A stretch of 64,000 nt of DNA from Gammaproteobacteria bacterium. GTDB lineage: Bacteria > Pseudomonadota > Gammaproteobacteria > Eutrophobiales > Eutrophobiaceae. The notes under the pieces were generated by a model. The model did no database searches. It saw only the letters and a list, made by a program, of their open reading frames with translations, and was not told the DNA's origin. The stretch is from NCBI GenBank assembly GCA_965221695.1, contig OZ244905.1:2880001-2944000 (forward strand). The letters run 5' to 3'. The stretch's first letter is position 1, and each line of letters starts with the position of its first letter. The translations under genes and the position numbers were made by a program. This document shows, in pieces, positions 1 to 64,000 of this stretch.

Positions 1-127
1 AGTGAAACAAGGAGTCGCCCTACGGGCGACACAGCATTTGACTGGACTCCCGCTTTTGCGGGAGTGGTACGGTGGCGGTGTTCCCGGTAGCGCCCCCATC
101 CCATTCCCGCGAAAGCGGGAATCCAGT
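1..127 (+). repeat. Tripartite palindromic repeat (B-C-linker-A), truncated by window start
   Basis: GTCGCCC-TAC-GGGCGAC (14-30), ACTGGACTCCCGC-TTTT-GCGGGAGTGG (41-67), CCATTCCCGC-GAAA-GCGGGAATCCAGT (101-127); same unit as the array at 63036-63722. Confidence 0.93.
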
Positions 128-196
128 CAATCAATATCTTCCTTGTCATAAGATGTATTTTGACTAATATATGCCAGCTATGGAGGTGTCATCGAC

Positions 197-1801
197 TTGC
201 TGAGTGATTTTTCAGACATGCCGGACGGGCAGCAGCTACACGCTGATGTCTGTATCATCGGCGCCGGTCCCGCCGGTGTCACCCTCGCTCGAAAGTTGGC
301 AAAACACGGGCATACGGTGTGTTTGCTTGAGTCCGGCGGCGAAGACTTCGAGCAGCAAACCCAGTCATTGTATGCGGGTTCCAGCGTCGGCAGGCGCTAT
401 TATCCGCTGGAAGACTCCCGCCTCAGGTTTTTTGGCGGAACATTGCACATCTGGGGAGGGCGTTGCGCGCGGCTGGACGATATAGACTTTGAACCACGCG
501 AGTGGGTCGCGCATAGCGGCTGGCCGATAAACGCCAGCGCACTGGCCGACTACTATCACCGCGCCCTCGACATGCTGGGTGTGGGCCGCGATCCCTGTGA
601 TGAGCGCCTCCTGCGCGAAATTGACCTGCAGAAACCGCCGTTCGACGAAAAACTGCTGACCACCCGTTTCTGGCAGTTTGCTACGCGCGAGGAACCGTTC
701 GCGCTCAGGCGCTGTGAAGACCTGGTCCGTTCTGAAAACGCGCAAGTCGTCTTGCATGCCAACGCAACACATATCCAGGCCGACCCGAATGCAAGCAGGG
801 TCAAACATATCCAAATCCGCGCGCTGGATGGCAAACAAGGCCGGGTCAGCGCCGCGTATTTCGTCGTTGCCTGTGGGGGAATTGAAAACCCCCGACTTTT
901 GCTCAGTTCATTCGATGTGGAGGTGAACGGCATCGGCAATGGTTTCGATCAGGTTGGCCGTTATTTCATGGAACACCCGTGTTGCCGCGTGGGTCGCCTG
1001 GATACCGACCAGGCCTACGCATTATGGGCCGCGCTGCGTAAAAGGTATCCGGCGAACCGCGCGCCCATCGCGCCGGCGCTGGTCCCGACTGCCTCGTTAC
1101 AGCGGGAAAAAGAGATACTCAACGCGGCGCTGACATTCAAGTTGCAAAGAGACCCCGGTCAAGGTGTCGCCGGCATGAACAAGCTCTATCAGCATATGAA
1201 GCACGAATTGGCGCCTGACCGAAAAGGGCGGCGTCTCTACTATGGATACCGTGATCTGCGAAACTGGTTCGACCGCAGCCTGCGGCCCGTTGGCGAGCGT
1301 GTGCGCGCGGCCTTGGGCACGACCAAGCTTTCCCTGATTTTGCGCGCTGAACAAGCGCCAAATCCAGATAGCCGCGTCCGTTTGTCTAACCGTAAAGACA
1401 GCCTGGGCATGCCCTGCGCGGAGTTGGATTGGCGCCTGTCCGCCCAGGACAAGCACACCGTGTCGACGCTCGCCGATACACTGCAGTCGGAGTTTCAACG
1501 TCTCAGCATAGGCGTTTTGCACAAGAGCGACTGGTTGCAGGAACCGGCAGCGGAGTGGCCTGCCGATTTGACCGTGGGCAATCATCCGCTCGGCGGTTAC
1601 CACCATATGGGAACGACGCGTATGAGCACGGATCCGAAAACAGGGGTCGTCGATGGCGATTGCAGAGTGCATAACCATCAGAACCTGTACGTGGCGGGCA
1701 GCTCAGTATTTCCCACCAGTGGTTGGGCGAACCCGACCCTGACGATCATCGCGCTGTCACTGCGCCTGGCAGACCATCTTGATGTCCGGTTGCGAAATTA
1801 G
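197..1801 (+). CDS. GMC-family FAD-dependent oxidoreductase
   Basis: N-terminal DVCIIGAGPAG Rossmann motif, GRYFMEHP, C-terminal HHMGTTRM...GVVD...NLYVAGSSVFPTSGWANPTLTI. Confidence 0.9.
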   Translation: MLSDFSDMPDGQQLHADVCIIGAGPAGVTLARKLAKHGHTVCLLESGGEDFEQQTQSLYAGSSVGRRYYPLEDSRLRFFGGTLHIWGGRCARLDDIDFEPREWVAHSGWPINASALADYYHRALDMLGVGRDPCDERLLREIDLQKPPFDEKLLTTRFWQFATREEPFALRRCEDLVRSENAQVVLHANATHIQADPNASRVKHIQIRALDGKQGRVSAAYFVVACGGIENPRLLLSSFDVEVNGIGNGFDQVGRYFMEHPCCRVGRLDTDQAYALWAALRKRYPANRAPIAPALVPTASLQREKEILNAALTFKLQRDPGQGVAGMNKLYQHMKHELAPDRKGRRLYYGYRDLRNWFDRSLRPVGERVRAALGTTKLSLILRAEQAPNPDSRVRLSNRKDSLGMPCAELDWRLSAQDKHTVSTLADTLQSEFQRLSIGVLHKSDWLQEPAAEWPADLTVGNHPLGGYHHMGTTRMSTDPKTGVVDGDCRVHNHQNLYVAGSSVFPTSGWANPTLTIIALSLRLADHLDVRLRN

Positions 1802-1834
1802 TAATCCTTCAATATGCTCTTGTCTGACAGCGCT

Positions 1835-1862
1835 TACCATTCCCCCGGCAACGGGAGTGGTA
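1835..1862. repeat. Collapsed single-hairpin form of the tripartite repeat
   Basis: TACCATTCCC-CCGGCAAC-GGGAGTGGTA: left arm of A joined to right arm of C. Confidence 0.7.
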
Positions 1863-1980
1863 CGGAGGCCTGGACCAACAGTTATATGCCGTCGTGGCGA
1901 GCAGGGCGCTGATCAATGGTTTTACAAGATAAGATGCGCGCCGTTATCCAAGCGGCAGTTGCATGAAAGGAGAGAAGTCA

Positions 1981-3180
1981 ATGACAATTTTTGCTCACGT
2001 CCTGGGTGACACATCCATCAAAATCTGGGGATTAACATCTCGCCAGCGACTGCGCAGGCAGTTCAGGCAGCTAAAAAATGTTACACCGGTAGACGATTTG
2101 AATGCGCTGCCCCGCGCCGGGTCAGTTCTCCTGGCGCGGGCCGGTTATCTCACGGAAACACGCGCGCTGAAGCTGTTGTTGGATCGGCCAGGCGTCATGT
2201 TGCGTTGCCCCGTAGACGAACAACTTGCCGCGGCGTTTGTGCCGTGCTCACAATCTAAGCAGGCCATTGAAGCGCTGAACAATAACGGATCTGACGCGCC
2301 GGCCCATTTCGATATAGTAGAGCCGGAAAATCTGGGCGATTACGACGCTACCCTGCGTCGCGCCGCGCCACCCTTGTTGGAGCCTCTATCCGAAGACAAT
2401 CTGCAAAGCCTTGAAGACAAACTGTATGGAAGTTCCTATAAGGGCATCACCGATCTGGTTACCAAATGGTTGTGGCCGCGCCCGGCCCGGGTGGGCGTAC
2501 GCATCTGCGCAAACGCCGGGATCACGCCGAATATGGTGACCCTGACAGGCGTCGCGCTGATGCTGGCGGCCTGTGTCTTGTTTTATAATGGTTACTTCGC
2601 TGCCGGCTTGGTCATCGGTTGGTTTATGACTTATCTGGATACTGTTGACGGCAAACTTGCTCGGGTAACTGTACAATCAAGCAAGTTGGGACACGCGCTT
2701 GACCACGGCATGGACATCATCCATCCGCCGTTCTGGTATGTGCTATGGGGTATGGCTCTGGTTGAATTGCCGGCGCTGTTCGGTATGGACAGAGTTGATA
2801 TGTATTGGCTGATCTTGCTTGGTTATATTCTGGGACGGATTGCAGAACAGAGCTTTTATTTATTCGGCAATACCAGCATGTTTGCCTGGAGACCATTTGA
2901 CGCGTGGTTTCGATTGATTACCGCGCGCCGAAACCCCTGTCTTATCATCTTGACTCTAGCCTGCCTGTTTGGCCGTCCCGACTGGGGATTTATCGGCATT
3001 ACCCTGTGGACCGTAGTTACCACAGCGGTATTACTGTTGCGCTTGCTCCAGGGCGCCATAACGCGGGCGCGCTACGGACCGCTGCGTTCGTGGCTGGCCG
3101 ATCGGGAGACGGCCGCCGCGCAATACCCCAGGACCTACCATACCTTTGAGACTACGCGCGCCGCTTACAGGTCCGGATAG
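1981..3180 (+). CDS. CDP-alcohol phosphatidyltransferase family membrane protein
   Basis: ITPNMVT and LDTVDGKLAR...SSKLGHALDHGMD signature; hydrophobic C-terminal half; ATG 1981 follows a GGAGAG RBS. Confidence 0.85.
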   Translation: MTIFAHVLGDTSIKIWGLTSRQRLRRQFRQLKNVTPVDDLNALPRAGSVLLARAGYLTETRALKLLLDRPGVMLRCPVDEQLAAAFVPCSQSKQAIEALNNNGSDAPAHFDIVEPENLGDYDATLRRAAPPLLEPLSEDNLQSLEDKLYGSSYKGITDLVTKWLWPRPARVGVRICANAGITPNMVTLTGVALMLAACVLFYNGYFAAGLVIGWFMTYLDTVDGKLARVTVQSSKLGHALDHGMDIIHPPFWYVLWGMALVELPALFGMDRVDMYWLILLGYILGRIAEQSFYLFGNTSMFAWRPFDAWFRLITARRNPCLIILTLACLFGRPDWGFIGITLWTVVTTAVLLLRLLQGAITRARYGPLRSWLADRETAAAQYPRTYHTFETTRAAYRSG

Positions 3181-3206
3181 CGGGCGTGTTTTGTTAAACT
3201 ACGTTC

Positions 3207-4070
3207 ATGCAAGAGATCATCGCCATCATTTTCGATTTTGACGACACCCTGGCGCCGGAAAGCACCTCCGGTTACCTGGCTCGTTGCGGTATTGACGCGC
3301 CGGGTTTCTGGGACGAAGAGGTGCGCCCACTGATAGAGGCCGGCGATGCGAGCGACGAGTGGGACCCGATACCCGCATATCTCTACAAGATGATTGAGAA
3401 ATCCAACGGCGGGGAGATTGAACCCATTACCCGGGATAGTTTGGCCGATTGGGGCAAGGAGCTGCCTTTGTACCCTGGTGTTGAAACCATATTCGATCGT
3501 TTGCGCAAAGTGGCCGCCGTGGCGAATCCTCGTGTGATGCTGGAGTTCTACCTGATCAGTTCCGGCATCGGCGAGATAGTGCGAAATACCCCCATTGCCC
3601 ACGAATTCAAGGCTATCTGGGCATCGGATTTTGCTTACGATGACGCGGGACGCATTACATTTCCGCGCAAGATGATCAGTTTTACCGACAAGACCCGTTA
3701 TATTTTTCATATTCAGAAGGGCTTTTTCGGCCCAGATTATGTAGGCAAGCCCTTCGAGGTAAACCGCAAGGTGGACTCTGACCGGCTCAGGGTGCCGATG
3801 AAGCAGATGATCTTCGTCGGAGATGGATTTACCGACGTGCCTTGTTTTTCTCTTATACAACAAAACGGTGGCATTGTCTTCGGCGTATTTGGCGACCTGA
3901 AAAACCCCGAGCAGCGTAGCAGGGCCTGGGGCTTCGCAGAGCAGGGACGCGTCTTCAACATGGTGCAAGCCGACTATGCCGAAAACTCTCATCTGACGAA
4001 TTTCCTCACCATGGCAGTGGAGCAACTGGCAAAACGTATTTCGCTTGCCGGTCACACTTTCCAGGGTTGA
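3207..4070 (+). CDS. HAD-family hydrolase
   Basis: IIFDFDDTL motif I, LISSG motif II, FVGDGFTD motif IV. Confidence 0.85.
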   Translation: MQEIIAIIFDFDDTLAPESTSGYLARCGIDAPGFWDEEVRPLIEAGDASDEWDPIPAYLYKMIEKSNGGEIEPITRDSLADWGKELPLYPGVETIFDRLRKVAAVANPRVMLEFYLISSGIGEIVRNTPIAHEFKAIWASDFAYDDAGRITFPRKMISFTDKTRYIFHIQKGFFGPDYVGKPFEVNRKVDSDRLRVPMKQMIFVGDGFTDVPCFSLIQQNGGIVFGVFGDLKNPEQRSRAWGFAEQGRVFNMVQADYAENSHLTNFLTMAVEQLAKRISLAGHTFQG

Positions 4071-4178
4071 AGTGAAAGAGTCGCCCTTCGGGCGACACAG
4101 CATTTGACTGGACTCCCGCTTCTCAGCCTGCCCCTGTATGGCGTTGAGCAGGGGCAGGCTGGGAAGCGGGAATCCAGT
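4071..4178 (+). repeat. Tripartite repeat with nested hairpin insert
   Basis: B hairpin, then C left arm + CAGCCTGCCCCTG-TATGGCGTTGAG-CAGGGGCAGGCTG + A right arm, forming a ~30-bp stem between convergent genes. Confidence 0.88.
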
Positions 4179-4193
4179 AGACAACAAAACTCC

Positions 4194-6257
4194 TTAATGC
4201 GCGCGCAAAGACTCTTGCAACGCCTCCAGGTCCGAAACCGGTTCCTGGCAGACAAAGCCGGCGCAGACAAATGCCGTAGCGGGCGCGTCGGTCTGCTTCT
4301 CACGGATCAGCGCCGGCAGGTCCGGCGCATCGGCAGGAATGGCAAATACCAGGGAACGCACATCCAGCAACGGGTCGATCTGTTGCCGCCATTCGGTGAT
4401 CACCTCCTCCTCACCGCGCAGGATGATTGTCCGCCCGGGGTTATCGTATTCCATCAGCGCTTGCAGTAGCGCGGCGCAGGTGTGCGGCGCCTGTTGCAGC
4501 AGGCCCCACGCGCATTTCAGGGTCTGTTCCGCAGCGTCCAGGTAGTCTTGGCGCCCGGTCAGGCGCCCCAGCACGAGCAGTGACCGGGCGGCTACGCCGT
4601 TGCCGGAAGGCAGCGAGTCGTCGGTGAAGTCCTTGCGCCGTTGCAGCAGGGTCTCATGGTCGTGGGAAGTAAAAAAGAAACCACCTTCGTCCTGGTCGAA
4701 AAACTGCTCAAGCAGCGTATCAGCCAGTTGCATGGCAAGACCCAGCCACTTACAGGACCAGTTGCAGGCAAGCAGGTGGATAATGGCGTCGATGAGAAAA
4801 GCATAGTCGTCCAGGTACGCATTCAGGTGCGCCCTGCCGTCCTTGTACGTGGCCGCGAGCCGTTTCCCATCCCACAGGTTGGCATGGATGAACGCAAGGC
4901 AGCGCAATGCAGACTGGTAATAGTCGGGTTCCTGCAGGCGCATGGACGCCATGCTCATGCCTTTGATCATCAGCGCGTTCCAGGATGTAAGGACCTTGTC
5001 ATCGCGGCCGGGCCGAACCCGCTGTTCCCGTTCCGCGAACAGTTTCTCCCTGGCGCGGTCCAGGTTTTGCGTTATCTCTTCCAGATCCCGGCCCGACCGG
5101 CGCGCGATCTCCTCCGGGGTTTGCGCCACGTACAGGTGCCAGCGGCCTTCAAAGTTGTCGGGCCGATCCAGGCCGGCGTAGGCCGTGAAGTCATCGAACT
5201 CTGAATCGGTCAGCAGCCGGTGCGCTTCACCGGGCTCCCAGGTGTAGAACTTCCCCTCCTCACCTTCGGAATCGGCGTCCAGGGAAGAGTAGTAGCCGCC
5301 TTCCTCGGATTGCATCTCGCGCATTACCCATGCGGCCGTCCCCCGGGCGACCTGCCGGAACAGCCCGCGCCGGCTGCTGCGCCAGGCATTGGCGTACAGC
5401 CCCAACAGCGGCCCGTTGTCGTACAGCATTTTTTCAAAATGCGGGATACGCCAACGCGCATCGACCGAATAGCGGCAGAAGCCGCCGCCGACCTGGTCGT
5501 AAATACCACCCTGGGCCATCTTCTCCAGGGTGAAATACGCGATGTCCCGGGAACCGCCGTCACCGTTCAGCGCATGCCGGCTGAGCAACAGATCGATATT
5601 GACCGGGTGGGGAAACTTGGGCGCTCCCCCGAACCCGCCGTCGCGCGAGTCGAAGGCGCGCGCCAGCATGTCCACGCACTGTGTCACCGGGCTGCTGTCG
5701 AGACCGGCATCCTCAGCGGACGGTTCATGCTTTTGGGTCTGCTCCAGGGCCTGCATAAATGCGCTGTTCTGCTCGACCAGGGCTTGACGGTCTTCCTGGT
5801 AAGCCTGGTGCACCCTGGCCAGCAGGTATTTGAAGCTCGGCAGACCATGGCGCGATTCCGGCGGGAAGTAGGTGCCGCCGAAGAACGGCGTATGGTCATC
5901 GGGCATCAGGAACATGGTCAGCGGCCAGCCCCCCGTGCGGCCTGACAGCAATTGCTGCGCGGTCTGGTAGATCTTGTCGATATCGGGCCGTTCCTCCCGG
6001 TCCACCTTGATGTTGATGAACCAGCGGTTCATCAGCGCCGCGGTCTCCTCGTCCTCGAAGGACTCGTGCGCCATTACATGGCACCAGTGGCAAGCCGAAT
6101 AGCCGATGGACAGCAGGATGGGTTTTCCCTCTTGCCGCGCAAGCGCCAGGGTTTCCTCGTTCCAGGGATACCAGACAACCGGGTTGTGTGCGTGTTGCAA
6201 CAGGTAAGGACTGGTCTCGCCGGCAAGCGCGTTAGGCGGGGAGGATTGATCGCTCAT
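4194..6257 (-). CDS. Thioredoxin-domain protein, YyaL/SSP411 (DUF255) family
   Basis: [52 protein letters not shown]; start moved to ATG 6257 to avoid the tRNA. Confidence 0.92.
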
Positions 6258-6293
6258 GCAGAGATTATCCGTTATAATGAAACCGTTATCCAG

Positions 6294-6370
6294 GCGCCTG
6301 TAGCTCAGTTGGATAGAGTGCTGCCCTCCGAAGGCAGAAGTCACAGGTTCGAATCCTGTCAGGCGCGCCA
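6294..6370 (+). tRNA. tRNA-Arg(CCG)
   Basis: GCGCCTG acceptor stem, TAGCTCAGTTGGATAGAG D arm, CTGCC-CTCCGAA-GGCAG anticodon arm, GGTTCGAATCC T arm, CCA end; 77 nt. Confidence 0.97.
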
Positions 6371-6457
6371 GTTCCAGGCCGAGGTCCGGCCATAGGTAAT
6401 ACTATTGAGCGCATATTGGTTATTCCAAAAGACGGCTTCAGGAAAGATAATATATAG

Positions 6458-6484
6458 GGAAGCTCTGATTTCATCAGAGGTTTC
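6458..6484. mobile_element. Minimal IS5-like inverted-end element with 4-bp ATAG direct repeat
   Basis: ATAG-GGAAGCTCTGA-tttca-TCAGAGGTTTC-ATAG; related copies at 15065, 19758, 49364 and a half copy at 9802. Confidence 0.6.
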
Positions 6485-6517
6485 ATAGGTAATTGAACTT
6501 TCTGTGCTGCGACTGTC

Positions 6518-7300
6518 ATGCTGACATTCCCGAATATTGATCCCGTTGCCGTCGACCTGGGGTTCCTGCAGATCCGCTGGTACGGGATCAGTTATATCGC
6601 CGGCATCCTGGGGGCCTGGGCGCTGTTGCATTACCGGGCTAAGACCGGGCGTTTTGGGTGGACTGCCGAACAGGTCGGTGACCTGATGTTTTACGGCATC
6701 CTGGGCGTCATCATCGGCGGCCGGCTCGGGTCGGCGCTGTTCTACAACCTGCCCTATTACCTGGACAACCCGCTAGACATAGTCAAAATCTGGCAGGGCG
6801 GCATGTCGTTCCACGGCGGGCTGCTGGGGGTCATCGCGGCCTGCTGGTTGTACGGACGCAAGATCAACAAGACCTTCTTCGAAGTCACTGATTTCCTGGC
6901 GCCGGTCGTCCCCATCGGCCTGTTCACCGGCCGCCTGGGCAATTTTATCAATGCGGAACTGTGGGGCAAACCGTCAGACCTGCCCTGGGCAATGGTGTTC
7001 CCGGGCGCCGGACCGCTGCCGCGCCACCCGACACAACTCTATGAAGCATTCCTGGAAGGGCTGTGCCTGTTCATCATCCTCTGGTGGTTCTCCGCCCGTC
7101 CGCGCCCGCTGATGGCCGTCTCCGGGCTGTTCCTGCTGGGCTACGGCCTGTTTCGTTTTGCGGTGGAATTCCTGCGCGAGCCGGATGCCCACCTGGGTTA
7201 TCTTGGTTTCGGCTGGCTTACGATGGGGCAGGTATTGTCCTTTCCGATGATCCTTATTGGTGTGCTATTGTGTGCCGTGGCGCACGGCAGGTTCAGGTGA
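6518..7300 (+). CDS. lgt: Prolipoprotein diacylglyceryl transferase
   Basis: [34 protein letters not shown]. Confidence 0.97.
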
Positions 7301-7383
7301 GTCTGATTTGATATGTCAGTACAAACTTACCTGTGCCATTGTTGTGCACGCGGAAATTCGCGCTGCGTAGATGACGCACCGGA

Positions 7384-7409
7384 ACCATTCCCGCGTGCAC
7401 GGGAATGGT
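7384..7409. repeat. Collapsed single-hairpin form of the tripartite repeat
   Basis: ACCATTCCC-GCGTGCAC-GGGAATGGT, followed by a partial B arm GGCGACACA. Confidence 0.7.
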
Positions 7410-7456
7410 ACGGGGCGCAGGCGACACATTATCATTGAGTTGAAATAAAGCCCGGC

Positions 7457-8251
7457 ATGAAACAATACCTGGACCTGTTGCGCCATGTACGCGATGAAGG
7501 CGCTCGGAAATCCGACCGCACCGGCACCGGTACACTCAGTGTCTTTGGCTACCAGATGCGCTTCGACCTGAGTCAGTCATTCCCGGCGCTCACTACCAAA
7601 AAACTGCATTTCAAATCCATCATCCACGAACTGTTGTGGTTTTTGCAGGGAGAATCGAACATTCGTTACCTGCGCGAGCACGGCGTCACCATCTGGGATG
7701 AGTGGGCCGATGAACAAGGAGAGTTGGGACCGGTCTACGGCGTGCAGTGGCGCGCTTGGCGCACGGCGGATGGCGCGGTCATAGACCAGGTTGCCGATGT
7801 GGTCGACCAGATCAAGGCCAACCCTGACTCGCGGCGGCTTATTGTCAGCGCCTGGAACCCGGGCCAGATCGGCAAAATGGCCCTGGCGCCCTGCCACGCC
7901 TTTTTCCAGTTCTACGTGAACAACGGCGCGCTGTCCTGCCAGATGTACCAGCGCAGCGCAGACATCTTCCTGGGAGTGCCGTTTAACATCGCCTCCTACT
8001 CACTGCTCACCCTGATGATGGCCCAGGTCACCGGCCTGAAGCCGAGCGAATTCGTCCACACCCTGGGCGACGCCCACCTGTACCTGAACCACCTGGAGCA
8101 GGCAGATGAGCAGTTGACCCGGGAACCCTTACCGCCGCCGCAGATGCGGCTAAACCCCGATGTCAAGGATATTTTCGGCTTCCGCTACGAGGATTTTGAA
8201 CTGGTCGGCTACGAGGCACACCCATCCATCCCGGCGCCTATCGCGGTTTGA
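7457..8251 (+). CDS. thyA: Thymidylate synthase
   Basis: [43 protein letters not shown]. Confidence 0.98.
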
Positions 8252-8296
8252 TCCCTCCACGGAACTCCTTAAATCGTCACCATATTCTGAAGGCTG

Positions 8297-8797
8297 ATGA
8301 TCATCTCACTCATTGTCGCCATGGACCGTCGGGGCGTCATCGGCGCCGACGGCGCCTTGCCCTGGCGCCTGTCCGATGACCTGAAACGGTTCAAGGCCAT
8401 CACTATGGGAAAACCGCTGATCATGGGTCGGAAGACCCACGAATCCATCGGCCGGCCGCTGCCCGAGCGCCGCAACATCATCCTCACCCGGCAACAGGAG
8501 TATACAGCCGAGGGTTGCATCGTGTGCGATAACGCAGAGGAGGCGCTGGCAGCCTGCGCCGGCTATGAAGAGGTGATGGTCATGGGCGGCGCGACATTGT
8601 ACGAATTGTTTCTGCCGCGCGCCGGGCGCATCTACCTGACCCGGGTGCAGGCGGAAGTCGATGGCGATACCTGGTTCCCGCCGTTCGACGAGAGCGCCTG
8701 GAACGTGGTTGAACGCCGGGACTATCCGGCAGACGCAAACAACGAATACGCGTGCAGTTTTCAGGTACTGGAAAAAACCGGGGCTGTTATGTGCTAA
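8297..8797 (+). CDS. folA: Dihydrofolate reductase
   Basis: LPWRLSDDLKRFK, MGRKTHESIGRPLPERRNII, GDTWFP. Confidence 0.96.
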   Translation: MIISLIVAMDRRGVIGADGALPWRLSDDLKRFKAITMGKPLIMGRKTHESIGRPLPERRNIILTRQQEYTAEGCIVCDNAEEALAACAGYEEVMVMGGATLYELFLPRAGRIYLTRVQAEVDGDTWFPPFDESAWNVVERRDYPADANNEYACSFQVLEKTGAVMC

Positions 8798-8911
8798 CTT
8801 GCAAGCGCTCTGTCGGAAAAGCTTTGGCGTAAAGCCCACCAGGCTGGCGCCGCACTCGGCTATATCCAGATGCTTCGTGTTACCGCTTGCCTGCAAGTTC
8901 AAACTCGGTGT

Positions 8912-9733
8912 CTAACCTTGCCTGGACGGCGCCACGAAATAATGCCCGTCCTCCAGACGCATCGCCATCAGTTCACCGCCCCAGACACAGCCCATGTCCA
9001 GCGGAAACACGTTGAAGCGTTTGTAGTCCTGGCGGTAATCCCTGAGTGCGGCCCAGTGCCCGAAAATGATCTTATCCGCCAGGGTCTTCCTGCCGGCGAC
9101 CTCGAACCAGGGTTGTGCGTCTTGGGCGTCGGGTACGCCTTTCTCGCTCAGGTTCAGCACACCGTCCTGACTGCAGAAGCGGATACGGGTCAGGCAATTG
9201 GTGATGTAGCGCAGCCGATCCCAGCCGCTCAGGTCCGCCGACCAGCAATCCGGTTGGTTGCCGTACATATTGGCGAAGTAATCCCGGTAATGCGGTCCCC
9301 GTAACGCTTGTTCCACCTCCGCGGCGTAGTCCAGCGCCTGGTCGAGCCGCCATTGCGGCGGCAGGCCGGCATGCACCATGGTGTAGCCGGTTTGCTCGTC
9401 GTGATGCATCAATGGCAGCCGCCGTAACCAGTGCAGCAGTTCGGCGCAATCATCCGCTCCCAGGATGTCATCGAGGGTATCGCCGGCATGCTGGTACTGG
9501 GGCTGGCCGTTGCCGATCGCCAGCAGGTGCAATTCGTGATTGCCGAGCACGGTAACCGCCGCATCCCCCAGGCTCTTCACGAAACGCAGGCACGCCAGTG
9601 ATTGCGGGCCGCGGTTGACCAGGTCGCCGGTGAACCAGAGCCGATCCTGCGCCGGGTCGAACCGGATCATTTTCAGCAGTTCCTCAAGTTCGTCGAAACA
9701 ACCTTGCAGATCGCCAATGGCAAAAGTAGCCAT
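8912..9733 (-). CDS. apaH: Symmetrical bis(5'-nucleosyl)-tetraphosphatase
   Basis: IGDLQGC, GDLVNRGP, LGNHE, HAG, FGHW, LDMGCVWG. Confidence 0.96.
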   Translation of the reverse strand: MATFAIGDLQGCFDELEELLKMIRFDPAQDRLWFTGDLVNRGPQSLACLRFVKSLGDAAVTVLGNHELHLLAIGNGQPQYQHAGDTLDDILGADDCAELLHWLRRLPLMHHDEQTGYTMVHAGLPPQWRLDQALDYAAEVEQALRGPHYRDYFANMYGNQPDCWSADLSGWDRLRYITNCLTRIRFCSQDGVLNLSEKGVPDAQDAQPWFEVAGRKTLADKIIFGHWAALRDYRQDYKRFNVFPLDMGCVWGGELMAMRLEDGHYFVAPSRQG

Positions 9734-9864
9734 GGGTTTACCGTCCGCGCAACGCGAAGTTGCGAAAGGGCATAGTTCTCTTTCCCGTTAATATTGACAT
9801 GTTCAGAGCTTCCTTAACTGGAAAGAGAACCAGCGTGCCCGACAACGAACGAACTGGTTGCAGA

Positions 9865-10251
9865 TCAGTGCAATGTAAGCGGCGTGGACAGGTTGAATAC
9901 CGGAATTGGCGAGGCAAATTCAACGCCGTCTTCGGCCATGATGTCGTAGTTGCCTTGCATGCAGCCCACCGGGGTCTCCAGCACGGCGCCGCTGGTATAT
10001 TCAAAGGACTGGCCGGGCCGCAAGTGAGGTTGTTCCCCGACCACGCCATCCCCGTGAACTTCCTGCACCTTGTTGTTTGCATCGGTGATGATCCAATGCC
10101 GGCGCAGCAGAGTTCCCGGGACGCTGCCTGTGTTAGTGATGGATATAGTGTAGGCAAACACAAACCGATTATCCTCAGGGATGGATTGTTCCTGCAGGTA
10201 GGCGGTCTTTACCTTTACGGAGAATTGGTAACGTTCATTATTTTCCAACAT
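9865..10251 (-). CDS. apaG: ApaG protein
   Basis: FVFAYTISITN, RHWIITDA, GDGVVGEQP, FEYTSGAVLETPVG. Confidence 0.96.
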   Translation of the reverse strand: MLENNERYQFSVKVKTAYLQEQSIPEDNRFVFAYTISITNTGSVPGTLLRRHWIITDANNKVQEVHGDGVVGEQPHLRPGQSFEYTSGAVLETPVGCMQGNYDIMAEDGVEFASPIPVFNLSTPLTLH

Positions 10252-10383
10252 AGTGGGCTTAACCTTAATTGCTTGACGCCAGTCATGTCAATATTTTTTC
10301 AGTCTGCTATGTAAGTTTTGTTGTATAACCCATGTCCGATGCCATACTCCAGGAACCCCCCGTTTTCACGGGTACAGGCTACA

Positions 10384-10424
10384 GAATCCAGTAAAACAAC
10401 GGGTCGCCTTTCAGGCAACACAGT
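10384..10424 (+). repeat. Partial tripartite repeat (end of A plus degenerate B)
   Basis: GAATCCAGTAAAACAACGGGTCGCCTTTCAGGCAACACAGT. Confidence 0.7.
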
Positions 10425-10428
10425 CTGG

Positions 10429-11940
10429 CTAACTGCCAGCAAAACTGCCTCGGTATGACAGCGCCTCGCTCAGATGTTCTGCCTTGATGAGGTCAGATTC
10501 TGCCAGGTCCGCCACGGTCCTTGCCACGCGCAGGACCCGACATGTGCCCCGGATGGATAAGTTAAGCTGTTTGACTGCTTTGCGTAGCAAGTCGGTCAGG
10601 CGCTGGTCCAGGTTGCAGTATCTATCCAACTCCTCATTGTTCAGGAGATGATTTTGCTTGCCGGCGCGCGCTATCTGACGGCGGTAGGCGCGCGTTACCC
10701 GGAGCCGCACTACGGCGCTGGTTTCCCGGGTTTCGTCCCGCAGCGCCTCCAGGTTGTCTGGAGACAGGTTCGGCACCTCGATGCGCAGGTCGATCCGGTC
10801 CAACAACGGGCCGGATACCTTGCCCCGATAGCGTCTGACCTGTTGCGGCGTGCAACAACAACGGCCGCTATGGTCGTCGAGATACCCACAGGGACAGGGA
10901 TTCATTGCTGCGACAAGCTGAAAACAGGCTGGGAATTCGGTTTGACGCGCAGCCCTGGAAATACTGATCCGTCCCGCCTCGAGTGGTTCCCTCAAGGCTT
11001 CCAGGACATTGCGATTGAACTCCGGCAACTCATCCAGGAACAGGACGCCGTTATGTGCCAGAGACACTTCGCCCGGACGGGGCGCGCTGCCGCCTCCCAC
11101 CAGGGCCGCTGACGAAGCCGAATGGTGCGGCGTCCGCACCGGACGCACCTTCCAGTCCTCTATCATGAAGCCCCTGACGCTGACAGATTGAATCGCTGCC
11201 GTGGCGATGGCTTCCTCCTCGCTCATAGGCGGCAGCAGACCCGGCAGACGTTCGGCCAGCATCGTTTTGCCACTGCCGGGTGGTCCTACCATCAACAGGT
11301 TATGACCTCCTGACGCACAGATTTCCAAGGCGCGTTTGGCAAAATGATGTGAGCGGACTTCGGACAGATCACGGTAGACATCGCGCTCGCGGCGCGCAGT
11401 TTTCTTGGCCTGAAAACGCGCCAACGCGCCCGCGCCATTAAGATGATTGCATACGGACAGCAAATTCCGCGCCGGCAATACCGTCAACTGGTTTATCAGC
11501 GCCGCTTCCGCGGCATTCTGCATTGGCAGTATCAGGGACCGTCCGGTTTTGTTGACAGAATTTGCGCAAGGCAACACGCCGTCGACCGGCCTCAATTCGC
11601 CGGTCAGTGACAACTCGCCGATAAGCTCATGGGACTGCAGGATCTCTCGGGAAATCTGGCCGGTGGCTGCCAGGATCCCGATAGCTATAGCCAGGTCATA
11701 CCTGCCGCCCTGTTTTGGCAGGTCCGCAGGAGCCAGATTTACCGTGATCCGGCGTAAGGGAAACTCGAAATGGTTGGTCAGCAGCGCGCTCCTGACCCGT
11801 TCCCGGCTCTCCTTGACCTCGGTTTCAGGCAGGCCCACGATGTAAAATTTTGGCAGGCCGGAGGAGACATGGATATCGACAGTTACTTGTAGCGGCTCTA
11901 TCCCTGCCAGGGAGCGTGAATAAATCCTTGCAATTTCCAT
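10429..11940 (-). CDS. comM: YifB/ComM Mg-chelatase-like AAA+ ATPase
   Basis: IVGLP...VKESRERVRSA, NLAPADLPK, GPPGSGKT, LAHNGVLFLDELPEF, MNPCPCG. Confidence 0.93.
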   Translation of the reverse strand: MEIARIYSRSLAGIEPLQVTVDIHVSSGLPKFYIVGLPETEVKESRERVRSALLTNHFEFPLRRITVNLAPADLPKQGGRYDLAIAIGILAATGQISREILQSHELIGELSLTGELRPVDGVLPCANSVNKTGRSLILPMQNAAEAALINQLTVLPARNLLSVCNHLNGAGALARFQAKKTARRERDVYRDLSEVRSHHFAKRALEICASGGHNLLMVGPPGSGKTMLAERLPGLLPPMSEEEAIATAAIQSVSVRGFMIEDWKVRPVRTPHHSASSAALVGGGSAPRPGEVSLAHNGVLFLDELPEFNRNVLEALREPLEAGRISISRAARQTEFPACFQLVAAMNPCPCGYLDDHSGRCCCTPQQVRRYRGKVSGPLLDRIDLRIEVPNLSPDNLEALRDETRETSAVVRLRVTRAYRRQIARAGKQNHLLNNEELDRYCNLDQRLTDLLRKAVKQLNLSIRGTCRVLRVARTVADLAESDLIKAEHLSEALSYRGSFAGS

Positions 11941-11982
11941 TTGCTTTTCTCCTTGTCGATAGTGTGCCGGGCCGAAGCTATT

Positions 11983-12252
11983 TTAACCTGATCTTTGTTG
12001 TTCCGAAAGCGCTTGTTCCAACTCGGCGACTTGTCTTTGCAGATCATCGAGCGTCGCGCGGGTATTGGCGAGCAACTGCGACTGCACATCAAACTCTTCA
12101 CGAGTGACCAGATTCATCCTGGAAAAGGTAGCGTTCATGGAAGCGCGCGCAATCTTCTCCAAATCCTTGCGCGATCGGGCCAGATCCCTGGGCAGCAAAC
12201 GCAGGAACTGCTGGATGAACTCTTCAAACTCCCGCGCTCTGCTCATATTCAT
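11983..12252 (-). CDS. ubiK: Ubiquinone biosynthesis accessory factor UbiK (YqiC/BMFP family)
   Basis: LVTREEFDVQ..LL..TR coiled-coil motif; usual position upstream of comM and divergent from the glnK/amtB cluster. Confidence 0.85.
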   Translation of the reverse strand: MNMSRAREFEEFIQQFLRLLPRDLARSRKDLEKIARASMNATFSRMNLVTREEFDVQSQLLANTRATLDDLQRQVAELEQALSEQQRSG

Positions 12253-12311
12253 ATAGTATCCATTTCAGACAAGCCGCAATAATAACCGCTTCCCTGCAGC
12301 GGCACAACCTC

Positions 12312-12358
12312 CGCGCTATTATTGTGCAACTACCCCTCTCAAGCACGCCCCTGGTGCA
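12312..12358 (+). promoter_or_regulatory. Two tandem NtrC-type binding sites
   Basis: CGCGCTATTATTGTGCA (12312-12328) and AGCACGCCCCTGGTGCA (12342-12358) resemble TGCAC-N7-GTGCA, ~110-150 bp upstream of a sigma54 motif. Confidence 0.65.
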
Positions 12359-12370
12359 ATCACTCCCCAT

Positions 12371-12407
12371 AAATCAGGACATCCATAAAAATTTGATGGG
12401 TGTCTTG
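12371..12407. repeat. AAATCAGGACACCCAT-family inverted pair
   Basis: CAGGACATCCAT-N9-ATGGGTGTCTTG; single arms recur at 21721 and 35799. Confidence 0.55.
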
Positions 12408-12468
12408 GCGTTATTGCCGTGTGCGTTAGAAGGATCAATTTTTAGTAGGTGTAGCTTATCAACAACTT

Positions 12469-12484
12469 TGGCACGATACATGCA
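12469..12484 (+). promoter_or_regulatory. sigma54 (-24/-12) promoter of porin-amtB-glnK
   Basis: TGGCAC-GATAC-ATGCA matches TGGCAC-N5-TTGC upstream of nitrogen-uptake genes. Confidence 0.75.
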
Positions 12485-12527
12485 TACATAACAGCGATGT
12501 AATAATTGCAACAACTTGGAGTAAAAA

Positions 12528-13241
12528 ATGAGAAGTACTATCTTAAGACTGACAACACTTATCCTGATAATGGGGTCTACATCTTTATCGGCAGAAGATT
12601 CGCCACACCAGTTCAGCGGAAACATAGGGTTATTTACTGACTACCTTTACCGCGGCATTTCCCAGACCAGCGAAAAGCCGGCGGTGCAAGGCGGTATGGA
12701 CTATGCCCACGCGCCTTCAGGTATTTACGTGGGAACCTGGGCTTCTAACGTTGATTTTGCCGAAGATTTGGAAATTGATGTCTATGGCGGCATATCAGGA
12801 GAGCTGGATAACGGCATAAGCTGGGATGTAGGTGGCCTGTATTATATCTATCCCAGTTCCGATGCAAAGCCGGAGGAAAACTTTGTTGAGATGTATGCGA
12901 GCGCCGGCTATACCTTCTCCGGCGTACTGGAGCCAAGTGTCAGCGCCGGGATTGCCTGGTCGCCGGACTTCTTCGGTGAAGATGGCGATGGCATCTACCT
13001 GAACGGCAGCCTGGACCTGTCGCTGCCGCACGGCTTTGGCCTGTCGTTTTACGTCGGTTGGCAGGATGTGGAAGGTGACAAGACCTCGGGACCGGATGGT
13101 TTCAACTACACCCATTACAGCATCGGCATCAGCAAAAGCGTAGGCGCGCTTGATCTAAGCGCCTCCTGGAATGACGCGGACAATGATTGCGGTGGCGAGA
13201 TCTGCGAGGCGCTCGTGGGCAGTATTTCCATGAGCTTCTAA
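12528..13241 (+). CDS. TorF-family putative porin (TIGR02001-like)
   Basis: Signal peptide, TDYLYRGISQT...PAVQGG.DY, GTWASNVDF, terminal Phe; typical neighbour of glnK/amtB. Confidence 0.85.
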   Translation: MRSTILRLTTLILIMGSTSLSAEDSPHQFSGNIGLFTDYLYRGISQTSEKPAVQGGMDYAHAPSGIYVGTWASNVDFAEDLEIDVYGGISGELDNGISWDVGGLYYIYPSSDAKPEENFVEMYASAGYTFSGVLEPSVSAGIAWSPDFFGEDGDGIYLNGSLDLSLPHGFGLSFYVGWQDVEGDKTSGPDGFNYTHYSIGISKSVGALDLSASWNDADNDCGGEICEALVGSISMSF

Positions 13242-13301
13242 GTATAGCCATCTTAGTACTAGAACCTGGAAAAGAAATCCGAATATTTGGAGAAACTGAC
13301 G

Positions 13302-15016
<1,715 letters not shown>

Positions 15017-15064
15017 CGCCGCTTGAATGGATCTCCCGGTCCTCCTTGGCGCCGGGAATGCCTG

Positions 15065-15096
15065 GGAACCTCTGACTTTACTTTGTCAGAGGTTCC
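15065..15096. repeat. IS5-like inverted-end mini element
   Basis: GGAACCTCTGAC-tttacttt-GTCAGAGGTTCC, perfect 12-bp arms. Confidence 0.65.
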
Positions 15097-15127
15097 TTTG
15101 GCACATAGAGTTCCCCTCCTATTCTCG

Positions 15128-15308
15128 CGTAAGCGCCCCCACCCATTCCCCCGGCAAGCTCTCCCTTCCCAGCCTGCCCCTGTATGGCGTTGAGCAGGGG
15201 CGGGAGTGGTTTTGTGGCTGGGCGACACAGTATTCGACTTGCCTCTCGCTTTTGCGGGAGTGGTATGGTCGATGGTGACAAAGTGTTAAACTGGACTCCC
15301 ATCGGGAG
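15128..15308 (+). repeat. Scrambled tripartite-repeat cluster with nested insert
   Basis: Linker + CCATTCCC, AGCCTGCCCCTGTATGGCGTTGAGCAGGGG, GGGCGACACAGTATT, GCGGGAGTGGTATGG, ACTGGACTCCC. Confidence 0.8.
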
Positions 15309-15316
15309 ACAAAATC

Positions 15317-17335
15317 ATGTTTCAAGTCAGAGAAAAACAATCCATGGATGCGCCGGCGAGCGCGCAAACCCAGTACCATCTTTTTGTTGGCGGCAGCTTC
15401 AGTGGCACATTCAGCAATAATCTCGATCAGGATTGGATCAGGGTCGATCTGGTTGCCGGTAAAACATACCTGATCAGCCTGTCCGGAAGCGGGGATAACA
15501 GCGGCGCCGATACCATCCTCAGGGTTTACAACTCGTCAGGAGAGCAAGTCGCCCTCAACGATGACACGGACTTGAGCGCCGGGCAACTGAATTCCACCCT
15601 AAGCTTTACCCCCGAGAGCAGTGGCGTTTACTACCTCAGCGCCGGCGTTTATGCCGGCAACCCTGCTAAGGACTATTCCGGGAGCTACATGCTGACACTG
15701 ACTGATCCGGAGGCTGCTGACGGCATCGGCGACCTGGCGCTGCAAGGCGGCGACGGCGACGACATCCTGGGCGGCGCCGATGGCGCCGATGAACTGCGGG
15801 GCGGCGCCGGCAACGACGAGTTGTATGGCTTCGGTGGGGAGGACTACCTGGTGGGAGAGGCTGGCGATGACCTGCTGGAAGGCGGCGATGATGCCGATCT
15901 GCTGCTGGGAGACAGCGACTCGGGCTTCTTTGCCAGGTCGCTGATCCCGGGCTATTACGCCAGCGACAACGCCAACGACGATTCATCTCCCGATGATCGG
16001 GGACCTGCGGATGTTGATAGTGGGGACCGTGAGGGCCCAACCGCGCTCGCCGAGGATGTCGCTGTCCCGATCTCTGAAGACCCGTTGGCTGATCTGTTCC
16101 CCGACCTGACCCGCGCCGGCACGCTGGATTTCCTTGAGCGCCAGTTGCGCGCCGGAAACGATGTCCTGCATGGCGGCGCCGGCGCAGACTGGCTCGAAGG
16201 CGGCGCCGGGAACGATGAGTTATTCGGCGGAGATGATGATGACAATCTGTTTGGCGACACCTCGCTGGAGCTGTTCTTTGGCTCGTTGCCGGCGATTGTG
16301 GTGAATGATGCCTCGGAACCCAACTCTGCTTTTGTCTTGGCATCGCCTGCGCAGGGCGAACAGGCTGACGCCGGCGCGACCACATCGGAACCGGACGAAA
16401 ACCAGGATGCGCTCGACAACCTGTTATTGATGCTGCTCATCGACCAGTTGACGGCCGGCGATGACAGGCTGGACGGCGGCGCCGGAAACGACTACCTCAG
16501 AGGTGGTTTTGGCAATGATGTGCTGCTCGGTGGCGCCGGCATTGATTGGCTCGAAGGCGGCGCCGGCAATGATGAGCTGGATGCCGGAACAGGGGACGAT
16601 TACCTGCGTGGTGACGCCGGAGATGATCTGTTGGCCGGTGGTTCCGGCGCAGATTGGCTTGAAGGCGGCAGTGGCAACGATACACTGGATGGCGGCGCCG
16701 GCGACGATGTGCTGACCGGCGACGATTATCCTTACTTCCTGTTTCTTGAATCCAACATCGGCAGACAGGCCGACAACCCCGACGCCGGCGACACTGACAC
16801 CGGCGTGTCAATAATGCTCTATGACCCGGATGCAGAACCGGATGACAGTGACGGCCCCGCCATCACCAGCGTCGACGAAGATGACAATGGGATGACCACG
16901 GGGAACAATCCGGGCGTAGTTATTGGCGTAGGTAGTAGTGACGCTAACACTGACTTGAGATTACTGACTACCTTCTTGGCGCCAGGCGGCGACGACACGT
17001 TATCCGGCGGCATGGGAGATGATTTGCTGGATGGAGGTCCCGGCAACGACCTGCTCACCGGTGGTACCGGCGCCGATGTCTTCATCTTCATACCCGCGGG
17101 TGGCTACGATGTTGTCGCGGATTTTCACGCAAACGAGGATCAGATCGACCTCAAGGCCTTTGCCGATATCAGTTCGATAGACGACCTGGCGCTGCAACAA
17201 CAGGGGGACGACCTGATCATCGACTTGTCCGCGCACGCTGGTGGAGAAGTCACACTGCAAGGTGTCGAACAGGCTGACCTGAACGACGCTAACTTCATTT
17301 TCTCCACTGGGGAAGCTTCTGCGATAATTGCCTGA
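15317..17335 (+). CDS. RTX-repeat Ca-binding protein with N-terminal PPC-like domain, probable T1SS substrate
   Basis: Many GGxGxDxL nonapeptides, acidic; N-terminal DWIRVDL...DTILRVYN...LNDD; no signal peptide. Confidence 0.88.
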   Translation: MFQVREKQSMDAPASAQTQYHLFVGGSFSGTFSNNLDQDWIRVDLVAGKTYLISLSGSGDNSGADTILRVYNSSGEQVALNDDTDLSAGQLNSTLSFTPESSGVYYLSAGVYAGNPAKDYSGSYMLTLTDPEAADGIGDLALQGGDGDDILGGADGADELRGGAGNDELYGFGGEDYLVGEAGDDLLEGGDDADLLLGDSDSGFFARSLIPGYYASDNANDDSSPDDRGPADVDSGDREGPTALAEDVAVPISEDPLADLFPDLTRAGTLDFLERQLRAGNDVLHGGAGADWLEGGAGNDELFGGDDDDNLFGDTSLELFFGSLPAIVVNDASEPNSAFVLASPAQGEQADAGATTSEPDENQDALDNLLLMLLIDQLTAGDDRLDGGAGNDYLRGGFGNDVLLGGAGIDWLEGGAGNDELDAGTGDDYLRGDAGDDLLAGGSGADWLEGGSGNDTLDGGAGDDVLTGDDYPYFLFLESNIGRQADNPDAGDTDTGVSIMLYDPDAEPDDSDGPAITSVDEDDNGMTTGNNPGVVIGVGSSDANTDLRLLTTFLAPGGDDTLSGGMGDDLLDGGPGNDLLTGGTGADVFIFIPAGGYDVVADFHANEDQIDLKAFADISSIDDLALQQQGDDLIIDLSAHAGGEVTLQGVEQADLNDANFIFSTGEASAIIA

Positions 17336-17431
17336 CCAGCCAGCGAGAGTGAGTATTGAAGCCTTGCCCCCCATCATATATACTCCGGGGAAAGGCGCAT
17401 CGCGCCTGGCTTTAAAATTGGGGAGAGCTTT

Positions 17432-18730
17432 ATGAAACAATCTGTGAAAGCTGCAGTTTGCCTGCTGCTTATCGGCGTGCTTGCTCCAACGCTTGCGCTG
17501 GCCCAGGATGCGCCTGAGTTGAATGGCGCCAATACCGCCTGGATACTCGTATCGACCGCCCTGGTGTTGTTCATGACCCTGCCGGGACTGGCGCTGTTCT
17601 ATGCCGGCCTGGTACGCGCCAAGAACGTCCTGTCCGTATTGATGCAATGTTTTTCCATTGCCTGCCTGATGTCCATCCTGTGGCTCATCGCGGGCTACGG
17701 GTTGGCGTTCGGCGATGGCGGCGGTTTGAACCAGTTCGTCGGCTTGGGCAAGTTTTTTCTTGACGGGGTCGGTTGGGACAGCATGAGTGGCGACATTCCG
17801 GAGACCGTATTTTTCATGTTCCAGATGACGTTTGCCATCATCACCCCTGCGCTGATAGTGGGCGGCTTTGCCGAACGCATGAAATTCTCCGCAGTGTTGT
17901 GGTTTTCTGCCCTATGGCTGTTGCTGGTGTACGCCCCTGTGTGCCACTGGGTCTGGGGCGGCGGCTGGTTGGGCGACATGGGATTCATGGACTTTGCAGG
18001 TGGCGCGGTAGTCCATGTTAACGCCGGTGTGGCCGCGATCGTCGCGGCGATAGTCCTCGGCAACCGCAAGGGCTTTCCGGGCACGGCAATGCCTCCGCAT
18101 AACATGACTCTCTCCGTGGCTGGCGCTTCGATGTTGTGGGTGGGCTGGTTCGGGTTTAACGCCGGCAGCGCCCTGGCCGCAGACGGCAGCGCCGGTATGG
18201 CCATGCTGGTCACGCATATCTCCGCGGCGGCAGGCTCTCTGGCCTGGGTTGCCTGCGAGTGGATTAAACACGGCAAGCCCAGCGTGCTGGGCATTGTTAC
18301 CGGTATGGTCGCGGGCCTGGGCACGATTACCCCTGCCTCGGGTTTCGTCGGCCCTCTCGGCGGGTTGCTGATCGGAATTTCAGCCGGTGTTGTCTGCTAC
18401 TTTGCCACCCAGTACATCAAACGGAGCCTGAAGATCGACGATTCCCTGGATGTCTTCCCGGTGCATGGCGTCGGCGGCGCGCTGGGTTGCCTACTGGCAG
18501 CCGTCTTTTTTGCCGCAAGCCTGGGCGGCCCGGCAGATGCAGGCTATGCAATGGGTTCGCAGTTCCTGGTACAGGTGGTCGGCGTAATCGCTACAATCCT
18601 CTGGTGCGGCATCGTCAGCTTCATCATCCTCAAGGTTCTGGACGGCATCCTCGGCCTGCGCGTCACTGCGGATGAAGAAACCGAGGGCCTGGACCTGGTG
18701 TCCCACGACGAGCGCGGTTACACCTTCTAA
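17432..18730 (+). CDS. amtB: Ammonium transporter, second paralog
   Basis: Signal peptide, LFYAGLVRAKN, DFAGGAVVH, DDSLDVFPVH. Confidence 0.95.
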   Translation: MKQSVKAAVCLLLIGVLAPTLALAQDAPELNGANTAWILVSTALVLFMTLPGLALFYAGLVRAKNVLSVLMQCFSIACLMSILWLIAGYGLAFGDGGGLNQFVGLGKFFLDGVGWDSMSGDIPETVFFMFQMTFAIITPALIVGGFAERMKFSAVLWFSALWLLLVYAPVCHWVWGGGWLGDMGFMDFAGGAVVHVNAGVAAIVAAIVLGNRKGFPGTAMPPHNMTLSVAGASMLWVGWFGFNAGSALAADGSAGMAMLVTHISAAAGSLAWVACEWIKHGKPSVLGIVTGMVAGLGTITPASGFVGPLGGLLIGISAGVVCYFATQYIKRSLKIDDSLDVFPVHGVGGALGCLLAAVFFAASLGGPADAGYAMGSQFLVQVVGVIATILWCGIVSFIILKVLDGILGLRVTADEETEGLDLVSHDERGYTF

Positions 18731-18740
18731 TGAGTTAGAC

Positions 18741-18775
18741 CCCGGGAGCGCGGGCGAGACGCCCGCGCTCCCGGG
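18741..18775. repeat. GC-rich perfect hairpin (REP-like; possible terminator)
   Basis: CCCGGGAGCGCGGGCG-AGA-CGCCCGCGCTCCCGGG, 16-bp stem just after the amtB stop. Confidence 0.7.
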
Positions 18776-18795
18776 AGAAGCGGTGGTTGCCCCGC

Positions 18796-18876
18796 CACCA
18801 TCCCACTCCTGCGAAAGCAGGAGTCCAGTCAAATTCTGTGTCGCCTGAAAGGCGACTCTTTACTCCACTGGATTCC
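18796..18876 (-). repeat. Tripartite repeat, reverse orientation
   Basis: CCACTCCTGC-GAAA-GCAGGAGTCCAGT, GTCGCCT-GAA-AGGCGAC, CACTGGATTCC. Confidence 0.88.
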
Positions 18877-18928
18877 TATTTCACAGCAAAATTATATAGG
18901 TGTCCTGTCTTTGCTTTACAATGTCGTC

Positions 18929-19738
18929 ATGGACAGCTACGCCGTCATCGGCAACCCCATAGCACACAGCCTTTCGCCCCGAATCCACGGACTGTTCGCC
19001 GCGCAGACCGGCGCAGACATCACCTACCGTGCGATGCTCTCTCACGCTGACAAATTCACCGCCGATCTCGATGAATTCCGCCGCGCAGGCGGCCACGGAC
19101 TGAATGTCACCCTGCCGTTCAAGGAACAGGCCTGGGAATACGCGACCCACCGTAGCGCCAGGGCTAACCGGGCGCGGGCCGCCAACCTGATCCGTTTCGA
19201 TACTAATGGACAAATCTACGCCGATTCCACGGACGGCGTGGGACTGGTGCGCGACCTCAGCGCCAACGGTATGCAGGTTCGGGACAAGCGCGTCCTGCTG
19301 GTGGGCGCGGGCGGGGCTGTCAGGAGCGTGCTGGGGAACCTCTTAGATGAGCAACCGGCGGGTGTAACGATTATCAACCGCACCCCTGCACGGGCGCATG
19401 CGCTGCTGGAACTGTTTCCCGAGTCTGCTGGCCTCCTTAACGCGCAAGGCTTGGACGAACCCGTATCCGGTCCTTATGACCTCGTGATCAACGGCGCATC
19501 GGCGGGCCTGGCGGGGCAGACACTGCCCTTGCAAGACAGAATTCTCGCGCAAGACGCCTGCTGTTATGACCTGGTCTACGGCAAGGCAGCCCAGGCATTC
19601 TTGGGCTGGGCGGTAGACAACGGCGCGGCAATCCTGTGTGACGGCCTGGGAATGCTGGTGCAGCAGGCCGCCGAATCATTCTACATCTGGCGCGGCATCC
19701 TTCCGGAGACGCAACCGGTCATCGACGCCTTACGCTGA
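18929..19738 (+). CDS. aroE: Shikimate dehydrogenase
   Basis: YAVIGNPIAHSLSP.IH, GLNVTLPFK, TDGVG, GAGGA, DGLGMLVQQAAESF. Confidence 0.95.
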   Translation: MDSYAVIGNPIAHSLSPRIHGLFAAQTGADITYRAMLSHADKFTADLDEFRRAGGHGLNVTLPFKEQAWEYATHRSARANRARAANLIRFDTNGQIYADSTDGVGLVRDLSANGMQVRDKRVLLVGAGGAVRSVLGNLLDEQPAGVTIINRTPARAHALLELFPESAGLLNAQGLDEPVSGPYDLVINGASAGLAGQTLPLQDRILAQDACCYDLVYGKAAQAFLGWAVDNGAAILCDGLGMLVQQAAESFYIWRGILPETQPVIDALR

Positions 19739-19757
19739 GCTGGCTATTGCAGCCTAA

Positions 19758-19786
19758 GGAACCTCTGAGATTAAGTCAGAGGTTCG
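19758..19786. repeat. IS5-like inverted-end mini element
   Basis: CTAA-GGAACCTCTGA-gattaag-TCAGAGGTTCG. Confidence 0.6.
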
Positions 19787-19852
19787 TGCGACACAGGGAT
19801 GCGCGCTCTGACAAGTTTGGAATGGAATTGTTTAGGGCTTCTAAAGTATCAC

Positions 19853-21169
19853 TCACAACCCCTGCAGCCTGTCCATCAGGTCGGGGAGCCAGGTGACCAG
19901 GATGGGGAACAGGCACAGCAGTATAATCGCGCCGACCTGTATCGAGATGAACGGAATAATCCCACGGTATATATGCTGTATACGGATATCCTTCGGGGCC
20001 ACCGCCTTCAGGTAAAACAGGGAAAAACCGAAGGGCGGGGTCAGGAAAGAGGTCTGCAGGTTGATCGCAATCAGCACGGCAAGCCACAGCAGATCCACGC
20101 CCATGCCGGCGGCGATGGGCGCCAGGATGGGAACCACGATAAAGCAGATCTGCAGAAAATCCAGGAAGAAGCCAAGCAAGAATATCAGCAGCATGCTGGC
20201 TACCAGGAAACCCAGTGTGCCGCCGGGCAGGTTGGTCATGACATCGAGCACCAGGTGGTCACCACCCATACCCCGGAACACCAGCCCGAAGGCCGTGGCG
20301 CCGATCAGGATCAGGAACACCATGCTGGTCAAACGGGTGGTCAGTTGCATCGCTTCACGCAATTTGTCCAGGGTGAGTTGACCGTGCAAGGCTGCCAGCA
20401 AAAGAGCGCCCAGCGCGCCCACTGCCGCGGATTCCGTGGGCGAGGCAATGCCGAAGAAGATCGACCCCAGCACTCCCACCACCAGGATCAGCGGCGGCAA
20501 CAGGGTCAGGAACACCTTGCGTATCAAAGGTCCGTCAGCCTCCGGCGTGATCGCAGGGGCAACCTCCGGCCTGAGCCATGCATGCAGGCTGATATACACC
20601 AGGAACAGCGCCACCAGCAATACCCCCGGCACGACGGCTCCGATGAACAGGCGGCCGACGGGCACGCCCATTACGTCACCCAGCAGGATCAGGACAATAC
20701 TCGGCGGGATAATCTGGCCCAGGGTTCCTGCCGCGGCAATCGTGCCGGTTGCCAGTTGCCGGGAATAATTTCGCCGCAGCATGGTTGGCAGCGCAATAAT
20801 GCCCATGGTAACCACCGTTGCGCCCACGACCCCCGTGGTGGCCGCCAGCAATGCCCCGACGAGTACCACGGAAACGGCCAGCCCGCCGCGCAAGCGCCCG
20901 AACAGCAGACCCATTGTTTCCAGCAGGTCCTCCGCGAGCCCGGATTTATCCAGCACAATCCCCATGAAGATGAACAGCGGCACTGCCAGCAGGGTAAAAT
21001 TGGTCATCACCCCCCAGATCCTCAGAGGTAGCAGGTGGAAGAAATCGAATCCCAGGAACACCCCGCCGAACAGCATCGCGATCGCCCCGAGCGTAAAGGC
21101 TACCGGATAGCCCAGCATCAACATGAGCATCAGGCTCAGGAACATCAGGACGATCCAGAAAGTCATCAC
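19853..21169 (-). CDS. dctM: TRAP transporter large permease
   Basis: LLAVPLFIFMG, AAGTLGQIIPPS, SPTESAAVG, NLQTSFLTPPFG. Confidence 0.92.
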   Translation of the reverse strand: MMTFWIVLMFLSLMLMLMLGYPVAFTLGAIAMLFGGVFLGFDFFHLLPLRIWGVMTNFTLLAVPLFIFMGIVLDKSGLAEDLLETMGLLFGRLRGGLAVSVVLVGALLAATTGVVGATVVTMGIIALPTMLRRNYSRQLATGTIAAAGTLGQIIPPSIVLILLGDVMGVPVGRLFIGAVVPGVLLVALFLVYISLHAWLRPEVAPAITPEADGPLIRKVFLTLLPPLILVVGVLGSIFFGIASPTESAAVGALGALLLAALHGQLTLDKLREAMQLTTRLTSMVFLILIGATAFGLVFRGMGGDHLVLDVMTNLPGGTLGFLVASMLLIFLLGFFLDFLQICFIVVPILAPIAAGMGVDLLWLAVLIAINLQTSFLTPPFGFSLFYLKAVAPKDIRIQHIYRGIIPFISIQVGAIILLCLFPILVTWLPDLMDRLQGL

Positions 21170-21699
21170 TTGTTCCGGCCAGATTTGTGATCCAGGATAA
21201 AGGATAAGCTCTTCAGACTCTCACCGATACCCTGGATGATCAGCAGGAAAAAGCCCAGTGGAATCGCCGCTTTCAACACCCAGCGGTACGGCAGCCCGCC
21301 CGGGTCGGGCGAGCCTTCGGCAAACTGATAGGCCTGGGACACGAACGGCCAGGAGCTGATGATAATAATGACACAGAACGGGATCAGGAATAACAGCGAG
21401 CATACCAGGTTGACCCATGCGCGCCGGTAGTCTGACATGAACCGGCTGCGGTAGACCAGGTCCAGGCGCACATGGTCATCATGTTTCAGGGTATAAGCGG
21501 CGCCCAGCAGGAAAATAAGAGAAAAAAGGTGCCACTCCAACTCCTGTATCGCAATAGAACCGCTCAAAAAGAAATACCGCATCATGACGTCATAGGCAAC
21601 CAGTAACACCAGCGCCAGTACCAGCCATGACAACCCCCGCCCGCAAATCTCACTGGACCATTCAATACACCTGCATAATTTGCCAATTACTTCACGCAT
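21166..21699 (-). CDS. dctQ: TRAP transporter small permease
   Basis: Four TM helices, QELEWHLF, HVRLD, EGSPDPGGLP; ATGA overlap with dctM. Confidence 0.9.
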   Translation of the reverse strand: MREVIGKLCRCIEWSSEICGRGLSWLVLALVLLVAYDVMMRYFFLSGSIAIQELEWHLFSLIFLLGAAYTLKHDDHVRLDLVYRSRFMSDYRRAWVNLVCSLLFLIPFCVIIIISSWPFVSQAYQFAEGSPDPGGLPYRWVLKAAIPLGFFLLIIQGIGESLKSLSFILDHKSGRNK

Positions 21700-21750
21700 T
21701 CCCCCATTGTAACGCTTCTTAAATCAGGACACCCATGTCTTTTTTTTCAA

Positions 21751-21994
21751 GAGTCGCCCTGCGGGCGACAGAGTATTAGACTGGACTCCCGCTTTCGCGG
21801 GAGTGGTACGGTGGTGGTGTTAACGTAAGCGCCCCCCTCCCATTCCCGCGCAAGCGGGAATCCAGTGAGGCAAAGCGTCGCCCGCAGGGTGACACAGTAT
21901 TTGATTGGACTCCCGCTTCCGCGGGAGTGGTTATGCTGGCGGGGTGCGCATGAGTGGTTATGGTGACGGGGTTCGCGGGAGTGGTACGGTGGCG
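21751..21994 (+). repeat. Tripartite repeat cluster (~2 units)
   Basis: B-C-linker-A-B-C followed by two extra GAGTGGT tails. Confidence 0.92.
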
Positions 21995-22005
21995 TCGTTG
22001 AAGCA

Positions 22006-22776
22006 TCAGGAATTGGCCAGAGTGATGTAGTCCTCGACGCTCAATTCTGCCGGTCTTGCGTTGGGCGGGATCTTCAATTCTTCCAGTTGCGACGGATTGA
22101 ACCATGGTTTTAATCCATTGCTGATCTGCTTGCGCCGGGCGGAGAACGCGGTTCGCACCAACTCCGTGAACAGGTCGAAATCCCTGATTCGGTCCACTGC
22201 TCCCGGCATAACTCTCAAGCTGACTACGGCTGAGTCGACTGCCGGCCTGGGGCTGAAGGCGGCGGGCATAACATCAAACAGTTTTACCGCGCGGCAGCGC
22301 GCCTGTACCATCACGCTGAGCCTGCCGTATTCGGGCGTGCCCGCGGCGGCGCAAATGCGGTCAACCACTTCTTTCTGCAACATGAACAGCATCCGCTTCA
22401 CCTCGTCAAAGCCAAGCAGGTGGAACAGGAGCGGCGTCGAGATGTTATACGGCAGGTTGCCGACCACTTTCAGCGGCGCCGGCGCAAACGTCCCAAAATC
22501 CACTTTCAGGACATCCTGCCGAACCAGGTTTAAGCGCCCGATGTTCTTGCATCGTTCAACCAGTTCCGCGGCCAGGTCGCGGTCCACCTCAACCACATCA
22601 AGCGTACCGGTTTTGCGTAGCAACGGGAGGGTCAGCGCGCCCTTGCCGGGACCTATCTCGACAATACGCTCGCCCGGGTGCGGGTCAATGGCCTGGATTA
22701 ACCTCTCAACAATATGCGCGTCCCTGAGAAAATGCTGGCCGAAGCGCCGGCGCGCAGGAGGCATGAACCGTGTCAA
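22006..22776 (-). CDS. rsmA: 16S rRNA adenine dimethyltransferase
   Basis: FGQHFL, VEIGPGKG, VGNLPYNISTP, MLQKEV. Confidence 0.96.
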   Translation of the reverse strand: MTRFMPPARRRFGQHFLRDAHIVERLIQAIDPHPGERIVEIGPGKGALTLPLLRKTGTLDVVEVDRDLAAELVERCKNIGRLNLVRQDVLKVDFGTFAPAPLKVVGNLPYNISTPLLFHLLGFDEVKRMLFMLQKEVVDRICAAAGTPEYGRLSVMVQARCRAVKLFDVMPAAFSPRPAVDSAVVSLRVMPGAVDRIRDFDLFTELVRTAFSARRKQISNGLKPWFNPSQLEELKIPPNARPAELSVEDYITLANS

Positions 22777-23753
22777 CCCCGGGCCAGATCAATGGCTAAA
22801 TCGATGGCTGCGCACAGGCTGCTTGCATCAGCCTGTCCAGTTCCAGCCAAGTGGTAGGCAGTGCCGTGGTCAACCGAGGTCCGGATAAATGGCAGCCCCA
22901 GGGTGATATTAACGATTTTGCCAAAACCATGAGATTTAAGAACCGGCAGACCTTGATCATGATACATGCTAACCACCGCATCCACTCCCTCCAGGGAAGC
23001 AGCGGTAAAAGCGGTGTCCGCTGAAACCGGCCCTGTCAGCTTCAGACCCTCCGAATTCAATTCATTGATAACCGGAGTTATGATCTCATCCTCTTCCTTA
23101 CCTAGCAGGCCACGCTCTCCGGCATGCGGGTTGAGACCACAAATCAGCAGGCGCGGGTCGTCAATGTTGAACTTTGCCCGCATTTCGTCCGCCAAGACCG
23201 TGAGAACATCGCGCAGACGCTGGCGGGTGATGCGACTGGCGACCTGGCGCAAGGGCATATGTGTCGTGACCAGCGCCACCCGGGCAAAGTCATTGGTCAG
23301 CATCATCACCGGCGATGGACTGTTGCAGAGACTGGCTATGTACTCAGTATGTCCTTTAAATTTGTGGCCGGCCGCGGCAATGATGGCCTTGTCTACAGGG
23401 CAGGTAACCATAGCATCAAATTCACCTGACATGCAGCCTTCCACCGCGCGCTCAATGGCCGATACCACACAGTCGGCGTTGCGCTGCGTTGCTTTTCCGG
23501 GGTCTACCGCGGCTGCCAACGGTTGGTGCAGGTAGAACAGTTGCCCTAATTTGTGCGGCCTGGCTGCTTCATCGGGGTCGTACTGGATCAACTCAATATC
23601 GAGGCCCAGCATACGCGCCCGATCATGCAGAGTTTCGGGATCGCCAATCACAACTTTCTGCGCCCAGACATGATGGCGGGCGCTGGCAAGCAGGATATCA
23701 GGGCCGATACCCGCAGGATCTCCCATGGTCAAGGCCAACCGCGGACAGATCAT
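22773..23753 (-). CDS. pdxA: 4-hydroxythreonine-4-phosphate dehydrogenase
   Basis: TMGDPAGIGP, GHTEY, GLNPHAGE, MYHDQGL, RTSVDHGTA; ATG 23753 coupled to the surA stop. Confidence 0.96.
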   Translation of the reverse strand: MICPRLALTMGDPAGIGPDILLASARHHVWAQKVVIGDPETLHDRARMLGLDIELIQYDPDEAARPHKLGQLFYLHQPLAAAVDPGKATQRNADCVVSAIERAVEGCMSGEFDAMVTCPVDKAIIAAAGHKFKGHTEYIASLCNSPSPVMMLTNDFARVALVTTHMPLRQVASRITRQRLRDVLTVLADEMRAKFNIDDPRLLICGLNPHAGERGLLGKEEDEIITPVINELNSEGLKLTGPVSADTAFTAASLEGVDAVVSMYHDQGLPVLKSHGFGKIVNITLGLPFIRTSVDHGTAYHLAGTGQADASSLCAAIDLAIDLARG

Positions 23754-25039
23754 GATCCCAGCCGGTACTCCACATAGGCCTCGTCTCGCATTTGCCGCAA
23801 CCAATCGGTGCGCGCCTCTTCCAGTTTACGCCGGCGGATCGCCTCCCTGGCTCGCGCCCGCTTGATATCCTCGGTACTGTCGTGCTCGCGCCGGTCCAGC
23901 ACCTGGACGATATGAAATCCGAATTGCGACTGAAACGGCTGACTGGTAGCGCCGGGCTCGAGAGAATTCATGACATTCTCAAATTCCGGAACCAGATCGC
24001 CAGGATTCACCCAGCCCAGGCTCCCACCGTCGGCGGCGCTCACGGTGTCGGCGGAATGTGCCTTGGCCAGCTCGGCAAAATCATCCCCGCCCTCAATGCG
24101 CATCCGCAGTTGTTGCAATCGGCGCAGGGCATCCTCGGGCGTAGTCAGTTCATCGGGACGGATCAGGATATGTCTGGCCTGGGTCTGAGTGACAACCACC
24201 TGTTCGCTACTACGTTTGTCCAGCAGCTTGATGATGTGGTAGCCGCTGGGGCTCTTGATAATGTCGCTCAGATCGCCAATCTCCATATCAGAAATGAAAT
24301 CGGCAAATAATGTCGGGACCTGACCGGCCTTGCGCCAGCCCAGGTCGCCCCCGTCCAACGCCTGCTGGCCGTCGGAGTATGTGGCTGCCATATTGGCAAA
24401 ATCTGCGCCGTCCTGAAGTTCGCCCAACGCCTTCTCTGCGGTTTCCCGAGCACGCGTCACCTGGTTCGTGGAAGCCCCTTCAGGAATTGCGATAAGGATA
24501 TGGGCAATATGGAACTCGATGTCCGTTTCCCCTTGATGTTCCTGGTTTGACAGGTAGTTATTGATCTCTCGGTCGGTGACCATGACCCGGTTGTCGACCT
24601 GGCGTTGCTGTAGCCGGGAGATGAGAATCTCGTCGCGGATTTCCTTACGGAAGGCCTCGTAGCCGAAACCGTCTTGCTCCAGAATCTCCCTGAACTGGTT
24701 CAGGCTCAACTCGTTTTCCCTGGCAATATTGTTGATGGTGCGGTTCAGAGTCTCATCATCGACCCGGATCCCCGTATTCTGCGCCATCTGGATCTGCAAC
24801 TTAGTCATGATCAACCTGTCCAGCACCTGTTTTTCCAAGATGGGCTGTGGCGGCAATGGAATGTTTTGTTCCTGCATCTGAGCGGTCACCGCGCTGATCT
24901 TTCCGACCAATTCGCTGCGCATGATCACGTCATCGTTGATGACCGCAACAATTCGGTCCAAGTCCAGCGCTGCCGCAGCGCTGGTCAGTAGCGTCCCGGT
25001 GAGCGCCAACAGCGCAAGATGTCTCATTGCTCGTCTCAT
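23750..25039 (-). CDS. surA: Periplasmic chaperone/PPIase SurA
   Basis: Signal peptide, DRIVAVIN, two parvulin domains (HILI...GGDLGW). Confidence 0.95.
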   Translation of the reverse strand: MRRAMRHLALLALTGTLLTSAAAALDLDRIVAVINDDVIMRSELVGKISAVTAQMQEQNIPLPPQPILEKQVLDRLIMTKLQIQMAQNTGIRVDDETLNRTINNIARENELSLNQFREILEQDGFGYEAFRKEIRDEILISRLQQRQVDNRVMVTDREINNYLSNQEHQGETDIEFHIAHILIAIPEGASTNQVTRARETAEKALGELQDGADFANMAATYSDGQQALDGGDLGWRKAGQVPTLFADFISDMEIGDLSDIIKSPSGYHIIKLLDKRSSEQVVVTQTQARHILIRPDELTTPEDALRRLQQLRMRIEGGDDFAELAKAHSADTVSAADGGSLGWVNPGDLVPEFENVMNSLEPGATSQPFQSQFGFHIVQVLDRREHDSTEDIKRARAREAIRRRKLEEARTDWLRQMRDEAYVEYRLGS

Positions 25040-27348
25040 CGCAGCGGCGCTCTCTCACCGTAGCCCGGTATCGCCTGGTTTAGGAGTTCTGCAGTTCTCT
25101 GACCAATGCTTCCCAGTCCTTTCAACTGCAACTGCAGGAAGAAACCGGTGCTGAAATCGCCGTCCAGGTTGGACAGGAAGCGGCGGCTGACTGCTTTTAT
25201 GGCGAAACAGCAACCCTCGTATTCCACCCCGAAGAACAAGTCCAGAGAACGCCCTTCGGATACCGCGTAGTTCCAGCGGCCTACGGCATTCAGCCTGTCA
25301 GTCAGGGGCCAACTGAACGACACATCGGATTGTTCAATGTCCGTGGGTATGCGCCGTATCTGGCCGGTTTCAGCTCGCCTCACCCGGTAAGCCAGGTTGA
25401 TCACCTTGCTGTCTGCCGGGTTGTATTGCGCGGTAAGCGCCATTTTCCGGGTGAGTTTATCGTTGATGTCCCAACTTATCTCCGCGCCCAGTCTCAGGTC
25501 GTCGGTCAGGTTGGCGTCGGCTTCGACGATTATCGGCGAGAGCAGATCGTTTTCCAGTATCCCAATATCCACCAGTTCTCCCTGTGCGCCCAGGATCTGC
25601 CTGATGACATTCTGATCTTCCAGGTAAAACGATTGCGCCACCTGCAACGAGGCAACTTGTTTGCCGGTATCCCGGTTGAGCAGCCGGCTGCCCAAGGCCA
25701 GCGTGATCTGGTTCGTGTCACCGATCCGGTCGTAACCGCTGAAGCGGTTTTCCCGGAACAGGGCGTTATAGTCCAGGTTATAGACCGACGAGTCGAATAC
25801 CGGCAGCTTGTTCTGGTCCTCGTGCGGCACGTACAGGTAGAACAGCCGGGGTTCCAGCGTGTGCAGGAAGTTGCTGTTCCGCCACTGGCCCTCGCGCTCC
25901 AGGAACACACCGCTGTCTACACTGACGATGGGCAAGGTCCTGCTGGGACTTTTTGTAAAAGGCCCTTGCCGATCCAGGTTGTACTGGGTGAAGCGCACGC
26001 CGATCTTGGGAACGAGGAAAGCCGCCTGGGTGCGGATCGGATAGCTTATGGACGGGTACAGATCGGCGCGGAAGCCGGTCACGTCCACCGTAACCCCGGT
26101 TTCGCCGGTCCGGTCGAAATAGGTGAAGTCCGTCAGCAGATTGAGGTTGATTTTTTTGTTGCCGCGTAGGGGAGAGTACCTGAATTGCAGACGCGGCAGA
26201 TTTTTGTAGGGCCTGGATGTCACCGCGATACTCTGGTCGACGATCTGGTAACTGTGCAAGCGCCCCAAAAAGCTCCAGTTGCTGCCGCGGTAGGTCAAGT
26301 CCGCTCGACGGGGCAGATAGCGGGTGCTGGAAATCGCCAGTTCCGTGCCAAAATCCTCCAGGTATTCCGGGTCCGAAGCCCGGTTGTAGACCACATAAAG
26401 CTGTCCCCGATCGAGGAAGCGTTGGTTAAGCTCAATGTTGATCATGCTCCGGTCGCGATCGTCAAACCCGACATCGCCCGGCAGGTATTCCAGGTTTATC
26501 TCGCCCTCGCCCCCGTCGACCAGGTAGCGGTACTCCAGCATGCCCATCACGCCGCTGTTGGTCAGCGCCCGGGGCGTGATGGTCGCGTCCATATTAGGCG
26601 AAATATTCCAGTAATAGGGCAACCGGGTTTCAACCCCGCCATGGCTGTTTTTGCCGATGCCAGGCGCGAGAAAACCGGATTTGCGAGTTCTGCTCAAGGG
26701 AAAAGTGAAGTAGGGTGAATAGAACACAGGTATATCCTTGATCCTCAGGACAATATCTCTGCCGGAACCGCGATCCGTATCATGATTAAGCGTTAGCGAA
26801 CGCGCGTCGATACGCCAGAAATTCTCCTCGATGTCGCCGCCGTTTGCCGGCGCGCAGGTACTGAAACTCATGCCTTCCCCGGAAGTCAGGGCGCCGGGGT
26901 CGATGAACAGTTTGTCGGCCCTGCCCCGGGCATCGCTGTCCGGCAGGTAGTAGTCGGCGCCGGACACGGTTGCCGTGCCCTCGCCCACATCGATCTGCGC
27001 GCTCTCACCGGCCAGGAACAGCGATTCCTCCCAGAACTTCACGTTGCCGGACAAGTCGACGGAATCTTGCGAGTCATCGTAGACCGCGGCATCCGCGCGT
27101 GCCTGCCATGTGTCCGTGGACATCTCGACGGAACCCGACAGGTTTGAGATGCCTTCCTCAGTCAGGTCGATACTATCGGCATCCAGGTAGGTATCGCCTT
27201 CCTCCAGGTTCACGTCCACCAGCGGCCGTTCCGGCACCTGGAACACGATGGGGCAGAACGGCCCGCCGGCAGCCGGCGTGTCTTGCGCCGCGGCGGCGCC
27301 GGACAAGAGCAGGCTTAACAGAATAATATTTTTAATCCCGCTGATCAT
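25036..27348 (-). CDS. lptD: LPS assembly protein LptD
   Basis: FSTC, PVFYSPY...[36 protein letters not shown]; upstream of surA. Confidence 0.95.
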
Positions 27349-27911
27349 GTCTTCGGCAAAGTGACCCCTGTCTGGCCCTGGTACTTTCCTTTTCTGTCTT
27401 TGTACGAGGTTTCACAGGACTCATCGGATTGCAGGAAGATCACCTGGGCGACCCCCTCGTTGGCATAAATCTTCGCCGGCAGCGGCGAAGTATTGGAAAA
27501 CTCCAGGGTAATGTGACCCTCCCATTCCGGCTCCAGCGGCGTCACGTTGACAATGATGCCGCAGCGGGCATAGGTGGATTTGCCCAGGCATATCGTCAGC
27601 ACATCCCTGGGAATGCGGAAATACTCGACGGTGCTCGCCAGCGCGAATGAATTGGGCGGGATGATGCAGACGTTCCCCTTGAAATCCACGAAGCTGTCCT
27701 CGTCAAAGCCCTTCGGATCGACGATCGCGGAATTGATATTGGTGAAGATTTTGAATTCATCCGAGCAGCGCACATCATAGCCGTAACTGGACGTACCGTA
27801 GGACACCAGCGGCATGGAACCATTTTGTTTGACCTGCTGCGGTGAAAACGGTTCAATCAGGCCGCAGGCACTGGCCATCTCGCGAATCCATTTATCGCTC
27901 TTTACCGGCAT
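27345..27911 (-). CDS. dcd: dCTP deaminase
   Basis: [33 protein letters not shown]. Confidence 0.96.
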
Positions 27912-29003
27912 TCAGGCGTTCTCGACCACAATCTTCGGGAACCGGGCGCTGTAGTCCTTCGCCCGCAGCGACAATCTTGCCGCAGCCTTGCGGGAGATGG
28001 CCCGGTAGGTCTCGGCAATGGGCGAGTCCGGGTCCATCGCCACGGTCGGCCGGCCGTTGTCCGCGCCTTCGCGGATGCTGATGTCCAGCGGCAAGGAACC
28101 GAGCAGGTCAACATCATACTGCTCCGCCATCTGCTGCCCGCCGCCACTGCCGAAGATATGTTCTTCGTGGCCGCATTGGCTGCAAATGTGTGTGCTCATG
28201 TTCTCGACGATGCCCAGCACCGGCACCTCGACCTTTTCGAACATCTTCAGGCCCTTGCGCGCGTCCAGCAGCGCGATGTCCTGCGGCGTGGTCACAATGA
28301 TCGCGCCGGAAACCGGGATCTTCTGGCACAGCGTGAGTTGGATATCGCCAGTGCCCGGCGGCAGGTCGATGATCAGGTAATCCAGGTCCGACCAGTTGGT
28401 GTCGCCCAGCAACTGCTCCAGCGCCGAGGTGACCATGGGGCCGCGCCAGATCATCGGCGTCTCCTCGTTCACCAGGTAGCCGATGGACATGGACTGCAAG
28501 TGGTAGCTGATGTTCGGTTCGATGGACTTGCCGTCATGGCTGTCCGGCTTGGCGCGGCAGCCAAGCATGCGCGGCTGGCTCGGCCCGTAAATGTCCGCAT
28601 CCAGGATGCCGGTCTTCGCCCCTTCCGCGTGCAAGGCCAGGGCCAGGTTCACGGCCGTCGTCGATTTGCCGACGCCGCCCTTGCCGGAGGCAACCGCGAT
28701 CGTGTTCTTGATGCTGTCAACAGTTTTCACGCCGCGCTGCACCGCATGAGACCTGATGTCAGTATCGATGTCCAGGTCTATGCCGCCCACGCCGGGGATC
28801 TGCTGTAACGCCGTGCGCACCGCGTCCCGCAGCGCGTCCAGGTAGCCCTGCGCCGGGTAACCCATTTGCAGGGAAATTCTGATATTATCTCCACTGATTT
28901 GAATATCCTTGACCATTTCAGCGGAGACGAGGTCTTTTTCCAGGTTAATGTCCTGAACCCCGGCCAGGACCGATTTGATTGCTTCAGGGTTTGTATTCAG
29001 CAT
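27912..29003 (-). CDS. apbC: Fe-S cluster carrier ApbC/Mrp
   Basis: VASGKGGVGKST, DADIYGPS, DLPPGTGD, ENMS..IC..CG. Confidence 0.95.
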   Translation of the reverse strand: MLNTNPEAIKSVLAGVQDINLEKDLVSAEMVKDIQISGDNIRISLQMGYPAQGYLDALRDAVRTALQQIPGVGGIDLDIDTDIRSHAVQRGVKTVDSIKNTIAVASGKGGVGKSTTAVNLALALHAEGAKTGILDADIYGPSQPRMLGCRAKPDSHDGKSIEPNISYHLQSMSIGYLVNEETPMIWRGPMVTSALEQLLGDTNWSDLDYLIIDLPPGTGDIQLTLCQKIPVSGAIIVTTPQDIALLDARKGLKMFEKVEVPVLGIVENMSTHICSQCGHEEHIFGSGGGQQMAEQYDVDLLGSLPLDISIREGADNGRPTVAMDPDSPIAETYRAISRKAAARLSLRAKDYSARFPKIVVENA

Positions 29004-29097
29004 AAGCGTTTGCCGTCTCGTATTCGCTCTGTCGGTAAACAAACAGGCATTTTACATCAATTTTACTGTATAACCTATGCGCGGTGGCATATTAAAA

Positions 29098-31353
29098 TTG
29101 ACAGACCAAAAACGTAAAATCTTCGTTACCAGCGCATTGCCGTATGCGAACGGATCGATCCACATTGGCCACCTGCTGGAGGCGATCCAGACGGATATCT
29201 GGGTGCGTTTTCAGAAACTGCGCGGCCACGACTGCTTGTATATCTGCGCCGACGATGCGCATGGCACGCCGATCATGCTCAGCGCGGACAGCCAGGGCAT
29301 TACCCCGGAACAGTTGATCGAGCGCATCCACGCCGAACACGAGCGCGATTACGCCGGCTTCGGCATCGGATTCGACAACTTCTACACCACCCATTCTGAA
29401 GAAAACAGGGAGGTGGCCGAGGCCATTTATGCGCGCCTCGACGCCGCCGGCCACATCAAGCGCCGTACCATCCGCCAATTCTACGACCCGGTGAAAGAGA
29501 TGTTCCTGCCGGACCGCTTCATCCGTGGCGAATGCCCGTTCTGCCATGCCCCGGACCAGTACGGCGACAGTTGCGAGTCCTGCAACCGCACGTACACGCC
29601 CACGGACCTGATCAACCCGGTCTCCTCCATCTCCGGGGCGACGCCGGTGGAAAAGGAGTCCGAGCATTATTTCTTCGACCTGCCCGCGTTCGAGACCGTG
29701 TTGCGCGACTGGGTCGGCGCCGGGCGCCTGCAACCGGAAGTGGTGAACAAGCTGGACGAGTGGTTCAGCGCCGGCCTGAAGGAGTGGGACATCTCCCGCG
29801 ACGAGCCGTATTTCGGCTTCGAGATACCGGGCGCGCCGGGCAAGTATTTCTACGTGTGGGTAGACGCCCCGATGGGTTACTTCGCCAGCCTGAAGAACCT
29901 GCTGGAACGGCAGGGCAGGGACGTCGAGGAGTATATCGGCGCCGGCAGCAACGCCGAGATGTACCACTTCATCGGCAAGGACATCATGTATTTCCATACG
30001 CTGTTCTGGCCGGCCCTGTTGCACGGCAGCGGTCACCGCCTGCCCAACAACGTCTTCGTACACGGCTTCCTCACCGTGAACGGCCAGAAAATGTCCAAGT
30101 CGCGCGGCACTTTCATCAACGCCAGCGCCTACCTGGAACGGCTGGACCCGGAGTACCTGCGCTATTACTTCGCCGCCAAGTCAGGCAGCGGTGTGGACGA
30201 CATCGACCTCAACCTTGAGGACTTCCGCCAGCGCGTGAATGCCGACCTGGTGGGCAAGGTAGTCAACGTCGCCAGTCGCTGCGCCGGGTTCATCCGCAAG
30301 CGCTTCGGCGGGAAGCTGGGCCCGGCCGTCCATGACGCGGCGTTGTTGCAGGAATTTATCGATGCCGGCGAGGCCGCCGCCGCGGACTATGATGCCCGGG
30401 AATTCGCCCGCGCGATGCGCCGCATCATGGCCTTGGCCGACCGCGCGAACCAGTATATCGACCGGCACAAACCCTGGGAGATGGCCCGGCAGGACTCCGA
30501 ATCGGAACAACTGCAACAGGTCTGCTCCCTGGGCCTGAACCTGTTCCGCATTCTTGTCCTCTACCTGAAACCGGCGCTGCCCGACCTGGCACTGCGCGCC
30601 GAGGAATTCCTCAATGTGGAACCGCTGACCTGGGACGACCTGGCAACGCCACTGCTGGACCACCCGGTACGGAAGTTCAAGCCGCTGCTCACCCGGGTGG
30701 AACAAGCCCACATCGAAGCCGTGGTTGATGCCAGCAAGGGGAGCCTCGGGGGAGGTAATGGTGGAGCAAAGGACAAGAGCAACGGGTCAGAGGACGCCAG
30801 GAACAAGAGCGGTGTGGACGAGAGCAGCGGTGACGCGAGCGGCGGGACAGGGGGCAGTAAGAACAAGAGCGGCAAGCACGCGAACAGCAAGGCAGGAAGT
30901 GGTAGGAACAAGAGCAGTGGCCCCGAAAAAGGCATGGTAGGGGACGCCGGTGGCGGAACAAAGTCAGACACTGGCGCCGAAAAAACCGGAACCGGCAACA
31001 AGCATCTGCAAGATAACCCGATCGCAGCACAGATCACGATAGAAGATTTCGCCAGGATCGACCTGCGCGTGGCAACAATTTCCCACGCCGACTATGTGGA
31101 AGGCGCAGACAAGCTGCTGCAACTGACCCTGGACCTGGACGGAGAAACCAGAAACGTATTCGCCGGCATCCGAAGCGCGTACCGGCCGGAAGACCTGGTC
31201 GGCAGACAAACACTGATGGTAGCCAATCTAGCCCCCAGGAAGATGCGCTTCGGCGTCTCCGAAGGCATGGTGCTGGCCGCCGGCCCCGGCGGTGAGGACA
31301 TCTACCTGCTAAGCCCTGACCAGGGCGCCCAACCAGGCATGAAAGTCAAATAA
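29098..31353 (+). CDS. metG: Methionine--tRNA ligase with expanded low-complexity linker
   Basis: ALPYANG.IHIGH, Zn knuckle, KMSKS, C-terminal tRNA-binding domain; start TTG 29098 (alternative ATG 29077). Confidence 0.97.
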
Positions 31354-31399
31354 ATTACAGGACAACCAAATCCTCATGATCAGGGCGACTCATTAAATC

Positions 31400-31966
31400 A
31401 TGTCTGAATTAATCCTGATTCTCTTCGCGGCAACCCTGGTCAACAACCTGGTGACCGACCACCTGCTGGGCACAAGCCCAATGCTGGCGGCCGCGCAGCG
31501 GCTTGATGTGGCAACAGACATGGCCATGGCCGTGACGGGCATCACCACCGTGGTCGTCATCACCACCTGGCTGCTGGACAACCTGGTCATCATGCCGCTG
31601 AACCTGGAAAACTACCGGCTGCTGATACTGGTGATGACCGTCATCAGCGTCAGCCAGGCAGTGCGGATAATGCCGGGCAGGTATTGTCCGCGGCTGTTCG
31701 ACAGGGACGGCAGGTTCTACCCGCTGTTGCTGCTGAACTGTACGCTGCTGGGCGTGATGCTGCTGAGCACACAACTGGATACCGGCCTGCTTGGCGCGCT
31801 GGCGTATGGCGCCGGCGCCGGCCTGGGATACTCACTGGTACTGCTGGGCTTCACCGCGATTAACCTGCGCTTGGCCGTTACTGATCTCCCGGCGCCGGTC
31901 AAAGGCTTGCCCTTACAGATGATCACCCTGGGCCTGATCTCCCTCGCGTTCTCCGCGATCACCTGA
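31400..31966 (+). CDS. rnfA: Rnf/Rsx complex subunit A, divergent
   Basis: LVNN, six TM helices, LNC..LG, P.PVKG.P; lies between metG and rnfB. Confidence 0.8.
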
Positions 31967-31974
31967 TTTCTCCA

Positions 31975-32502
31975 ATGCTGGAATTGATTCTTGCAACCTC
32001 GGCGTTATTTTTGCTGGGAGTGTTGCCGGCTCTGTTGCTCTCCGGAAGAATTGAACTCGACCCGGACGACCGGGAGAAAACCATCTCCGCAATAGATGCG
32101 CTGTTGCCACAGACCCAATGCGGCGACTGCGGCTATCCCGGCTGCCGGCCTTATGCACAAGCTATTGCAGAACAGGATGTGCCGCTGAATTTGTGCCCTC
32201 CCGGCGGCGCCGCAACAGTCAGAAAGCTCGAAAACCTGTTAGGCAAGCCGCATCAGCATAGTGGCCCGCCCGTTCCTGAATCCCTGGTAGCCGTAATCGA
32301 CGAAGAAACCTGCATAGGTTGTGTAAAATGCATCGACGCCTGCCCCGTGGACGCGATCGTAGGCAGCGCAAAACAACTCCACGCGGTTATCCCGGAATAC
32401 TGCACGGGATGCAAACTGTGCCTCCCTCCCTGCCCGGTAGACTGCATCACTATAATAGGACATTCTCCCTCTCCCATTCCCGCGCAAGCGGGAATCCAGT
32501 GA
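31975..32502 (+). CDS. rnfB: Rnf/Rsx complex subunit B
   Basis: [27 protein letters not shown]...CP, CTGC.LC...CP; last residues come from the repeat. Confidence 0.92.
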
Positions 32503-32581
32503 GACAAAGGGTCGCTCTTGGGCGACACAATATTGGATTGGATCCCGCTTTTCAGCCGGCGTTGAGCAGGGCGGGAGTGGT
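32474..32581 (+). repeat. Tripartite repeat overlapping the rnfB 3' end
   Basis: A hairpin encodes PIPAQAGIQ-stop; degenerate B; C carries a shortened GGCGTTGAGCAGGG insert. Confidence 0.88.
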
Positions 32582-32589
32582 GATGGATT

Positions 32590-33204
32590 TCAGTCGCGAA
32601 ACAAAGCATCCCTATTAGCGCGGTACTGGTTCAGTGTAAATTCCGCTGCGCGGATGACCGCGCGTTGGCTGGAGGTGGCGCCGCTGATATGGTCGAAATC
32701 ACCGCCGTCTTTTTCTGTTGCCCAGGCATCCTTGGGCGTATTGTCCAGGGAGCGCTCGTTAAAACTCAGTATCCAGCGTGAATTATCCTGGTGCACCTGG
32801 TCGCCCAGGCCCGGTGTTTCCCGGTGCTTGAGGATGCGCACGCCGGCAAGTGTTCCGTCGTAGCGGATACCTATCGCCAGTTCCATCATGCCGTTATAGC
32901 CTCTTGCCAGCACGGGGCTGAAGATCAGGCCCACCGGTTCTGCCCCGCGCCGGGCGCGGAACACGTTGGCCGCTGCCTCCGTCCCGAAATGGGTCGGCAG
33001 GTCGAAACTGATCCTGTCCGCGGGCAAGTCATTGTCGTATTCCAGCGGCAGGACCTCAGCGCCGATTTCCAGGATCGGAAGGTGGCGGTTGCGCGTGATG
33101 GTATCCTGGAAGTATTTCCCCAGCGCATAAATTCCCAGCACTGCGGTAAAGCAGATGAACAACAACGGCAACATGTTCAGCAACAGATTTCTACTTACGG
33201 ACAT
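32590..33204 (-). CDS. rnfG: Rnf/Rsx complex subunit G
   Basis: N-terminal TM, GYNG, H.ETPGLGD, KDGGDFD.ISGAT (FMN-Thr motif). Confidence 0.92.
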   Translation of the reverse strand: MSVSRNLLLNMLPLLFICFTAVLGIYALGKYFQDTITRNRHLPILEIGAEVLPLEYDNDLPADRISFDLPTHFGTEAAANVFRARRGAEPVGLIFSPVLARGYNGMMELAIGIRYDGTLAGVRILKHRETPGLGDQVHQDNSRWILSFNERSLDNTPKDAWATEKDGGDFDHISGATSSQRAVIRAAEFTLNQYRANRDALFRD

Positions 33205-33313
33205 TATCTTTCTCCGGGCGCTTTGGGGCGAGGCAGAAGGTCTATCAACGGCAACATGTTCAGCAACAGATTTCTGCTTACGGACATTATCTTTCTCCGG
33301 GCGCCTTGGGGCG
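33163..33313. repeat. 83-bp-period tandem duplication of the rnfD/rnfG junction
   Basis: 68-bp near-identical copies at 33163-33230 and 33246-33313 (2 mismatches). Confidence 0.92.
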
Positions 33314-34294
33314 GGTCAATAGGTCAACCAACGGCACGAAAACATTCGCAAGCAACACCGCAAACGCGACGCTGTCGGGATAAGCCCCCCAGGTGCGCAA
33401 CAGGCAGATTAGCGCGCCGATCAAAAAGCCGTAGATCAGGCGCCCGCGCGTAGTGGTAGACGCAGTCACAGGGTCTGTAGCGATAAAGAATGCGCACAAC
33501 ATTGTTGCGCCGCTGAACAGGTGGAACAGGGGTGAGGCATATACAGTCGGGTCGTAAACATAGAACGGCAGGCTGACGAGAAAAACGCCGGCGAGGACCG
33601 CCACGGGAATCTGCCACTTTATGACGCCGCGCGCCAGCAGGTAAACACCACCCAGCAGGTAAAGCAGGTTGATCCACTCCCAGCCGGCGCCGCCAACAAG
33701 CCCAAAAATCGGGGAGTTGCTGATTTCCGGCACCATCTCCATCAATTCCAGGCGGTTTTTCAGTTCATCCAGCGCGGTGGCGCCGCTGAGCATATCGGGC
33801 GCACCGTCCCCCGCCGGGAAAATACTGTGCAGGTAGCCGCCGATGCCATGGGCTTGCAGCGCCGGCCAGGTATTCATCTGTACCGGGAAGCAGGCCAGCA
33901 CGAACACATATCCCGCCATCGCCGGGTTGAATATATTACAGCCGATACCGCCAAAGGCATGTTTGCAGATTACGATGGCGAATGCGATGCCGCACAGGCA
34001 CACCCACCACGGCGCCAGCGGGGTGATGCTGACCGCGAACAGCAGGGCGGCGACCACTGCGCTGCCGTCCCGCAGGAACAGCGCCGGGTCGAGACCGCGC
34101 AGCCTGAGTAGCGCGAACTCCAGCAACAGCGCAAAACAGACAGCCAGCACGCACTGGATCAAAACGCCGGGGCCGAACAGCCAGGCATAGCAGAGCAGGC
34201 CGGGAACAAGCGCAACGCACACATCAGCCATCACCTTGCCGATTGTCCGGCCATCATGCCAGTGAGGCGAACTGCTTGGCGGGCTAGCCGGCAT
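33287..34294 (-). CDS. rnfD: Rnf/Rsx complex subunit D
   Basis: SSPH, DGSA, KHAFGGIG.NIFNPAM, SGAT, AFFIATDPVT. Confidence 0.93.
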   Translation of the reverse strand: MPASPPSSSPHWHDGRTIGKVMADVCVALVPGLLCYAWLFGPGVLIQCVLAVCFALLLEFALLRLRGLDPALFLRDGSAVVAALLFAVSITPLAPWWVCLCGIAFAIVICKHAFGGIGCNIFNPAMAGYVFVLACFPVQMNTWPALQAHGIGGYLHSIFPAGDGAPDMLSGATALDELKNRLELMEMVPEISNSPIFGLVGGAGWEWINLLYLLGGVYLLARGVIKWQIPVAVLAGVFLVSLPFYVYDPTVYASPLFHLFSGATMLCAFFIATDPVTASTTTRGRLIYGFLIGALICLLRTWGAYPDSVAFAVLLANVFVPLVDLLTRPKAPGER

Positions 34295-35810
34295 CCCCGT
34301 CCTGAACCGGTTGTTGCCGGCGCTTTGCCCGGGTGCGCGCCAGCGCCTTCTGCACGTAGGCTTTCTTCTCCGCCTTGGTATCCTGCTCCGGGTCCGCCGC
34401 ACGCGTTTTATTGCGCTTGGTATCAGCCTCAATCCTCAGGCGATCGGTTTTCCGGTTAAAACGTTGTCGCGCCGCTACGGCGTCACGGTCGCGCGCGTCT
34501 TCTACAACGAGTTGCGCCTTGGCCTGGCGGTAATAGTGCACAAGAGGTATCCGGCTGGGGCAGACATAGGCGCAACAGCCGCATTCTATACAATCGAACA
34601 GGCGATACTCCCGGGACTGCTCGGCATCGCCGGATTTGGCAAACCAGAGCAATTGCTGGGGCAGCAGCAGCTCCGGGCAGACTTCCGCGCAATCGCCGCA
34701 ACGGATACAAGGCATCTCCGGGAGGGGCGGCGCGTTTTCTTCAATGATGATGCAGTTCGTGGTCTTGATAACAGGCATGTTGGGGTTGGTGACTCGCAGA
34801 CCCATCATCGGGCCGCCGATGATCACCTTGTTTTCTTCACTGAAGCGGTAGCCGCAGGTGGTCAGGCAGTCCTTCACCGGTGTGCCGATAAGCACTTGCA
34901 GGTTGACGGGGTTATCCACCTTCCCGGTCACCGTGACATAGCGCGAAACAATGGGTTCCCCGCGCGTGACCGCGCGGTACACCGCAGCGGCCGTGGCCAC
35001 ATTGTGGATGACTATGCCGATGTGGATAGGCAACCCCTCGCTGGGGACGTCCTTGCCGGTCAGGGTCTTGATGAGCTGTTTTTCGCCACCCGCAGGGTAA
35101 CGGGTGGGCACCTTGACCAGTTCCAGGTCGTCATCGACGAGACCGGCCAGCGCGTTGTAGGCCAGTTCCATGTCATCCTCTACCGCGATAACGCAATGCC
35201 TGGCCTGTACCGCATGGCGTATCATGCGCGCCCCGGAGACGACATAAGAGGCTTTCTCCTGGATCAACCGGTCGTCACAGGTGATCTGCGGCTCGCATTC
35301 AACACCATTAATAATTAAGGTATCGACTGCGTTCTCCACACCCTCCATCAATTTGACATGGGCCGGGAAGCCCGCGCCTCCGAGACCCGCAATGCCGCAA
35401 TCCCGGATCAGCTCCTGCAATTTTGCCGGTTCGGCGCGGTCATACTCCTCGGTGGGTTCGATATCGAACCACGCATCATTGCCGTCCGGTTCCAGTACGA
35501 TACAGCGCGCCTTGCTGATTGTCGGGTTGGGCACGGGGTAATCGCCGATATCGGTAATCGTCCCGGATGTGCTGGCATGAACGGGCACGCTGATATAACC
35601 GTCGTGGCGGGCAATGATCTGGCCTTTAAGCACCTTGTCGCCAATGCTGACCGCAGGCACAGCCGGCTGGCCGATATGTTGCTGCAACGGCAGGAACATC
35701 CGCTCCGGCAACGGATGCAGTATGGACATTTTACGGTCAGTAATCTCCTTATGCGGCTCCAGCAACAGTCCGCCCGGAAAATCATGTAATTCACGCTGAA
35801 ATGAGGACAC
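34284..35810 (-). CDS. rnfC: Rnf/Rsx complex subunit C
   Basis: LQQHIG, PVHAS, GIAGLGGAGFP, NGVECEP, YPAGGEKQL, two 4Fe-4S motifs. Confidence 0.94.
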   Translation of the reverse strand: MSSFQRELHDFPGGLLLEPHKEITDRKMSILHPLPERMFLPLQQHIGQPAVPAVSIGDKVLKGQIIARHDGYISVPVHASTSGTITDIGDYPVPNPTISKARCIVLEPDGNDAWFDIEPTEEYDRAEPAKLQELIRDCGIAGLGGAGFPAHVKLMEGVENAVDTLIINGVECEPQITCDDRLIQEKASYVVSGARMIRHAVQARHCVIAVEDDMELAYNALAGLVDDDLELVKVPTRYPAGGEKQLIKTLTGKDVPSEGLPIHIGIVIHNVATAAAVYRAVTRGEPIVSRYVTVTGKVDNPVNLQVLIGTPVKDCLTTCGYRFSEENKVIIGGPMMGLRVTNPNMPVIKTTNCIIIEENAPPLPEMPCIRCGDCAEVCPELLLPQQLLWFAKSGDAEQSREYRLFDCIECGCCAYVCPSRIPLVHYYRQAKAQLVVEDARDRDAVAARQRFNRKTDRLRIEADTKRNKTRAADPEQDTKAEKKAYVQKALARTRAKRRQQPVQDGDAG

Positions 35811-35850
35811 CCATCAATTGTATAGGAGATATGAAATGAGTGGAATGAGA

Positions 35851-35902
35851 GAGTCCGGTTTAATACTGTGTCACCCTGCGGGCGACCCTTTATTTCCTTG
35901 GA
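35851..35902 (-). repeat. Tripartite repeat core, reverse orientation
   Basis: Reverse complement reads TCCAAGGAAATAAAGGGTCGCCCGCAGGGTGACACAGTATTAAACCGGACTC. Confidence 0.8.
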
Positions 35903-35949
35903 CGCCCTGCAATAAGAGAACAGGGAGTGAATTATGCTAAAGTAAAGCA

Positions 35950-37335
35950 ATGCAGCATTTCCCGATTTTCCTCGATCTGAACAAGCGCCGATGCCTGGTG
36001 GTGGGCGCCGGTGAAGTGGCTGCGAGGAAGGCGCTACAACTACTCAAAGCAGACGCTGATGTCCTGGTCGTCGCGCCCCGAGCGGAAGATGTAATCCAAG
36101 ACCTTACAGAGCAAGGCAAGGTGCGCCATGAGGCGCGCAAGTTCGAAAGCAAGGACGTATCCGGCTGCGCACTGGTGATTGCGGCGACAGCCGACCGGCA
36201 GGTGAACAGCCAGGTCGCCACCGCCGCGAAGGCTGAGAACATCCCGGTTAATGTGGTCGACGACCCCGCGCTATGCAGTTTTATCATGCCTTCCGTGGTT
36301 GATCGTGACCCGGTGCAAATCGCGGTATCCACGGGCGGCGCGTCACCGGTGCTTGCCAGGCTGCTCCGGACGAAACTGGAAACCCTGGTGCCGGCGAGTT
36401 ACGGGCGGCTGGCAACGGTTGTGCGGGAGTTCCGCGGGCGGGTCAAACAGCGCTTCCCGGAATTTCGCCAGCGCCGCCGGTTCTGGGAAAACATCCTGCA
36501 AGGACCGGTCGTCGAGCTGCTGTTCGCCGGACGGGAACAAGCCGCAATCCGCACGCTGGAGCGCGAACTCGACAGCGCGACACCCGCAGACCTCAAGACC
36601 GGAGAGGTCTACCTGGTCGGTGGCGGACCCGGCGATCCGGACCTGCTGACCTTCCGCGCCCTGCGCCTGATGCAACAGGCCGATGTGGTGCTCTACGACC
36701 GGCTGGTCTCACCGGCGATAGTGGACCTCGCCAGGAAAGAGGCAGAACGCATCTACGTCGGCAAACAGAGCGACAGCCACACGGTGCCCCAGTCCGAACT
36801 GAACAGCCTAATGGTAAAGCTCGCGCAACAGGGCAAGCGTGTGCTGCGCCTGAAGGGTGGCGACCCGTTCATTTTTGGTCGTGGCGGCGAGGAAATCGAG
36901 GAACTGGCAGGATTCGGCATCCCGTTCCAGGTGGTGCCGGGTATCACCGCCGCCGCCGGTTGCGCTTCCTACGCCGGCATCCCGCTGACCCACCGTGATC
37001 TCGCCCACTCCTGCCTGTTCGTCACCGGCCACCTGAAGGACGGCAAGCTGAACTTCAACTGGCCGGCCCTGTTGCAACCGAAACAGACGGTAGCCATCTA
37101 CATGGGAGTGAAGGGGGCGGATGTACTGCAGAAAAACCTGCTCGAACAGGGAATGCGGCCCGACATGCCCGCCGCCATCGTCCAGCAGGGCACCACACCG
37201 GACCAGCAGGTGTACACCGGCTCAGTCTCCACCCTCACAAGCCTGGTCGCGGACAATGAGATCAAACCACCGTCGATGATCATCATCGGCGAGGTAATTC
37301 GACTGCACGAAAAGCTGTCCTGGTTCCACGGGTGA
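35950..37335 (+). CDS. cysG: Siroheme synthase
   Basis: FPIF...[45 protein letters not shown]. Confidence 0.97.
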
Positions 37336-37351
37336 ATGCAGCATGAATACA

Positions 37352-37484
37352 GGTCGCCCAATTTGACTGGACTTCCTGTTTCGAGAGAGTGGTTCGGTCG
37401 CGTCGCTCACAGGAGCGCTCCCCATCCCATTCCCGCGCAAGCGGGAATCCAGTGAGACAACGGTCGCCCGAAGGGCGACACAGT
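37352..37484 (+). repeat. Tripartite repeat (degenerate C, intact A and B)
   Basis: CCATTCCCGC-GCAA-GCGGGAATCCAGT, GTCGCCC-GAA-GGGCGAC. Confidence 0.88.
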
Positions 37485-37509
37485 TGCAATTTGAATCGCT
37501 GTCCCGTAA

Positions 37510-37917
37510 TTATTGTTCTTTTTCCAGGTGCAGCGCAACGGAGTTGATGCAGTACCGCAATCCGGTGGGCGCCGGGCCGTCCGGAAACACGTGGCCGAGG
37601 TGGGCGCCGCAAGCGCTGCACAGTACTTCAGTGCGCGGCCGGCCGAACAGGCTGGAGTCAAGCTCAGTCGTTACCGCAGCAGCGTCTTCCGGCTCAAAAA
37701 AACTGGGCCAGCCGGTACCCGAATCAAACTTGGCATCGGAACTGAACAGGGCCTGACCGCAACAGGCGCACCGGTATGTGCCGCTATCCTTGCAGTCGTT
37801 ATACCTGCCACTGAAAGGACGCTCCGTTCCCTTGCGACGGCACACCTCGTATTGTTCCGGCGTCAGTTCCCGCTGCCATTCCTGCTCAGTTTTCACGACT
37901 TTTTTGATTTCTGTCAT
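37510..37917 (-). CDS. msrB: Peptide-methionine (R)-sulfoxide reductase
   Basis: [32 protein letters not shown]. Confidence 0.97.
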
Positions 37918-37939
37918 CTCAACACTCCGCTGATTGAAC

Positions 37940-37962
37940 CTGTGTCGCCCTTCGGGCGACCC
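37940..37962 (-). repeat. Solitary B hairpin
   Basis: CTGTGTCGCCC-TTC-GGGCGACCC. Confidence 0.75.
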
Positions 37963-37967
37963 ATTAA

Positions 37968-39389
37968 CTACAATGCCCGCGAAGAAATAATCTCCTGCTC
38001 CGACACTGGCGGAGACGGCTCCGGCAGCGATTCCGCGTAGGTCAGATGCATCAGCATCGCGTGGTACTTGCGGATATTCTCCACGAAGGTAACAGGCTCA
38101 CTCCCCCTTGCTTGGCCGTGTTTTGTCTTTGAGTACCAGGCGGGCTGGCTTAACAGCGGCAGCGTCTGCTTCACATCAGCCCAGGAGTCGGGGTTGCCGC
38201 CGTTATGCTCAGTGAGTATCCTGGCATCCTCCAGGTGACCGAAGCCGACATTATAGGAAGCCAGCGCAAACCAGGTACGGTGCGGCTCAGGAATGCGTTC
38301 CGGTATTTTATCCACCAGGGTGGTCAGGTACCTGGCGCCGCCGTGGATACTCAGTACCGGGTCGAGCCGGTCGGTAATCCCGACCTGTTTTGCCGTTTGC
38401 AATGTCAGCATCATCAGCCCGCGCACGCCGGTGGGAGAGCGCGCCGACTTTTTCCAATGGGACTCCTGGTAGCTGACCGCGGCCAGCAGGCGCCAGTCAA
38501 AGCCGAATTCGTCGCCGGCGCTCTCGAAATAAGGTTTAAACTCCGGCAGCACATCGTTATACCGGTCGATAAACCTGCGCGCTTCCACATAATCGAATGC
38601 GTCGGCGAATGCGTATGCCTGCTCCAGCAGGTCGGCCAGTTTATCCTCGTTCCTGATATGGTTATGGAACTGCGTTATTGCTTTGATCAAGGAGTCATCA
38701 TCCGGCGACCGCTTAACGGCCCAGCCCAAGGGTTCCGGGCGGGTCAGGTCGAAGGCTGCCCGAAGTTCCGGCAACGCGATGCGCGCATAGGTCACCTCAT
38801 TGGACCTGGCCACGCCGTAAAGAATTTTGCCGTACTCAACCATCTCCAGCAGGTCAAAGCTGTTCTTGTCATCGTGCACGACCAGTTCCAGGTCCGGATA
38901 AGAAATCCGCAGTCGCTCGATCTGTTCCCGGGGCAAGGCCTGATGGGCGATATGCAGTTTGTGTGGAGAAATATCAGCCACGGAAGATGGACGGATATAG
39001 CCATAACGGTACACCACTTGCCGGGTCACCCACTCAAAACCCGGACCGTAGGCCAGGGGGTCGCCCGGTTTGAACGTCCGGGTCAGCCCCGCAGCGGCGA
39101 GGTCCGCCTGCCCGGCGCCCAGCAGGTCAGCAATCTCTTCCCTGCTGTCAGCCAGGACCAGGTTGAAATCGACTCCCAGCCAGTCGGCGAACAACCCGAC
39201 TAACTCGTATTCCAGGCCACGCTCAACGCCCGCATCATTACGCTGGTAGGTCATCGGCCCTGTCCGGGTCACAACCTTGATCACGCCGCGCTCGCGGATC
39301 AGTTCCAGGTGAGATTTGTTTTCAGCGCAACCCGGCAATACCAGACAAGCAGACAGCGCGGCAACAAGCAAACCCGGAAGATATTTCAC
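37968..39389 (-). CDS. mltF: Membrane-bound lytic murein transglycosylase F
   Basis: Lipoprotein-like signal, SBP-type N-terminal domain, [33 protein letters not shown]. Confidence 0.93.
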
Positions 39390-39395
39390 ATTACT

Positions 39396-39786
39396 AACCC
39401 GAAAATCTCACCAATTGATGCGATGATCGCTGAGGATTTTTTGATGCGCCCCATCCGTGGGGCGCCCCCTTCGGGCATCCTTCGGATGTCCAAATCCGCT
39501 CCAGGCGGATTTGTGCGTCAGTACGCGGGTGCTCGTGACCGAAAGCATAGTGGTACTTCTGGTTGAGGGACAAATCGGCAGGACAGCCGATTTGCACGGC
39601 GAAGGCCGCCCGCAGGGTTGCGCACAGGGATGTGTGCAATGAGCATGTGCCCGCTAACGCAAAAAAGACCAGCGAGGGCGCATCAAGCGCAGTGTGTAAT
39701 GGCAACATACTCGACAGATTACCATAACTCATTGACAGCAAACATCTATCCGATGCTGACAAGCGAATTGGTGAGATTTTCGGGTT
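39396..39786. mobile_element. ERIC-like non-autonomous element with 21-bp terminal inverted repeats and nested inserts
   Basis: AACCCGAAAATCTCACCAATT (39396-39416) and its exact reverse complement (39766-39786); internal long-range pairing; two opposed ~70-bp multi-hairpin inserts. Confidence 0.75.
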
Positions 39787-40789
39787 GACTCCTTTGCGCC
39801 AGGACAAGAGAAAAATAGTCATTATCCGATTCATAGTGGCGGATGACCTTCAATTCAGATTGTTCCAGCAAAGCTTCCAACTCATCGAAGTAGAACTTAT
39901 GACTCAATTCGGTCAGTATCCTCTCCCCGCATTCCAGGGTGAAACCGATGCCCAGGTTACCCAGGGTGATCTGCTGGCTCAGCCGGGACAGGAGATACAT
40001 TTCAATTCTGTTCGACTCATTATTATATATGGCCTGATGAATAAAATGATCCGTGCGGAAGTTCGCGGCCAATTCCCGGTTCAGTACCCGCAACAGATTC
40101 AGGTTGAACAAGGCGGTGATTCCTTGCGCATCATTATATGCCGCGTTTAGCGTCGCGGGGTCTTTAACCCTGTCTGCGCCCAGTAACAGGAAGTCGCCCG
40201 GTTTCATCTGTTGCCGGATGTGGCAGATGAATGCGCGCGCCTCGCCAGGCGTGAAGTTGCCGATTGTGCTGCCGAGGAACAGAAACAATGTGACGCCGGC
40301 ACTGTCCGGCAGGTGATCCAGACCGGCATGATAGTCCCCCAGCAACGGCCTGACAGCCAACCACTCATAATCATTCCGAAGTTTGCGAGCTGCTTCCACC
40401 AGCGCCGGCTCACAGATGTCGAACGGCAAATAGATACAGGTGTGTCCCTGCTTTTCACAGGCATCAAACAGACTGGTTGTTTTGCCGGAGTTGCCGCTGC
40501 CCAGTTCAATCAGAAAATCAGGAAGGGTCAACGCAATGATATCAGCGCCGTATTGCCGAAGTAACCTATGCTCGGAGCGAGTCAGATAGTACTCCGGCGT
40601 TTCACAAATACGGTTGAACAACTCCGTGCCGCGCTTGTCATAAAAATACTTTGGAGGCAACGCGCGCGGCCGCTCAACCAGGCCCTTGCGGGCATCTTCC
40701 GCCAGGTCCGGAACCTGCCAGGCAGGCGCAATGGAAATACACTGAACGCCATCTCGCTGCCGGGATGAACTGATGACTGTATCCACCAT
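39746..40789 (-). CDS. egtD: L-histidine N-alpha-methyltransferase, EgtD family
   Basis: LPPKYFYD.RG..LF..IC..PEYYLTR.E, ELGSG, FLGSTIGNF, AYNDAQGITA.FNLN, TE.SHKF. Confidence 0.88.
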   Translation of the reverse strand: MVDTVISSSRQRDGVQCISIAPAWQVPDLAEDARKGLVERPRALPPKYFYDKRGTELFNRICETPEYYLTRSEHRLLRQYGADIIALTLPDFLIELGSGNSGKTTSLFDACEKQGHTCIYLPFDICEPALVEAARKLRNDYEWLAVRPLLGDYHAGLDHLPDSAGVTLFLFLGSTIGNFTPGEARAFICHIRQQMKPGDFLLLGADRVKDPATLNAAYNDAQGITALFNLNLLRVLNRELAANFRTDHFIHQAIYNNESNRIEMYLLSRLSQQITLGNLGIGFTLECGERILTELSHKFYFDELEALLEQSELKVIRHYESDNDYFSLVLAQRSQPENLTNSLVSIG

Positions 40790-40856
40790 CCAAAGGGTAA
40801 CACAGTTTCAGAAATACAGTGTCGCCCTGTACTACGCGATGCGATAAACTTTAATT

Positions 40857-42101
40857 ATGACTATCCCGGCAAGATACCTGTTACTGCTCCTGCCCGGCAT
40901 ATACTTGCCCGGGTCAGCGGCCGAGGAACAGGTTGACTCCACGCGCCAACAGTCCATCATCCGCTACGAGGCACGCGCCGCCGACCTCGAAGCGACCGAA
41001 GGGCCACATGCTGAAGAACTCATCGAAGTCCGCTTAAGCCTGGGGCTGTTACACCAACAGGCCGGCGACCATGGGCGGGCGCTGGAGGCATTGCAGGCAG
41101 CGCTGCAATCCGTGCGTATCAACGAGGGACTGTACAGCATGAGCCAGGCGCCCGTGCTGGAAGCTATCATCGACAGCCATGTCGCCCTCGGCGCCAGGGA
41201 CGAACTACGCCGCGACTACGAGCGCCTGTTCTGGCTGTACCAGCGCAACTACGGCGAACGCAACGTCGGCCTCGTGCCGGTAATAAAGCGCATCGGCCAG
41301 TGGTACTTCGACCTCTACAACTTCAGCCCACCCAACACCACGGTGGAACCGTTGATTGCAGCAGACGACCTGTACGCGAAAGCGCTTGACATCCTCCCGG
41401 AAGACACCCTGTCTCCGGACCGGGCACACATATTATATAAGGTAGCCGTGATCAATCATCATGTCGCTGAAGACATGCAAGACCCGATGCTGTCCCACCG
41501 GGAAATCCGCGCCGCCATGATCCCTCACGGTCGACCATCCCCCTATCTGAACGAAACAGCAGTGCGCCAGTACTATGCAGACCAGAGTTTCTTCAAGGGC
41601 AAGCGTTCACTGAAACAGGTTGTGACGGCATACGAGCAAAACCTCCCCGATACCATCATGGAGTATGCCCGCGCGCTGGTATTCATGGGCGACTGGCTGA
41701 CCGTGCAACGCCGTGTGCTGGAGGGATCCCGGATGTACAAAAAGGCCTGGGCTGCGCTGGCAGAGCACAACGCGGCGCCGGCACAAGTGGACGAACTGTT
41801 CGGCGAACCACAACCCATTGAGCAACTGCCCATCCCGGGTGAGCAAGAGCCGAAACTTAATGAGGACAGCTACTACGTGGACGCGTTACTCGATGTGCCC
41901 GAGTCAGGCTGGCCCCGCAACATCAGGATACAAGCAATCCACCCCCCCGAAGAAACCGCGTTGCACAAACGCGCCGAACGCGGCATTGCCGCCACCCGCT
42001 ACCGCCCCCGCTATCGCAACGGCCAACCGGTCGCCACGAGCGATGTCCCCCTGCGCTTCATTTTCAAACACAAAGACCAACCGGGCTGGTTCCACTTTTG
42101 A
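40857..42101 (+). CDS. Exported TPR-like protein with TonB C-terminal-like domain
   Basis: Signal peptide, helical repeats (RINEGLYS..Q), C-terminal RYRPR..NGQPV. Confidence 0.6.
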   Translation: MTIPARYLLLLLPGIYLPGSAAEEQVDSTRQQSIIRYEARAADLEATEGPHAEELIEVRLSLGLLHQQAGDHGRALEALQAALQSVRINEGLYSMSQAPVLEAIIDSHVALGARDELRRDYERLFWLYQRNYGERNVGLVPVIKRIGQWYFDLYNFSPPNTTVEPLIAADDLYAKALDILPEDTLSPDRAHILYKVAVINHHVAEDMQDPMLSHREIRAAMIPHGRPSPYLNETAVRQYYADQSFFKGKRSLKQVVTAYEQNLPDTIMEYARALVFMGDWLTVQRRVLEGSRMYKKAWAALAEHNAAPAQVDELFGEPQPIEQLPIPGEQEPKLNEDSYYVDALLDVPESGWPRNIRIQAIHPPEETALHKRAERGIAATRYRPRYRNGQPVATSDVPLRFIFKHKDQPGWFHF

Positions 42102-42232
42102 ACCACCGGTTTAGATCGAGAGCGCCTGGCGAGGTTTGCGTGAGCAACAAGTCGGACTGGAACGGAATAGGGTCTCCATTGAAAATACTGATGTTTTGGC
42201 GTGTTATCTTTGTATGCTATGATGTTCACAAG

Positions 42233-42502
42233 ATGAGAACCACCTTGACAATCGATGATAAAACCGCACGAGCGCTGAAAGATATTGCCCATCGCAGCGG
42301 CAAAACCTACAAGCAGGTTGTTAACGAGACTTTGCAGACCGGTTTGTCTGCAAACAATATCAGGGATATGGCAAAGCCCTATCGGCTCAAACCTGTTTCC
42401 ATGGGAGAAGTGACTGGCAGCTATAATTTGACCAAAGCCCTGGCCCTTGCCGATTACCTTGAAGAGGAAGAGATAGCCAGGAAACTGGAACTGAAAAAAT
42501 GA
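42233..42502 (+). CDS. VapB-type ribbon-helix-helix antitoxin
   Basis: MRTTLTIDD N-terminus; ATGA overlap with a PIN-domain gene. Confidence 0.85.
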   Translation: MRTTLTIDDKTARALKDIAHRSGKTYKQVVNETLQTGLSANNIRDMAKPYRLKPVSMGEVTGSYNLTKALALADYLEEEEIARKLELKK

Positions 42503-42930
42503 TCCTGATCGATGCCAATCTTTTGATTTATGCCATCAACCGCGATGCTGACCAGCATCAGCGGGCGCGCAAGTGGTTGGAGCAGACTTTGTCGGGAGCG
42601 ACTGAGGTTGGTCTGGCTTGGATCGTGGTTTTGGCGTTTATTCGCATAACAACCCGCGCCGGAATTTTGGCTAAACCATTACATTATACTCAGGCGCTTG
42701 CTTATGTAGACGGCTGGCTCAGTCAACCACATGTGGATGTGCTGTCTCCGGGAGTACATCACTGGTCGATTTTCAGAAACCTGCTGAGCAACACCGGTAG
42801 TGCCGGCAACCTGACAACAGATGCTCATCTTGCCGCATTAGCCATTGAAATCGGGGCAGAAATCTATTCTGCGGATTATGATTTTCGCCGCTTTCCCGGG
42901 ATTACCCATATCAATCCTTTACAAGACTGA
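42499..42930 (+). CDS. vapC: VapC PIN-domain toxin
   Basis: MILIDANLLIYA, GNL.TDAHLAALAIE, S.D.DF.RFPG. Confidence 0.92.
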   Translation: MILIDANLLIYAINRDADQHQRARKWLEQTLSGATEVGLAWIVVLAFIRITTRAGILAKPLHYTQALAYVDGWLSQPHVDVLSPGVHHWSIFRNLLSNTGSAGNLTTDAHLAALAIEIGAEIYSADYDFRRFPGITHINPLQD

Positions 42931-42970
42931 AACTGTCAGGTAGACCTCTTACTTATCTGAAATACCGCCA

Positions 42971-43216
42971 ATGACAAATTCACAATATGTAATTTGTATT
43001 GACAATTCCGGTTATGAGGCATCTCTGGAACGGAGTAAAATATATCAACTCATTCCGGATGAACAGGCAGCCAGACATCGCCAACTGCGGGTCACGGATG
43101 AGTCAGGAGAAGACTACCTGTTTCCTGAGGCCTGTTTTATGACGGCAGCTTTGCCTGGAACAAAACGGCCCGCGACCCGACAGCGCCCACAGAAACACAA
43201 CCAAAGAAAAACTTGA
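42971..43216 (+). CDS. Small hypothetical protein of a type seen in TA-like gene pairs
   Basis: VICIDNSGYEASLE..KIY...D...LRV.DESGEDYLFP motif; C-terminal tail looks atypical. Confidence 0.65.
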   Translation: MTNSQYVICIDNSGYEASLERSKIYQLIPDEQAARHRQLRVTDESGEDYLFPEACFMTAALPGTKRPATRQRPQKHNQRKT

Positions 43217-43238
43217 CGCCGGTACGCAAAAACCAACA

Positions 43239-43694
43239 ATGACTGACCAGGCCGACAGATATCATTACACCGAATCCGGATTGCCCAATGTATGGATTGA
43301 GGGTTTGGCATTGCAGGATGATAACGAGGACGACACGGTTGTTATCCCATACATCCGTGAACTGCATAAACTGATTGCGTGCGAAACTGTGCAGTCAGAC
43401 GGCGCTTTGACCGGCGCGGAGTTAAGATATCTGCGCACTGAAATGGGAATGACCCAGGCACAACTCGGACAACTGGTTCACCGTGAGCGTTTGACTGTGT
43501 CGCGTTGGGAGCATGGTGAGAGCGAAATGGATGGCGCGGCCGAAGCGCTGGTACGCATCTTCGCAATCAGAAAGTTGGAACTGGATGAAGCCGACCTGGC
43601 TGAAATCAGCGCCAAGTGCCAATCTGTCACAACGCGCAAACTGCCTATTCGAATAGACGCATCCAACCCCGCAAACTACAGACTTGCGGCGTGA
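43239..43694 (+). CDS. XRE/MqsA-like HTH regulator or antitoxin
   Basis: YHYTESGL.NVWI N-terminus; LTGAELRYLR...MTQAQLG.LV....TVSRWE HTH. Confidence 0.8.
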   Translation: MTDQADRYHYTESGLPNVWIEGLALQDDNEDDTVVIPYIRELHKLIACETVQSDGALTGAELRYLRTEMGMTQAQLGQLVHRERLTVSRWEHGESEMDGAAEALVRIFAIRKLELDEADLAEISAKCQSVTTRKLPIRIDASNPANYRLAA

Positions 43695-43761
43695 TACAAG
43701 ATTTGACAATATCTGAAATGCCGCAAATGACAAATTCACAGAAACACAGCCAAAGAAAAAC

Positions 43762-44029
43762 TTGACACAGGCATAAATTCTTTCTTACTATTCTGTTGAC
43801 AAGGCTGAATATTGCTGGCATATTGCGATTGTTTAAGTCAAGGGGGGCGCCTGCGGCAGGTAGCGTTGGAATATCTGTATAATTTTTGCTACAGGTGTTG
43901 ACATACCCCACAAATATCGGCATATTGCAACCAACAAGAAAAACAAGTACTATGAACATCAGGCTTGGGGTGCCATTGACAGGATTTAAAGGTTTGCATG
44001 TTGACTTATATCACCCGCAGCGCGATATT
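43762..44029 (+). promoter_or_regulatory. Stack of sigma70-like promoters upstream of the RTX gene
   Basis: TTGACA-N18-TACTAT (43762), TTGACA-N17-CATATT (43796 and 43898), TTGACT-N17-GATATT (44001). Confidence 0.5.
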
Positions 44030-44130
44030 TGTCGGCAGTGATTATATTTTTTTTGCAAATGTGTGTAATAATGTCTAAAATACAAGCGAATTCGTTTACT
44101 TCTATCTGATATACACGGGAGAACAAAGTT

Positions 44131-47100
44131 ATGTCTAATCACAATGAGACGACGATGCAAGATGCGGCAGCAGGTCTTGACACGACGTACAGTTTCACTC
44201 CGGATGCCAGGGGCTCGTACAGGCCAGGCGTAGACGGCCGGGAGGGCAACAACACGTTCGAAGGAGCGCTTACCCCCGGAGATTCGGACTGGGTAAGTAT
44301 CGAATTGAAGGCCGGAACGGTTTATACCATTACCGTAACAGGCAGAGAGCTCGACAATGATCGGAGCACAGTAACTGCACTGAACGACTCCATTCTCACG
44401 GTCTATGACTCCAAGGGCGTCATGGTCGACATGAACGATGATATCGATGGCGCAGACGGCATGCTCAATTCCGAGTTGGAGATCAATCCGGATGCGGACG
44501 GCGTATTCTACATCGCTGTCAGCGCCTTCTCGGCGAACCCGGGAGCGTCGGCCAGTGGTGGTTATACCGTCACAGTGGCAGAGTCGGAACCGCCTGACCC
44601 GAATATGGGCAAAGACATAACCGGTACCGCGAACGATGACAAGCTGATAGGCACCGAGAAGAATGAAAAGATTAATGGCGGCCCCGATGGTACGGGCACT
44701 CCTGCTACGAATGGCAATGACTCGCTGTATGGCTTGGGCGGTGATGACACACTGCAAGGCGGCACAGGCAACGATCTGCTGGTAGGCGGCCCGGGTTCCG
44801 ATGTGAACCAGGGTGGCGCAGGCGAGGATACCGTGTCCTATGCGACTTCAGCGGAAGGCGTCCGTGTCAGCCTGTTGACCGGGATTGCCCGCGGCGGCGA
44901 CGCCGGTGGCGACTCCTTTGGCGACCCGAATGCGGAAGAGTATACCAACGACATAGAGAACCTCCAGGGTTCCGGGCACGACGACGAGTTGGTCGGCGAT
45001 ACCCTGGCCAACGAAATCTGGGGTCTCGGCGGCGATGACGTAATAAGCGGCAATGTCGGCGATGACACCCTCTCCGGCGGCGCAGGCGACGACGAACTGG
45101 ACGGCGGCGACGGCGACGACACGCTGACTGGCGGCGCAGGCGCTGATGCGCTGACTGGCGGCAAAGGTGATGATACTGCGTCCTACGAAGGTTCTGCGTC
45201 GGGCGTCATGGTGCGCCTGCATTCTTACGTGGCAAGAAATGTCGATCGCGAAGCGGAAAACGATTCCGACGCCGCAGGCGACACCTTCGTCGGCAGGACG
45301 ACTTACAAGCACACGACCACAAATGCTGATGACGAGACCATCAATACGGAATCCACGGCTGCCGATATCGAAAACCTGACCGGTTCAAGCCATGCGGATA
45401 TCCTCGCAGGTGACGGCCGAGAAAATGAGATCAAAGGTGGTGATGGTGACGACACGATCTATGGCGGTCCTGGCGGTGATAAAGATACCAACGATGACGA
45501 CCTGTACGGCGAAGGTGGCAATGATACGCTGTACGGCGGTATCGGCGATGACGAGTTGTTCGGTGGCGACGGCGACGATGTGCTCGTGGGTGGCCCCGGT
45601 CTGGACAAGTATGAGGGCGGTGCCGGCAACGACCTGATTTATGTCGACAAAGCAGACGCCGATGATACTAACGGCAAAGTCCACGGCGGCGAAAACACTG
45701 CTGCGGGTTCACGTCCGGACAGCGATACCGTATCTTTTGAGCGGTTTACCGATGATGATGGTGGAATCACAGGTGTTGCTCTTGGTACTGGCATTTATCT
45801 GCAGATCGAAAATGCTATCGGCACCGACTTTGATGATACGATCACAGGTAGTGACAGTGAGGCAAATACCATAGAAGGTGGTGAAGGTGGCGATACGCTG
45901 AGTGGCGGCGCTGATAGTAATGATCCTGGCGATACTGTGTCTTATGCAAGTTCACCTAAGCGTGTGAGGATCGATTTTAGCGGTGCTACCGATACGGCCG
46001 TTGGCGGTCATGCCACGGGTGATACCCTTAAGAACTTCGAGAACATTATCGGGTCTGCTTATGATGATGTATTGGAAGGTGACGACACCGCCAACGTACT
46101 CACAGGCCTCGCCGGCGACGATGAACTGGCAGGCAATGGCGGTGATGATACGCTGAGTGGTGGCGACGGTGATGATGAGTTGAACGGCGGCTTAGGCGAC
46201 GACACTCTGGAAGGTGGCGCTGGCGCTGACGAACTGGATGGTGGCGCTGCGGAGGACAGTAATGGTAATCCGCTAGCTGCATCTACTAGAAATACACTGT
46301 CCTATGCCAGTTCGGACGCCGGTGTTTCGGTAAATCTGGCGTCTGCCAATGCTGCGGGCGGCCACGCCCAGGGCGACATCATTGCTGTCATTGATGATGT
46401 CGACCACGACGGCGACGAACTGACAGATTCTGACGGTGATAACGACCCCGACGACAGAACGGATACAGCCAGGATTGACGTTGCCACATTCGCCAGTCTC
46501 ACCGGTTCAGCGCACAATGACAGCCTGACCGGCGACTACCGGATGAATGTCCTCAACGGCGGCGATGGTATAGACAGTCTTGACGGCCGCGGCGGCTGGG
46601 ATATGCTCATCGGCGGCGCCGGCGCTGACCGGCTGGATGGTGGCGAGTCTGGCGCAGTGGCTGATGACCCGTCTACCGCTGGTACTGATGAGACAAGAGC
46701 GGAAGATGTCGACTGGGCAGTCTACCGGGATGCCAAAGGCGGCGTTACGGTGAACTTGCAGACCGGCATGGGTACTGCCGGCGACGCCGACGGTGATGAG
46801 CTGACTGATATCGAACTGGTCTGGGGTTCTAGCGACGAGGACAATGGTGATACGTTTATAGCCAGCGACGGCGCTGACCTGATCCACGGCGATCTTGGCA
46901 GCGATACGGTGTCCTACGAGGCCTCGAGCTTGGGAGTTACCGTTTCACTTGTTGGTGCAGCCAGGAGTAATACCTTTGATGATACGGATTGGGATAAGGA
47001 TCCGACAGATGGCGTCATCGCAACAGCTACGCCGACTAATGGACGAGGCCTGCCGGATGACGACTTGGCTCCAGCTCAAGATCTGCTTGACAAGGATGGG

Positions 47101-47742
47101 GCGGTTACAACCGATCCGGATGATAATGTCAACGGCGCAGCCGGCGACAGGCTGGGCGGCATTGAGAATATCACAGGTTCTGATTATGACGACTCCCTGA
47201 CCGGTGACGAGAATGCCAACACCCTCAATGGTGGTGGTGGCGAAGATACGTTGAACGGTGGAGATGGTGACGACACCTTGAATGGTGGCGCTGGTGAGGA
47301 CACCTTGAATGGTGGCGTTGGAGTTGACATCTTGAGTGGCGGAGCCGGTGATGACACCCTGGATGGTGGCGATGGCAATGACACCCTGAACGGTGGCGCT
47401 GGCGACGACAACCTGACGGGCGGAGCCGGTAATGACAGACTGAACGGCGGAACCGGCGATGATGATTTGGAAGGCGGAGCTGGCGATGACACGTATATCA
47501 TCGGCCTTGACAACGGCGACGATTACATCGTTGGTTTTGACAAGGATGCTGCTCTTGAGAGGATTGACCTTTCGGCCTTCGATAGCATTGACTCGTTCGA
47601 CGATCTGACCATCAGGGTACGCGGTGGCAATGCAGTGATCGACCTGTCCGCCCATGGCGGTGATTCGATCACGTTAGTCGGCATTAACCAAGATGATCTT
47701 ACTGACGGCACCTTCGGCGCCAACGACTTCATCATTGTGTAA
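44131..47742 (+). CDS. Large RTX-repeat Ca-binding surface/secreted protein (1203 aa), probable T1SS substrate
   Basis: PPC-like N-terminal domain, dozens of GGxGxDxL repeats, recurring DTVSY..S..GV.V.L...A.GD...IENL.GS modules; C-terminus like that of the 15317 protein. Confidence 0.92.
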   Translation: MSNHNETTMQDAAAGLDTTYSFTPDARGSYRPGVDGREGNNTFEGALTPGDSDWVSIELKAGTVYTITVTGRELDNDRSTVTALNDSILTVYDSKGVMVDMNDDIDGADGMLNSELEINPDADGVFYIAVSAFSANPGASASGGYTVTVAESEPPDPNMGKDITGTANDDKLIGTEKNEKINGGPDGTGTPATNGNDSLYGLGGDDTLQGGTGNDLLVGGPGSDVNQGGAGEDTVSYATSAEGVRVSLLTGIARGGDAGGDSFGDPNAEEYTNDIENLQGSGHDDELVGDTLANEIWGLGGDDVISGNVGDDTLSGGAGDDELDGGDGDDTLTGGAGADALTGGKGDDTASYEGSASGVMVRLHSYVARNVDREAENDSDAAGDTFVGRTTYKHTTTNADDETINTESTAADIENLTGSSHADILAGDGRENEIKGGDGDDTIYGGPGGDKDTNDDDLYGEGGNDTLYGGIGDDELFGGDGDDVLVGGPGLDKYEGGAGNDLIYVDKADADDTNGKVHGGENTAAGSRPDSDTVSFERFTDDDGGITGVALGTGIYLQIENAIGTDFDDTITGSDSEANTIEGGEGGDTLSGGADSNDPGDTVSYASSPKRVRIDFSGATDTAVGGHATGDTLKNFENIIGSAYDDVLEGDDTANVLTGLAGDDELAGNGGDDTLSGGDGDDELNGGLGDDTLEGGAGADELDGGAAEDSNGNPLAASTRNTLSYASSDAGVSVNLASANAAGGHAQGDIIAVIDDVDHDGDELTDSDGDNDPDDRTDTARIDVATFASLTGSAHNDSLTGDYRMNVLNGGDGIDSLDGRGGWDMLIGGAGADRLDGGESGAVADDPSTAGTDETRAEDVDWAVYRDAKGGVTVNLQTGMGTAGDADGDELTDIELVWGSSDEDNGDTFIASDGADLIHGDLGSDTVSYEASSLGVTVSLVGAARSNTFDDTDWDKDPTDGVIATATPTNGRGLPDDDLAPAQDLLDKDGAVTTDPDDNVNGAAGDRLGGIENITGSDYDDSLTGDENANTLNGGGGEDTLNGGDGDDTLNGGAGEDTLNGGVGVDILSGGAGDDTLDGGDGNDTLNGGAGDDNLTGGAGNDRLNGGTGDDDLEGGAGDDTYIIGLDNGDDYIVGFDKDAALERIDLSAFDSIDSFDDLTIRVRGGNAVIDLSAHGGDSITLVGINQDDLTDGTFGANDFIIV

Positions 47743-47795
47743 TAACCGGAGAGTGTGTTAAAACCAACTTCCTGATTGCACGGAAGTAAACGATC

Positions 47796-47845
47796 ACAGG
47801 GGCAGTTTAAACGGGCAACCGTTTAAATTCGCCCCTGTTTTATTT
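47796..47845 (+). terminator. Rho-independent terminator
   Basis: ACAGGGGC-AGTTTAAACGG-GCAA-CCGTTTAAATT-CGCCCCTGT followed by a T-rich run. Confidence 0.75.
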
Positions 47846-47917
47846 CCCCCTCCGAAAACCTAACCAACCCCCACTCCCTAGAATCTCGGGGTCCCGCCCC
47901 ACAGGTCATTACTCCAC

Positions 47918-47953
47918 CCAGTAAAACTGATGAGTCACCCTTCGGGCGACACA
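47918..47953 (+). repeat. Partial tripartite repeat (B hairpin)
   Basis: CCAGTAAAAC...GAGTCACCC-TTC-GGGCGACACA. Confidence 0.7.
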
Positions 47954-47955
47954 AT

Positions 47956-48048
47956 AAGGAAGATGACAGACGAATCCGCAAGGTGTGCGGTGCGAAGAAT
48001 GTGGTGATTATCTGGCGCTTCTGTCTGAACCTGGCGCGGCGAATGTAG
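47956..48048 (+). pseudogene. ISAs1-family transposase C-terminal remnant
   Basis: Translates KEDDRRIRKVCGAKNVVIIWRFCLNLARRM-stop, resembling the ED..RIR.....N...LRR..LNL motif of ISAs1 transposases. Confidence 0.6.
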
Positions 48049-48075
48049 ATTGCTTCACGCCCGATCCCGGCCAGC

Positions 48076-48504
48076 TTACAAGGTAAACTTATTCAGCGTA
48101 AATATGAATCCGACTATCAAAATCAGTTGGCCCACCATCCACTTAGCCATATCTTCCTTGGCGTTGCTAATGGCAACATCAATCTCCTGCCGAAGCGCCT
48201 CGACATTATGTTCGAGTTTGTCAAGACGCTGCTCAACCTTATTAAAACGTCGATCAATCTCATCAAAACGCTGGTCAAACTCGTCAAGACGCCGGTCAAT
48301 ATTTTCAACATCCACCCTCGTCGCCAGGTTATTCAACAGATCACCTTGTTCTGCCGCCAGCGCTTCTGCTTGCCGTTCGTCAAAACCGCATGCTGTCATC
48401 CGTTTTATGTAGGCATGTTCGTTGAACATGAGTATGTTGTGCTCCGGCGTAAAATAATGTGTTTCTGCCGCTTGTTTTGCTTGTGTTACTGTTGTTTCGT
48501 TCAT
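48076..48504 (-). CDS. DUF1640/CCDC90-like coiled-coil membrane-anchored protein
   Basis: F..HAYIKR...GF...QAEAL head, LAT..D neck, heptad stalk, KW plus C-terminal TM. Confidence 0.75.
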   Translation of the reverse strand: MNETTVTQAKQAAETHYFTPEHNILMFNEHAYIKRMTACGFDERQAEALAAEQGDLLNNLATRVDVENIDRRLDEFDQRFDEIDRRFNKVEQRLDKLEHNVEALRQEIDVAISNAKEDMAKWMVGQLILIVGFIFTLNKFTL

Positions 48505-48868
48505 ACGTAACTCCCATTATTCCGTTCATTAGTAATGTAAATGATCGAGTAACCATTTCTGCTTACTCCTTGGAATTAAGATTAGCAACCAGTAATGAGG
48601 CTGTCAATAAAGATATAGTTGACGCCAGCCTGGGATTGCAAGCTGCTGTTTCAGGTTCAAAGTGATCGCCGATTGCACAGAATTAGATGTCCAACAAAAA
48701 AATTTGCATGATTTTGTGACAAAACTCACGTAAGCCGAGAGTTAATTGTTGACAGTTTTGATTCCCGGATTCATACTTAATGGACACAAAGAAGACGAAA
48801 TAAACGCTTCGTGGAATTTACCGTTTCACCTGATAATCTATCCTGATGAAAATCCAGGGAGGGAAAAA

Positions 48869-49171
48869 ATGAAAAGTATGGCCAAAGAAATATATGATGC
48901 GTTTCTGGAAGCAGGCGTGTCCCAGGAAAGAGCCGAAGATGCTGCCGCTGTTGTGCCGCCAATTGACAACCTTGCAACCAAAACACAACTGGTTGAACTC
49001 CGCCATGACATGACAAAAATGGAATCTGGCATACGAGGAGACATGACAAAAATGGAGGCAGGTTTACGAGAGGATATGTCAAAAATGGAAATGAGATTGA
49101 TCAAGTGGATGGTCTCACTACAGGCGACTACGTTGGCGATGATCATCGCGCTATTCATCAAGTTTCTATAA
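48869..49171 (+). CDS. DUF1640/CCDC90-like coiled-coil membrane-anchored protein
   Basis: IYDAF.EAGV...AE.AA, LATK, 11-residue repeats, LIKW plus C-terminal TM; GGAGG RBS. Confidence 0.75.
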   Translation: MKSMAKEIYDAFLEAGVSQERAEDAAAVVPPIDNLATKTQLVELRHDMTKMESGIRGDMTKMEAGLREDMSKMEMRLIKWMVSLQATTLAMIIALFIKFL

Positions 49172-49363
49172 CCGCAATCGAGCGAAGTCCGCGCCAATCG
49201 TGTTTGCGTCAAGAACCACCCTGTAGTCAAGCTCTGCACAGTTACCTTGATATCCGTGTGCAGCCGCGGCCGCCTTAGTAGCCGGTATCCTGCGCTATCC
49301 GGCTAGTCATGGCTGCCGACGGACTCCATTAGGGCTTAAATCAGAGTTTTTCAGAACCGAAAT

Positions 49364-49391
49364 GAACCTCTGATGTGAAGTCAGAGCTTCC
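49364..49391. repeat. IS5-like inverted-end mini element
   Basis: GAACCTCTGA-tgtgaag-TCAGAGCTTCC. Confidence 0.6.
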
Positions 49392-49593
49392 AGAAATACA
49401 TCAGCGTTATCACACATTAAATGCGGGCATGAAGCGCTTCTCGCCGTGTCATCAATAATCGTCCCCATTTTGTATTGTAACGATAAGTTTCTGTAACTGG
49501 CATCGCGTGATGTCCGTACCAGTAGAGTCATTGACAATTGACATGCCAGAATCCATACTCAATGAACTTCTGACATAATCAGAGATTTACCGA

Positions 49594-50874
49594 ATGAAAC
49601 ACTTACTTGTCGTTGTTTGTCTCTTTGCGAACGCCGCTGCTCTGGCGGAGAGTTATGTCATTCATGCCGGTGCATTGTTTGATAGTGTCTCCGGTAATGT
49701 TCTTGAAGAACAGAGCATTCACGTGGCAGATGGGAAAATCACCTCTGTTGCGGCGGGTTATCAAGCTGTTGCAGACGGGGCGCAGCTCATCGATTTGCGC
49801 GCTGCGACTGTCATGCCAGGTTTAATGGATATGCATGTGCACTTGGATATGCAGTTAGCGCCGGAGAGGTATATAGAAAAGTACACACTTAACCCGATTG
49901 AACTCGCTTACCGGTCGACGGTCTATGCCCGACGCACGTTGCTGGCCGGATTTACCACGGTGCGCAATGTCGGTGATACCGGCAATATCACTATTTCTCT
50001 GCGTAACGCGATTGAACAGGGTTATGTAGACGGGCCGCGCATCATTACCGCAGGCAAAGGCATTTCCGTGACCGGTGGTCACATGGATCCCACCAGTGGA
50101 AACAGTTATGCGCTGATGGGCGACCCGGGTCCGGCAGAGGGCGTGATCAACGGGCCGTACGAGGCGCGCAAAGCGGTGCGCCAGCGTTACAAGGACGGTG
50201 CGGATGTTATCAAGGTGGCTGCCACCGGCGGCATGCTGAGCACGACGAAAAACGGCCTGGCGCCGCATGTGGCCATGGATGAACTGGAAGCAATTGTGGA
50301 AACCGCAGCAGATTATGGCATGGTTGTGGCCGCGCACGCCCATGGCGCGGAAGGGATCAAGCGCGCCATACGTACCGGTGTCAATTCCATCGAGCACGGC
50401 TCAGAGTTGGATGATGAAGGAATAAGCCTGATGAAGCAGTATGGGACTTACCTTGTTCCGACAATGATGGCGCCGGATTTTGCGGTGGAGAAGGCCAGGA
50501 TTGACGGTTTTTTTCCTCCAGTCGTCCTGGCAAAAGTCAGAGTGTTTGAGCAATCCATTCCGGTCATGGTGAATAAAGCCTATACGAGCGGCGTCAACAT
50601 TGCTTTTGGCACGGACAGTGGTGTAACGCCCCATGGCGAGAATGCAAAGGAGTTTACGCTGTTGGTGGAGGCCGGGATGAAGCCGGCGCATGCGTTGCAG
50701 TCCGCGACGATCAATTCGGCAAGGTTGATCAGAATTGACGCGGAAGCGGGCAGTATTGAGGCCGGGAAACGGGCAGATATTGTTGCTGTGAAAGGCGACC
50801 CTTTGGCGGACATCAGCCTGATGCAGCAGGTCAGTTTTGTTATGAAGCAAGGGAAAATCTATAAACGGGAATAA
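49594..50874 (+). CDS. Exported metal-dependent amidohydrolase (Xaa-Pro dipeptidase-like)
   Basis: Signal peptide, PGLMDMHVH, GFTTVR, AAHAHG, SIEHG, FGTD. Confidence 0.9.
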   Translation: MKHLLVVVCLFANAAALAESYVIHAGALFDSVSGNVLEEQSIHVADGKITSVAAGYQAVADGAQLIDLRAATVMPGLMDMHVHLDMQLAPERYIEKYTLNPIELAYRSTVYARRTLLAGFTTVRNVGDTGNITISLRNAIEQGYVDGPRIITAGKGISVTGGHMDPTSGNSYALMGDPGPAEGVINGPYEARKAVRQRYKDGADVIKVAATGGMLSTTKNGLAPHVAMDELEAIVETAADYGMVVAAHAHGAEGIKRAIRTGVNSIEHGSELDDEGISLMKQYGTYLVPTMMAPDFAVEKARIDGFFPPVVLAKVRVFEQSIPVMVNKAYTSGVNIAFGTDSGVTPHGENAKEFTLLVEAGMKPAHALQSATINSARLIRIDAEAGSIEAGKRADIVAVKGDPLADISLMQQVSFVMKQGKIYKRE

Positions 50875-51034
50875 GTAACACTGAATACACTGGCCCTCAG
50901 TCATCACCGCTACAGGGTTGGTGTTATCCACGCAAGCCCGCGCCTTTCAAAAACCGCAAAAATATCGTATATTGTCGGGTTAATATCGTAATACCCTAAC
51001 CACCTCTGATCAGGTGACGCCTCGGCGACTTCGT

Positions 51035-52783
51035 ATGCAACCAAAGCTTCCAGGAAATACAGGCCCGGCAGAAGAAACCCAATTGCAGGCGGCATTGCGC
51101 CGTTGCCGCAAGGGTTTGCTGGGTGTGACCCTGTTCAGCGCGATGGCCAATATACTGATGCTGGTGGCGCCGGTCTACATGCTGCAGATGTACGACCGGG
51201 TATTGACCAGCGCCAGTTACGAGACCTTGATCGTGCTGACCGTGGTGGCGGTCTTCCTGCTGGCCTGCTTCGGTCTGTTGGATTGGGTGCGCCAGCGGCT
51301 GATGGCGCGTATCGCGCTGTTCCTGAACTACGAGGTCATGGATGACGTGCTGACCGGCGTGTTCCGCGGCAGCCTGCAACGCTTCCGGCAGAGCGCCGAC
51401 CAGCCGGTACGCGATCTCGATACGGTGCGCCAGTTCATATCCAGCCCGCCCGCGCTGTCCTTCTTCGACGCCCCCTGGGCGCCGGTGTTCATCGGCGCCA
51501 TCTTCCTGATCCACCCGTGGCTGGGTTTTTTTGCAATTTTCGCCGCGTTGTTCATCCTGATGCTGGCCTTGCTTACGGAGTGGACCTCCCGCGGGCCGTT
51601 CCGTAATGCATCGGAACACACTGCGGAGTCTCACCGGTTTATTGAAAGCAGCCTGCGCCATGCGGATGTGCTCGAAGCGATGGGCATGTTCGAGGGTTTT
51701 CGCCGCCGCTGGCGTGACAAGCATGACCGCGGCATCGCGTTTCAGGCTCGGGGCGGTTCCAGGGTCAGCATGTTGCTGGCCACTTCCAAGTCCGGCCGCC
51801 AGATCGTTCAGGTAGGCATTCTGGGCCTCGGCGCCTGGTTGGTACTGAAGCAGGCAATCTCGCCGGGCATGATGATCGCCGCTTCCATTATCCTCGGGCG
51901 TGCGCTGGCGCCCATCGAACAAGGCATTTCGGGATGGCGTGGCTTCGTCTCGGCGCGCCAGTCCTGGCGCCGCTTGAACAACCTGCTCGACGCCGCGCCA
52001 CCGGCGCAAGGCGGGGGCGCGACCAGTTTGCCCCGGCCCACCGGCCTGCTGGAGGTGGAGAGCGTGTCCGCGGCGCCGCCGGGGGCCACCAAAGCGACGC
52101 TGCTACGGATAAATTTTACCCTGGAGCCGGGTTCCAGCACGGGGCTGATCGGCCCCAGCGGCAGCGGCAAGAGCACCCTGGCCCGCCTGCTGGTGGGCGT
52201 ATGGACTCCCCAGGCGGGGGCGGTGCGCCTCGATGGCGCAATGATCGCCGACTGGCCGACCGAAAGCCGGTTCCGCCATGTGGGCTACCTGCCCCAGGAG
52301 GTGGAACTGTTCGAGGGCACGGTGGCCGAGAACATTGCTCGCCTGTCCGAACCGGACAACGAGGCAGTGATCGCCGCCGCACAGCAGGCGAACTGCCATG
52401 ACATGATCATGCGCCTGCCGGAGAACTATAACACGCCGATAGCGGCCGGTGGCGCCAACCTGTCAGCCGGCCAACGCCAGCGCGTGGCCTTGGCGCGGGC
52501 CATATACGGCGACCCGGCGCTGATCATCCTGGACGAGCCGGACGCGAACCTCGATGCAGACGGCGAGATGGCGCTCAGGAACGCGTTGCTCGCGTTGTCC
52601 AAGCGCGGCGTAACGCTGCTGATAGTGACCCACAACTTCCGCCTGCTGCAAGTGGTCAGGAATGTGATGGCGCTGAAAGATGGCGTGCTGCTGGAGAACG
52701 GCCCACGGGAAGAAGTCCTGAAACGCTTCATGCGCCCCGCTCCGGCAGTCGCCGGCGCAAAGAAAGCGCAAGCTGGAAACTAA
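51035..52783 (+). CDS. Type I secretion ABC transporter, PrtD family
   Basis: YMLQMYDRVL.S, FFDAPW, GPSGSGKST, LSAGQRQR, ILDEP. Confidence 0.93.
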   Translation: MQPKLPGNTGPAEETQLQAALRRCRKGLLGVTLFSAMANILMLVAPVYMLQMYDRVLTSASYETLIVLTVVAVFLLACFGLLDWVRQRLMARIALFLNYEVMDDVLTGVFRGSLQRFRQSADQPVRDLDTVRQFISSPPALSFFDAPWAPVFIGAIFLIHPWLGFFAIFAALFILMLALLTEWTSRGPFRNASEHTAESHRFIESSLRHADVLEAMGMFEGFRRRWRDKHDRGIAFQARGGSRVSMLLATSKSGRQIVQVGILGLGAWLVLKQAISPGMMIAASIILGRALAPIEQGISGWRGFVSARQSWRRLNNLLDAAPPAQGGGATSLPRPTGLLEVESVSAAPPGATKATLLRINFTLEPGSSTGLIGPSGSGKSTLARLLVGVWTPQAGAVRLDGAMIADWPTESRFRHVGYLPQEVELFEGTVAENIARLSEPDNEAVIAAAQQANCHDMIMRLPENYNTPIAAGGANLSAGQRQRVALARAIYGDPALIILDEPDANLDADGEMALRNALLALSKRGVTLLIVTHNFRLLQVVRNVMALKDGVLLENGPREEVLKRFMRPAPAVAGAKKAQAGN

Positions 52784-52786
52784 TAT

Positions 52787-52875
52787 AAGGGGTCGCCCCT
52801 CGGGCGACACAGAACATGACTGGACTCCCGCTTCCGCGGGAGTGGTACGGTGGTGAAGCTCGCGGGAGTGGTACG
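52787..52875 (+). repeat. Tripartite repeat (B-C) inside the T1SS operon
   Basis: GTCGCCC-CTC-GGGCGAC, ACTGGACTCCCGC-TTCC-GCGGGAGTGG. Confidence 0.88.
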
Positions 52876-52885
52876 CAAATACAAG

Positions 52886-54334
52886 ATGACAACAGAAGCA
52901 AAACAATCATTTCCAAACATGGTCGCCGGCACACTGGCCGCCTGGCTTCAACGCCTGTCTGGCTCCGCCGCCGCCCTGTTGCGCGGACCAAAAGAGGACG
53001 AAGTCGACCTGTCCCGGGACGCCGCGGACGAGAAGGCGGAACTGAAAAACCTGCTGAACCGGGACGTGGTCATGCGCCGTGGCATCATCGTTGTTGTCAT
53101 CGCGCTGGGTGGCTTCCTCGCCTGGTCTATGTTGGCGCCCCTGACCGAAGGGGTGGTCGCGATGGGCACAGTGGTGGTGGACACGCAGAACAAGACCATC
53201 CAACACCTTGAAGGTGGTATCGTGGAGAAGCTGCATGTGCGCGAGGGCAGCGAGGTCAAGACCGGCGATGTGCTCATCGAACTCAGCGAAACCCAGAACC
53301 GCGCTCAACTTGAACTGCTGGAGAGCCGGTATTACGGCCGCCTGGCAGAAATCAACCGGCTCAACGCGGAACGCCTGTTGCAGGATGGGATCACCTTCTC
53401 CGATGAACTGCTGGCGTTACGCGATGACCCGGTTATCGCCGACATCCTGGCAGTGCAAGAGAACCTGTTCCAGGTGCGGCGTCGCCAGTACTACGGGCAG
53501 ATTGAGGTACTGCGACATCGCATCACTCAGCTTGAGGAGCAGGTGCGTGGCCTGGAGTCGACCCGGGAGGCATTGCTGCGCGAACGTGGTCTCATTGAGA
53601 AGGACCTGGAGAGTCTGGTCGCCCTCAAGGAACAGCAACTGATTGATGAAGGCGTACTCATCGGCCGCCAGCGCGAATACGAACAGGCCATTGGAAAACT
53701 GGGCACCATGGCTGCTGATATCGCCGCGACCCGGGTGAAGATCGGCGAGACGCGCCAGGAGATCCTGCAGATTGAACATGGCTGGGGCACGGAGGTATCC
53801 GACCAAATCACCGCGGCGCAACAGCAGTGGTTCGAGACCCGCGAGCGCATTAATGCAGTGTCGGACGTGTTACAGCGTACCACCATCGTCGCGCCCCAGG
53901 ATGGCAAGGTGATTGGCCTGTCCGTGCATACCCTGGGCGGAGTGATACCGCCGGGTAGCCCGATTATGAACATTGTCCCGAGCGAAGACCGGCTCGTAGT
54001 GGAAGGCCAGGTGCGCCCCATCGATATCGATAATGTCTATCCCGGCCAGACGGCCCGCCTGCGGTTTTCCTCGTTCAGTTGGCGCACCACACCCCAGGTG
54101 GAGGGCAAAGTCGAGCGCGTCTCGGCAGACGTCTTCCGTGACGAGCAGCAGGGCACATCCTACTATATCGCCCGCATCCTGGTGCCTGAAGAGGAAATGG
54201 CCAAGCTGGGCGATGCCACCATCGGCGCCGGTATGCCCGTCGACATCATGTTCACCGGCGGCTACCGCACCGCAATGGAGTACTTGACCGACCCCATCAC
54301 GGACATCTTAGATAAGGCCCTGGTAGAAGAATGA
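52886..54334 (+). CDS. Type I secretion membrane fusion protein, HlyD/PrtE family
   Basis: One TM, IQHLEGGIV, coiled coil, I.AP.DG.V, GMPV. Confidence 0.93.
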   Translation: MTTEAKQSFPNMVAGTLAAWLQRLSGSAAALLRGPKEDEVDLSRDAADEKAELKNLLNRDVVMRRGIIVVVIALGGFLAWSMLAPLTEGVVAMGTVVVDTQNKTIQHLEGGIVEKLHVREGSEVKTGDVLIELSETQNRAQLELLESRYYGRLAEINRLNAERLLQDGITFSDELLALRDDPVIADILAVQENLFQVRRRQYYGQIEVLRHRITQLEEQVRGLESTREALLRERGLIEKDLESLVALKEQQLIDEGVLIGRQREYEQAIGKLGTMAADIAATRVKIGETRQEILQIEHGWGTEVSDQITAAQQQWFETRERINAVSDVLQRTTIVAPQDGKVIGLSVHTLGGVIPPGSPIMNIVPSEDRLVVEGQVRPIDIDNVYPGQTARLRFSSFSWRTTPQVEGKVERVSADVFRDEQQGTSYYIARILVPEEEMAKLGDATIGAGMPVDIMFTGGYRTAMEYLTDPITDILDKALVEE

Positions 54335-55776
54335 GTATCGGGAATCCAGTAAGACAAGGGGTCACCCTGCGGGCGACGCGGTATTTGACTGGACTCCCGC
54401 TTTCGCGGGAGTGGTGCGGTGGCGCCGCAGGCGCACTTTATTCCCTTATGCTCGCGCTAAACTTCGCACTGCCCACTGCCGCTGCCGCCGAGAACGCAGT
54501 CACCGACAGTGTAGTCACCAACAGCGCAGTCACCAGCAACGCAGCCGTCGACAGCGCCGCTGCTGACAGCGCAGGCGCCTACACCCTCTCGCAGGCATTC
54601 CTCGACACTTTGGCGCGGGACCCTCAAATACAGGCGGCGGAGAGCCGCGTCGCCGAGGCGCGCGAGCGGATGGAGGAAGTGAACGCCAGTCTGCGTCCCT
54701 CGCTTACCCTGTCCGGCAATACCGGTTATGCCTATAACCGCAACCAGGCTCGCATCACATCGATCTACGAAGGCCACTCGTCCCGGGGCAGGGTGCAGTT
54801 GAATCAAAACCTGTACACCTTTGGCCGTATTGAAGGCCGCCGCCAGCGTGTTGATGCCGAGATCGCCGAAGCGGAATTTGCCCTCGAAGAAGTACGCCAG
54901 GATGTACTGGCGGAGGTTGCCCGCGCCTTTTCCGAACAGTTGTTCCGGGAACGCATCTACCAGAGCCGCCAAGACTTTGAGAAGCTGCTGGGTGAGTTGG
55001 AGGATGCGGCGCGCCGCCGCATCGAACTGGGCACCCTGGACCGCACCGAATTATTTGGCGTGCTGCGCCGTCTGCACCAGGCAAAGGCGCAGCGCATCGA
55101 GGCACATTCCCGTTACCGCGTGGCGCGCGCGCAATTGGCCCGCCTGACGGGTCTGGAACACGACAACCTGGCCCCTGCCTCCCTGGCAAGTCTGGAACTG
55201 GCGGCGCCGACCAGTCTCGACTTCGCGTTGCACCAGGCAGAAAAGCAGTCTCCTGCGTTGATGCAAGCGCGTATGCGCCTGGAGGCTGCCGAGGGTGAGC
55301 TCGCATTCCGCAAGGCCGAACTCTGGCCGACCCTGAGCCTGGAAGTAAACGCCAGCACAGGCAATGTCGGGCAGATCGACACCACTGATGTCGTCGGTGG
55401 AGTCAATATCTCTGTGCCGATGTATGAGGGCGGCGCCAAGCGCTCGCAGTTGCGCGGCGCCAGGCTGGCGGTGGAGACTGCGCGCCGGGAACTGTTTGCG
55501 GTACAGGAACGGGTCGATATTGATGTGCGTTCCAACTGGGACCTGCTTCAAGGTCTGGTTATGTCTCTGCTGGAATTCGAGGCAGCCGTCGCCGACATGG
55601 ATGAAGTAGTGGCTTTGACCGGTAGTAAACTCGACGTAGGCCGCGCCACTTTCGTGCAGCACATCGAAGCCCGGCAAGACGCGCTGGATGTTGAATACGA
55701 ACTACTGAACAGCCACCTTCGCCTGGAAGAAACCCGCATCGAATTGCTGCGCGTCCTGGCGGAACTCAGTCCCTGA
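54331..55776 (+). CDS. TolC-family outer-membrane protein
   Basis: ATGA-coupled to the MFP gene; hydrophobic signal region, two OEP repeats (P.L.L, QNLYTFG, VPMYEGG). Confidence 0.9.
   Translation: MSIGNPVRQGVTLRATRYLTGLPLSREWCGGAAGALYSLMLALNFALPTAAAAENAVTDSVVTNSAVTSNAAVDSAAADSAGAYTLSQAFLDTLARDPQIQAAESRVAEARERMEEVNASLRPSLTLSGNTGYAYNRNQARITSIYEGHSSRGRVQLNQNLYTFGRIEGRRQRVDAEIAEAEFALEEVRQDVLAEVARAFSEQLFRERIYQSRQDFEKLLGELEDAARRRIELGTLDRTELFGVLRRLHQAKAQRIEAHSRYRVARAQLARLTGLEHDNLAPASLASLELAAPTSLDFALHQAEKQSPALMQARMRLEAAEGELAFRKAELWPTLSLEVNASTGNVGQIDTTDVVGGVNISVPMYEGGAKRSQLRGARLAVETARRELFAVQERVDIDVRSNWDLLQGLVMSLLEFEAAVADMDEVVALTGSKLDVGRATFVQHIEARQDALDVEYELLNSHLRLEETRIELLRVLAELSP
54339..54424 (+). 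repeat. Tripartite repeat in frame within the TolC ORF
   Basis: CGGGAATCCAGT...GTCACCC-TGC-GGGCGAC...ACTGGACTCCCGC-TTTC-GCGGGAGTGG with no in-frame stop. Confidence 0.9.
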
Positions 55777-55798
55777 TCCAGCCCCTCCCGCGCCTCTA

Positions 55799-57016
55799 TT
55801 ATTGAACCTTGGAGAAAACCAGGGTCGCGTTGGTCCCGCCAAAACCGAAGCTGTTGGACATTACCGTGTTCAGCCCGGCGTTGTCGACACGCTCCAGGGC
55901 AACAGGCATGCCTTCAGCATCCGGGTCAAGGTTACGGATATTGGCGGACTTGCAGACAAAATTATGTTTGAGCATCAGCAAGCTGAAAATGGCCTCGTTA
56001 ACGCCCGCAGCGCCGAGGCCGTGGCCGGACAGGGCTTTGGTTGAACTGATCGCCGGGATGTTGTTCCTGAATACCGTTCTGATCGCGCCCAGTTCGCCCG
56101 TGTCGCCGGCCGGTGTGCTGGTTGCATGAGCATTGATGTAGTCGACCGGGACCGTGGTAGTTGCCAGCGCCATCTCCATGCAGCGTACTGCGCCTTCGCC
56201 GGAAGGCTTGACCATGTCGAAGCCGTCTGAAGTAGCGCCGTAACCGCAAACCTCCGCATAGATTTTCGCATTCCGTTCTCTGGCATGTTCATACTCCTCC
56301 AGGACGACGATACCACCGCCGCCGGAGATGACGAACCCGTCCCGATCCGCATCGAAAGGCCGGGATGCGCTCGCCGGGTCGTCATTATATCGGGATGACA
56401 GCGCTCCCATCGCGTCGAACAACAGGGTCCCGCTCCAGTGGACCTCATCGCCGCCGCCGGCAAAGATAATATCCTGCTTGCCGGACTGGATAAGCTCGTA
56501 GCCGTTGCCTATGCAATGGGCGCTGGTGGCGCAGGCCGAGGCAATCGAATAATTGATCCCCTTGATTCGGTAGGCCACTGCCAGGCAGGCGCTGGCCGTG
56601 CTCGCCATGACCCGTGGCACCATTGTCGGCCCGACTTTTCTGGCGCCTCGACTGCGCAATATGTCTGCCGCGGCGATCATGTTCTCCGTGGAACTACCGC
56701 CGGTTCCCACGATCAAGCCGGCGCGCGGGTTGGATACCTGGTCTTCATCGAGGCCTGCATCGGCCACCGCGTCCTGCATTGCCAGGTAGGCATAAGCGGC
56801 GCCATCGCCCATAAAACGTTTATGCTTTCTTTCTATCAGCGCATCCAGATCCAGTTTTATCGGGGCATGCAGGTGGGAACGAAAGCCCAGCTCGGCATAT
56901 TCTGGCGCATATTCCACGCCGCCAGTGGCCGATTTCAATGCGCTGAGGACTTCCGCCTGGCTGTTTCCTATACTGGATTTGATACCCAGGCCGGTAATGA
57001 CTACTCGTTTCAACAT
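55799..57016 (-). CDS. fabB: Beta-ketoacyl-ACP synthase I
   Basis: [46 protein letters not shown]; follows fabA. Confidence 0.96.
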
Positions 57017-57049
57017 ATTACCCTGATGCTTTGAAGGCTGCGAAAATTA

Positions 57050-57559
57050 TCATAAATCCCGAAATAACCCTACCCGGAGGTCTTTCGCCGAATAGGTCTC
57101 TTTGTCATTGACATACATGTAGCCGTCTGCGATTCCCATGACCAGGCTTCGGGAAACGACTTTTTTCATATCAATAACGTATTTTACCAATTTGCAATCG
57201 GGCGTGACCTGTCCGGAGAACTTGATTTTGCCAGCGCCCAACGCCCGACCGCGACCCGGCGCGCCGGTCCAGCCCAGGTAGAAGCCAACCAGTTGCCACA
57301 TCGCGTCAAGACCCAGGCAGCCCGGCATCACCGGGTCACCCTGAAAGTGACATTCAAAAAACCATAGTTGTGGATGAATATCCAACTCGGCGACGACATA
57401 TCCCTTTCCCTTATTGCCCCCGCTCTCACTGATATCAGTAATACGGTCAAACATCAGCATATTATGCAACGGCAACTGGGCATTACCCTCCCCGAACAAC
57501 TCACCCTGACCACAGGCAATCAGTTCCTCTTTGGAATACGAACTTTTTCCTTTGCGCAT
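57050..57559 (-). CDS. fabA: 3-hydroxyacyl-ACP dehydratase/isomerase
   Basis: [31 protein letters not shown]. Confidence 0.97.
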
Positions 57560-57661
57560 AGGTTGCACAGTATCGCATGTTTGACCCGAATTTCAACAAG
57601 ATCAGGGCGCTGCGCATCCCGACGATATGTAATAGTTGGCACAGGCCAGGCTATTCCCCTA

Positions 57662-57734
57662 TACCACTCCCGCAACAGCGGGAGTCCAGTCAAATACTTT
57701 ATCGCCTGAAAGGCGACCCTTTGTTCACTGGATT
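57662..57734 (-). repeat. Tripartite repeat, reverse orientation
   Basis: TACCACTCCCGC-AACA-GCGGGAGTCCAGT, TCGCCT-GAA-AGGCGAC, CACTGGATT. Confidence 0.88.
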
Positions 57735-57803
57735 ACGTAGTTTGCCCCCGCTCAGCGCCACACTTAGTAAAACTAACACAGCAAATAATGCTAGAATCGG
57801 CGT

Positions 57804-59030
57804 ATGACCAATCAGCAGGGAATTTCGGACAGGCGGCCTAGTGTGCCGGTCAGCATCGGGCCGGTTAAGGTAGGCGGCGGCGCGCCTGTTGTCGTGCAGT
57901 CGATGACGAATACCGATACCGCCGATGCGGTGGCGACGGTGAAGCAGGTACAGCAACTGGCTGCCGCCGGGTCGGAGCTGGTGCGCATCACGGTCAATAA
58001 CGAGGATGCGGCGCGCCAGGTTGCCCGTATCCGCGAGCGGCTGGATGCGCTGGGTTGCAATGTGCCTCTTATCGGCGATTTCCATTACAACGGCCACCTG
58101 TTACTGACGAAATACCCCGATTGCGCCGAGGCGCTGGCCAAGTACCGCATCAATCCGGGCAACGTGGGTTTCGGCAGGAAGCGGGACAGCCAGTTCGCCA
58201 CTCTCATCGAGAAAGCCATCGAATATGACAAACCGATACGCATCGGCGTGAACTGGGGCAGCCTGGACCAGGAACTTGCGACCCACATGATGGACGAGAA
58301 TGCCAAATTGGCGGAACCCCTGGACGCCGACAGTGTGATGCAGGAGGCTTTGATCGTTTCCGCGCTGAACAGCGCGCAGAAAGCCGAGGAGATTGGCCTG
58401 CCCCGGGACAGGATTATCCTGTCCTGCAAGGTGAGCGGGGTGCAGAAGCTGATTTCGGTTTACCGGGACCTGGCCGGACGCAGCGATTATGCGCTGCATC
58501 TCGGCCTGACCGAAGCCGGGATGGGTTCCAAGGGGATTGTCGCGTCTACCGCGGCGCTGGGAGTCCTGTTGCAGGAAGGTATAGGCGATACCATCCGGAT
58601 TTCCCTGACCCCCGAACCGGGTGGCGACCGCGCCACCGAGGTGTTCGTGGCCCAGGAACTGCTGCAAACGATGGGCCTGCGTTCATTCACCCCGCTGGTC
58701 ACAGCCTGTCCCGGCTGCGGCCGCACCACCAGCACCGTGTTCCAGGAACTGGCGGATAATATCCAGGCTTATATCCGGACCCAGATGCCGATATGGCGCG
58801 GGAAATACCCTGGCGTAGAGGAGTTGAACCTGGCGGTAATGGGCTGCGTGGTGAACGGCCCGGGAGAGAGTAAGCATGCGGACATCGGTATCAGCCTGCC
58901 TGGCACCGGTGAAGCGCCTTCAGCGCCGGTCTTTGTCGATGGAAAGAAGACTGTCACTCTGCGCGGGGAAAATATTGCCGCCGAATTCCAGGCTATAGTG
59001 GATAATTACATAGAAAACCGCTTTGGATAA
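57804..59030 (+). CDS. ispG: HMBPP synthase
   Basis: [47 protein letters not shown]. Confidence 0.97.
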
Positions 59031-59062
59031 GCTGTAAGCGGAACAAAGGGCACATCCACAAA

Positions 59063-59096
59063 TGCCTCACCCGCCTCCACGACGGGTGAGGCAAAA
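59063..59096. terminator. Stem-loop between convergent genes
   Basis: TGCCTCACCCG-N9-CGGGTGAGGCA flanked by A runs. Confidence 0.55.
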
Positions 59097-59165
59097 TGTA
59101 AGCAGAATTCCTTACAACTGACCGGAGAGTCGATCTGCTATCGATTTATCCGGATTGTCGGTTCC

Positions 59166-59519
59166 TCAGCCTTTCATCCGATTCATGGTTCGCCCGACGA
59201 GAATGCTGACTACGCCTGCATTCAACGCTGTGGTAACCTGATCGAGGATACCGTCAAGGTGTGAACCAACCGCAGGAATCATCTGTAATACGCCATTAGC
59301 GTCTCCGCCACCCCCTCCATCGGGCATGGTTGCCGCAACGCCCACAGCAATGGTGACTGCAAGGTAAGCTACGGGGTCTTCCGCGTCAATTGCCGTCCAG
59401 CCATAGATCAATCCGAGGATGACCAAGGCCAGGGGAAGCAAGTTCGACGGAACGGCCCCAGGGGCGACGCCTTCGATGATTGCCGCTAAAACGATCAATC
59501 CAATAACGATTCTAGTCAT
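59166..59519 (-). CDS. Hypothetical membrane protein
   Basis: GGAGG RBS; three to four hydrophobic segments. Confidence 0.7.
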   Translation of the reverse strand: MTRIVIGLIVLAAIIEGVAPGAVPSNLLPLALVILGLIYGWTAIDAEDPVAYLAVTIAVGVAATMPDGGGGGDANGVLQMIPAVGSHLDGILDQVTTALNAGVVSILVGRTMNRMKG

Positions 59520-59748
59520 ACTAATTCCCTCCTACAGTTATTATTGCATGAAGGGCCTACCGTCGACTGCCCCAAGCTTGTCCCTCAGACGCAATCTTCG
59601 GTAAGCCGCCACACAACTATAGCACATAAACAACGTAAGCGGTCAAGAGGAAATTCGCATATTTGTGAACGCGGAGGCTGGCATGACACCCTTGCGCGAA
59701 TAATATACAATCGGCACACACCATTTATAAGACTTCGTGAGGAACAAA

Positions 59749-61686
59749 ATGTCTGAAGTGAAAGCCTATCCGGTCTCTCCGACTGTTGCCGGCGATGCCA
59801 ATATTAACGAAAAACAATACGCCGCGATGTACGACCAGTCCATCAACGATCCGGACGCGTTCTGGGCCGAACAGGCTGAAAAGTTCGTAAGCTGGTCCAG
59901 GAAGTGGGACAAGGTCCAGGACTGGGACTATAACAAGGTGGACATCAAGTGGTTCAGTGGGGCTAAACTGAATGTATCGTACAACTGCCTGGACCGGCAC
60001 CTGGAGACCCGCGGTGATGATGTGGCCATTATCTGGGAGGGCGACGACCCCAGTGTCGATAAAAAGATCACCTACCGGGAACTGCACCGGGAAGTATGCC
60101 GTTTCGCCAACGTTCTGAAGGCCAGGGGCGTCGGCAAGGGTGACCGCGTGTCCATCTACATGCCGATGATCCCGGAGGCGGCCGTGGCGATGCTGGCCTG
60201 CACCCGTATCGGCGCGGTTCACTCGATCGTGTTCGGCGGGTTCTCCCCGGAGGCGCTCAAGGACCGCATCCTGGATTCCGATTGCCGCGTGGTCGTTACC
60301 GCGGACGAAACCGTGCGCGGCGGCCGCACTACACCGCTGAAGGCGAACACCGACAAGGCCCTTGAGCATTGCCCGGATGTGCACAGCGTGATCGTGGTGC
60401 AGCGCTCCGGCGCCGATGTGGACTGGACCGAGGGGCGTGACCTCTGGTACCACGAGCAGATGGAGCAGGCCGCTGACGACTGCCCACCGGAGGAAATGGA
60501 CGCGGAAGACCCGCTGTTTATCCTTTACACCTCCGGTTCCACCGGCAAACCCAAGGGAGTTCTGCACACCACCGGCGGTTACCTGCTGTATGCCGCCCTG
60601 ACCCACAAGTACGTGTTTGATTATCACGACGGCGAGGTCTACTGGTGTACCGCCGATGTGGGCTGGGTAACGGGGCATACCTACATTGTTTACGGACCGC
60701 TGTGCAACGGCGCCATCACCCTGATGTTCGAGGGCGTGCCCACCTATCCTGATGCGGGCCGCTTCTGGCAGGTGGTGGACAAGCACCAGGTCAACATCTT
60801 CTATACCGCGCCGACGGCGTTACGCGCCCTGATGGGGCAGGGCGACGAGTTTGTGAAACGGCACGACCGCGGCAGCCTGCGCATACTCGGCAGTGTCGGC
60901 GAACCGATCAACCCGGAGGCCTGGGAGTGGTACTACCACGTGGTCGGCGACGAGCGCTGTCCGATTGCGGACACCTGGTGGCAGACCGAGACCGGCGGTA
61001 TTCTCATTTCTCCGTACCCGGGCGCCACTGCCCTGAAACCCGGCTCCGCCACCCGGCCCTGTTTCGGTGTGGAGCCATGCCTGGTGGACGACAAGGGTAA
61101 CGAACTGGATGGCGCGACCTCCGGCGCGCTGTGCATCAAACGCTCCTGGCCAGGCCAGATGCGCACTGTGTACGGCGACCACCAGCGCTTTATTGACACC
61201 TACTTCAAGACCTTCCCCGGCATGTATTTCACCGGCGACGGGGCGCGCCGCGACGAAGACGGCTATTACTGGATCACCGGGCGCGTGGACGACGTGATCA
61301 ATGTCTCCGGTCACCGCATGGGCACCGCCGAAGTGGAAAGCGCGCTGGTGCTGCATGATGCGGTTGCCGAGGCCGCCGTGGTAGGCTTCCCCCATGATAT
61401 CAAGGGGCAGGGCATCTATGCCTACGTGACCCTGATGGGCGGGGTCGAATCTTCCCCGGAACTGCGCCGGGAGCTGGTTTTACATGTACGCAAGGAGATC
61501 GGCCCCATCGCCAGCCCGGATGTGGTCCAGTGGGCGCCGGGCTTGCCCAAGACCCGTTCCGGCAAGATCATGCGTCGCATCCTGCGCAAAATCGCCGCCA
61601 ATGAACTGGATAACCTGGGCGACACCAGCACCCTGGCAGACCCCGCAGTCGTCGATGACTTGATTGAGAACCGGGAAGTGAAATAA
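59749..61686 (+). CDS. acs: Acetyl-CoA synthetase
   Basis: [38 protein letters not shown]. Confidence 0.98.
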
Positions 61687-61832
61687 AGGGTCGCCCTCCG
61701 GGCGATGCAGAATTAGACTGGACTCCCGCTTCCGCGGGAGTGGTATGGTGGCGGGTTCACGGGAGCGCCCCCAACCCATTCCCGCGAAAGCGGGAATCCA
61801 GTGAAATACTATGTCGTCCGGAGGACGACACA
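61672..61832 (+). repeat. Tripartite repeat (B-C-linker-A-B)
   Basis: Starts at the acs stop; the second B is GTCGTCC-GGA-GGACGAC (compensatory pair). Confidence 0.9.
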
Positions 61833-61847
61833 TTATACTTCCAGTAA

Positions 61848-63032
61848 ATGATCACTGAAAACATCGCCGAATTGAAAGAGTATTTCAACCTCTGGTTGGA
61901 AGCCGGCGAACAGGCGTATGCGGAAATCGCGTTTACTGACGAGTACGCCCGCAATTTTGCCGGTCTGGTGAATGCCTTCCTGGCCATGCGCGCTGAGTTG
62001 GATGCGCAGCCTGACGGGGTCGCCCTGCCGGGGCTTCCCGGCTTTGCCGGCTTGCCCGGCGCGACGCCCGTTGAAGTCGGACCGTCAGCCAGGGACGAGG
62101 CGCACCGGGAGGACAAGGTTCGCCTATACCGTTACCGGGCGTTAGTCGATGAACCCCATGCCGTCCCGGTGCTGATCGTCTACGCCCTGGTCAACAGGCC
62201 ATATATCATGGACTTGCAGGAAGGGCGTTCCTTGGTACAGGGGCTGCTCAAGGCCGGCCTGGACGTTTACCTGCTCGACTGGGGTTGTCCCGACGATGGT
62301 GATACGGGCCTAACCCTGGATGATTACATCAACCGCTACCTGGGCAACGCGGTGGATATCATCCGGCAGCGCCACAGCGCGGAACGCATCAACCTGCTGG
62401 GTGTGTGCCAGGGTGGTACCTTCTGCCTTTGTTATACCGCCTTGCATCAGGATAAGGTCGCCAACCTGGTGACCAGCGTGACGCCGGTGGACTTTCACAC
62501 CCCGCGCGACCTGCTCAGCCACCTGGTGCGGCACGTGGACATGGACCTGGCCGTAGATACGCTGGGCAATATACCCGGCGAGTTCCTGAACTGGTTGTTC
62601 CTGATGTTGAAACCGTACAAGCTGACCGGGAAGAAGTACCTGGATGCGTTGGAGCTACTGCATGACAAGGACCGGTTCGCTACCTTCATGCGCATGGAAA
62701 AATGGATCTTCGACAGTCCGGACCAGGCCGGCGCCGCCTGCCGCCAATTTGCGAGGGATTTCTACCAGGGCAACAAGCTGGTCAAGGGCGAGGTCGAAAT
62801 CGGCGGCAAACGGATAAACCTGGAGTCGATCACCGTCCCGGTCCTGAACATTTTCGCCACCAACGACCACCTGGTCCCGGTCGATGCGTCAAAAGCGCTG
62901 GCCGGCTGCATCAGCAGCAAGGATTACACCGAACTGGAGCTTCCCGGCGGCCACATCGGCATCTACGTAGGCGCCGGCGCCAAAGACACCTTACCCGTCG
63001 CCATCAACAACTGGCTCAGGCAACGGCCCTGA
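61848..63032 (+). CDS. phaC: Class III PHA synthase PhaC with N-terminal PhaE-like segment
   Basis: YALVNRPY..DLQ, GVCQGG catalytic Cys box, RMEKWIFDSPDQAG, DHLVP, GGHIG. Confidence 0.9.
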   Translation: MITENIAELKEYFNLWLEAGEQAYAEIAFTDEYARNFAGLVNAFLAMRAELDAQPDGVALPGLPGFAGLPGATPVEVGPSARDEAHREDKVRLYRYRALVDEPHAVPVLIVYALVNRPYIMDLQEGRSLVQGLLKAGLDVYLLDWGCPDDGDTGLTLDDYINRYLGNAVDIIRQRHSAERINLLGVCQGGTFCLCYTALHQDKVANLVTSVTPVDFHTPRDLLSHLVRHVDMDLAVDTLGNIPGEFLNWLFLMLKPYKLTGKKYLDALELLHDKDRFATFMRMEKWIFDSPDQAGAACRQFARDFYQGNKLVKGEVEIGGKRINLESITVPVLNIFATNDHLVPVDASKALAGCISSKDYTELELPGGHIGIYVGAGAKDTLPVAINNWLRQRP

Positions 63033-63035
63033 CAA

Positions 63036-63722
63036 TACCATTCCCGTGCAAACGGGAATCCAGTGAAACAAAGGGTCGCCCTTTGGGCGACACAGTATTC
63101 TACTGGACTCCCACTTTCGTGGGAGTGGTATGGTGGCGGGGTTAGCGGTAGCGCCCCGCATCCCATTCCCGTGGAAACGGGAATCCAGTGGGACAACGAG
63201 TCGCCCTTCGGGCGACACAGTATCTGACTGGACTCCCGCTTCCGCGGGAGTGGTACGGTGGCTGGGTTTACGGAAGCGCCCCCCATCCCATTCCCGTGGA
63301 AACGGGAATCCAGTGAGACAACGAGTCGCCCTTTGGGCGACACAGTATCTGACTGGACTCCTGCTTTCGCAGGAGTGGTACGGTGGCGGTGTTCACGCAA
63401 GCGCCCCCATCCCATTCCCGTGGAAACGGGAATCCAGTGAAACAAGGGGTCGCCCTTTGGGCGACACAGTATTCTACTGGACTCCCACTTTCGTGGGAGT
63501 GGTATGGTGGCAGTGTTCACGGGAGTGCTCCCCACCCCATTCCCGTGGAAACGGGAATCCAGTGAGACAACGAGTCGCCCTTTGGGCGACACAGTATCTG
63601 ACTGGACTCCTGCTTTCGCAGGAGTGGTACGGTGGCGGTGTTCACGCAAGCGCCCCCATCCCATTCCCGTGGAAACGGGAATCCAGTGGGACAAGGGGTC
63701 GCCCTTCGGGCGACACTGTATT
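63036..63722 (+). repeat. Tandem array of 5.5 copies of the 124-125-bp tripartite palindromic unit
   Basis: Unit starts (CCATTCCC) at 63038, 63163, 63288, 63412, 63537, 63661. Confidence 0.97.
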
Positions 63723-63726
63723 TGAT

Positions 63727-64000
63727 TTAAAGGATCTCCTCATATAAATCTCTCCATGCTGGATTTTGTTTTTCAATAAGTTCCGTCTTCCATTTTCTGT
63801 TCCATTTTTTTATTTGCTTCTCTCGCATGAGAGCAGCGTCCCTATCACCATGTACTTCATAGTAAACCAGGCGATGTACGCTATATTTTTTGGTAAATCC
63901 ATCCACCACCTTATTTTTATGTTCCCACACGCGTGCAGGTAAATCGTTAGTGACGCCTGTATAAAGCGTGCCGTTCTGTTTGTTTGCCATGATATAAACT
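63727..64000 (-). CDS. Small GIY-YIG nuclease (UPF0213/YhbQ-like); 5' end outside window
   Basis: VYIMANKQNGTLYTGVT.DL..RVWEH, FTKKY, LVYYE, A..REKQIK.W.R.WK..LIE..NP.W.DL; frame open to the window edge. Confidence 0.92.
   Translation of the reverse strand, partial: VYIMANKQNGTLYTGVTNDLPARVWEHKNKVVDGFTKKYSVHRLVYYEVHGDRDAALMREKQIKKWNRKWKTELIEKQNPAWRDLYEEIL

Follow-up and report, generated by a model that had tools for sequence, protein, structure and literature searches.

Probable Ssn-related DNA hairpins in a mosaic intergenic repeat with paired stem changes and an adjoining GIY-YIG nuclease gene in a gammaproteobacterial genome

Hairpin repeats and the nucleases that read them

The closest described system is found in Neisseria, where SsnA, a GIY-YIG protein of 94 aa, binds and cleaves the NTS sequence (CGTCATTCCCGCGMAVGCGGGAATCYRG, with the dRS3 core ATTCCC-N8-GGGAAT) in single-stranded DNA only (Chenal et al., Nat Commun 2025, PMC11893778). 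The enzyme is reported to bind exactly the dRS3-type palindrome and the C that follows it, not to bind RNA, and to use residues Y6, Y17, and E64 for catalysis in N. meningitidis, while an upstream GTC (HGTC) orients the NTS and governs cleavage in Neisseria (PMC11893778). Similar hairpins in other taxa are called SRMs. The dRS3 palindromes also occur in NIMEs, in which they flank RS elements; these are arrays of 20-bp ATTCCC-N8-GGGAAT palindromes with 38- to 47-nt spacers, drawn from more than 100 RS families, and their length varies between close relatives (PMC1797815). More distant parallels are the REP/BIME elements of enterobacteria and pseudomonads, for which recognition as single-stranded hairpins has been proposed, and the unusually stable DNA hairpins formed by GCGNNAGC and GNA loops, as outlined in PMC13037366 and PMC3201870.

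Here we describe a repeat of this kind in a window of 64,000 nt, which is the whole stretch of DNA that was analysed (contig OZ244905.1, positions 2,880,001 to 2,944,000, assembly GCA_965221695.1). The copies are probably a mosaic intergenic repeat of Ssn-related DNA hairpins (the NTS/dRS3 type of Neisseria, "SRM" elsewhere), with an adjoining 97-aa nuclease as their partner. The repeat kind, the nuclease family, and their association are already published; the paired changes in the stems are real, the system is a known one, and the lineage-specific twist is a CC flank.

The repeat unit, its loci, and the nuclease gene

The preliminary description had distinguished three hairpins, A, B, and C. 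These are parts of one 125-nt unit, [A-B-C-D], present at 155 loci genome-wide, all of them intergenic (nine touch only the over-extended 5' ends of ORF calls). The top strand carries hairpin A, ATTCCCGY-GNAA-RCGGGAAT, and the bottom strand hairpin C, ACTCCCGC-GNAA-GCGGGAGT, which is the same hairpin inverted, so that A and C are a single type rather than separate kinds. The smaller hairpin B lies between them, and spacer D separates successive units. Loop lengths are constant at 4, 3, and 4 nt for A, B, and C, as originally described. With each hairpin read on its own strand, the loop is GNAA in 115 of 134 oriented A-type and 93 of 126 oriented C-type copies genome-wide, and B loops read GNA on the C strand in 75 of 107 oriented copies. 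Both A and C have [A/C]CC before and CCAGT after the palindrome; CC and CCAGT are >90% conserved on the strand reading GNAA.

These features place the hairpins close to the NTS and SRMs. The dRS3-type core ATTCCC-N8-GGGAAT, a hairpin-forming palindrome, has 100 exact matches in the genome. The C at +1 that follows the palindrome in NTS/SRM is present in 131/134 A-type and 124/126 C-type copies, and the CCAG 3' flank, which agrees with their CYRG, in ∼95% of oriented A/C copies. The A core with its 3' flank, ATTCCCGCGAAAGCGGGAATCCAG, fits the Neisseria NTS/dRS3 consensus from the palindrome onward, and hairpins with exactly this sequence flank genes for GIY-YIG "Ssn" nucleases across many phyla; the 8-bp palindrome core and the 3' flank ATTCCCGCG-N-A-N-GCGGGAAT-CCAG are shared with the NTS/SRM and SsnA family. 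As in that family, the hairpins are intergenic, number in the hundreds, are clustered, and have covarying stems. Unlike it, the repeat here comes in fixed mosaic units of 125 nt that include a third hairpin, B, and the gene has repeats on just one of its sides. The likeness to NIMEs extends to palindrome arrays whose length varies between close relatives, but here the spacing is provided by two fixed modules, l1-B-l2 and D, and alternate palindromes are inverted ACTCCC/GGGAGT variants (compare the NIME features in PMC1797815). REP/BIME elements are likewise extragenic mosaics of palindromes in alternating orientation with linker motifs, but they differ in sequence, and the protein associated with the repeat here is a GIY-YIG nuclease. 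The tips also resemble the stable mini-hairpins (GCG-NA-AGC for A and C on the recognised strand, and C-GNA-G for B on the C strand), although those are synthetic or biophysical motifs and the GTG-NAA-AC allele (84/301 copies here) does not fit GCGNNAGC.

Merging of copies by nhmmer gave 14 loci in the window, which corrects the earlier count of about 18 dispersed copies; four solitary hairpins (at 1839, 7387, 37944, and 47934) are additional to these. The solitary hairpin at 1839-1858, to which no strand is assigned, is a hybrid whose 5' arm is of the A type and whose 3' arm is of the C type, with ACC...GGTAC on both sides and without CCAGT; a second such hybrid lies at 7387-7406. The following loci are on the plus strand. 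The first (1-135) starts 50 nt before the window and reads (A), B (14-30), C (46-65), D, and A (103-122). At 4078-4178, B (4080-4096) precedes an A/C-type hairpin whose loop carries a nested hairpin insert of ∼42 nt, and a nested insert also interrupts a hairpin at 32472-32580, after A (32476-32495) and a degenerate B. Weaker traces are a partial unit match at 10384-10426 (nhmmer E 1.6e-5) and a degenerate C-type hairpin (15242-15261) at 15219-15271. Other loci are a B-C-D-A-B-C mosaic at 21749-21955; degenerate C, D, A (37429-37448), and B (37463-37479) at 37334-37496; and B-C-D-A-B' at 61669-61839, whose linker contains the stop codon of the gene upstream. Two further loci, 52767-52876 (B 52792-52808, C 52824-52843) and 54337-54445 (A remnant, B 54361-54377, C 54393-54412), complete the dispersed plus-strand set. 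In the opposite orientation are 18788-18883, with the C-type variant ACTCCTGC/GCAGGAGT at 18805-18824 and a variant B at 18840-18856; the partial unit at 35843-35907 (B 35870-35886); and 57656-57736, with a C-type hairpin (57666-57685, loop AACA), B, and the start of A.

The remaining locus, at 63032-63727, is a plus-strand tandem array in which the 125-nt unit [A-B-C-D] is present 5.5 times, and its higher-order period is 249 nt. At 696 bp it is the longest of the 155 genomic loci, and it ends one base before the nuclease gene. This single-domain, Ssn-like GIY-YIG gene occupies the minus strand from 63727 to the window end at 64000, with its start 20 nt beyond (window 63727-64020; G000:C1:2943730-2944020), and encodes 97 aa from an ATG. 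Residues 7-78 match PF01541 (E 7.8e-16), no other domain was found in the protein, and it is the sole single-domain copy in the genome. In six relatives Y9, Y20, and E67 are invariant, with the spacing of the published Y6, Y17, and E64 (residue numbers only were compared). Relatives with 56-70% identity are spread over many phyla. Of 600 candidate stretches 585 passed confirmation, from which the best 80 were retained, and in 66 of these 80 loci the published SRM search motif lies within 1.5 kb of the gene, many matches reading CGTCATTCCCGCGAAAGCGGGAATCCAG; this lends indirect support to a placement of the 97-aa protein in the Ssn nuclease family (CDD cd10448). As with the known systems, the repeats adjoin a gene for a single-domain GIY-YIG protein of about 95 aa, and inverted pairs of A-type and C-type hairpins, as well as tandem arrays, are found beside homologues in other taxa too (e.g., loci L122 and L153 for the pairs). 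A sister genome with about 93% identical DNA encodes an identical nuclease, and the nucleases of congeners that carry such hairpins are 61-70% identical to the 97-aa protein.

The upstream flank sets this lineage apart. Exact copies flanked by GTC number 0 here vs 154 flanked by CC, and the sister genome has 0 vs 318. In most congeners with such hairpins GTC is the predominant flank, and it is found on homologous units in 4 of 10 other genus genomes (G002, G003, G018, and G020). Because the upstream GTC is CC, the formal published SRM motif misses the copies here, with 24 matches in the genome vs 23 in a reversed-genome control. The nuclease gene itself was found with this query in 4 of 22 other genus genomes. 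Among the best 96 scored candidates per genome, the five genus genomes that carry the gene each reach at least 82 model matches, and six of the 18 without it still hold at least 69 to at least 85, the genomes being related and so not independent of one another, and the threshold of at least 69 having been set after the data were seen. Presence of the nuclease is therefore no precondition for the repeats to persist, nor perhaps for them to spread.

Paired changes within the family and at single loci

All of the stem variants quoted in the preliminary description are present where it placed them. In the window, the C stem reads CTCCCGC/GCGGGAG eight times, CTCCCAC/GTGGGAG at 63108 and 63482, and CTCCTGC/GCAGGAG at 18806, 63358, and 63607; the B variants are GTCGCCT/AGGCGAC at 18840 and GTCGTCC/GGACGAC at 61813-61829 (the B' above), and both A stems, CCCGC/GCGGG and CCCGT/ACGGG, occur. 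A C-stem search with up to two mismatches gave 20 matches vs 0.47 expected (0/100 shuffles reach 20), and a B-stem search 21 vs 0.82 (0/100 shuffles). Four of the five variant C stems of the window lie within the one tandem array with its 249-nt period, and so represent at most two events. Genome-wide, 301 A/C-type hairpins within two substitutions of the consensus comprise 185 that are fully Watson-Crick, 28 with G.T only, and 88 with mismatches, and 148 B hairpins comprise 96, 8, and 44, respectively; the reversed-genome control gives 17 A/C and 33 B matches.

The compensatory changes reported for A, B, and C hold up at three levels, all against shuffles that ignore the kinship of copies. 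In this genome (64 units), 95.5% of cells are paired vs 93.6 in shuffles and 41 cells changed on both sides vs 10.9; in the best unit from each of 11 genus genomes, picked as best matches to a model already holding the hairpin structure, the values are 98.0 vs 91.4% and 23 vs 6.7 cells; and in 86 distinct SRMs from other taxa they are 98.4 vs 85.3% and 82 vs 20.1 cells. In each set, 0/500 shuffles reach either value. For a rival long A:C helix, both-sided changes are without excess (16 vs 15.3). The compensated variant ACTCCCAC/GTGGGAGT has reached 11 copies in eight loci, while the half-changed forms are each alone in their locus. What does not stand is the earlier wording that pairing, not sequence, is maintained: most stem pairs scarcely vary, the A core is letter-identical beside Ssn genes in other phyla, and the published enzyme is described as inactive once the palindrome is altered with pairing kept (PMC11893778).

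A comparison of orthologous sites in a relative, which the preliminary description had proposed, tempers the picture further. Among 21 orthologous hairpins compared with the sister genome, chosen as well formed in this genome and hence biased in the direction of loss, one-sided pair changes (eight) are commoner than compensated ones (two). Stem divergence at these hairpins (12/322 sites) is near that of the surrounding DNA, which argues that purifying selection on single copies is weak. Therefore pairing is maintained chiefly at the level of the family, and individual loci decay. Both compensated cases, one of them the C-G to T-A difference in A at 32476-32495, are switches between alleles that are already common (C-G 183, T-A 84), and these alleles may have been copied from other loci. 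In one of the two, and in B at 18840, the loop changed along with the closing pair, which fits copying from another copy better than the intra-hairpin templating suggested earlier. Whole loci are also in motion: when 10 window loci are set against their counterparts in the sister genome, 8 differ in length, by whole units. The sister has two further units at 18788-18883, one extra 125-nt unit at 32472-32580, an added D-A at 54337-54445, and a single B at 61669-61839, and it mostly lacks the unit at 35843-35907.

Competing explanations and significance

This turnover is what would be expected if the copies were selfish repeats driven by recombination, in which copying among ∼150 loci or quasi-palindrome template switching keeps the stems paired, with no selection for a protein partner and with the nuclease gene as a passenger or ex-mobiliser. 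The length differences at 8 of 10 loci, the exact-pattern copy numbers of 154 and 318, the swapping of common alleles with loop co-changes, the preponderance of uncompensated changes at single loci, and the repeat-rich genomes without the gene all suit such repeats. However, the same core and covariation recur beside Ssn genes across phyla, for which local copying cannot account; the CC and CCAGT flanks are conserved on the GNAA strand; and the palindrome and next C are exactly what the published enzyme is reported to bind (PMC11893778). We regard this explanation as unlikely.

It is more doubtful still that the hairpins act in RNA, as E. coli REP do when 3' untranslated hairpins stop exonucleases or transcription. 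Many copies do lie near stop codons (median ∼35 nt from upstream ORF calls, several overlapping the stop), and the fold of a 156-nt stretch is far stronger than that of its shuffles on both strands (z -6.65 and -7.70). An RNA function, as entertained in the preliminary description, fits poorly with the unbiased orientation in tandem gene pairs (46 vs 44), the position of 24 of 146 classified loci between divergent genes, and the scarcity of terminator-like T-runs (TTTT within 12 nt after 3/257 A/C and 24/130 B hairpins). No Rfam family matched, the loop asymmetry suits stable DNA loops (GNAA, GNA), and RNA binding is reported absent for SsnA in PMC11893778. The BIME-like mosaic arrays, with alternately oriented palindromes and linker motifs, could also suggest mobilisation by a RAYT (IS200/IS605-type) transposase or targets of an IS110-type recombinase, in the way that dRS3 serves Neisseria filamentous phages as an integration site (described in PMC1797815), yet no RAYT gene was found and the single-contig genome (96.85% complete) has no PF01797 or PF01548 match, while each control search was positive in 6 of 14 genomes; this makes such an origin highly improbable.

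We therefore favour a DNA hairpin read as single-stranded DNA by a protein, not RNA, as the probable cause of the compensatory changes. The structure-recognising protein that the preliminary description had postulated has its best candidate in the Ssn-type nuclease for single-stranded DNA whose gene lies beside the largest array. In the proposed mechanism, the hairpins would fold when DNA is single-stranded (incoming, replicating, or recombining), each 125-nt unit would offer one recognition hairpin per strand, and the 97-aa nuclease would bind the folded hairpins by sequence and structure and cut nearby. The need for a folded stem may explain why variants changed in both arms persist and spread while half-changed ones stay single. 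By analogy with N. meningitidis, the cellular role may be the trimming of single-stranded incoming DNA, which would modulate recombination.

It is tempting to read the CC flank as a natural re-targeting of an Ssn/hairpin pair, in which the nuclease and ∼150 to 320 hairpins switched together from upstream GTC to CC, with one site per strand per unit. We offer this only tentatively; cleavage specificity would have changed together with the flank, and the family would still be expanding, in view of the differing copy numbers of the two genomes and the whole-unit gains and losses at orthologous loci. Two sister genomes in which the cleavage-determining triplet is replaced in every copy offer a natural comparison for the study of cut-site choice by Ssn nucleases, and Ssn/hairpin pairs have practical appeal as programmable cutters of single-stranded DNA.

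Anatomy and setting of the repeat unit

The 125-nt unit runs in the order hairpin A (ATTCCCGY-N4-RCGGGAAT), CCAGT, a linker, hairpin B (GTCGCCC-N3-GGGCGAC), a further linker, ACTGG, hairpin C (ACTCCCGC-N4-GCGGGAGT) and spacer D. In the window, the C pattern has 20 matches with up to two mismatches against 0.47 expected, and the B pattern has 21 against 0.82; no shuffle reached either count. The stem patterns quoted in the preliminary description were all found where it had placed them, as were the variants CTCCCAC/GTGGGAG (63108, 63482) and CTCCTGC/GCAGGAG (18806, 63358, 63607) of C, and GTCGCCT/AGGCGAC (18840) and GTCGTCC/GGACGAC (61813) of B. All but one of the five variant C stems fall inside the tandem array at 63038-63725, which has a period of 125 nt and a higher-order period of 249 nt, so these four represent at most two events.

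When hairpins are oriented by their CCAGT flank, C is A on the opposite strand. Across the genome, this orientation yields an ATTCCC/GGGAAT type (n = 134) and an ACTCCC/GGGAGT type (n = 126), both with (A/C)CC upstream and with GNAA loops in 115 and 93 copies, respectively. Hairpin B is directional as well; its loop reads GNA on the C strand in 75 of the 107 copies that were oriented. In the minimum-energy fold of the unit, A pairs with C around B, because A and C are mutually inverted copies. We rejected the long A:C helix as a conserved structure (16 both-side changes versus 15.3 in shuffles).

In some A- and C-type hairpins the loop contains a second, nested hairpin of about 42 nt (CAGCCTGCCCCTG...TATGGCGTTGAG...CAGGGGCAGGCTG), as at window 4112-4173 and 32540-32570; genome-wide, partial strings of this insert number 8+6 and 9+4. 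Another genome of the genus, G003, likewise has it in hairpins next to the nuclease gene (locus L074:1925-2100). Solitary hairpins at 1839-1858 and 7387-7406 have ACC...GGTAC on both sides and lack CCAGT. In the one at 1839, the 5' arm is of A type and the 3' arm of C type, resembling an A-B-C unit whose interior is missing or not yet inserted.

The source genome, G000, is a single contig (C1) of 3.54 Mb with 55% G+C, on which the window occupies positions 2880001-2944000. A profile of the array units identified 155 loci totaling 19.8 kb, including 14 within the window; none is longer than the array that closes the window (696 bp). Under approximate gene predictions based on ORFs and codon scores (2,547 genes, 85% of the genome), 146 loci are intergenic, and the other nine overlap only the initial bases of ORFs whose starts had been set at the earliest available start codon. 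Loci lie between tandem (90), convergent (32) and divergent (24) genes, a mix similar to that of all intergenic gaps. The ORF ending at 61686 has its last codons and stop codon in repeat sequence (61660-61690; an A remnant and the A-B linker), and its end is therefore supplied by the repeat.

The window holds other repeats as well. Periodic 27-nt repeats rich in GGC/GAC codons (15746-16579, 45058-45174 and 47219-47462) sit inside the long ORFs 15317-17335 and 44131-47742 and look like RTX-type calcium-binding nonapeptide repeats. An 83-bp tandem repeat (33163-33336; 2.1 copies, 91% matches) is unrelated to the hairpin family.

Covariation of the stems

Compensatory base changes in A, B and C over dispersed copies had been claimed previously, and both-side changes do exceed shuffles in G000, in the genus and in other taxa. 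Across 64 full A-B-C units of G000, taking the three hairpins and the CCAGT/ACTGG stem, 95.5% of cells are paired versus 93.6% after shuffling, and 41 cells are changed on both sides versus 10.9; each value was reached by 0 of 500 shuffles, although all our shuffle controls ignore the relatedness of copies and so do not give probabilities. The signal is concentrated at the loop-closing pairs (in A, U-A 39 and C-G 20) and three C pairs, with the remaining stem pairs mostly near-invariant. The pair adjoining the closing pair is A-T in 14 cases versus 2.0 expected from the one-side frequencies (28 and 22 of 301). Genome-wide, compensated forms recur at separate loci: ACTCCCAC/GTGGGAGT in 11 copies at 8 loci, ACTCCTGC/GCAGGAGT in 4 copies at 3 loci, and ACTCCCGT/ACGGGAGT in 6 copies at 4 loci. 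Half-changed stem forms are singletons.

When 11 genus genomes are each represented by their best unit, selected by a model that already contained the hairpin structure, 98.0% of cells are paired versus 91.4% in shuffles, with 23 both-side cells versus 6.7 and both-side changes present in A, B and C. In other taxa, 86 distinct hairpins gave 98.4% versus 85.3% paired and 82 versus 20.1 both-side cells.

Turnover between sister genomes

The window aligns collinearly with the sister genome, G008, at about 93% identity, and the nucleases of the two genomes are identical. Long alignments allowed 50 hairpins to be placed; we dropped 11 that are not in repeat loci, 17 from the large array, where register is uncertain, and 1 that was gapped. 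In the 21 orthologous hairpins (161 pairs), two pairs differ at both positions yet are paired in each genome, and eight are changed on one side. Changes affect 8 of 77 loop sites and 12 of 322 stem sites, and independent hits would predict about 0.2 double changes. Each double change exchanges C-G for T-A at the closing pair; a loop change accompanies one of them and is also seen in B at 18840. Thus, pairing has been restored above chance, probably in part through copying from other loci, but individual copies still decay at about the local rate.

Length differs between G000 and G008 at 8 of 10 window loci compared, with whole-module or whole-unit differences at 18.8, 32.5, 54.4 and 61.7 kb. 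A conserved element of about 215 nt has a single A-B-C unit as its core; its left arm ends ...GTAAATTTTGCTAACTGACCTGCGCCCCATACC and its right arm is GGTACGGAGGAATGCC...CTGATCATGAGGGTTT. Full arms are present in seven or eight of ten aligned loci on contig C1 of G000 (e.g., 251467, 1676174, 2306408 and 2530551). Five such elements in G008 (C1 33136-32897, 149899-150147, 208086-208313, 234165-234363 and 571937-572144) are missing from the orthologous G000 sites, two of which hold another small palindromic element instead. None of 16 indels inspected between the two genomes has a clean target-site duplication, and several sites look like replacements, since a different small palindromic element occupies the site in each genome. 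Three repeat loci show an increase in depth of about 5- to 20-fold in three public metagenome runs with short contigs. In two of these runs, contigs link 57582 to 57788, omitting the element at 57656-57736, a weak indication given 90% likeness and a metagenomic source.

Two further small palindromic families, GGAACCTCTGA...TCAGAGGTTCC and CTCTGACAAGTCCAGGATGGACTTGTTCAGAG, also differ in presence between the genomes (G000 C1 near 1882133, 2724043, 2724625, 2751944 and 2780531) and sometimes occupy the exact site of a G008 A-B-C element. A GC-rich hairpin family, CCCGGGAGCGCGGGCG-AGA-CGCCCGCGCTCCCGGGAG (window 18740-18790), adjoins the 18.8-kb repeat locus and has relatives in G008-specific insertions (G008 C1 near 449800 and 585830).

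The adjacent nuclease gene and the probable reading of the hairpins

A GIY-YIG gene (PF01541; 97 aa) lies on the minus strand at 63727-64020, and the genome contains no other gene of this kind. In Chenal et al. 2025 (PMC11893778), the Neisseria repeat NTS is defined as CGTCATTCCCGCGMAVGCGGGAATCYRG, and SsnA is a 94-aa GIY-YIG protein that acts on NTS only as single-stranded DNA, binding it and cutting on its upstream side. The C after the palindrome weighs most in binding and the three bases preceding it weigh most in cutting, activity is lost when the palindrome is altered but the hairpin preserved, and a degenerate motif, SRM, flanks most homologues. Hairpin A and its 3' flank fit the NTS consensus from the palindrome onward, and Y9, Y20 and E67 of the 97-aa protein match the spacing of Y6, Y17 and E64 in SsnA. 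Relatives of this protein are widespread, and an SRM lies within 1.5 kb at 66 of the best 80 loci, its core often identical to that of the window repeats; inverted A-type and C-type pairs and tandem arrays also occur at these loci. The system is of a known kind, NTS/SRM with Ssn. A PDB sequence search gave a weak match to 1zg2, a small GIY-YIG protein (E 9e-4), an NCBIfam search gave no match near any cut-off, and PDB matches to WD40 proteins were discarded as meaningless and repetitive. Literature searches for subsequent work on Ssn turned up a 2026 preprint, in which SsnA repeats serve as a benchmark, and otherwise only the 2025 paper.

How, then, is pairing maintained? The preliminary description had proposed selection for a structure-recognizing protein or an RNA function, or strand templating within the hairpin. 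We favor the protein, and it is quite probable that the A-B-C repeats are DNA hairpins that would be read by an Ssn-like nuclease; the binding, cutting and cellular role of the 97-aa protein are what we infer. A purely mutational origin of the pairing is consistent with the local data but does not fit conservation across phyla, and we regard it as unlikely. A role at the RNA level is more doubtful still: orientation relative to genes is unbiased (46 versus 44), few of the hairpins are followed by a T-run, and an Rfam scan of the window matched only a tRNA, with no family at the repeats. Least plausible is a RAYT- or IS110-type transposase as partner, none having been found in the genome. DprA and ComEC homologues are present, which says little on competence because 10 to 11 of 14 control genomes also match.

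The published SRM motif occurs at background level in G000 (24 matches versus 23 in the reversed control), because CC replaces the GTC of NTS in every copy. By exact pattern, in a survey of 23 genus genomes, GTC- and CC-flanked hairpins number 0 and 154 in G000 and 0 and 318 in G008, versus 292 and 6 in G018, 73 and 20 in G007, 48 and 3 in G020, 44 and 2 in G002, 42 and 8 in G021, 39 and 6 in G003, 36 and 6 in G011, and 28 and 9 in G014. The GTC ends sit on the homologous A-B-C unit in G002, G003, G018 and G020, and G014, G024 and G029 have related CGTC...CCAG hairpins. Canonical NTS units flank the nuclease gene on both sides in G018, and in G003 the repeats beside it include a GTC-flanked hairpin with the nested insert in its loop. 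Among the 23 genomes, the 97-aa query matched a nuclease gene only in G000, G003, G008, G014 and G018, each with at least 82 repeat-model matches; 6 of the 18 others also have 69 to 85, all these counts being capped at 96. What is specific here is the fixed three-hairpin 125-nt unit and the complete GTC-to-CC switch common to G000 and G008, and these two genomes form a clean close pair for the study of repeat turnover.

Follow-up and report, generated by a model that had tools for sequence, protein, structure and literature searches.

We have identified, at the end of a 64,000-nucleotide stretch of a gammaproteobacterial genome (the window), a small GIY-YIG nuclease gene, ssn, that abuts a tandem array of hairpin-bearing units. 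The pairing of nuclease and hairpins is real but already published, as the Ssn nucleases and NTS/SRM hairpins of Chenal et al. (Nat Commun 2025;16:2388; PMC11893778), and the locus is an added example and not a new kind of system. The gene product is probably a small site-specific ssDNA endonuclease of the Ssn family and the 125-bp units mosaics around its NTS/SRM-like hairpins, a placement in the family that rests on homology and genomic context. The core idea of an earlier reading made from the letters of the window (the sequence-only reading), that a GIY-YIG enzyme and an ATTCCC-N8-GGGAAT repeat are partners, is supported both by the published family and by the context of 66/80 homologous genes.

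In the published system (PMC11893778), SsnA-type GIY-YIG proteins of ∼94 aa bind NTS/SRM hairpins only in ssDNA and cleave upstream, at a distance of a few nt. Four Ssn enzymes were assayed there, mutation of Y6, Y17 and E64 abolished cutting by the N. meningitidis (Nm) SsnA, and in that species the enzyme lowers transformation by NTS-bearing DNA (PMC11893778). The same source delimits the family by blastp to Nm SsnA (CAX49033.1; E < 1e-10, at least 75% cover) with cd10448 as the top CDD match, searches for SRM with the pattern HGTCWY..RNCYNB and reports that 71% of Ssn homologues are SRM-flanked; its Supplementary Data 5 gives genome names only, with no motif variants. The comparison with RAYT/REP/BIME, and repeat expansion as a hypothesis, are found in its Discussion, and the paper leaves open whether Ssn enzymes spread the repeats (PMC11893778). 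Further Ssn work from 2024, or work on GIY-YIG enzymes with intergenic hairpin repeats, was absent among the literature matches listed.

The ssn reading frame, open at the window edge (63727..63990, minus strand), is extended by the whole genome to 64020 and encodes 97 aa, under the family limit of 150 aa and within the ∼90-100 aa range; its start codon occupies 64018-64020, 20 bp past the window end. Because the stop codon occupies 63727-63729 and the array ends at 63725, the gap between gene and array is 1 nt, and not the ∼5 bp given in the sequence-only reading. Pfam detects PF01541 (GIY-YIG; E 2.4e-15, 57 bits against a cut-off of 22.6) over residues 1-71 of the 90-residue part encoded within the window, with no further domains. 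Residues Y9, Y20, R30, H34, E67 and N86 are invariant across five homologues, in agreement with the intact Tyr/Arg/His/Glu/Asn motifs noticed earlier, and Y9/Y20/E67, judged by spacing (11 and 47 residues), correspond to Y6/Y17/E64 of Nm SsnA. A search of PDB sequences gave one meaningful match, 1ZG2 (UPF0213 GIY-YIG protein, E 9e-4); WD40 matches in the PDB were disregarded as sums of weak repeats, each stretch having E > 4, and a search of NCBIfam gave nothing above cut-off. The gene is the sole copy in the genome (tblastn) and has a GC content of 39.8% compared to 55% for the genome.

The array has a period of 125, 5.5 copies and 88% matches (Tandem Repeats Finder, score 1044), as the sequence-only reading had it. 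Units start at 63038, 63163, 63288, 63412, 63537 and 63661, with lengths of 125, 125, 124, 125 and 124 bp followed by a final half unit of 65 bp (A+B). Units 3 and 5 are 100% identical and a higher-order period of 249 bp (2.7 copies, 91% matches) is therefore detected. In each unit two NTS-like hairpins, A (type 1) and C (type 2, on the minus strand), enclose hairpin B, and a linker follows C; their co-varying stem types, ATTCCC/GGGAAT and ACTCCC/GGGAGT, stand in inverted orientation around B. Read in the direction of the gene, the ssn stop is followed by 12 nt, hairpin B, 14 nt and a reverse-oriented NTS-like hairpin. Hairpin stems are conserved by compensatory change: among 206 copies, core pair 2/19 is T-A in 104, C-G in 100 and unpaired in 2, and core pair 8/13 is C-G in 133, T-A in 65 and other in 8. 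The minimum-energy fold of one unit as ssDNA pairs A with C and places B at the tip (-37 kcal/mol, z -4.5, equalled by 0/200 shuffles). The A/B/C/linker description in the sequence-only reading therefore stands, whereas three separate hairpins are one of two possible forms and not the sole form.

Table 1. Features of the ssn locus and dispersed copies of its repeat, in window coordinates.
Feature	Position	Strand	Evidence
Tandem array, 5.5 units of 124/125 bp	63038..63725	+	TRF and unit list
Terminal half unit, A then B, abutting ssn stop codon	63661..63725	+	sequence
ssn gene, 97-aa single-domain GIY-YIG nuclease	63727..64020 (63727..64000 in window)	minus	ORF, Pfam, homology
PHA-synthase-like gene (phaC), context, outside the system	61848..63032	+	ORF, Pfam
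Dispersed copy (B, C, linker, A, B'), between acetyl-CoA synthetase gene and phaC; solo hairpin B only in G008	61669..61839		nhmmer; G000/G008 alignment
Dispersed partial copy	57657..57736		nhmmer
Dispersed copy	54337..54425		nhmmer
Dispersed copy	52767..52871		nhmmer
Dispersed copy; orthologous G034 site empty (13 bp vs 197 bp)	37334..37496		nhmmer, alignment
Partial copy, hairpin B and flank; absent from G008	35843..35907		nhmmer, G000/G008 alignment
Dispersed copy; one more unit in G008	32471..32580		nhmmer, alignment
Copy of about 1.5 units	21749..21955		nhmmer
Dispersed copy, hairpin orthologous to GTC-flanked hairpin in G034	18789..18883		nhmmer, alignment
Partial copy	15219..15271		nhmmer
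Partial copy	10384..10426		nhmmer
Partial copy	4072..4122		nhmmer
Copy crossing window start (genome 2879949-2880133)	1..133		cores at 46-65 and 103-122

Repeats related to the array are dispersed throughout the source genome (G000; 3.54 Mb, one contig, 96.85% complete), in which 354 nhmmer matches collapse to 159 loci covering 19,937 bp. The dRS3 core gives 200 strand matches compared to 0.6 in shuffles, and the oriented form AYTCCC-N8-GGGART-CYRG 186 compared to 0.1 expected (10 dinucleotide shuffles). The window contains 23 AYTCCC-N8-GGGART cores where 0.03 are expected; apart from the array, nhmmer locates 12 further repeat loci and one at the window start, fewer than the ∼17 other loci counted from the letters. 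Repeat density is elevated around ssn, with 14 loci in 100 kb compared to a genome mean of 4.5, a value reached by 1.5% of windows. That the longest run touches the nuclease gene holds for the source genome (696 bp compared to 503, 468, 371 and 353 bp) but not for the sister genome G008, in which the ssn-side array has 9.5 units and another (C4:40335-43100) about 22.

Relatives of the protein are encoded by 585 of 600 candidate stretches in genome_contigs, and the best 80, of 56-70% identity and from many phyla, were kept; no Neisseria locus is among these best 80 of the 585. The published SRM pattern occurs within 500 bp of 66/80 of these genes and on both sides of 44/80, compared to 1/80 in a reversed-flank control, so that the repeat enrichment at homologues that the sequence-only reading had put forward as a check is observed. 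The reverse orientation of the hairpin downstream of the source-genome ssn is the majority state (38/56 homologues).

A sample of 23 genomes of the genus comprises five that bear ssn (G000, G008, G003, G014 and G018) and 18 that do not, with four distinct alleles, one of them common to G000 and G008. The G018 gene, 61% identical, has the exact Neisseria NTS consensus on both sides (six copies in 3.3 kb) and the same downstream order of gene, hairpin B and reverse NTS as G000, while CGTC-stem-CCAG hairpins lie beside the gene in G014, G003 and G023. Every ssn allele of the genus is accompanied by a hairpin variant that is private to its own genome. Counted on both strands, the CCC-ATTCCC type occurs 59 times in G000, 114 in G008, once in G003 and not in G014 or G018, the CC-ACTCCC type 85, 186, 1, 4 and 0 times in the same order, and the canonical GTC-ATTCCC type 0, 0, 37, 27 and 286 times; a further flank type is present in G003 (11 copies) and another in G014 (23 copies), each with none in the other four genomes. 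The 59 and 114 CC-type hairpins of G000 and G008 compare with seven in total in the other 21 genomes, and 17/23 of the G014-type copies lie within about 60 kb of the G014 ssn. Canonical NTS are kept in 13/18 congeners that lack the gene, for example G007 (69), G034 (49, on a single contig), G002 (44) and G031 (42).

Hairpins of the source genome differ from published ones in their 5' flank. The dRS3 core and the 3' CCAG are kept, C-C-A-G-T following the stem in at least 180 of the 186 copies, and the 5' GTC is replaced by C-R-T-M-CC, a change that reads as if 2 nt had been inserted before the stem; the commonest 5' hexamers among the 186 are CGTACC (47), CATCCC (23), CATACC (15) and CGTCCC (7). 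Because C-R-T-M-CC replaces the 5' C-G-T-C, these hairpins match neither the published NTS consensus nor the SRM search pattern. The NTS consensus has no occurrence in the source genome, canonical GTCATTCCC-N8-GGGAATCCAG is absent from both G000 and G008, the SRM pattern is not enriched genome-wide (24 matches compared to a mean of 21.6 and a maximum of 30 in 10 dinucleotide shuffles), and it has no match in the 3.3 kb around ssn. Around the best 80 homologues, conversely, 199/216 perfect hairpins carry the GTC flank and the CC-type flank occurs at 0/80 loci. Binding determinants in Nm are the dRS3 core plus the C and CAG on the 3' side, and cutting by SsnA is most affected by the three nt of the 5' GTC (PMC11893778). 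The published pattern misses the hairpins described here and the published 71% association is therefore an underestimate.

Overall, the locus resembles Ssn (SsnA, cd10448) in its single-domain GIY-YIG protein of ∼95 aa with the same Tyr/Tyr/Glu spacing, in the position of the gene amid hundreds of dispersed, intergenic, clustered ATTCCC-N8-GGGAAT-type palindromes followed by C-C-A-G, and in a low-GC gene that occupies different loci in congeners and whose closest homologues are SRM-flanked. In contrast to the published system, it has the altered 5' flank, two stem types inverted around a third hairpin, a 125-bp mosaic in tandem arrays and hairpins on one side of the gene only. We infer the activity and in vivo role of this enzyme from its homologues: the Ssn protein would bind the folded hairpin together with the C just 3' of it, binding would need single-stranded DNA, for which incoming transforming, conjugative or rolling-circle DNA and replication or recombination intermediates are candidates, and cleavage would follow, a few nt to the 5' side of the hairpin. 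The 125-bp unit would offer two inverted copies of the recognition hairpin on opposite strands, type 1 and type 2, separated by hairpin B. ComEC and DprA are present in the genome, an observation that says little because both are near-universal.

Gene and array have been inserted together between two convergent genes, in a variable slot that a congener has empty. The slot is framed by phaC, with its stop codon 5 nt short of the array, and by a convergent epimerase gene beyond 64035, and the phaC/epimerase spacer measures 17 bp in G034 compared to 1026 bp in G000. Inserts of three kinds occupy this slot across the genus: NTS mosaics, the GGACACCCAT repeat family and a 303-aa ORF. The sequence-only reading had proposed extending past position 64000 to look for repeats upstream of the gene; no hairpin lies 5' of ssn, only 14 nt separating its ATG from the epimerase stop, and this locus therefore lacks part of the usual NTS-ssn-NTS layout. 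A decayed upstream hairpin was considered and rejected, as 96/1000 shuffles align to the G018 spacer at least as well as does the 17-nt stretch between the epimerase stop and the ssn ATG.

ssn behaves as a horizontally moving cassette: all ssn genes of the genus have a GC content of 0.39-0.43 in loci of 0.53-0.59 and are situated at different loci in different congeners. Between G000 and G008 the gene is identical at 297/297 nt, inside a 338-nt tract without mismatches, compared to 15 mismatches per 500 nt in the right flank and 18 per 200 nt in the array, which suggests that the present copy was exchanged after the two genomes diverged. The CC-type repeats may be older than this copy, because they are common to both genomes. 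Array length changes by whole units, which are gained or lost between direct copies of hairpin B; of four G000/G008 length differences examined, two are exact one-unit indels bounded by such copies, and at the other two sites no clear target-site duplication is seen, only 3-nt microhomologies. Array units are 98-100% alike within a genome and 92% or less between genomes. At 22/24 orthologous sites with a canonical NTS in G034, G000 has no hairpin, so that the two repeat populations arose largely independently and turnover dominates over in-place conversion. Conversion of canonical to CC-type hairpins in place was rejected as the main route, one clear case being found (window 18789), in which a rare stem (CCTGCG..CAGG) is common to both genomes and the 5' flank differs. 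Intergenic sequence of G000 and G034 (about 85% identity) is too diverged to fix the ends of the elements.

The repeats may also be compared with two other systems. REP, REPIN and BIME repeats are tied to RAYT transposases, which are IS200/IS605-like Y1 HUH enzymes. Those repeats and the ones described here are both dispersed intergenic palindromes, often inverted doublets that fold as one long hairpin; both cluster as mosaics, and in both a nuclease gene present once has its own repeats beside it. Here, however, the associated enzyme has a GIY-YIG fold and a Y1 transposase is lacking. The absence of a RAYT from view in the sequence-only reading extends to the whole genome, with no match to PF01797 in a search that matched 6/14 reference genomes and none to the IS110 family PF01548 among nine candidates scored. 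In Neisseria, dRS3 repeats occur with intergenic mosaic elements (NIMEs), dRS3 being the target of IS110-type phage integrases. The repeat studied here has the identical 20-bp core (the dRS3 definition is quoted in PMC11893778), alternating with 50-150-bp conserved segments, and variable gene content between conserved flanking genes, but belongs to another lineage, has another 5' flank and lacks an IS110 family gene. We consider it improbable that the repeat owes its amplification and spread to Ssn itself, through cuts in extruded or single-stranded hairpins that would seed copy-and-paste or recombination events, with the long array a by-product of high local activity. The allele-private hairpin variants, the largest counts falling in ssn-bearing genomes (286 in G018, 114+186 in G008, 59+85 in G000), the density peaks around ssn in G000 and G014, the independent populations of G034 and G000 and the lack of RAYT and IS110 genes would all be accommodated, whereas the persistence of repeats in congeners without the gene, the one-unit indels, which recombination or slippage would give, the missing target-site duplications and the within-genome likeness of units, as predicted by unequal exchange, argue against it. 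GIY-YIG enzymes are not known to have strand-transfer activity, and the fold is known for cleavage only, not for transposition. The idea that Ssn spreads the repeat is also raised in the Discussion of PMC11893778.

Less probable still is a chance neighbourhood, in which a mobile ssn cassette landed or recombined into a slot with an unrelated resident mosaic repeat and the CC-flanked hairpins are not a substrate. The missing 5' GTC with its unenriched SRM pattern, the lack of an upstream hairpin, the slot being a hot spot of the genus with three insert kinds and the island of identity that ssn forms between G000 and G008 fit this explanation; it leaves aside that CC-type hairpins are almost confined to the two genomes with the allele, that they retain the Nm binding determinants (PMC11893778), that the gene/hairpin B/reverse hairpin order recurs in G018 and that the orientation of the downstream hairpin is that of most homologues. 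A role of the array mainly at the level of RNA or transcription, as terminator, insulator between convergent genes or small-RNA source with the nuclease irrelevant, is very improbable, although the array has convergent genes on its two sides, with 5 nt from the phaC stop to hairpin A and 12 nt from the ssn stop to hairpin B, and stems are kept by compensatory change. No T-run follows the hairpins, termination does not need 5.5 copies, and it is these hairpins that the Ssn family is documented to target as ssDNA (PMC11893778). A known RNA family was rejected for 60000-64000, where six weak Rfam matches all fall far below gathering scores (best 32 bits vs 66).

Returning to an Ssn enzyme and its hairpins as the preferred reading, we infer that CC-flanked hairpins are the substrate of the G000/G008 allele. 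The pair would then be a natural specificity variant in which the NTS binding determinants are kept and the three 5' nt that govern cutting are replaced, providing enzymologists with a ready allele/site combination whose cut geometry is probably shifted. A broader proposal, which we put forward tentatively and rate as unlikely, is that this allele is an Ssn of shifted specificity, with a 2-nt CC spacer between a G-T-M element and the stem, that drives lineage-specific amplification and homogenisation of its hairpin. If true, this would account for the allele-private variants and the repeat density peak around the gene, and Ssn would be a GIY-YIG functional analogue of the RAYTs. With four alleles in five genomes, and 18 further genomes that lack the gene, the genus lends itself as a compact natural experiment on the spread of Ssn repeats. 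The repeats also shape the genome, array length shifting by whole units between sister genomes, and an inversion that distinguishes the source genome from G034 has a copy at each breakpoint, one at 35843..35907 and the other at 32471..32580.

The open reading frame adjoining the tandem array in the source genome (G000; 3,539,060 bp in one contig, 55% GC) encodes, when its true start is read from the genome, a 97-aa product with a Pfam GIY-YIG domain (E 2.4e-15), and the gene, ssn, has a GC content of 39.8%. The window corresponds to G000:C1:2880001-2944000. Tandem Repeats Finder, ORF and Pfam results agree on a GIY-YIG gene beside an array of 5.5 copies, as the sequence-only reading had observed, with its estimate of about 5 bp between gene and array corrected to 1 nt from the stop codon to the array end. 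That reading had also left to be checked whether the gene is flanked upstream; past position 64000, the 5' side of ssn lies 14 nt from the stop of a same-strand NAD-dependent epimerase gene (PF01370, E 2.3e-40) and a 5' hairpin is absent, hairpins adjoining ssn on its 3' side only. A candidate hairpin relic in this 5' spacer was rejected, 96 of 1000 shuffles scoring equally well. No second ssn copy was detected by tblastn of the G000 genome. The array comprises units of 125, 125, 124, 125 and 124 bp followed by a 65-bp half unit, with a higher-order period of 249 bp (91% matches, Tandem Repeats Finder). Spurious long ORFs with repeating peptides arise from the array on both strands and could be annotated as hypothetical proteins by gene callers.

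Positions of features (window positions unless a genome or locus handle is named)
Feature	Position	Strand	Details
Tandem array	63038-63725		period 125, 5.5 copies, 88% matches (Tandem Repeats Finder)
ssn ORF	63727..63990	minus	at window edge
ssn true start (ATG)	64018-64020		
Spurious ORFs from array	62963-63747	both	243 aa, 205 aa
Mismatch-free tract, G000/G008	63489-64035 (L002 1489-1826)		338 nt, covers just ssn
One-unit difference	~37940		+125 bp in G008
One-unit difference	61720		+120 bp in G000
Repeat loci at inversion breakpoints	32471-32580; 35843-35907		3.3-kb inversion vs G034
Hairpin orthologous with G034	18789		rare stem CCTGCG..CAGG common to both
Private-variant copies in G014	G014:C1:3631682-3631780		three copies spaced 36 bp
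27-bp-period runs	15746-16579; 45058-45174; 47219-47462		tandem-repeat table only
83-bp tandem repeat	33163-33336		2.1 copies, 91% matches

The association is of a kind already described. In Chenal et al. 2025 (PMC11893778), SsnA is a 94-aa GIY-YIG protein which binds the NTS, defined as CGTCATTCCCGCGMAVGCGGGAATCYRG, only in single-stranded DNA and cleaves a few nt upstream of it; the C following the palindrome is the strongest determinant of binding and the three nt preceding it the strongest determinant of cutting. The same paper reports an Ssn-related motif (SRM) in the flanks of 71% of homologues, cleavage by the N. meningitidis, N. elongata, N. wadsworthii and Wolbachia enzymes each beside its own motif, and transformation of N. 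meningitidis lowered about five-fold, through the enzyme, for NTS-bearing DNA. Its Discussion likens NTS-ssnA-NTS to insertion sequences and to RAYT/REP/BIME, and offers domestication with repeat expansion as a hypothesis. In light of this work, the central idea of the sequence-only reading, a GIY-YIG enzyme partnered with hairpin repeats, is correct and already in print. The interpretation given in that reading is right in kind, and its mechanistic part, in which the enzyme would take the role of a RAYT, is a hypothesis.

The gene most likely encodes an Ssn-type ssDNA endonuclease. An alignment of five homologues, drawn from this genus and from a neighbouring family, shows no variation at Y9, Y20, R30, H34, E67 or N86, and the Y-Y-E spacing of the G000 protein equals the one between the residues altered in the Nm SsnA mutants. 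In a scan of genome contigs, 585 of 600 candidate stretches proved to encode relatives; the best 80 are 56-70% identical and derive from Proteobacteria, Chloroflexota, Planctomycetota and Patescibacteria, among others. The published SRM pattern is matched at least once within 500 bp at 66 of these 80 loci, and on both sides at 44, compared with 1 of 80 when the flanks were reversed without complementing. In this set the closest SRM upstream is oriented with the gene at 35 of 54 loci, and the closest one downstream is oriented against it at 38 of 56. Within the genus, G018 carries a 61%-identical gene with the exact NTS consensus on both flanks, and CGTC-stem-CCAG hairpins with differing stems are found in G014, G003 and G023.

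Each array unit contains hairpin A (CCC-ATTCCCGTGGAAACGGGAAT-CCAGT), hairpin B (GTCGCCC-N3-GGGCGAC) and, on the opposite strand, hairpin C (ACC-ACTCCCGCGRAAGCGGGAGT-CCAGT), completed by a linker, so that two related, oriented hairpins, inverted relative to each other, enclose B. The minimum-energy fold of the unit as ssDNA is a single long A:C stem with B at its tip (-37 kcal/mol, z -4.5). Compensatory change maintains the hairpin stems: among 206 copies, stem pair 2/19 is T-A in 104 and C-G in 100, with only 2 unpaired, and stem pair 8/13 is C-G in 133 and T-A in 65, the other 8 having different bases there.

Searching both strands of G000 with a repeat profile of the five complete units (E up to 1e-3) gave 354 matches, merging into 159 loci that cover 19,937 bp. 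The claim that the longest run touches the nuclease is true in this genome, the ssn-side array measuring 696 bp against 503, 468, 371 and 353 bp for the next longest. Repeat density peaks near ssn at 14 loci per 100 kb (mean 4.5; 1.5% of windows reach 14), and at the 200-kb scale one of the top-scoring windows has ssn at its centre. There are 186 copies of the oriented motif AYTCCC-N8-GGGART-CYRG (96 plus, 90 minus) versus 0.1 in 10 dinucleotide shuffles, and 23 cores lie inside the window versus 0.03 expected. In line with the absence of a RAYT from the sequence-only reading, a search of the G000 genome found neither a Y1 transposase (PF01797) nor an IS110 (PF01548) gene.

The published NTS and SRM definitions exclude the G000 hairpins: the NTS consensus has no occurrence in this genome and the SRM pattern is not enriched (24 versus 21.6 expected). 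The 186 copies divide between ATTCCC/GGGAAT (94) and ACTCCC/GGGAGT (92) stems, both with the 3' flank CCAGT and the 5' flank C-R-T-M-C-C, the 5' hexamers including CGTACC (47), CATCCC (23), CATACC (15) and CGTCCC (7). The 3' CCAG of the published motifs is kept but C-R-T-M-C-C stands where GTC is usual, and this flank reads as the usual GTC displaced 2 nt by CC and later partly degraded. At the 80 homologue loci, GTC adjoins the stem in 199 of 216 perfect hairpins with 3' CCRG, and the CC form in none.

Protein search detected ssn in five of 23 genomes of the genus: G000 and its sister G008 (100% identical), G003 (70%), and G018 and G014 (61% each). Exact-pattern counts of the hairpins show that every ssn allele is paired with a variant found in its own genome only.

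Hairpin variants in the five ssn-bearing genomes (exact pattern, both strands; counts carry no statistic, as kin genomes are not independent)
Variant	G000	G008	G003	G014	G018
CCC-ATTCCC..GGGAAT-CCAG	59	114	1	0	0
CC-ACTCCC..GGGAGT-CCAG	85	186	1	4	0
Canonical GTC-ATTCCC..GGGAAT-CCAG	0	0	37	27	286
G003's own flank type	0	0	11	0	0
G014's own flank type	0	0	0	23	0

The CC-ACTCCC type and the private G003 and G014 types were counted in these five genomes; the CCC-ATTCCC type is seen further in G007 (5) and G015 (1), with 0 in the remaining 18. Within G014, 17 of the 23 private copies lie within ~60 kb of ssn (G014:C1:3620689-3682162), a cluster that may be a recently arrived island, and three private-variant copies are closely spaced at one spot. 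Canonical NTS is kept in 13 of the 18 ssn-less genomes (G007 69, G034 49, G002 44, G031 42, G011 31, G004 17, and others; G034, G004 and G005 among them are single contigs), a persistence that counts against simple dependence of the repeat on ssn.

The mosaic repeats would present recognition hairpins of the Ssn enzyme on both strands, and the enzyme would act on DNA turned single-stranded. From the exclusive co-occurrence with the allele, the retention of the binding determinants and the shared order of gene, B and hairpin, we infer that the CC-flanked hairpins are probably the true substrate of the G000/G008 allele; the altered 5' flank predicts that the enzyme either cuts with a changed geometry or binds these hairpins but cleaves them inefficiently. 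That the enzyme promotes spread of the repeats appears unlikely. The locus may interest enzymologists looking for new Ssn specificities, and a genus with natural allele/variant pairs provides a setting for testing the repeat-spreading hypothesis.

The convergent phaC/epimerase pair is conserved in the genus, with a spacer of 17 bp in G034, 36 bp in G004, 91-145 bp in G031, G002, G013 and G018 (a single NTS-B-NTS element in the last), 263-284 bp in G001, G014, G032 and G003 (occupied by NTS mosaics or by another repeat, GGACACCCAT), 403 bp in G007, ~1140-1200 bp in G033 (L106) and G015 (L107), where a 303-aa ORF resides with no repeats or ssn, 1026 bp in G000 and >1500 bp in G008. This slot resembles a cassette site with variable content, in which ssn and its array are an insertion; ssn moves, its position relative to the slot differing among congeners, and all ssn genes in the genus have a GC of 0.39-0.43 in host loci of 0.53-0.59. 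A second, unrelated repeat family, which is based on AATTTGGGACACCCATAAATT and frequently arranged as inverted pairs, occupies spacers L109, L110, L112, L108 and L106 (G014, G001, G032, G013 and G033, respectively), and its copies also stand beside Ssn-type repeats in the window (~21720, 35800). Between G000 and G008, ssn is identical at 297/297 nt within a mismatch-free tract whose flanks differ by 3-9% (15 mismatches in the next 500 nt; 18 in the array's final 200 nt). From the observed mismatches, a clean 338-nt tract at 3% divergence has an arithmetic probability of ~3e-5, and the simplest reading suggests a recent, gene-sized exchange after the G000/G008 split.

Alignment of 46 kb between these genomes gave 16 colinear blocks and 15 gaps, of which four were examined closely. 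Two are one-unit differences, with hairpin B alone in the shorter genome against B, hairpin, linker, hairpin, B in the longer, and both represent indels bounded by direct copies of B; the others (150 bp G008-only, 68 bp G000-only) have 3-nt microhomologies at their edges, too short for interpretation. Arrays would lengthen and shorten through recombination between unit-spaced repeats. The ssn-side arrays share identical start and end junctions, yet have been remodelled independently, because units resemble each other more closely inside one genome (100%, 99%, 98%) than between G000 and G008 (<=92%). Canonical NTS occupies 44 loci (49 sites) in G034; of 40 retrieved, 24 had both flanks colinear within 1 kb in G000 and were kept, the 16 without such flanks being dropped. 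At these 24 sites G000 has no NTS-like hairpin in 22 and a CC-type hairpin in 2. At one further site (window 18789) the hairpins are clearly orthologous, with the 5' flank CCCGTC in G034, whereas G000 and G008 have CATCCC. Turnover dominates, and in-place flank change happens too. Repeat loci also lie at both breakpoints of an inversion relative to G034.

A large indel with colinear surroundings distinguishes G008:C1:403030-414379 (~11.3 kb) from window 47870-49467 of G000 (1.6 kb). The window also contains an 83-bp tandem repeat and 27-bp-period runs rich in GGC/GAC codons, which resemble glycine/aspartate nonapeptide (RTX-like) repeat proteins.
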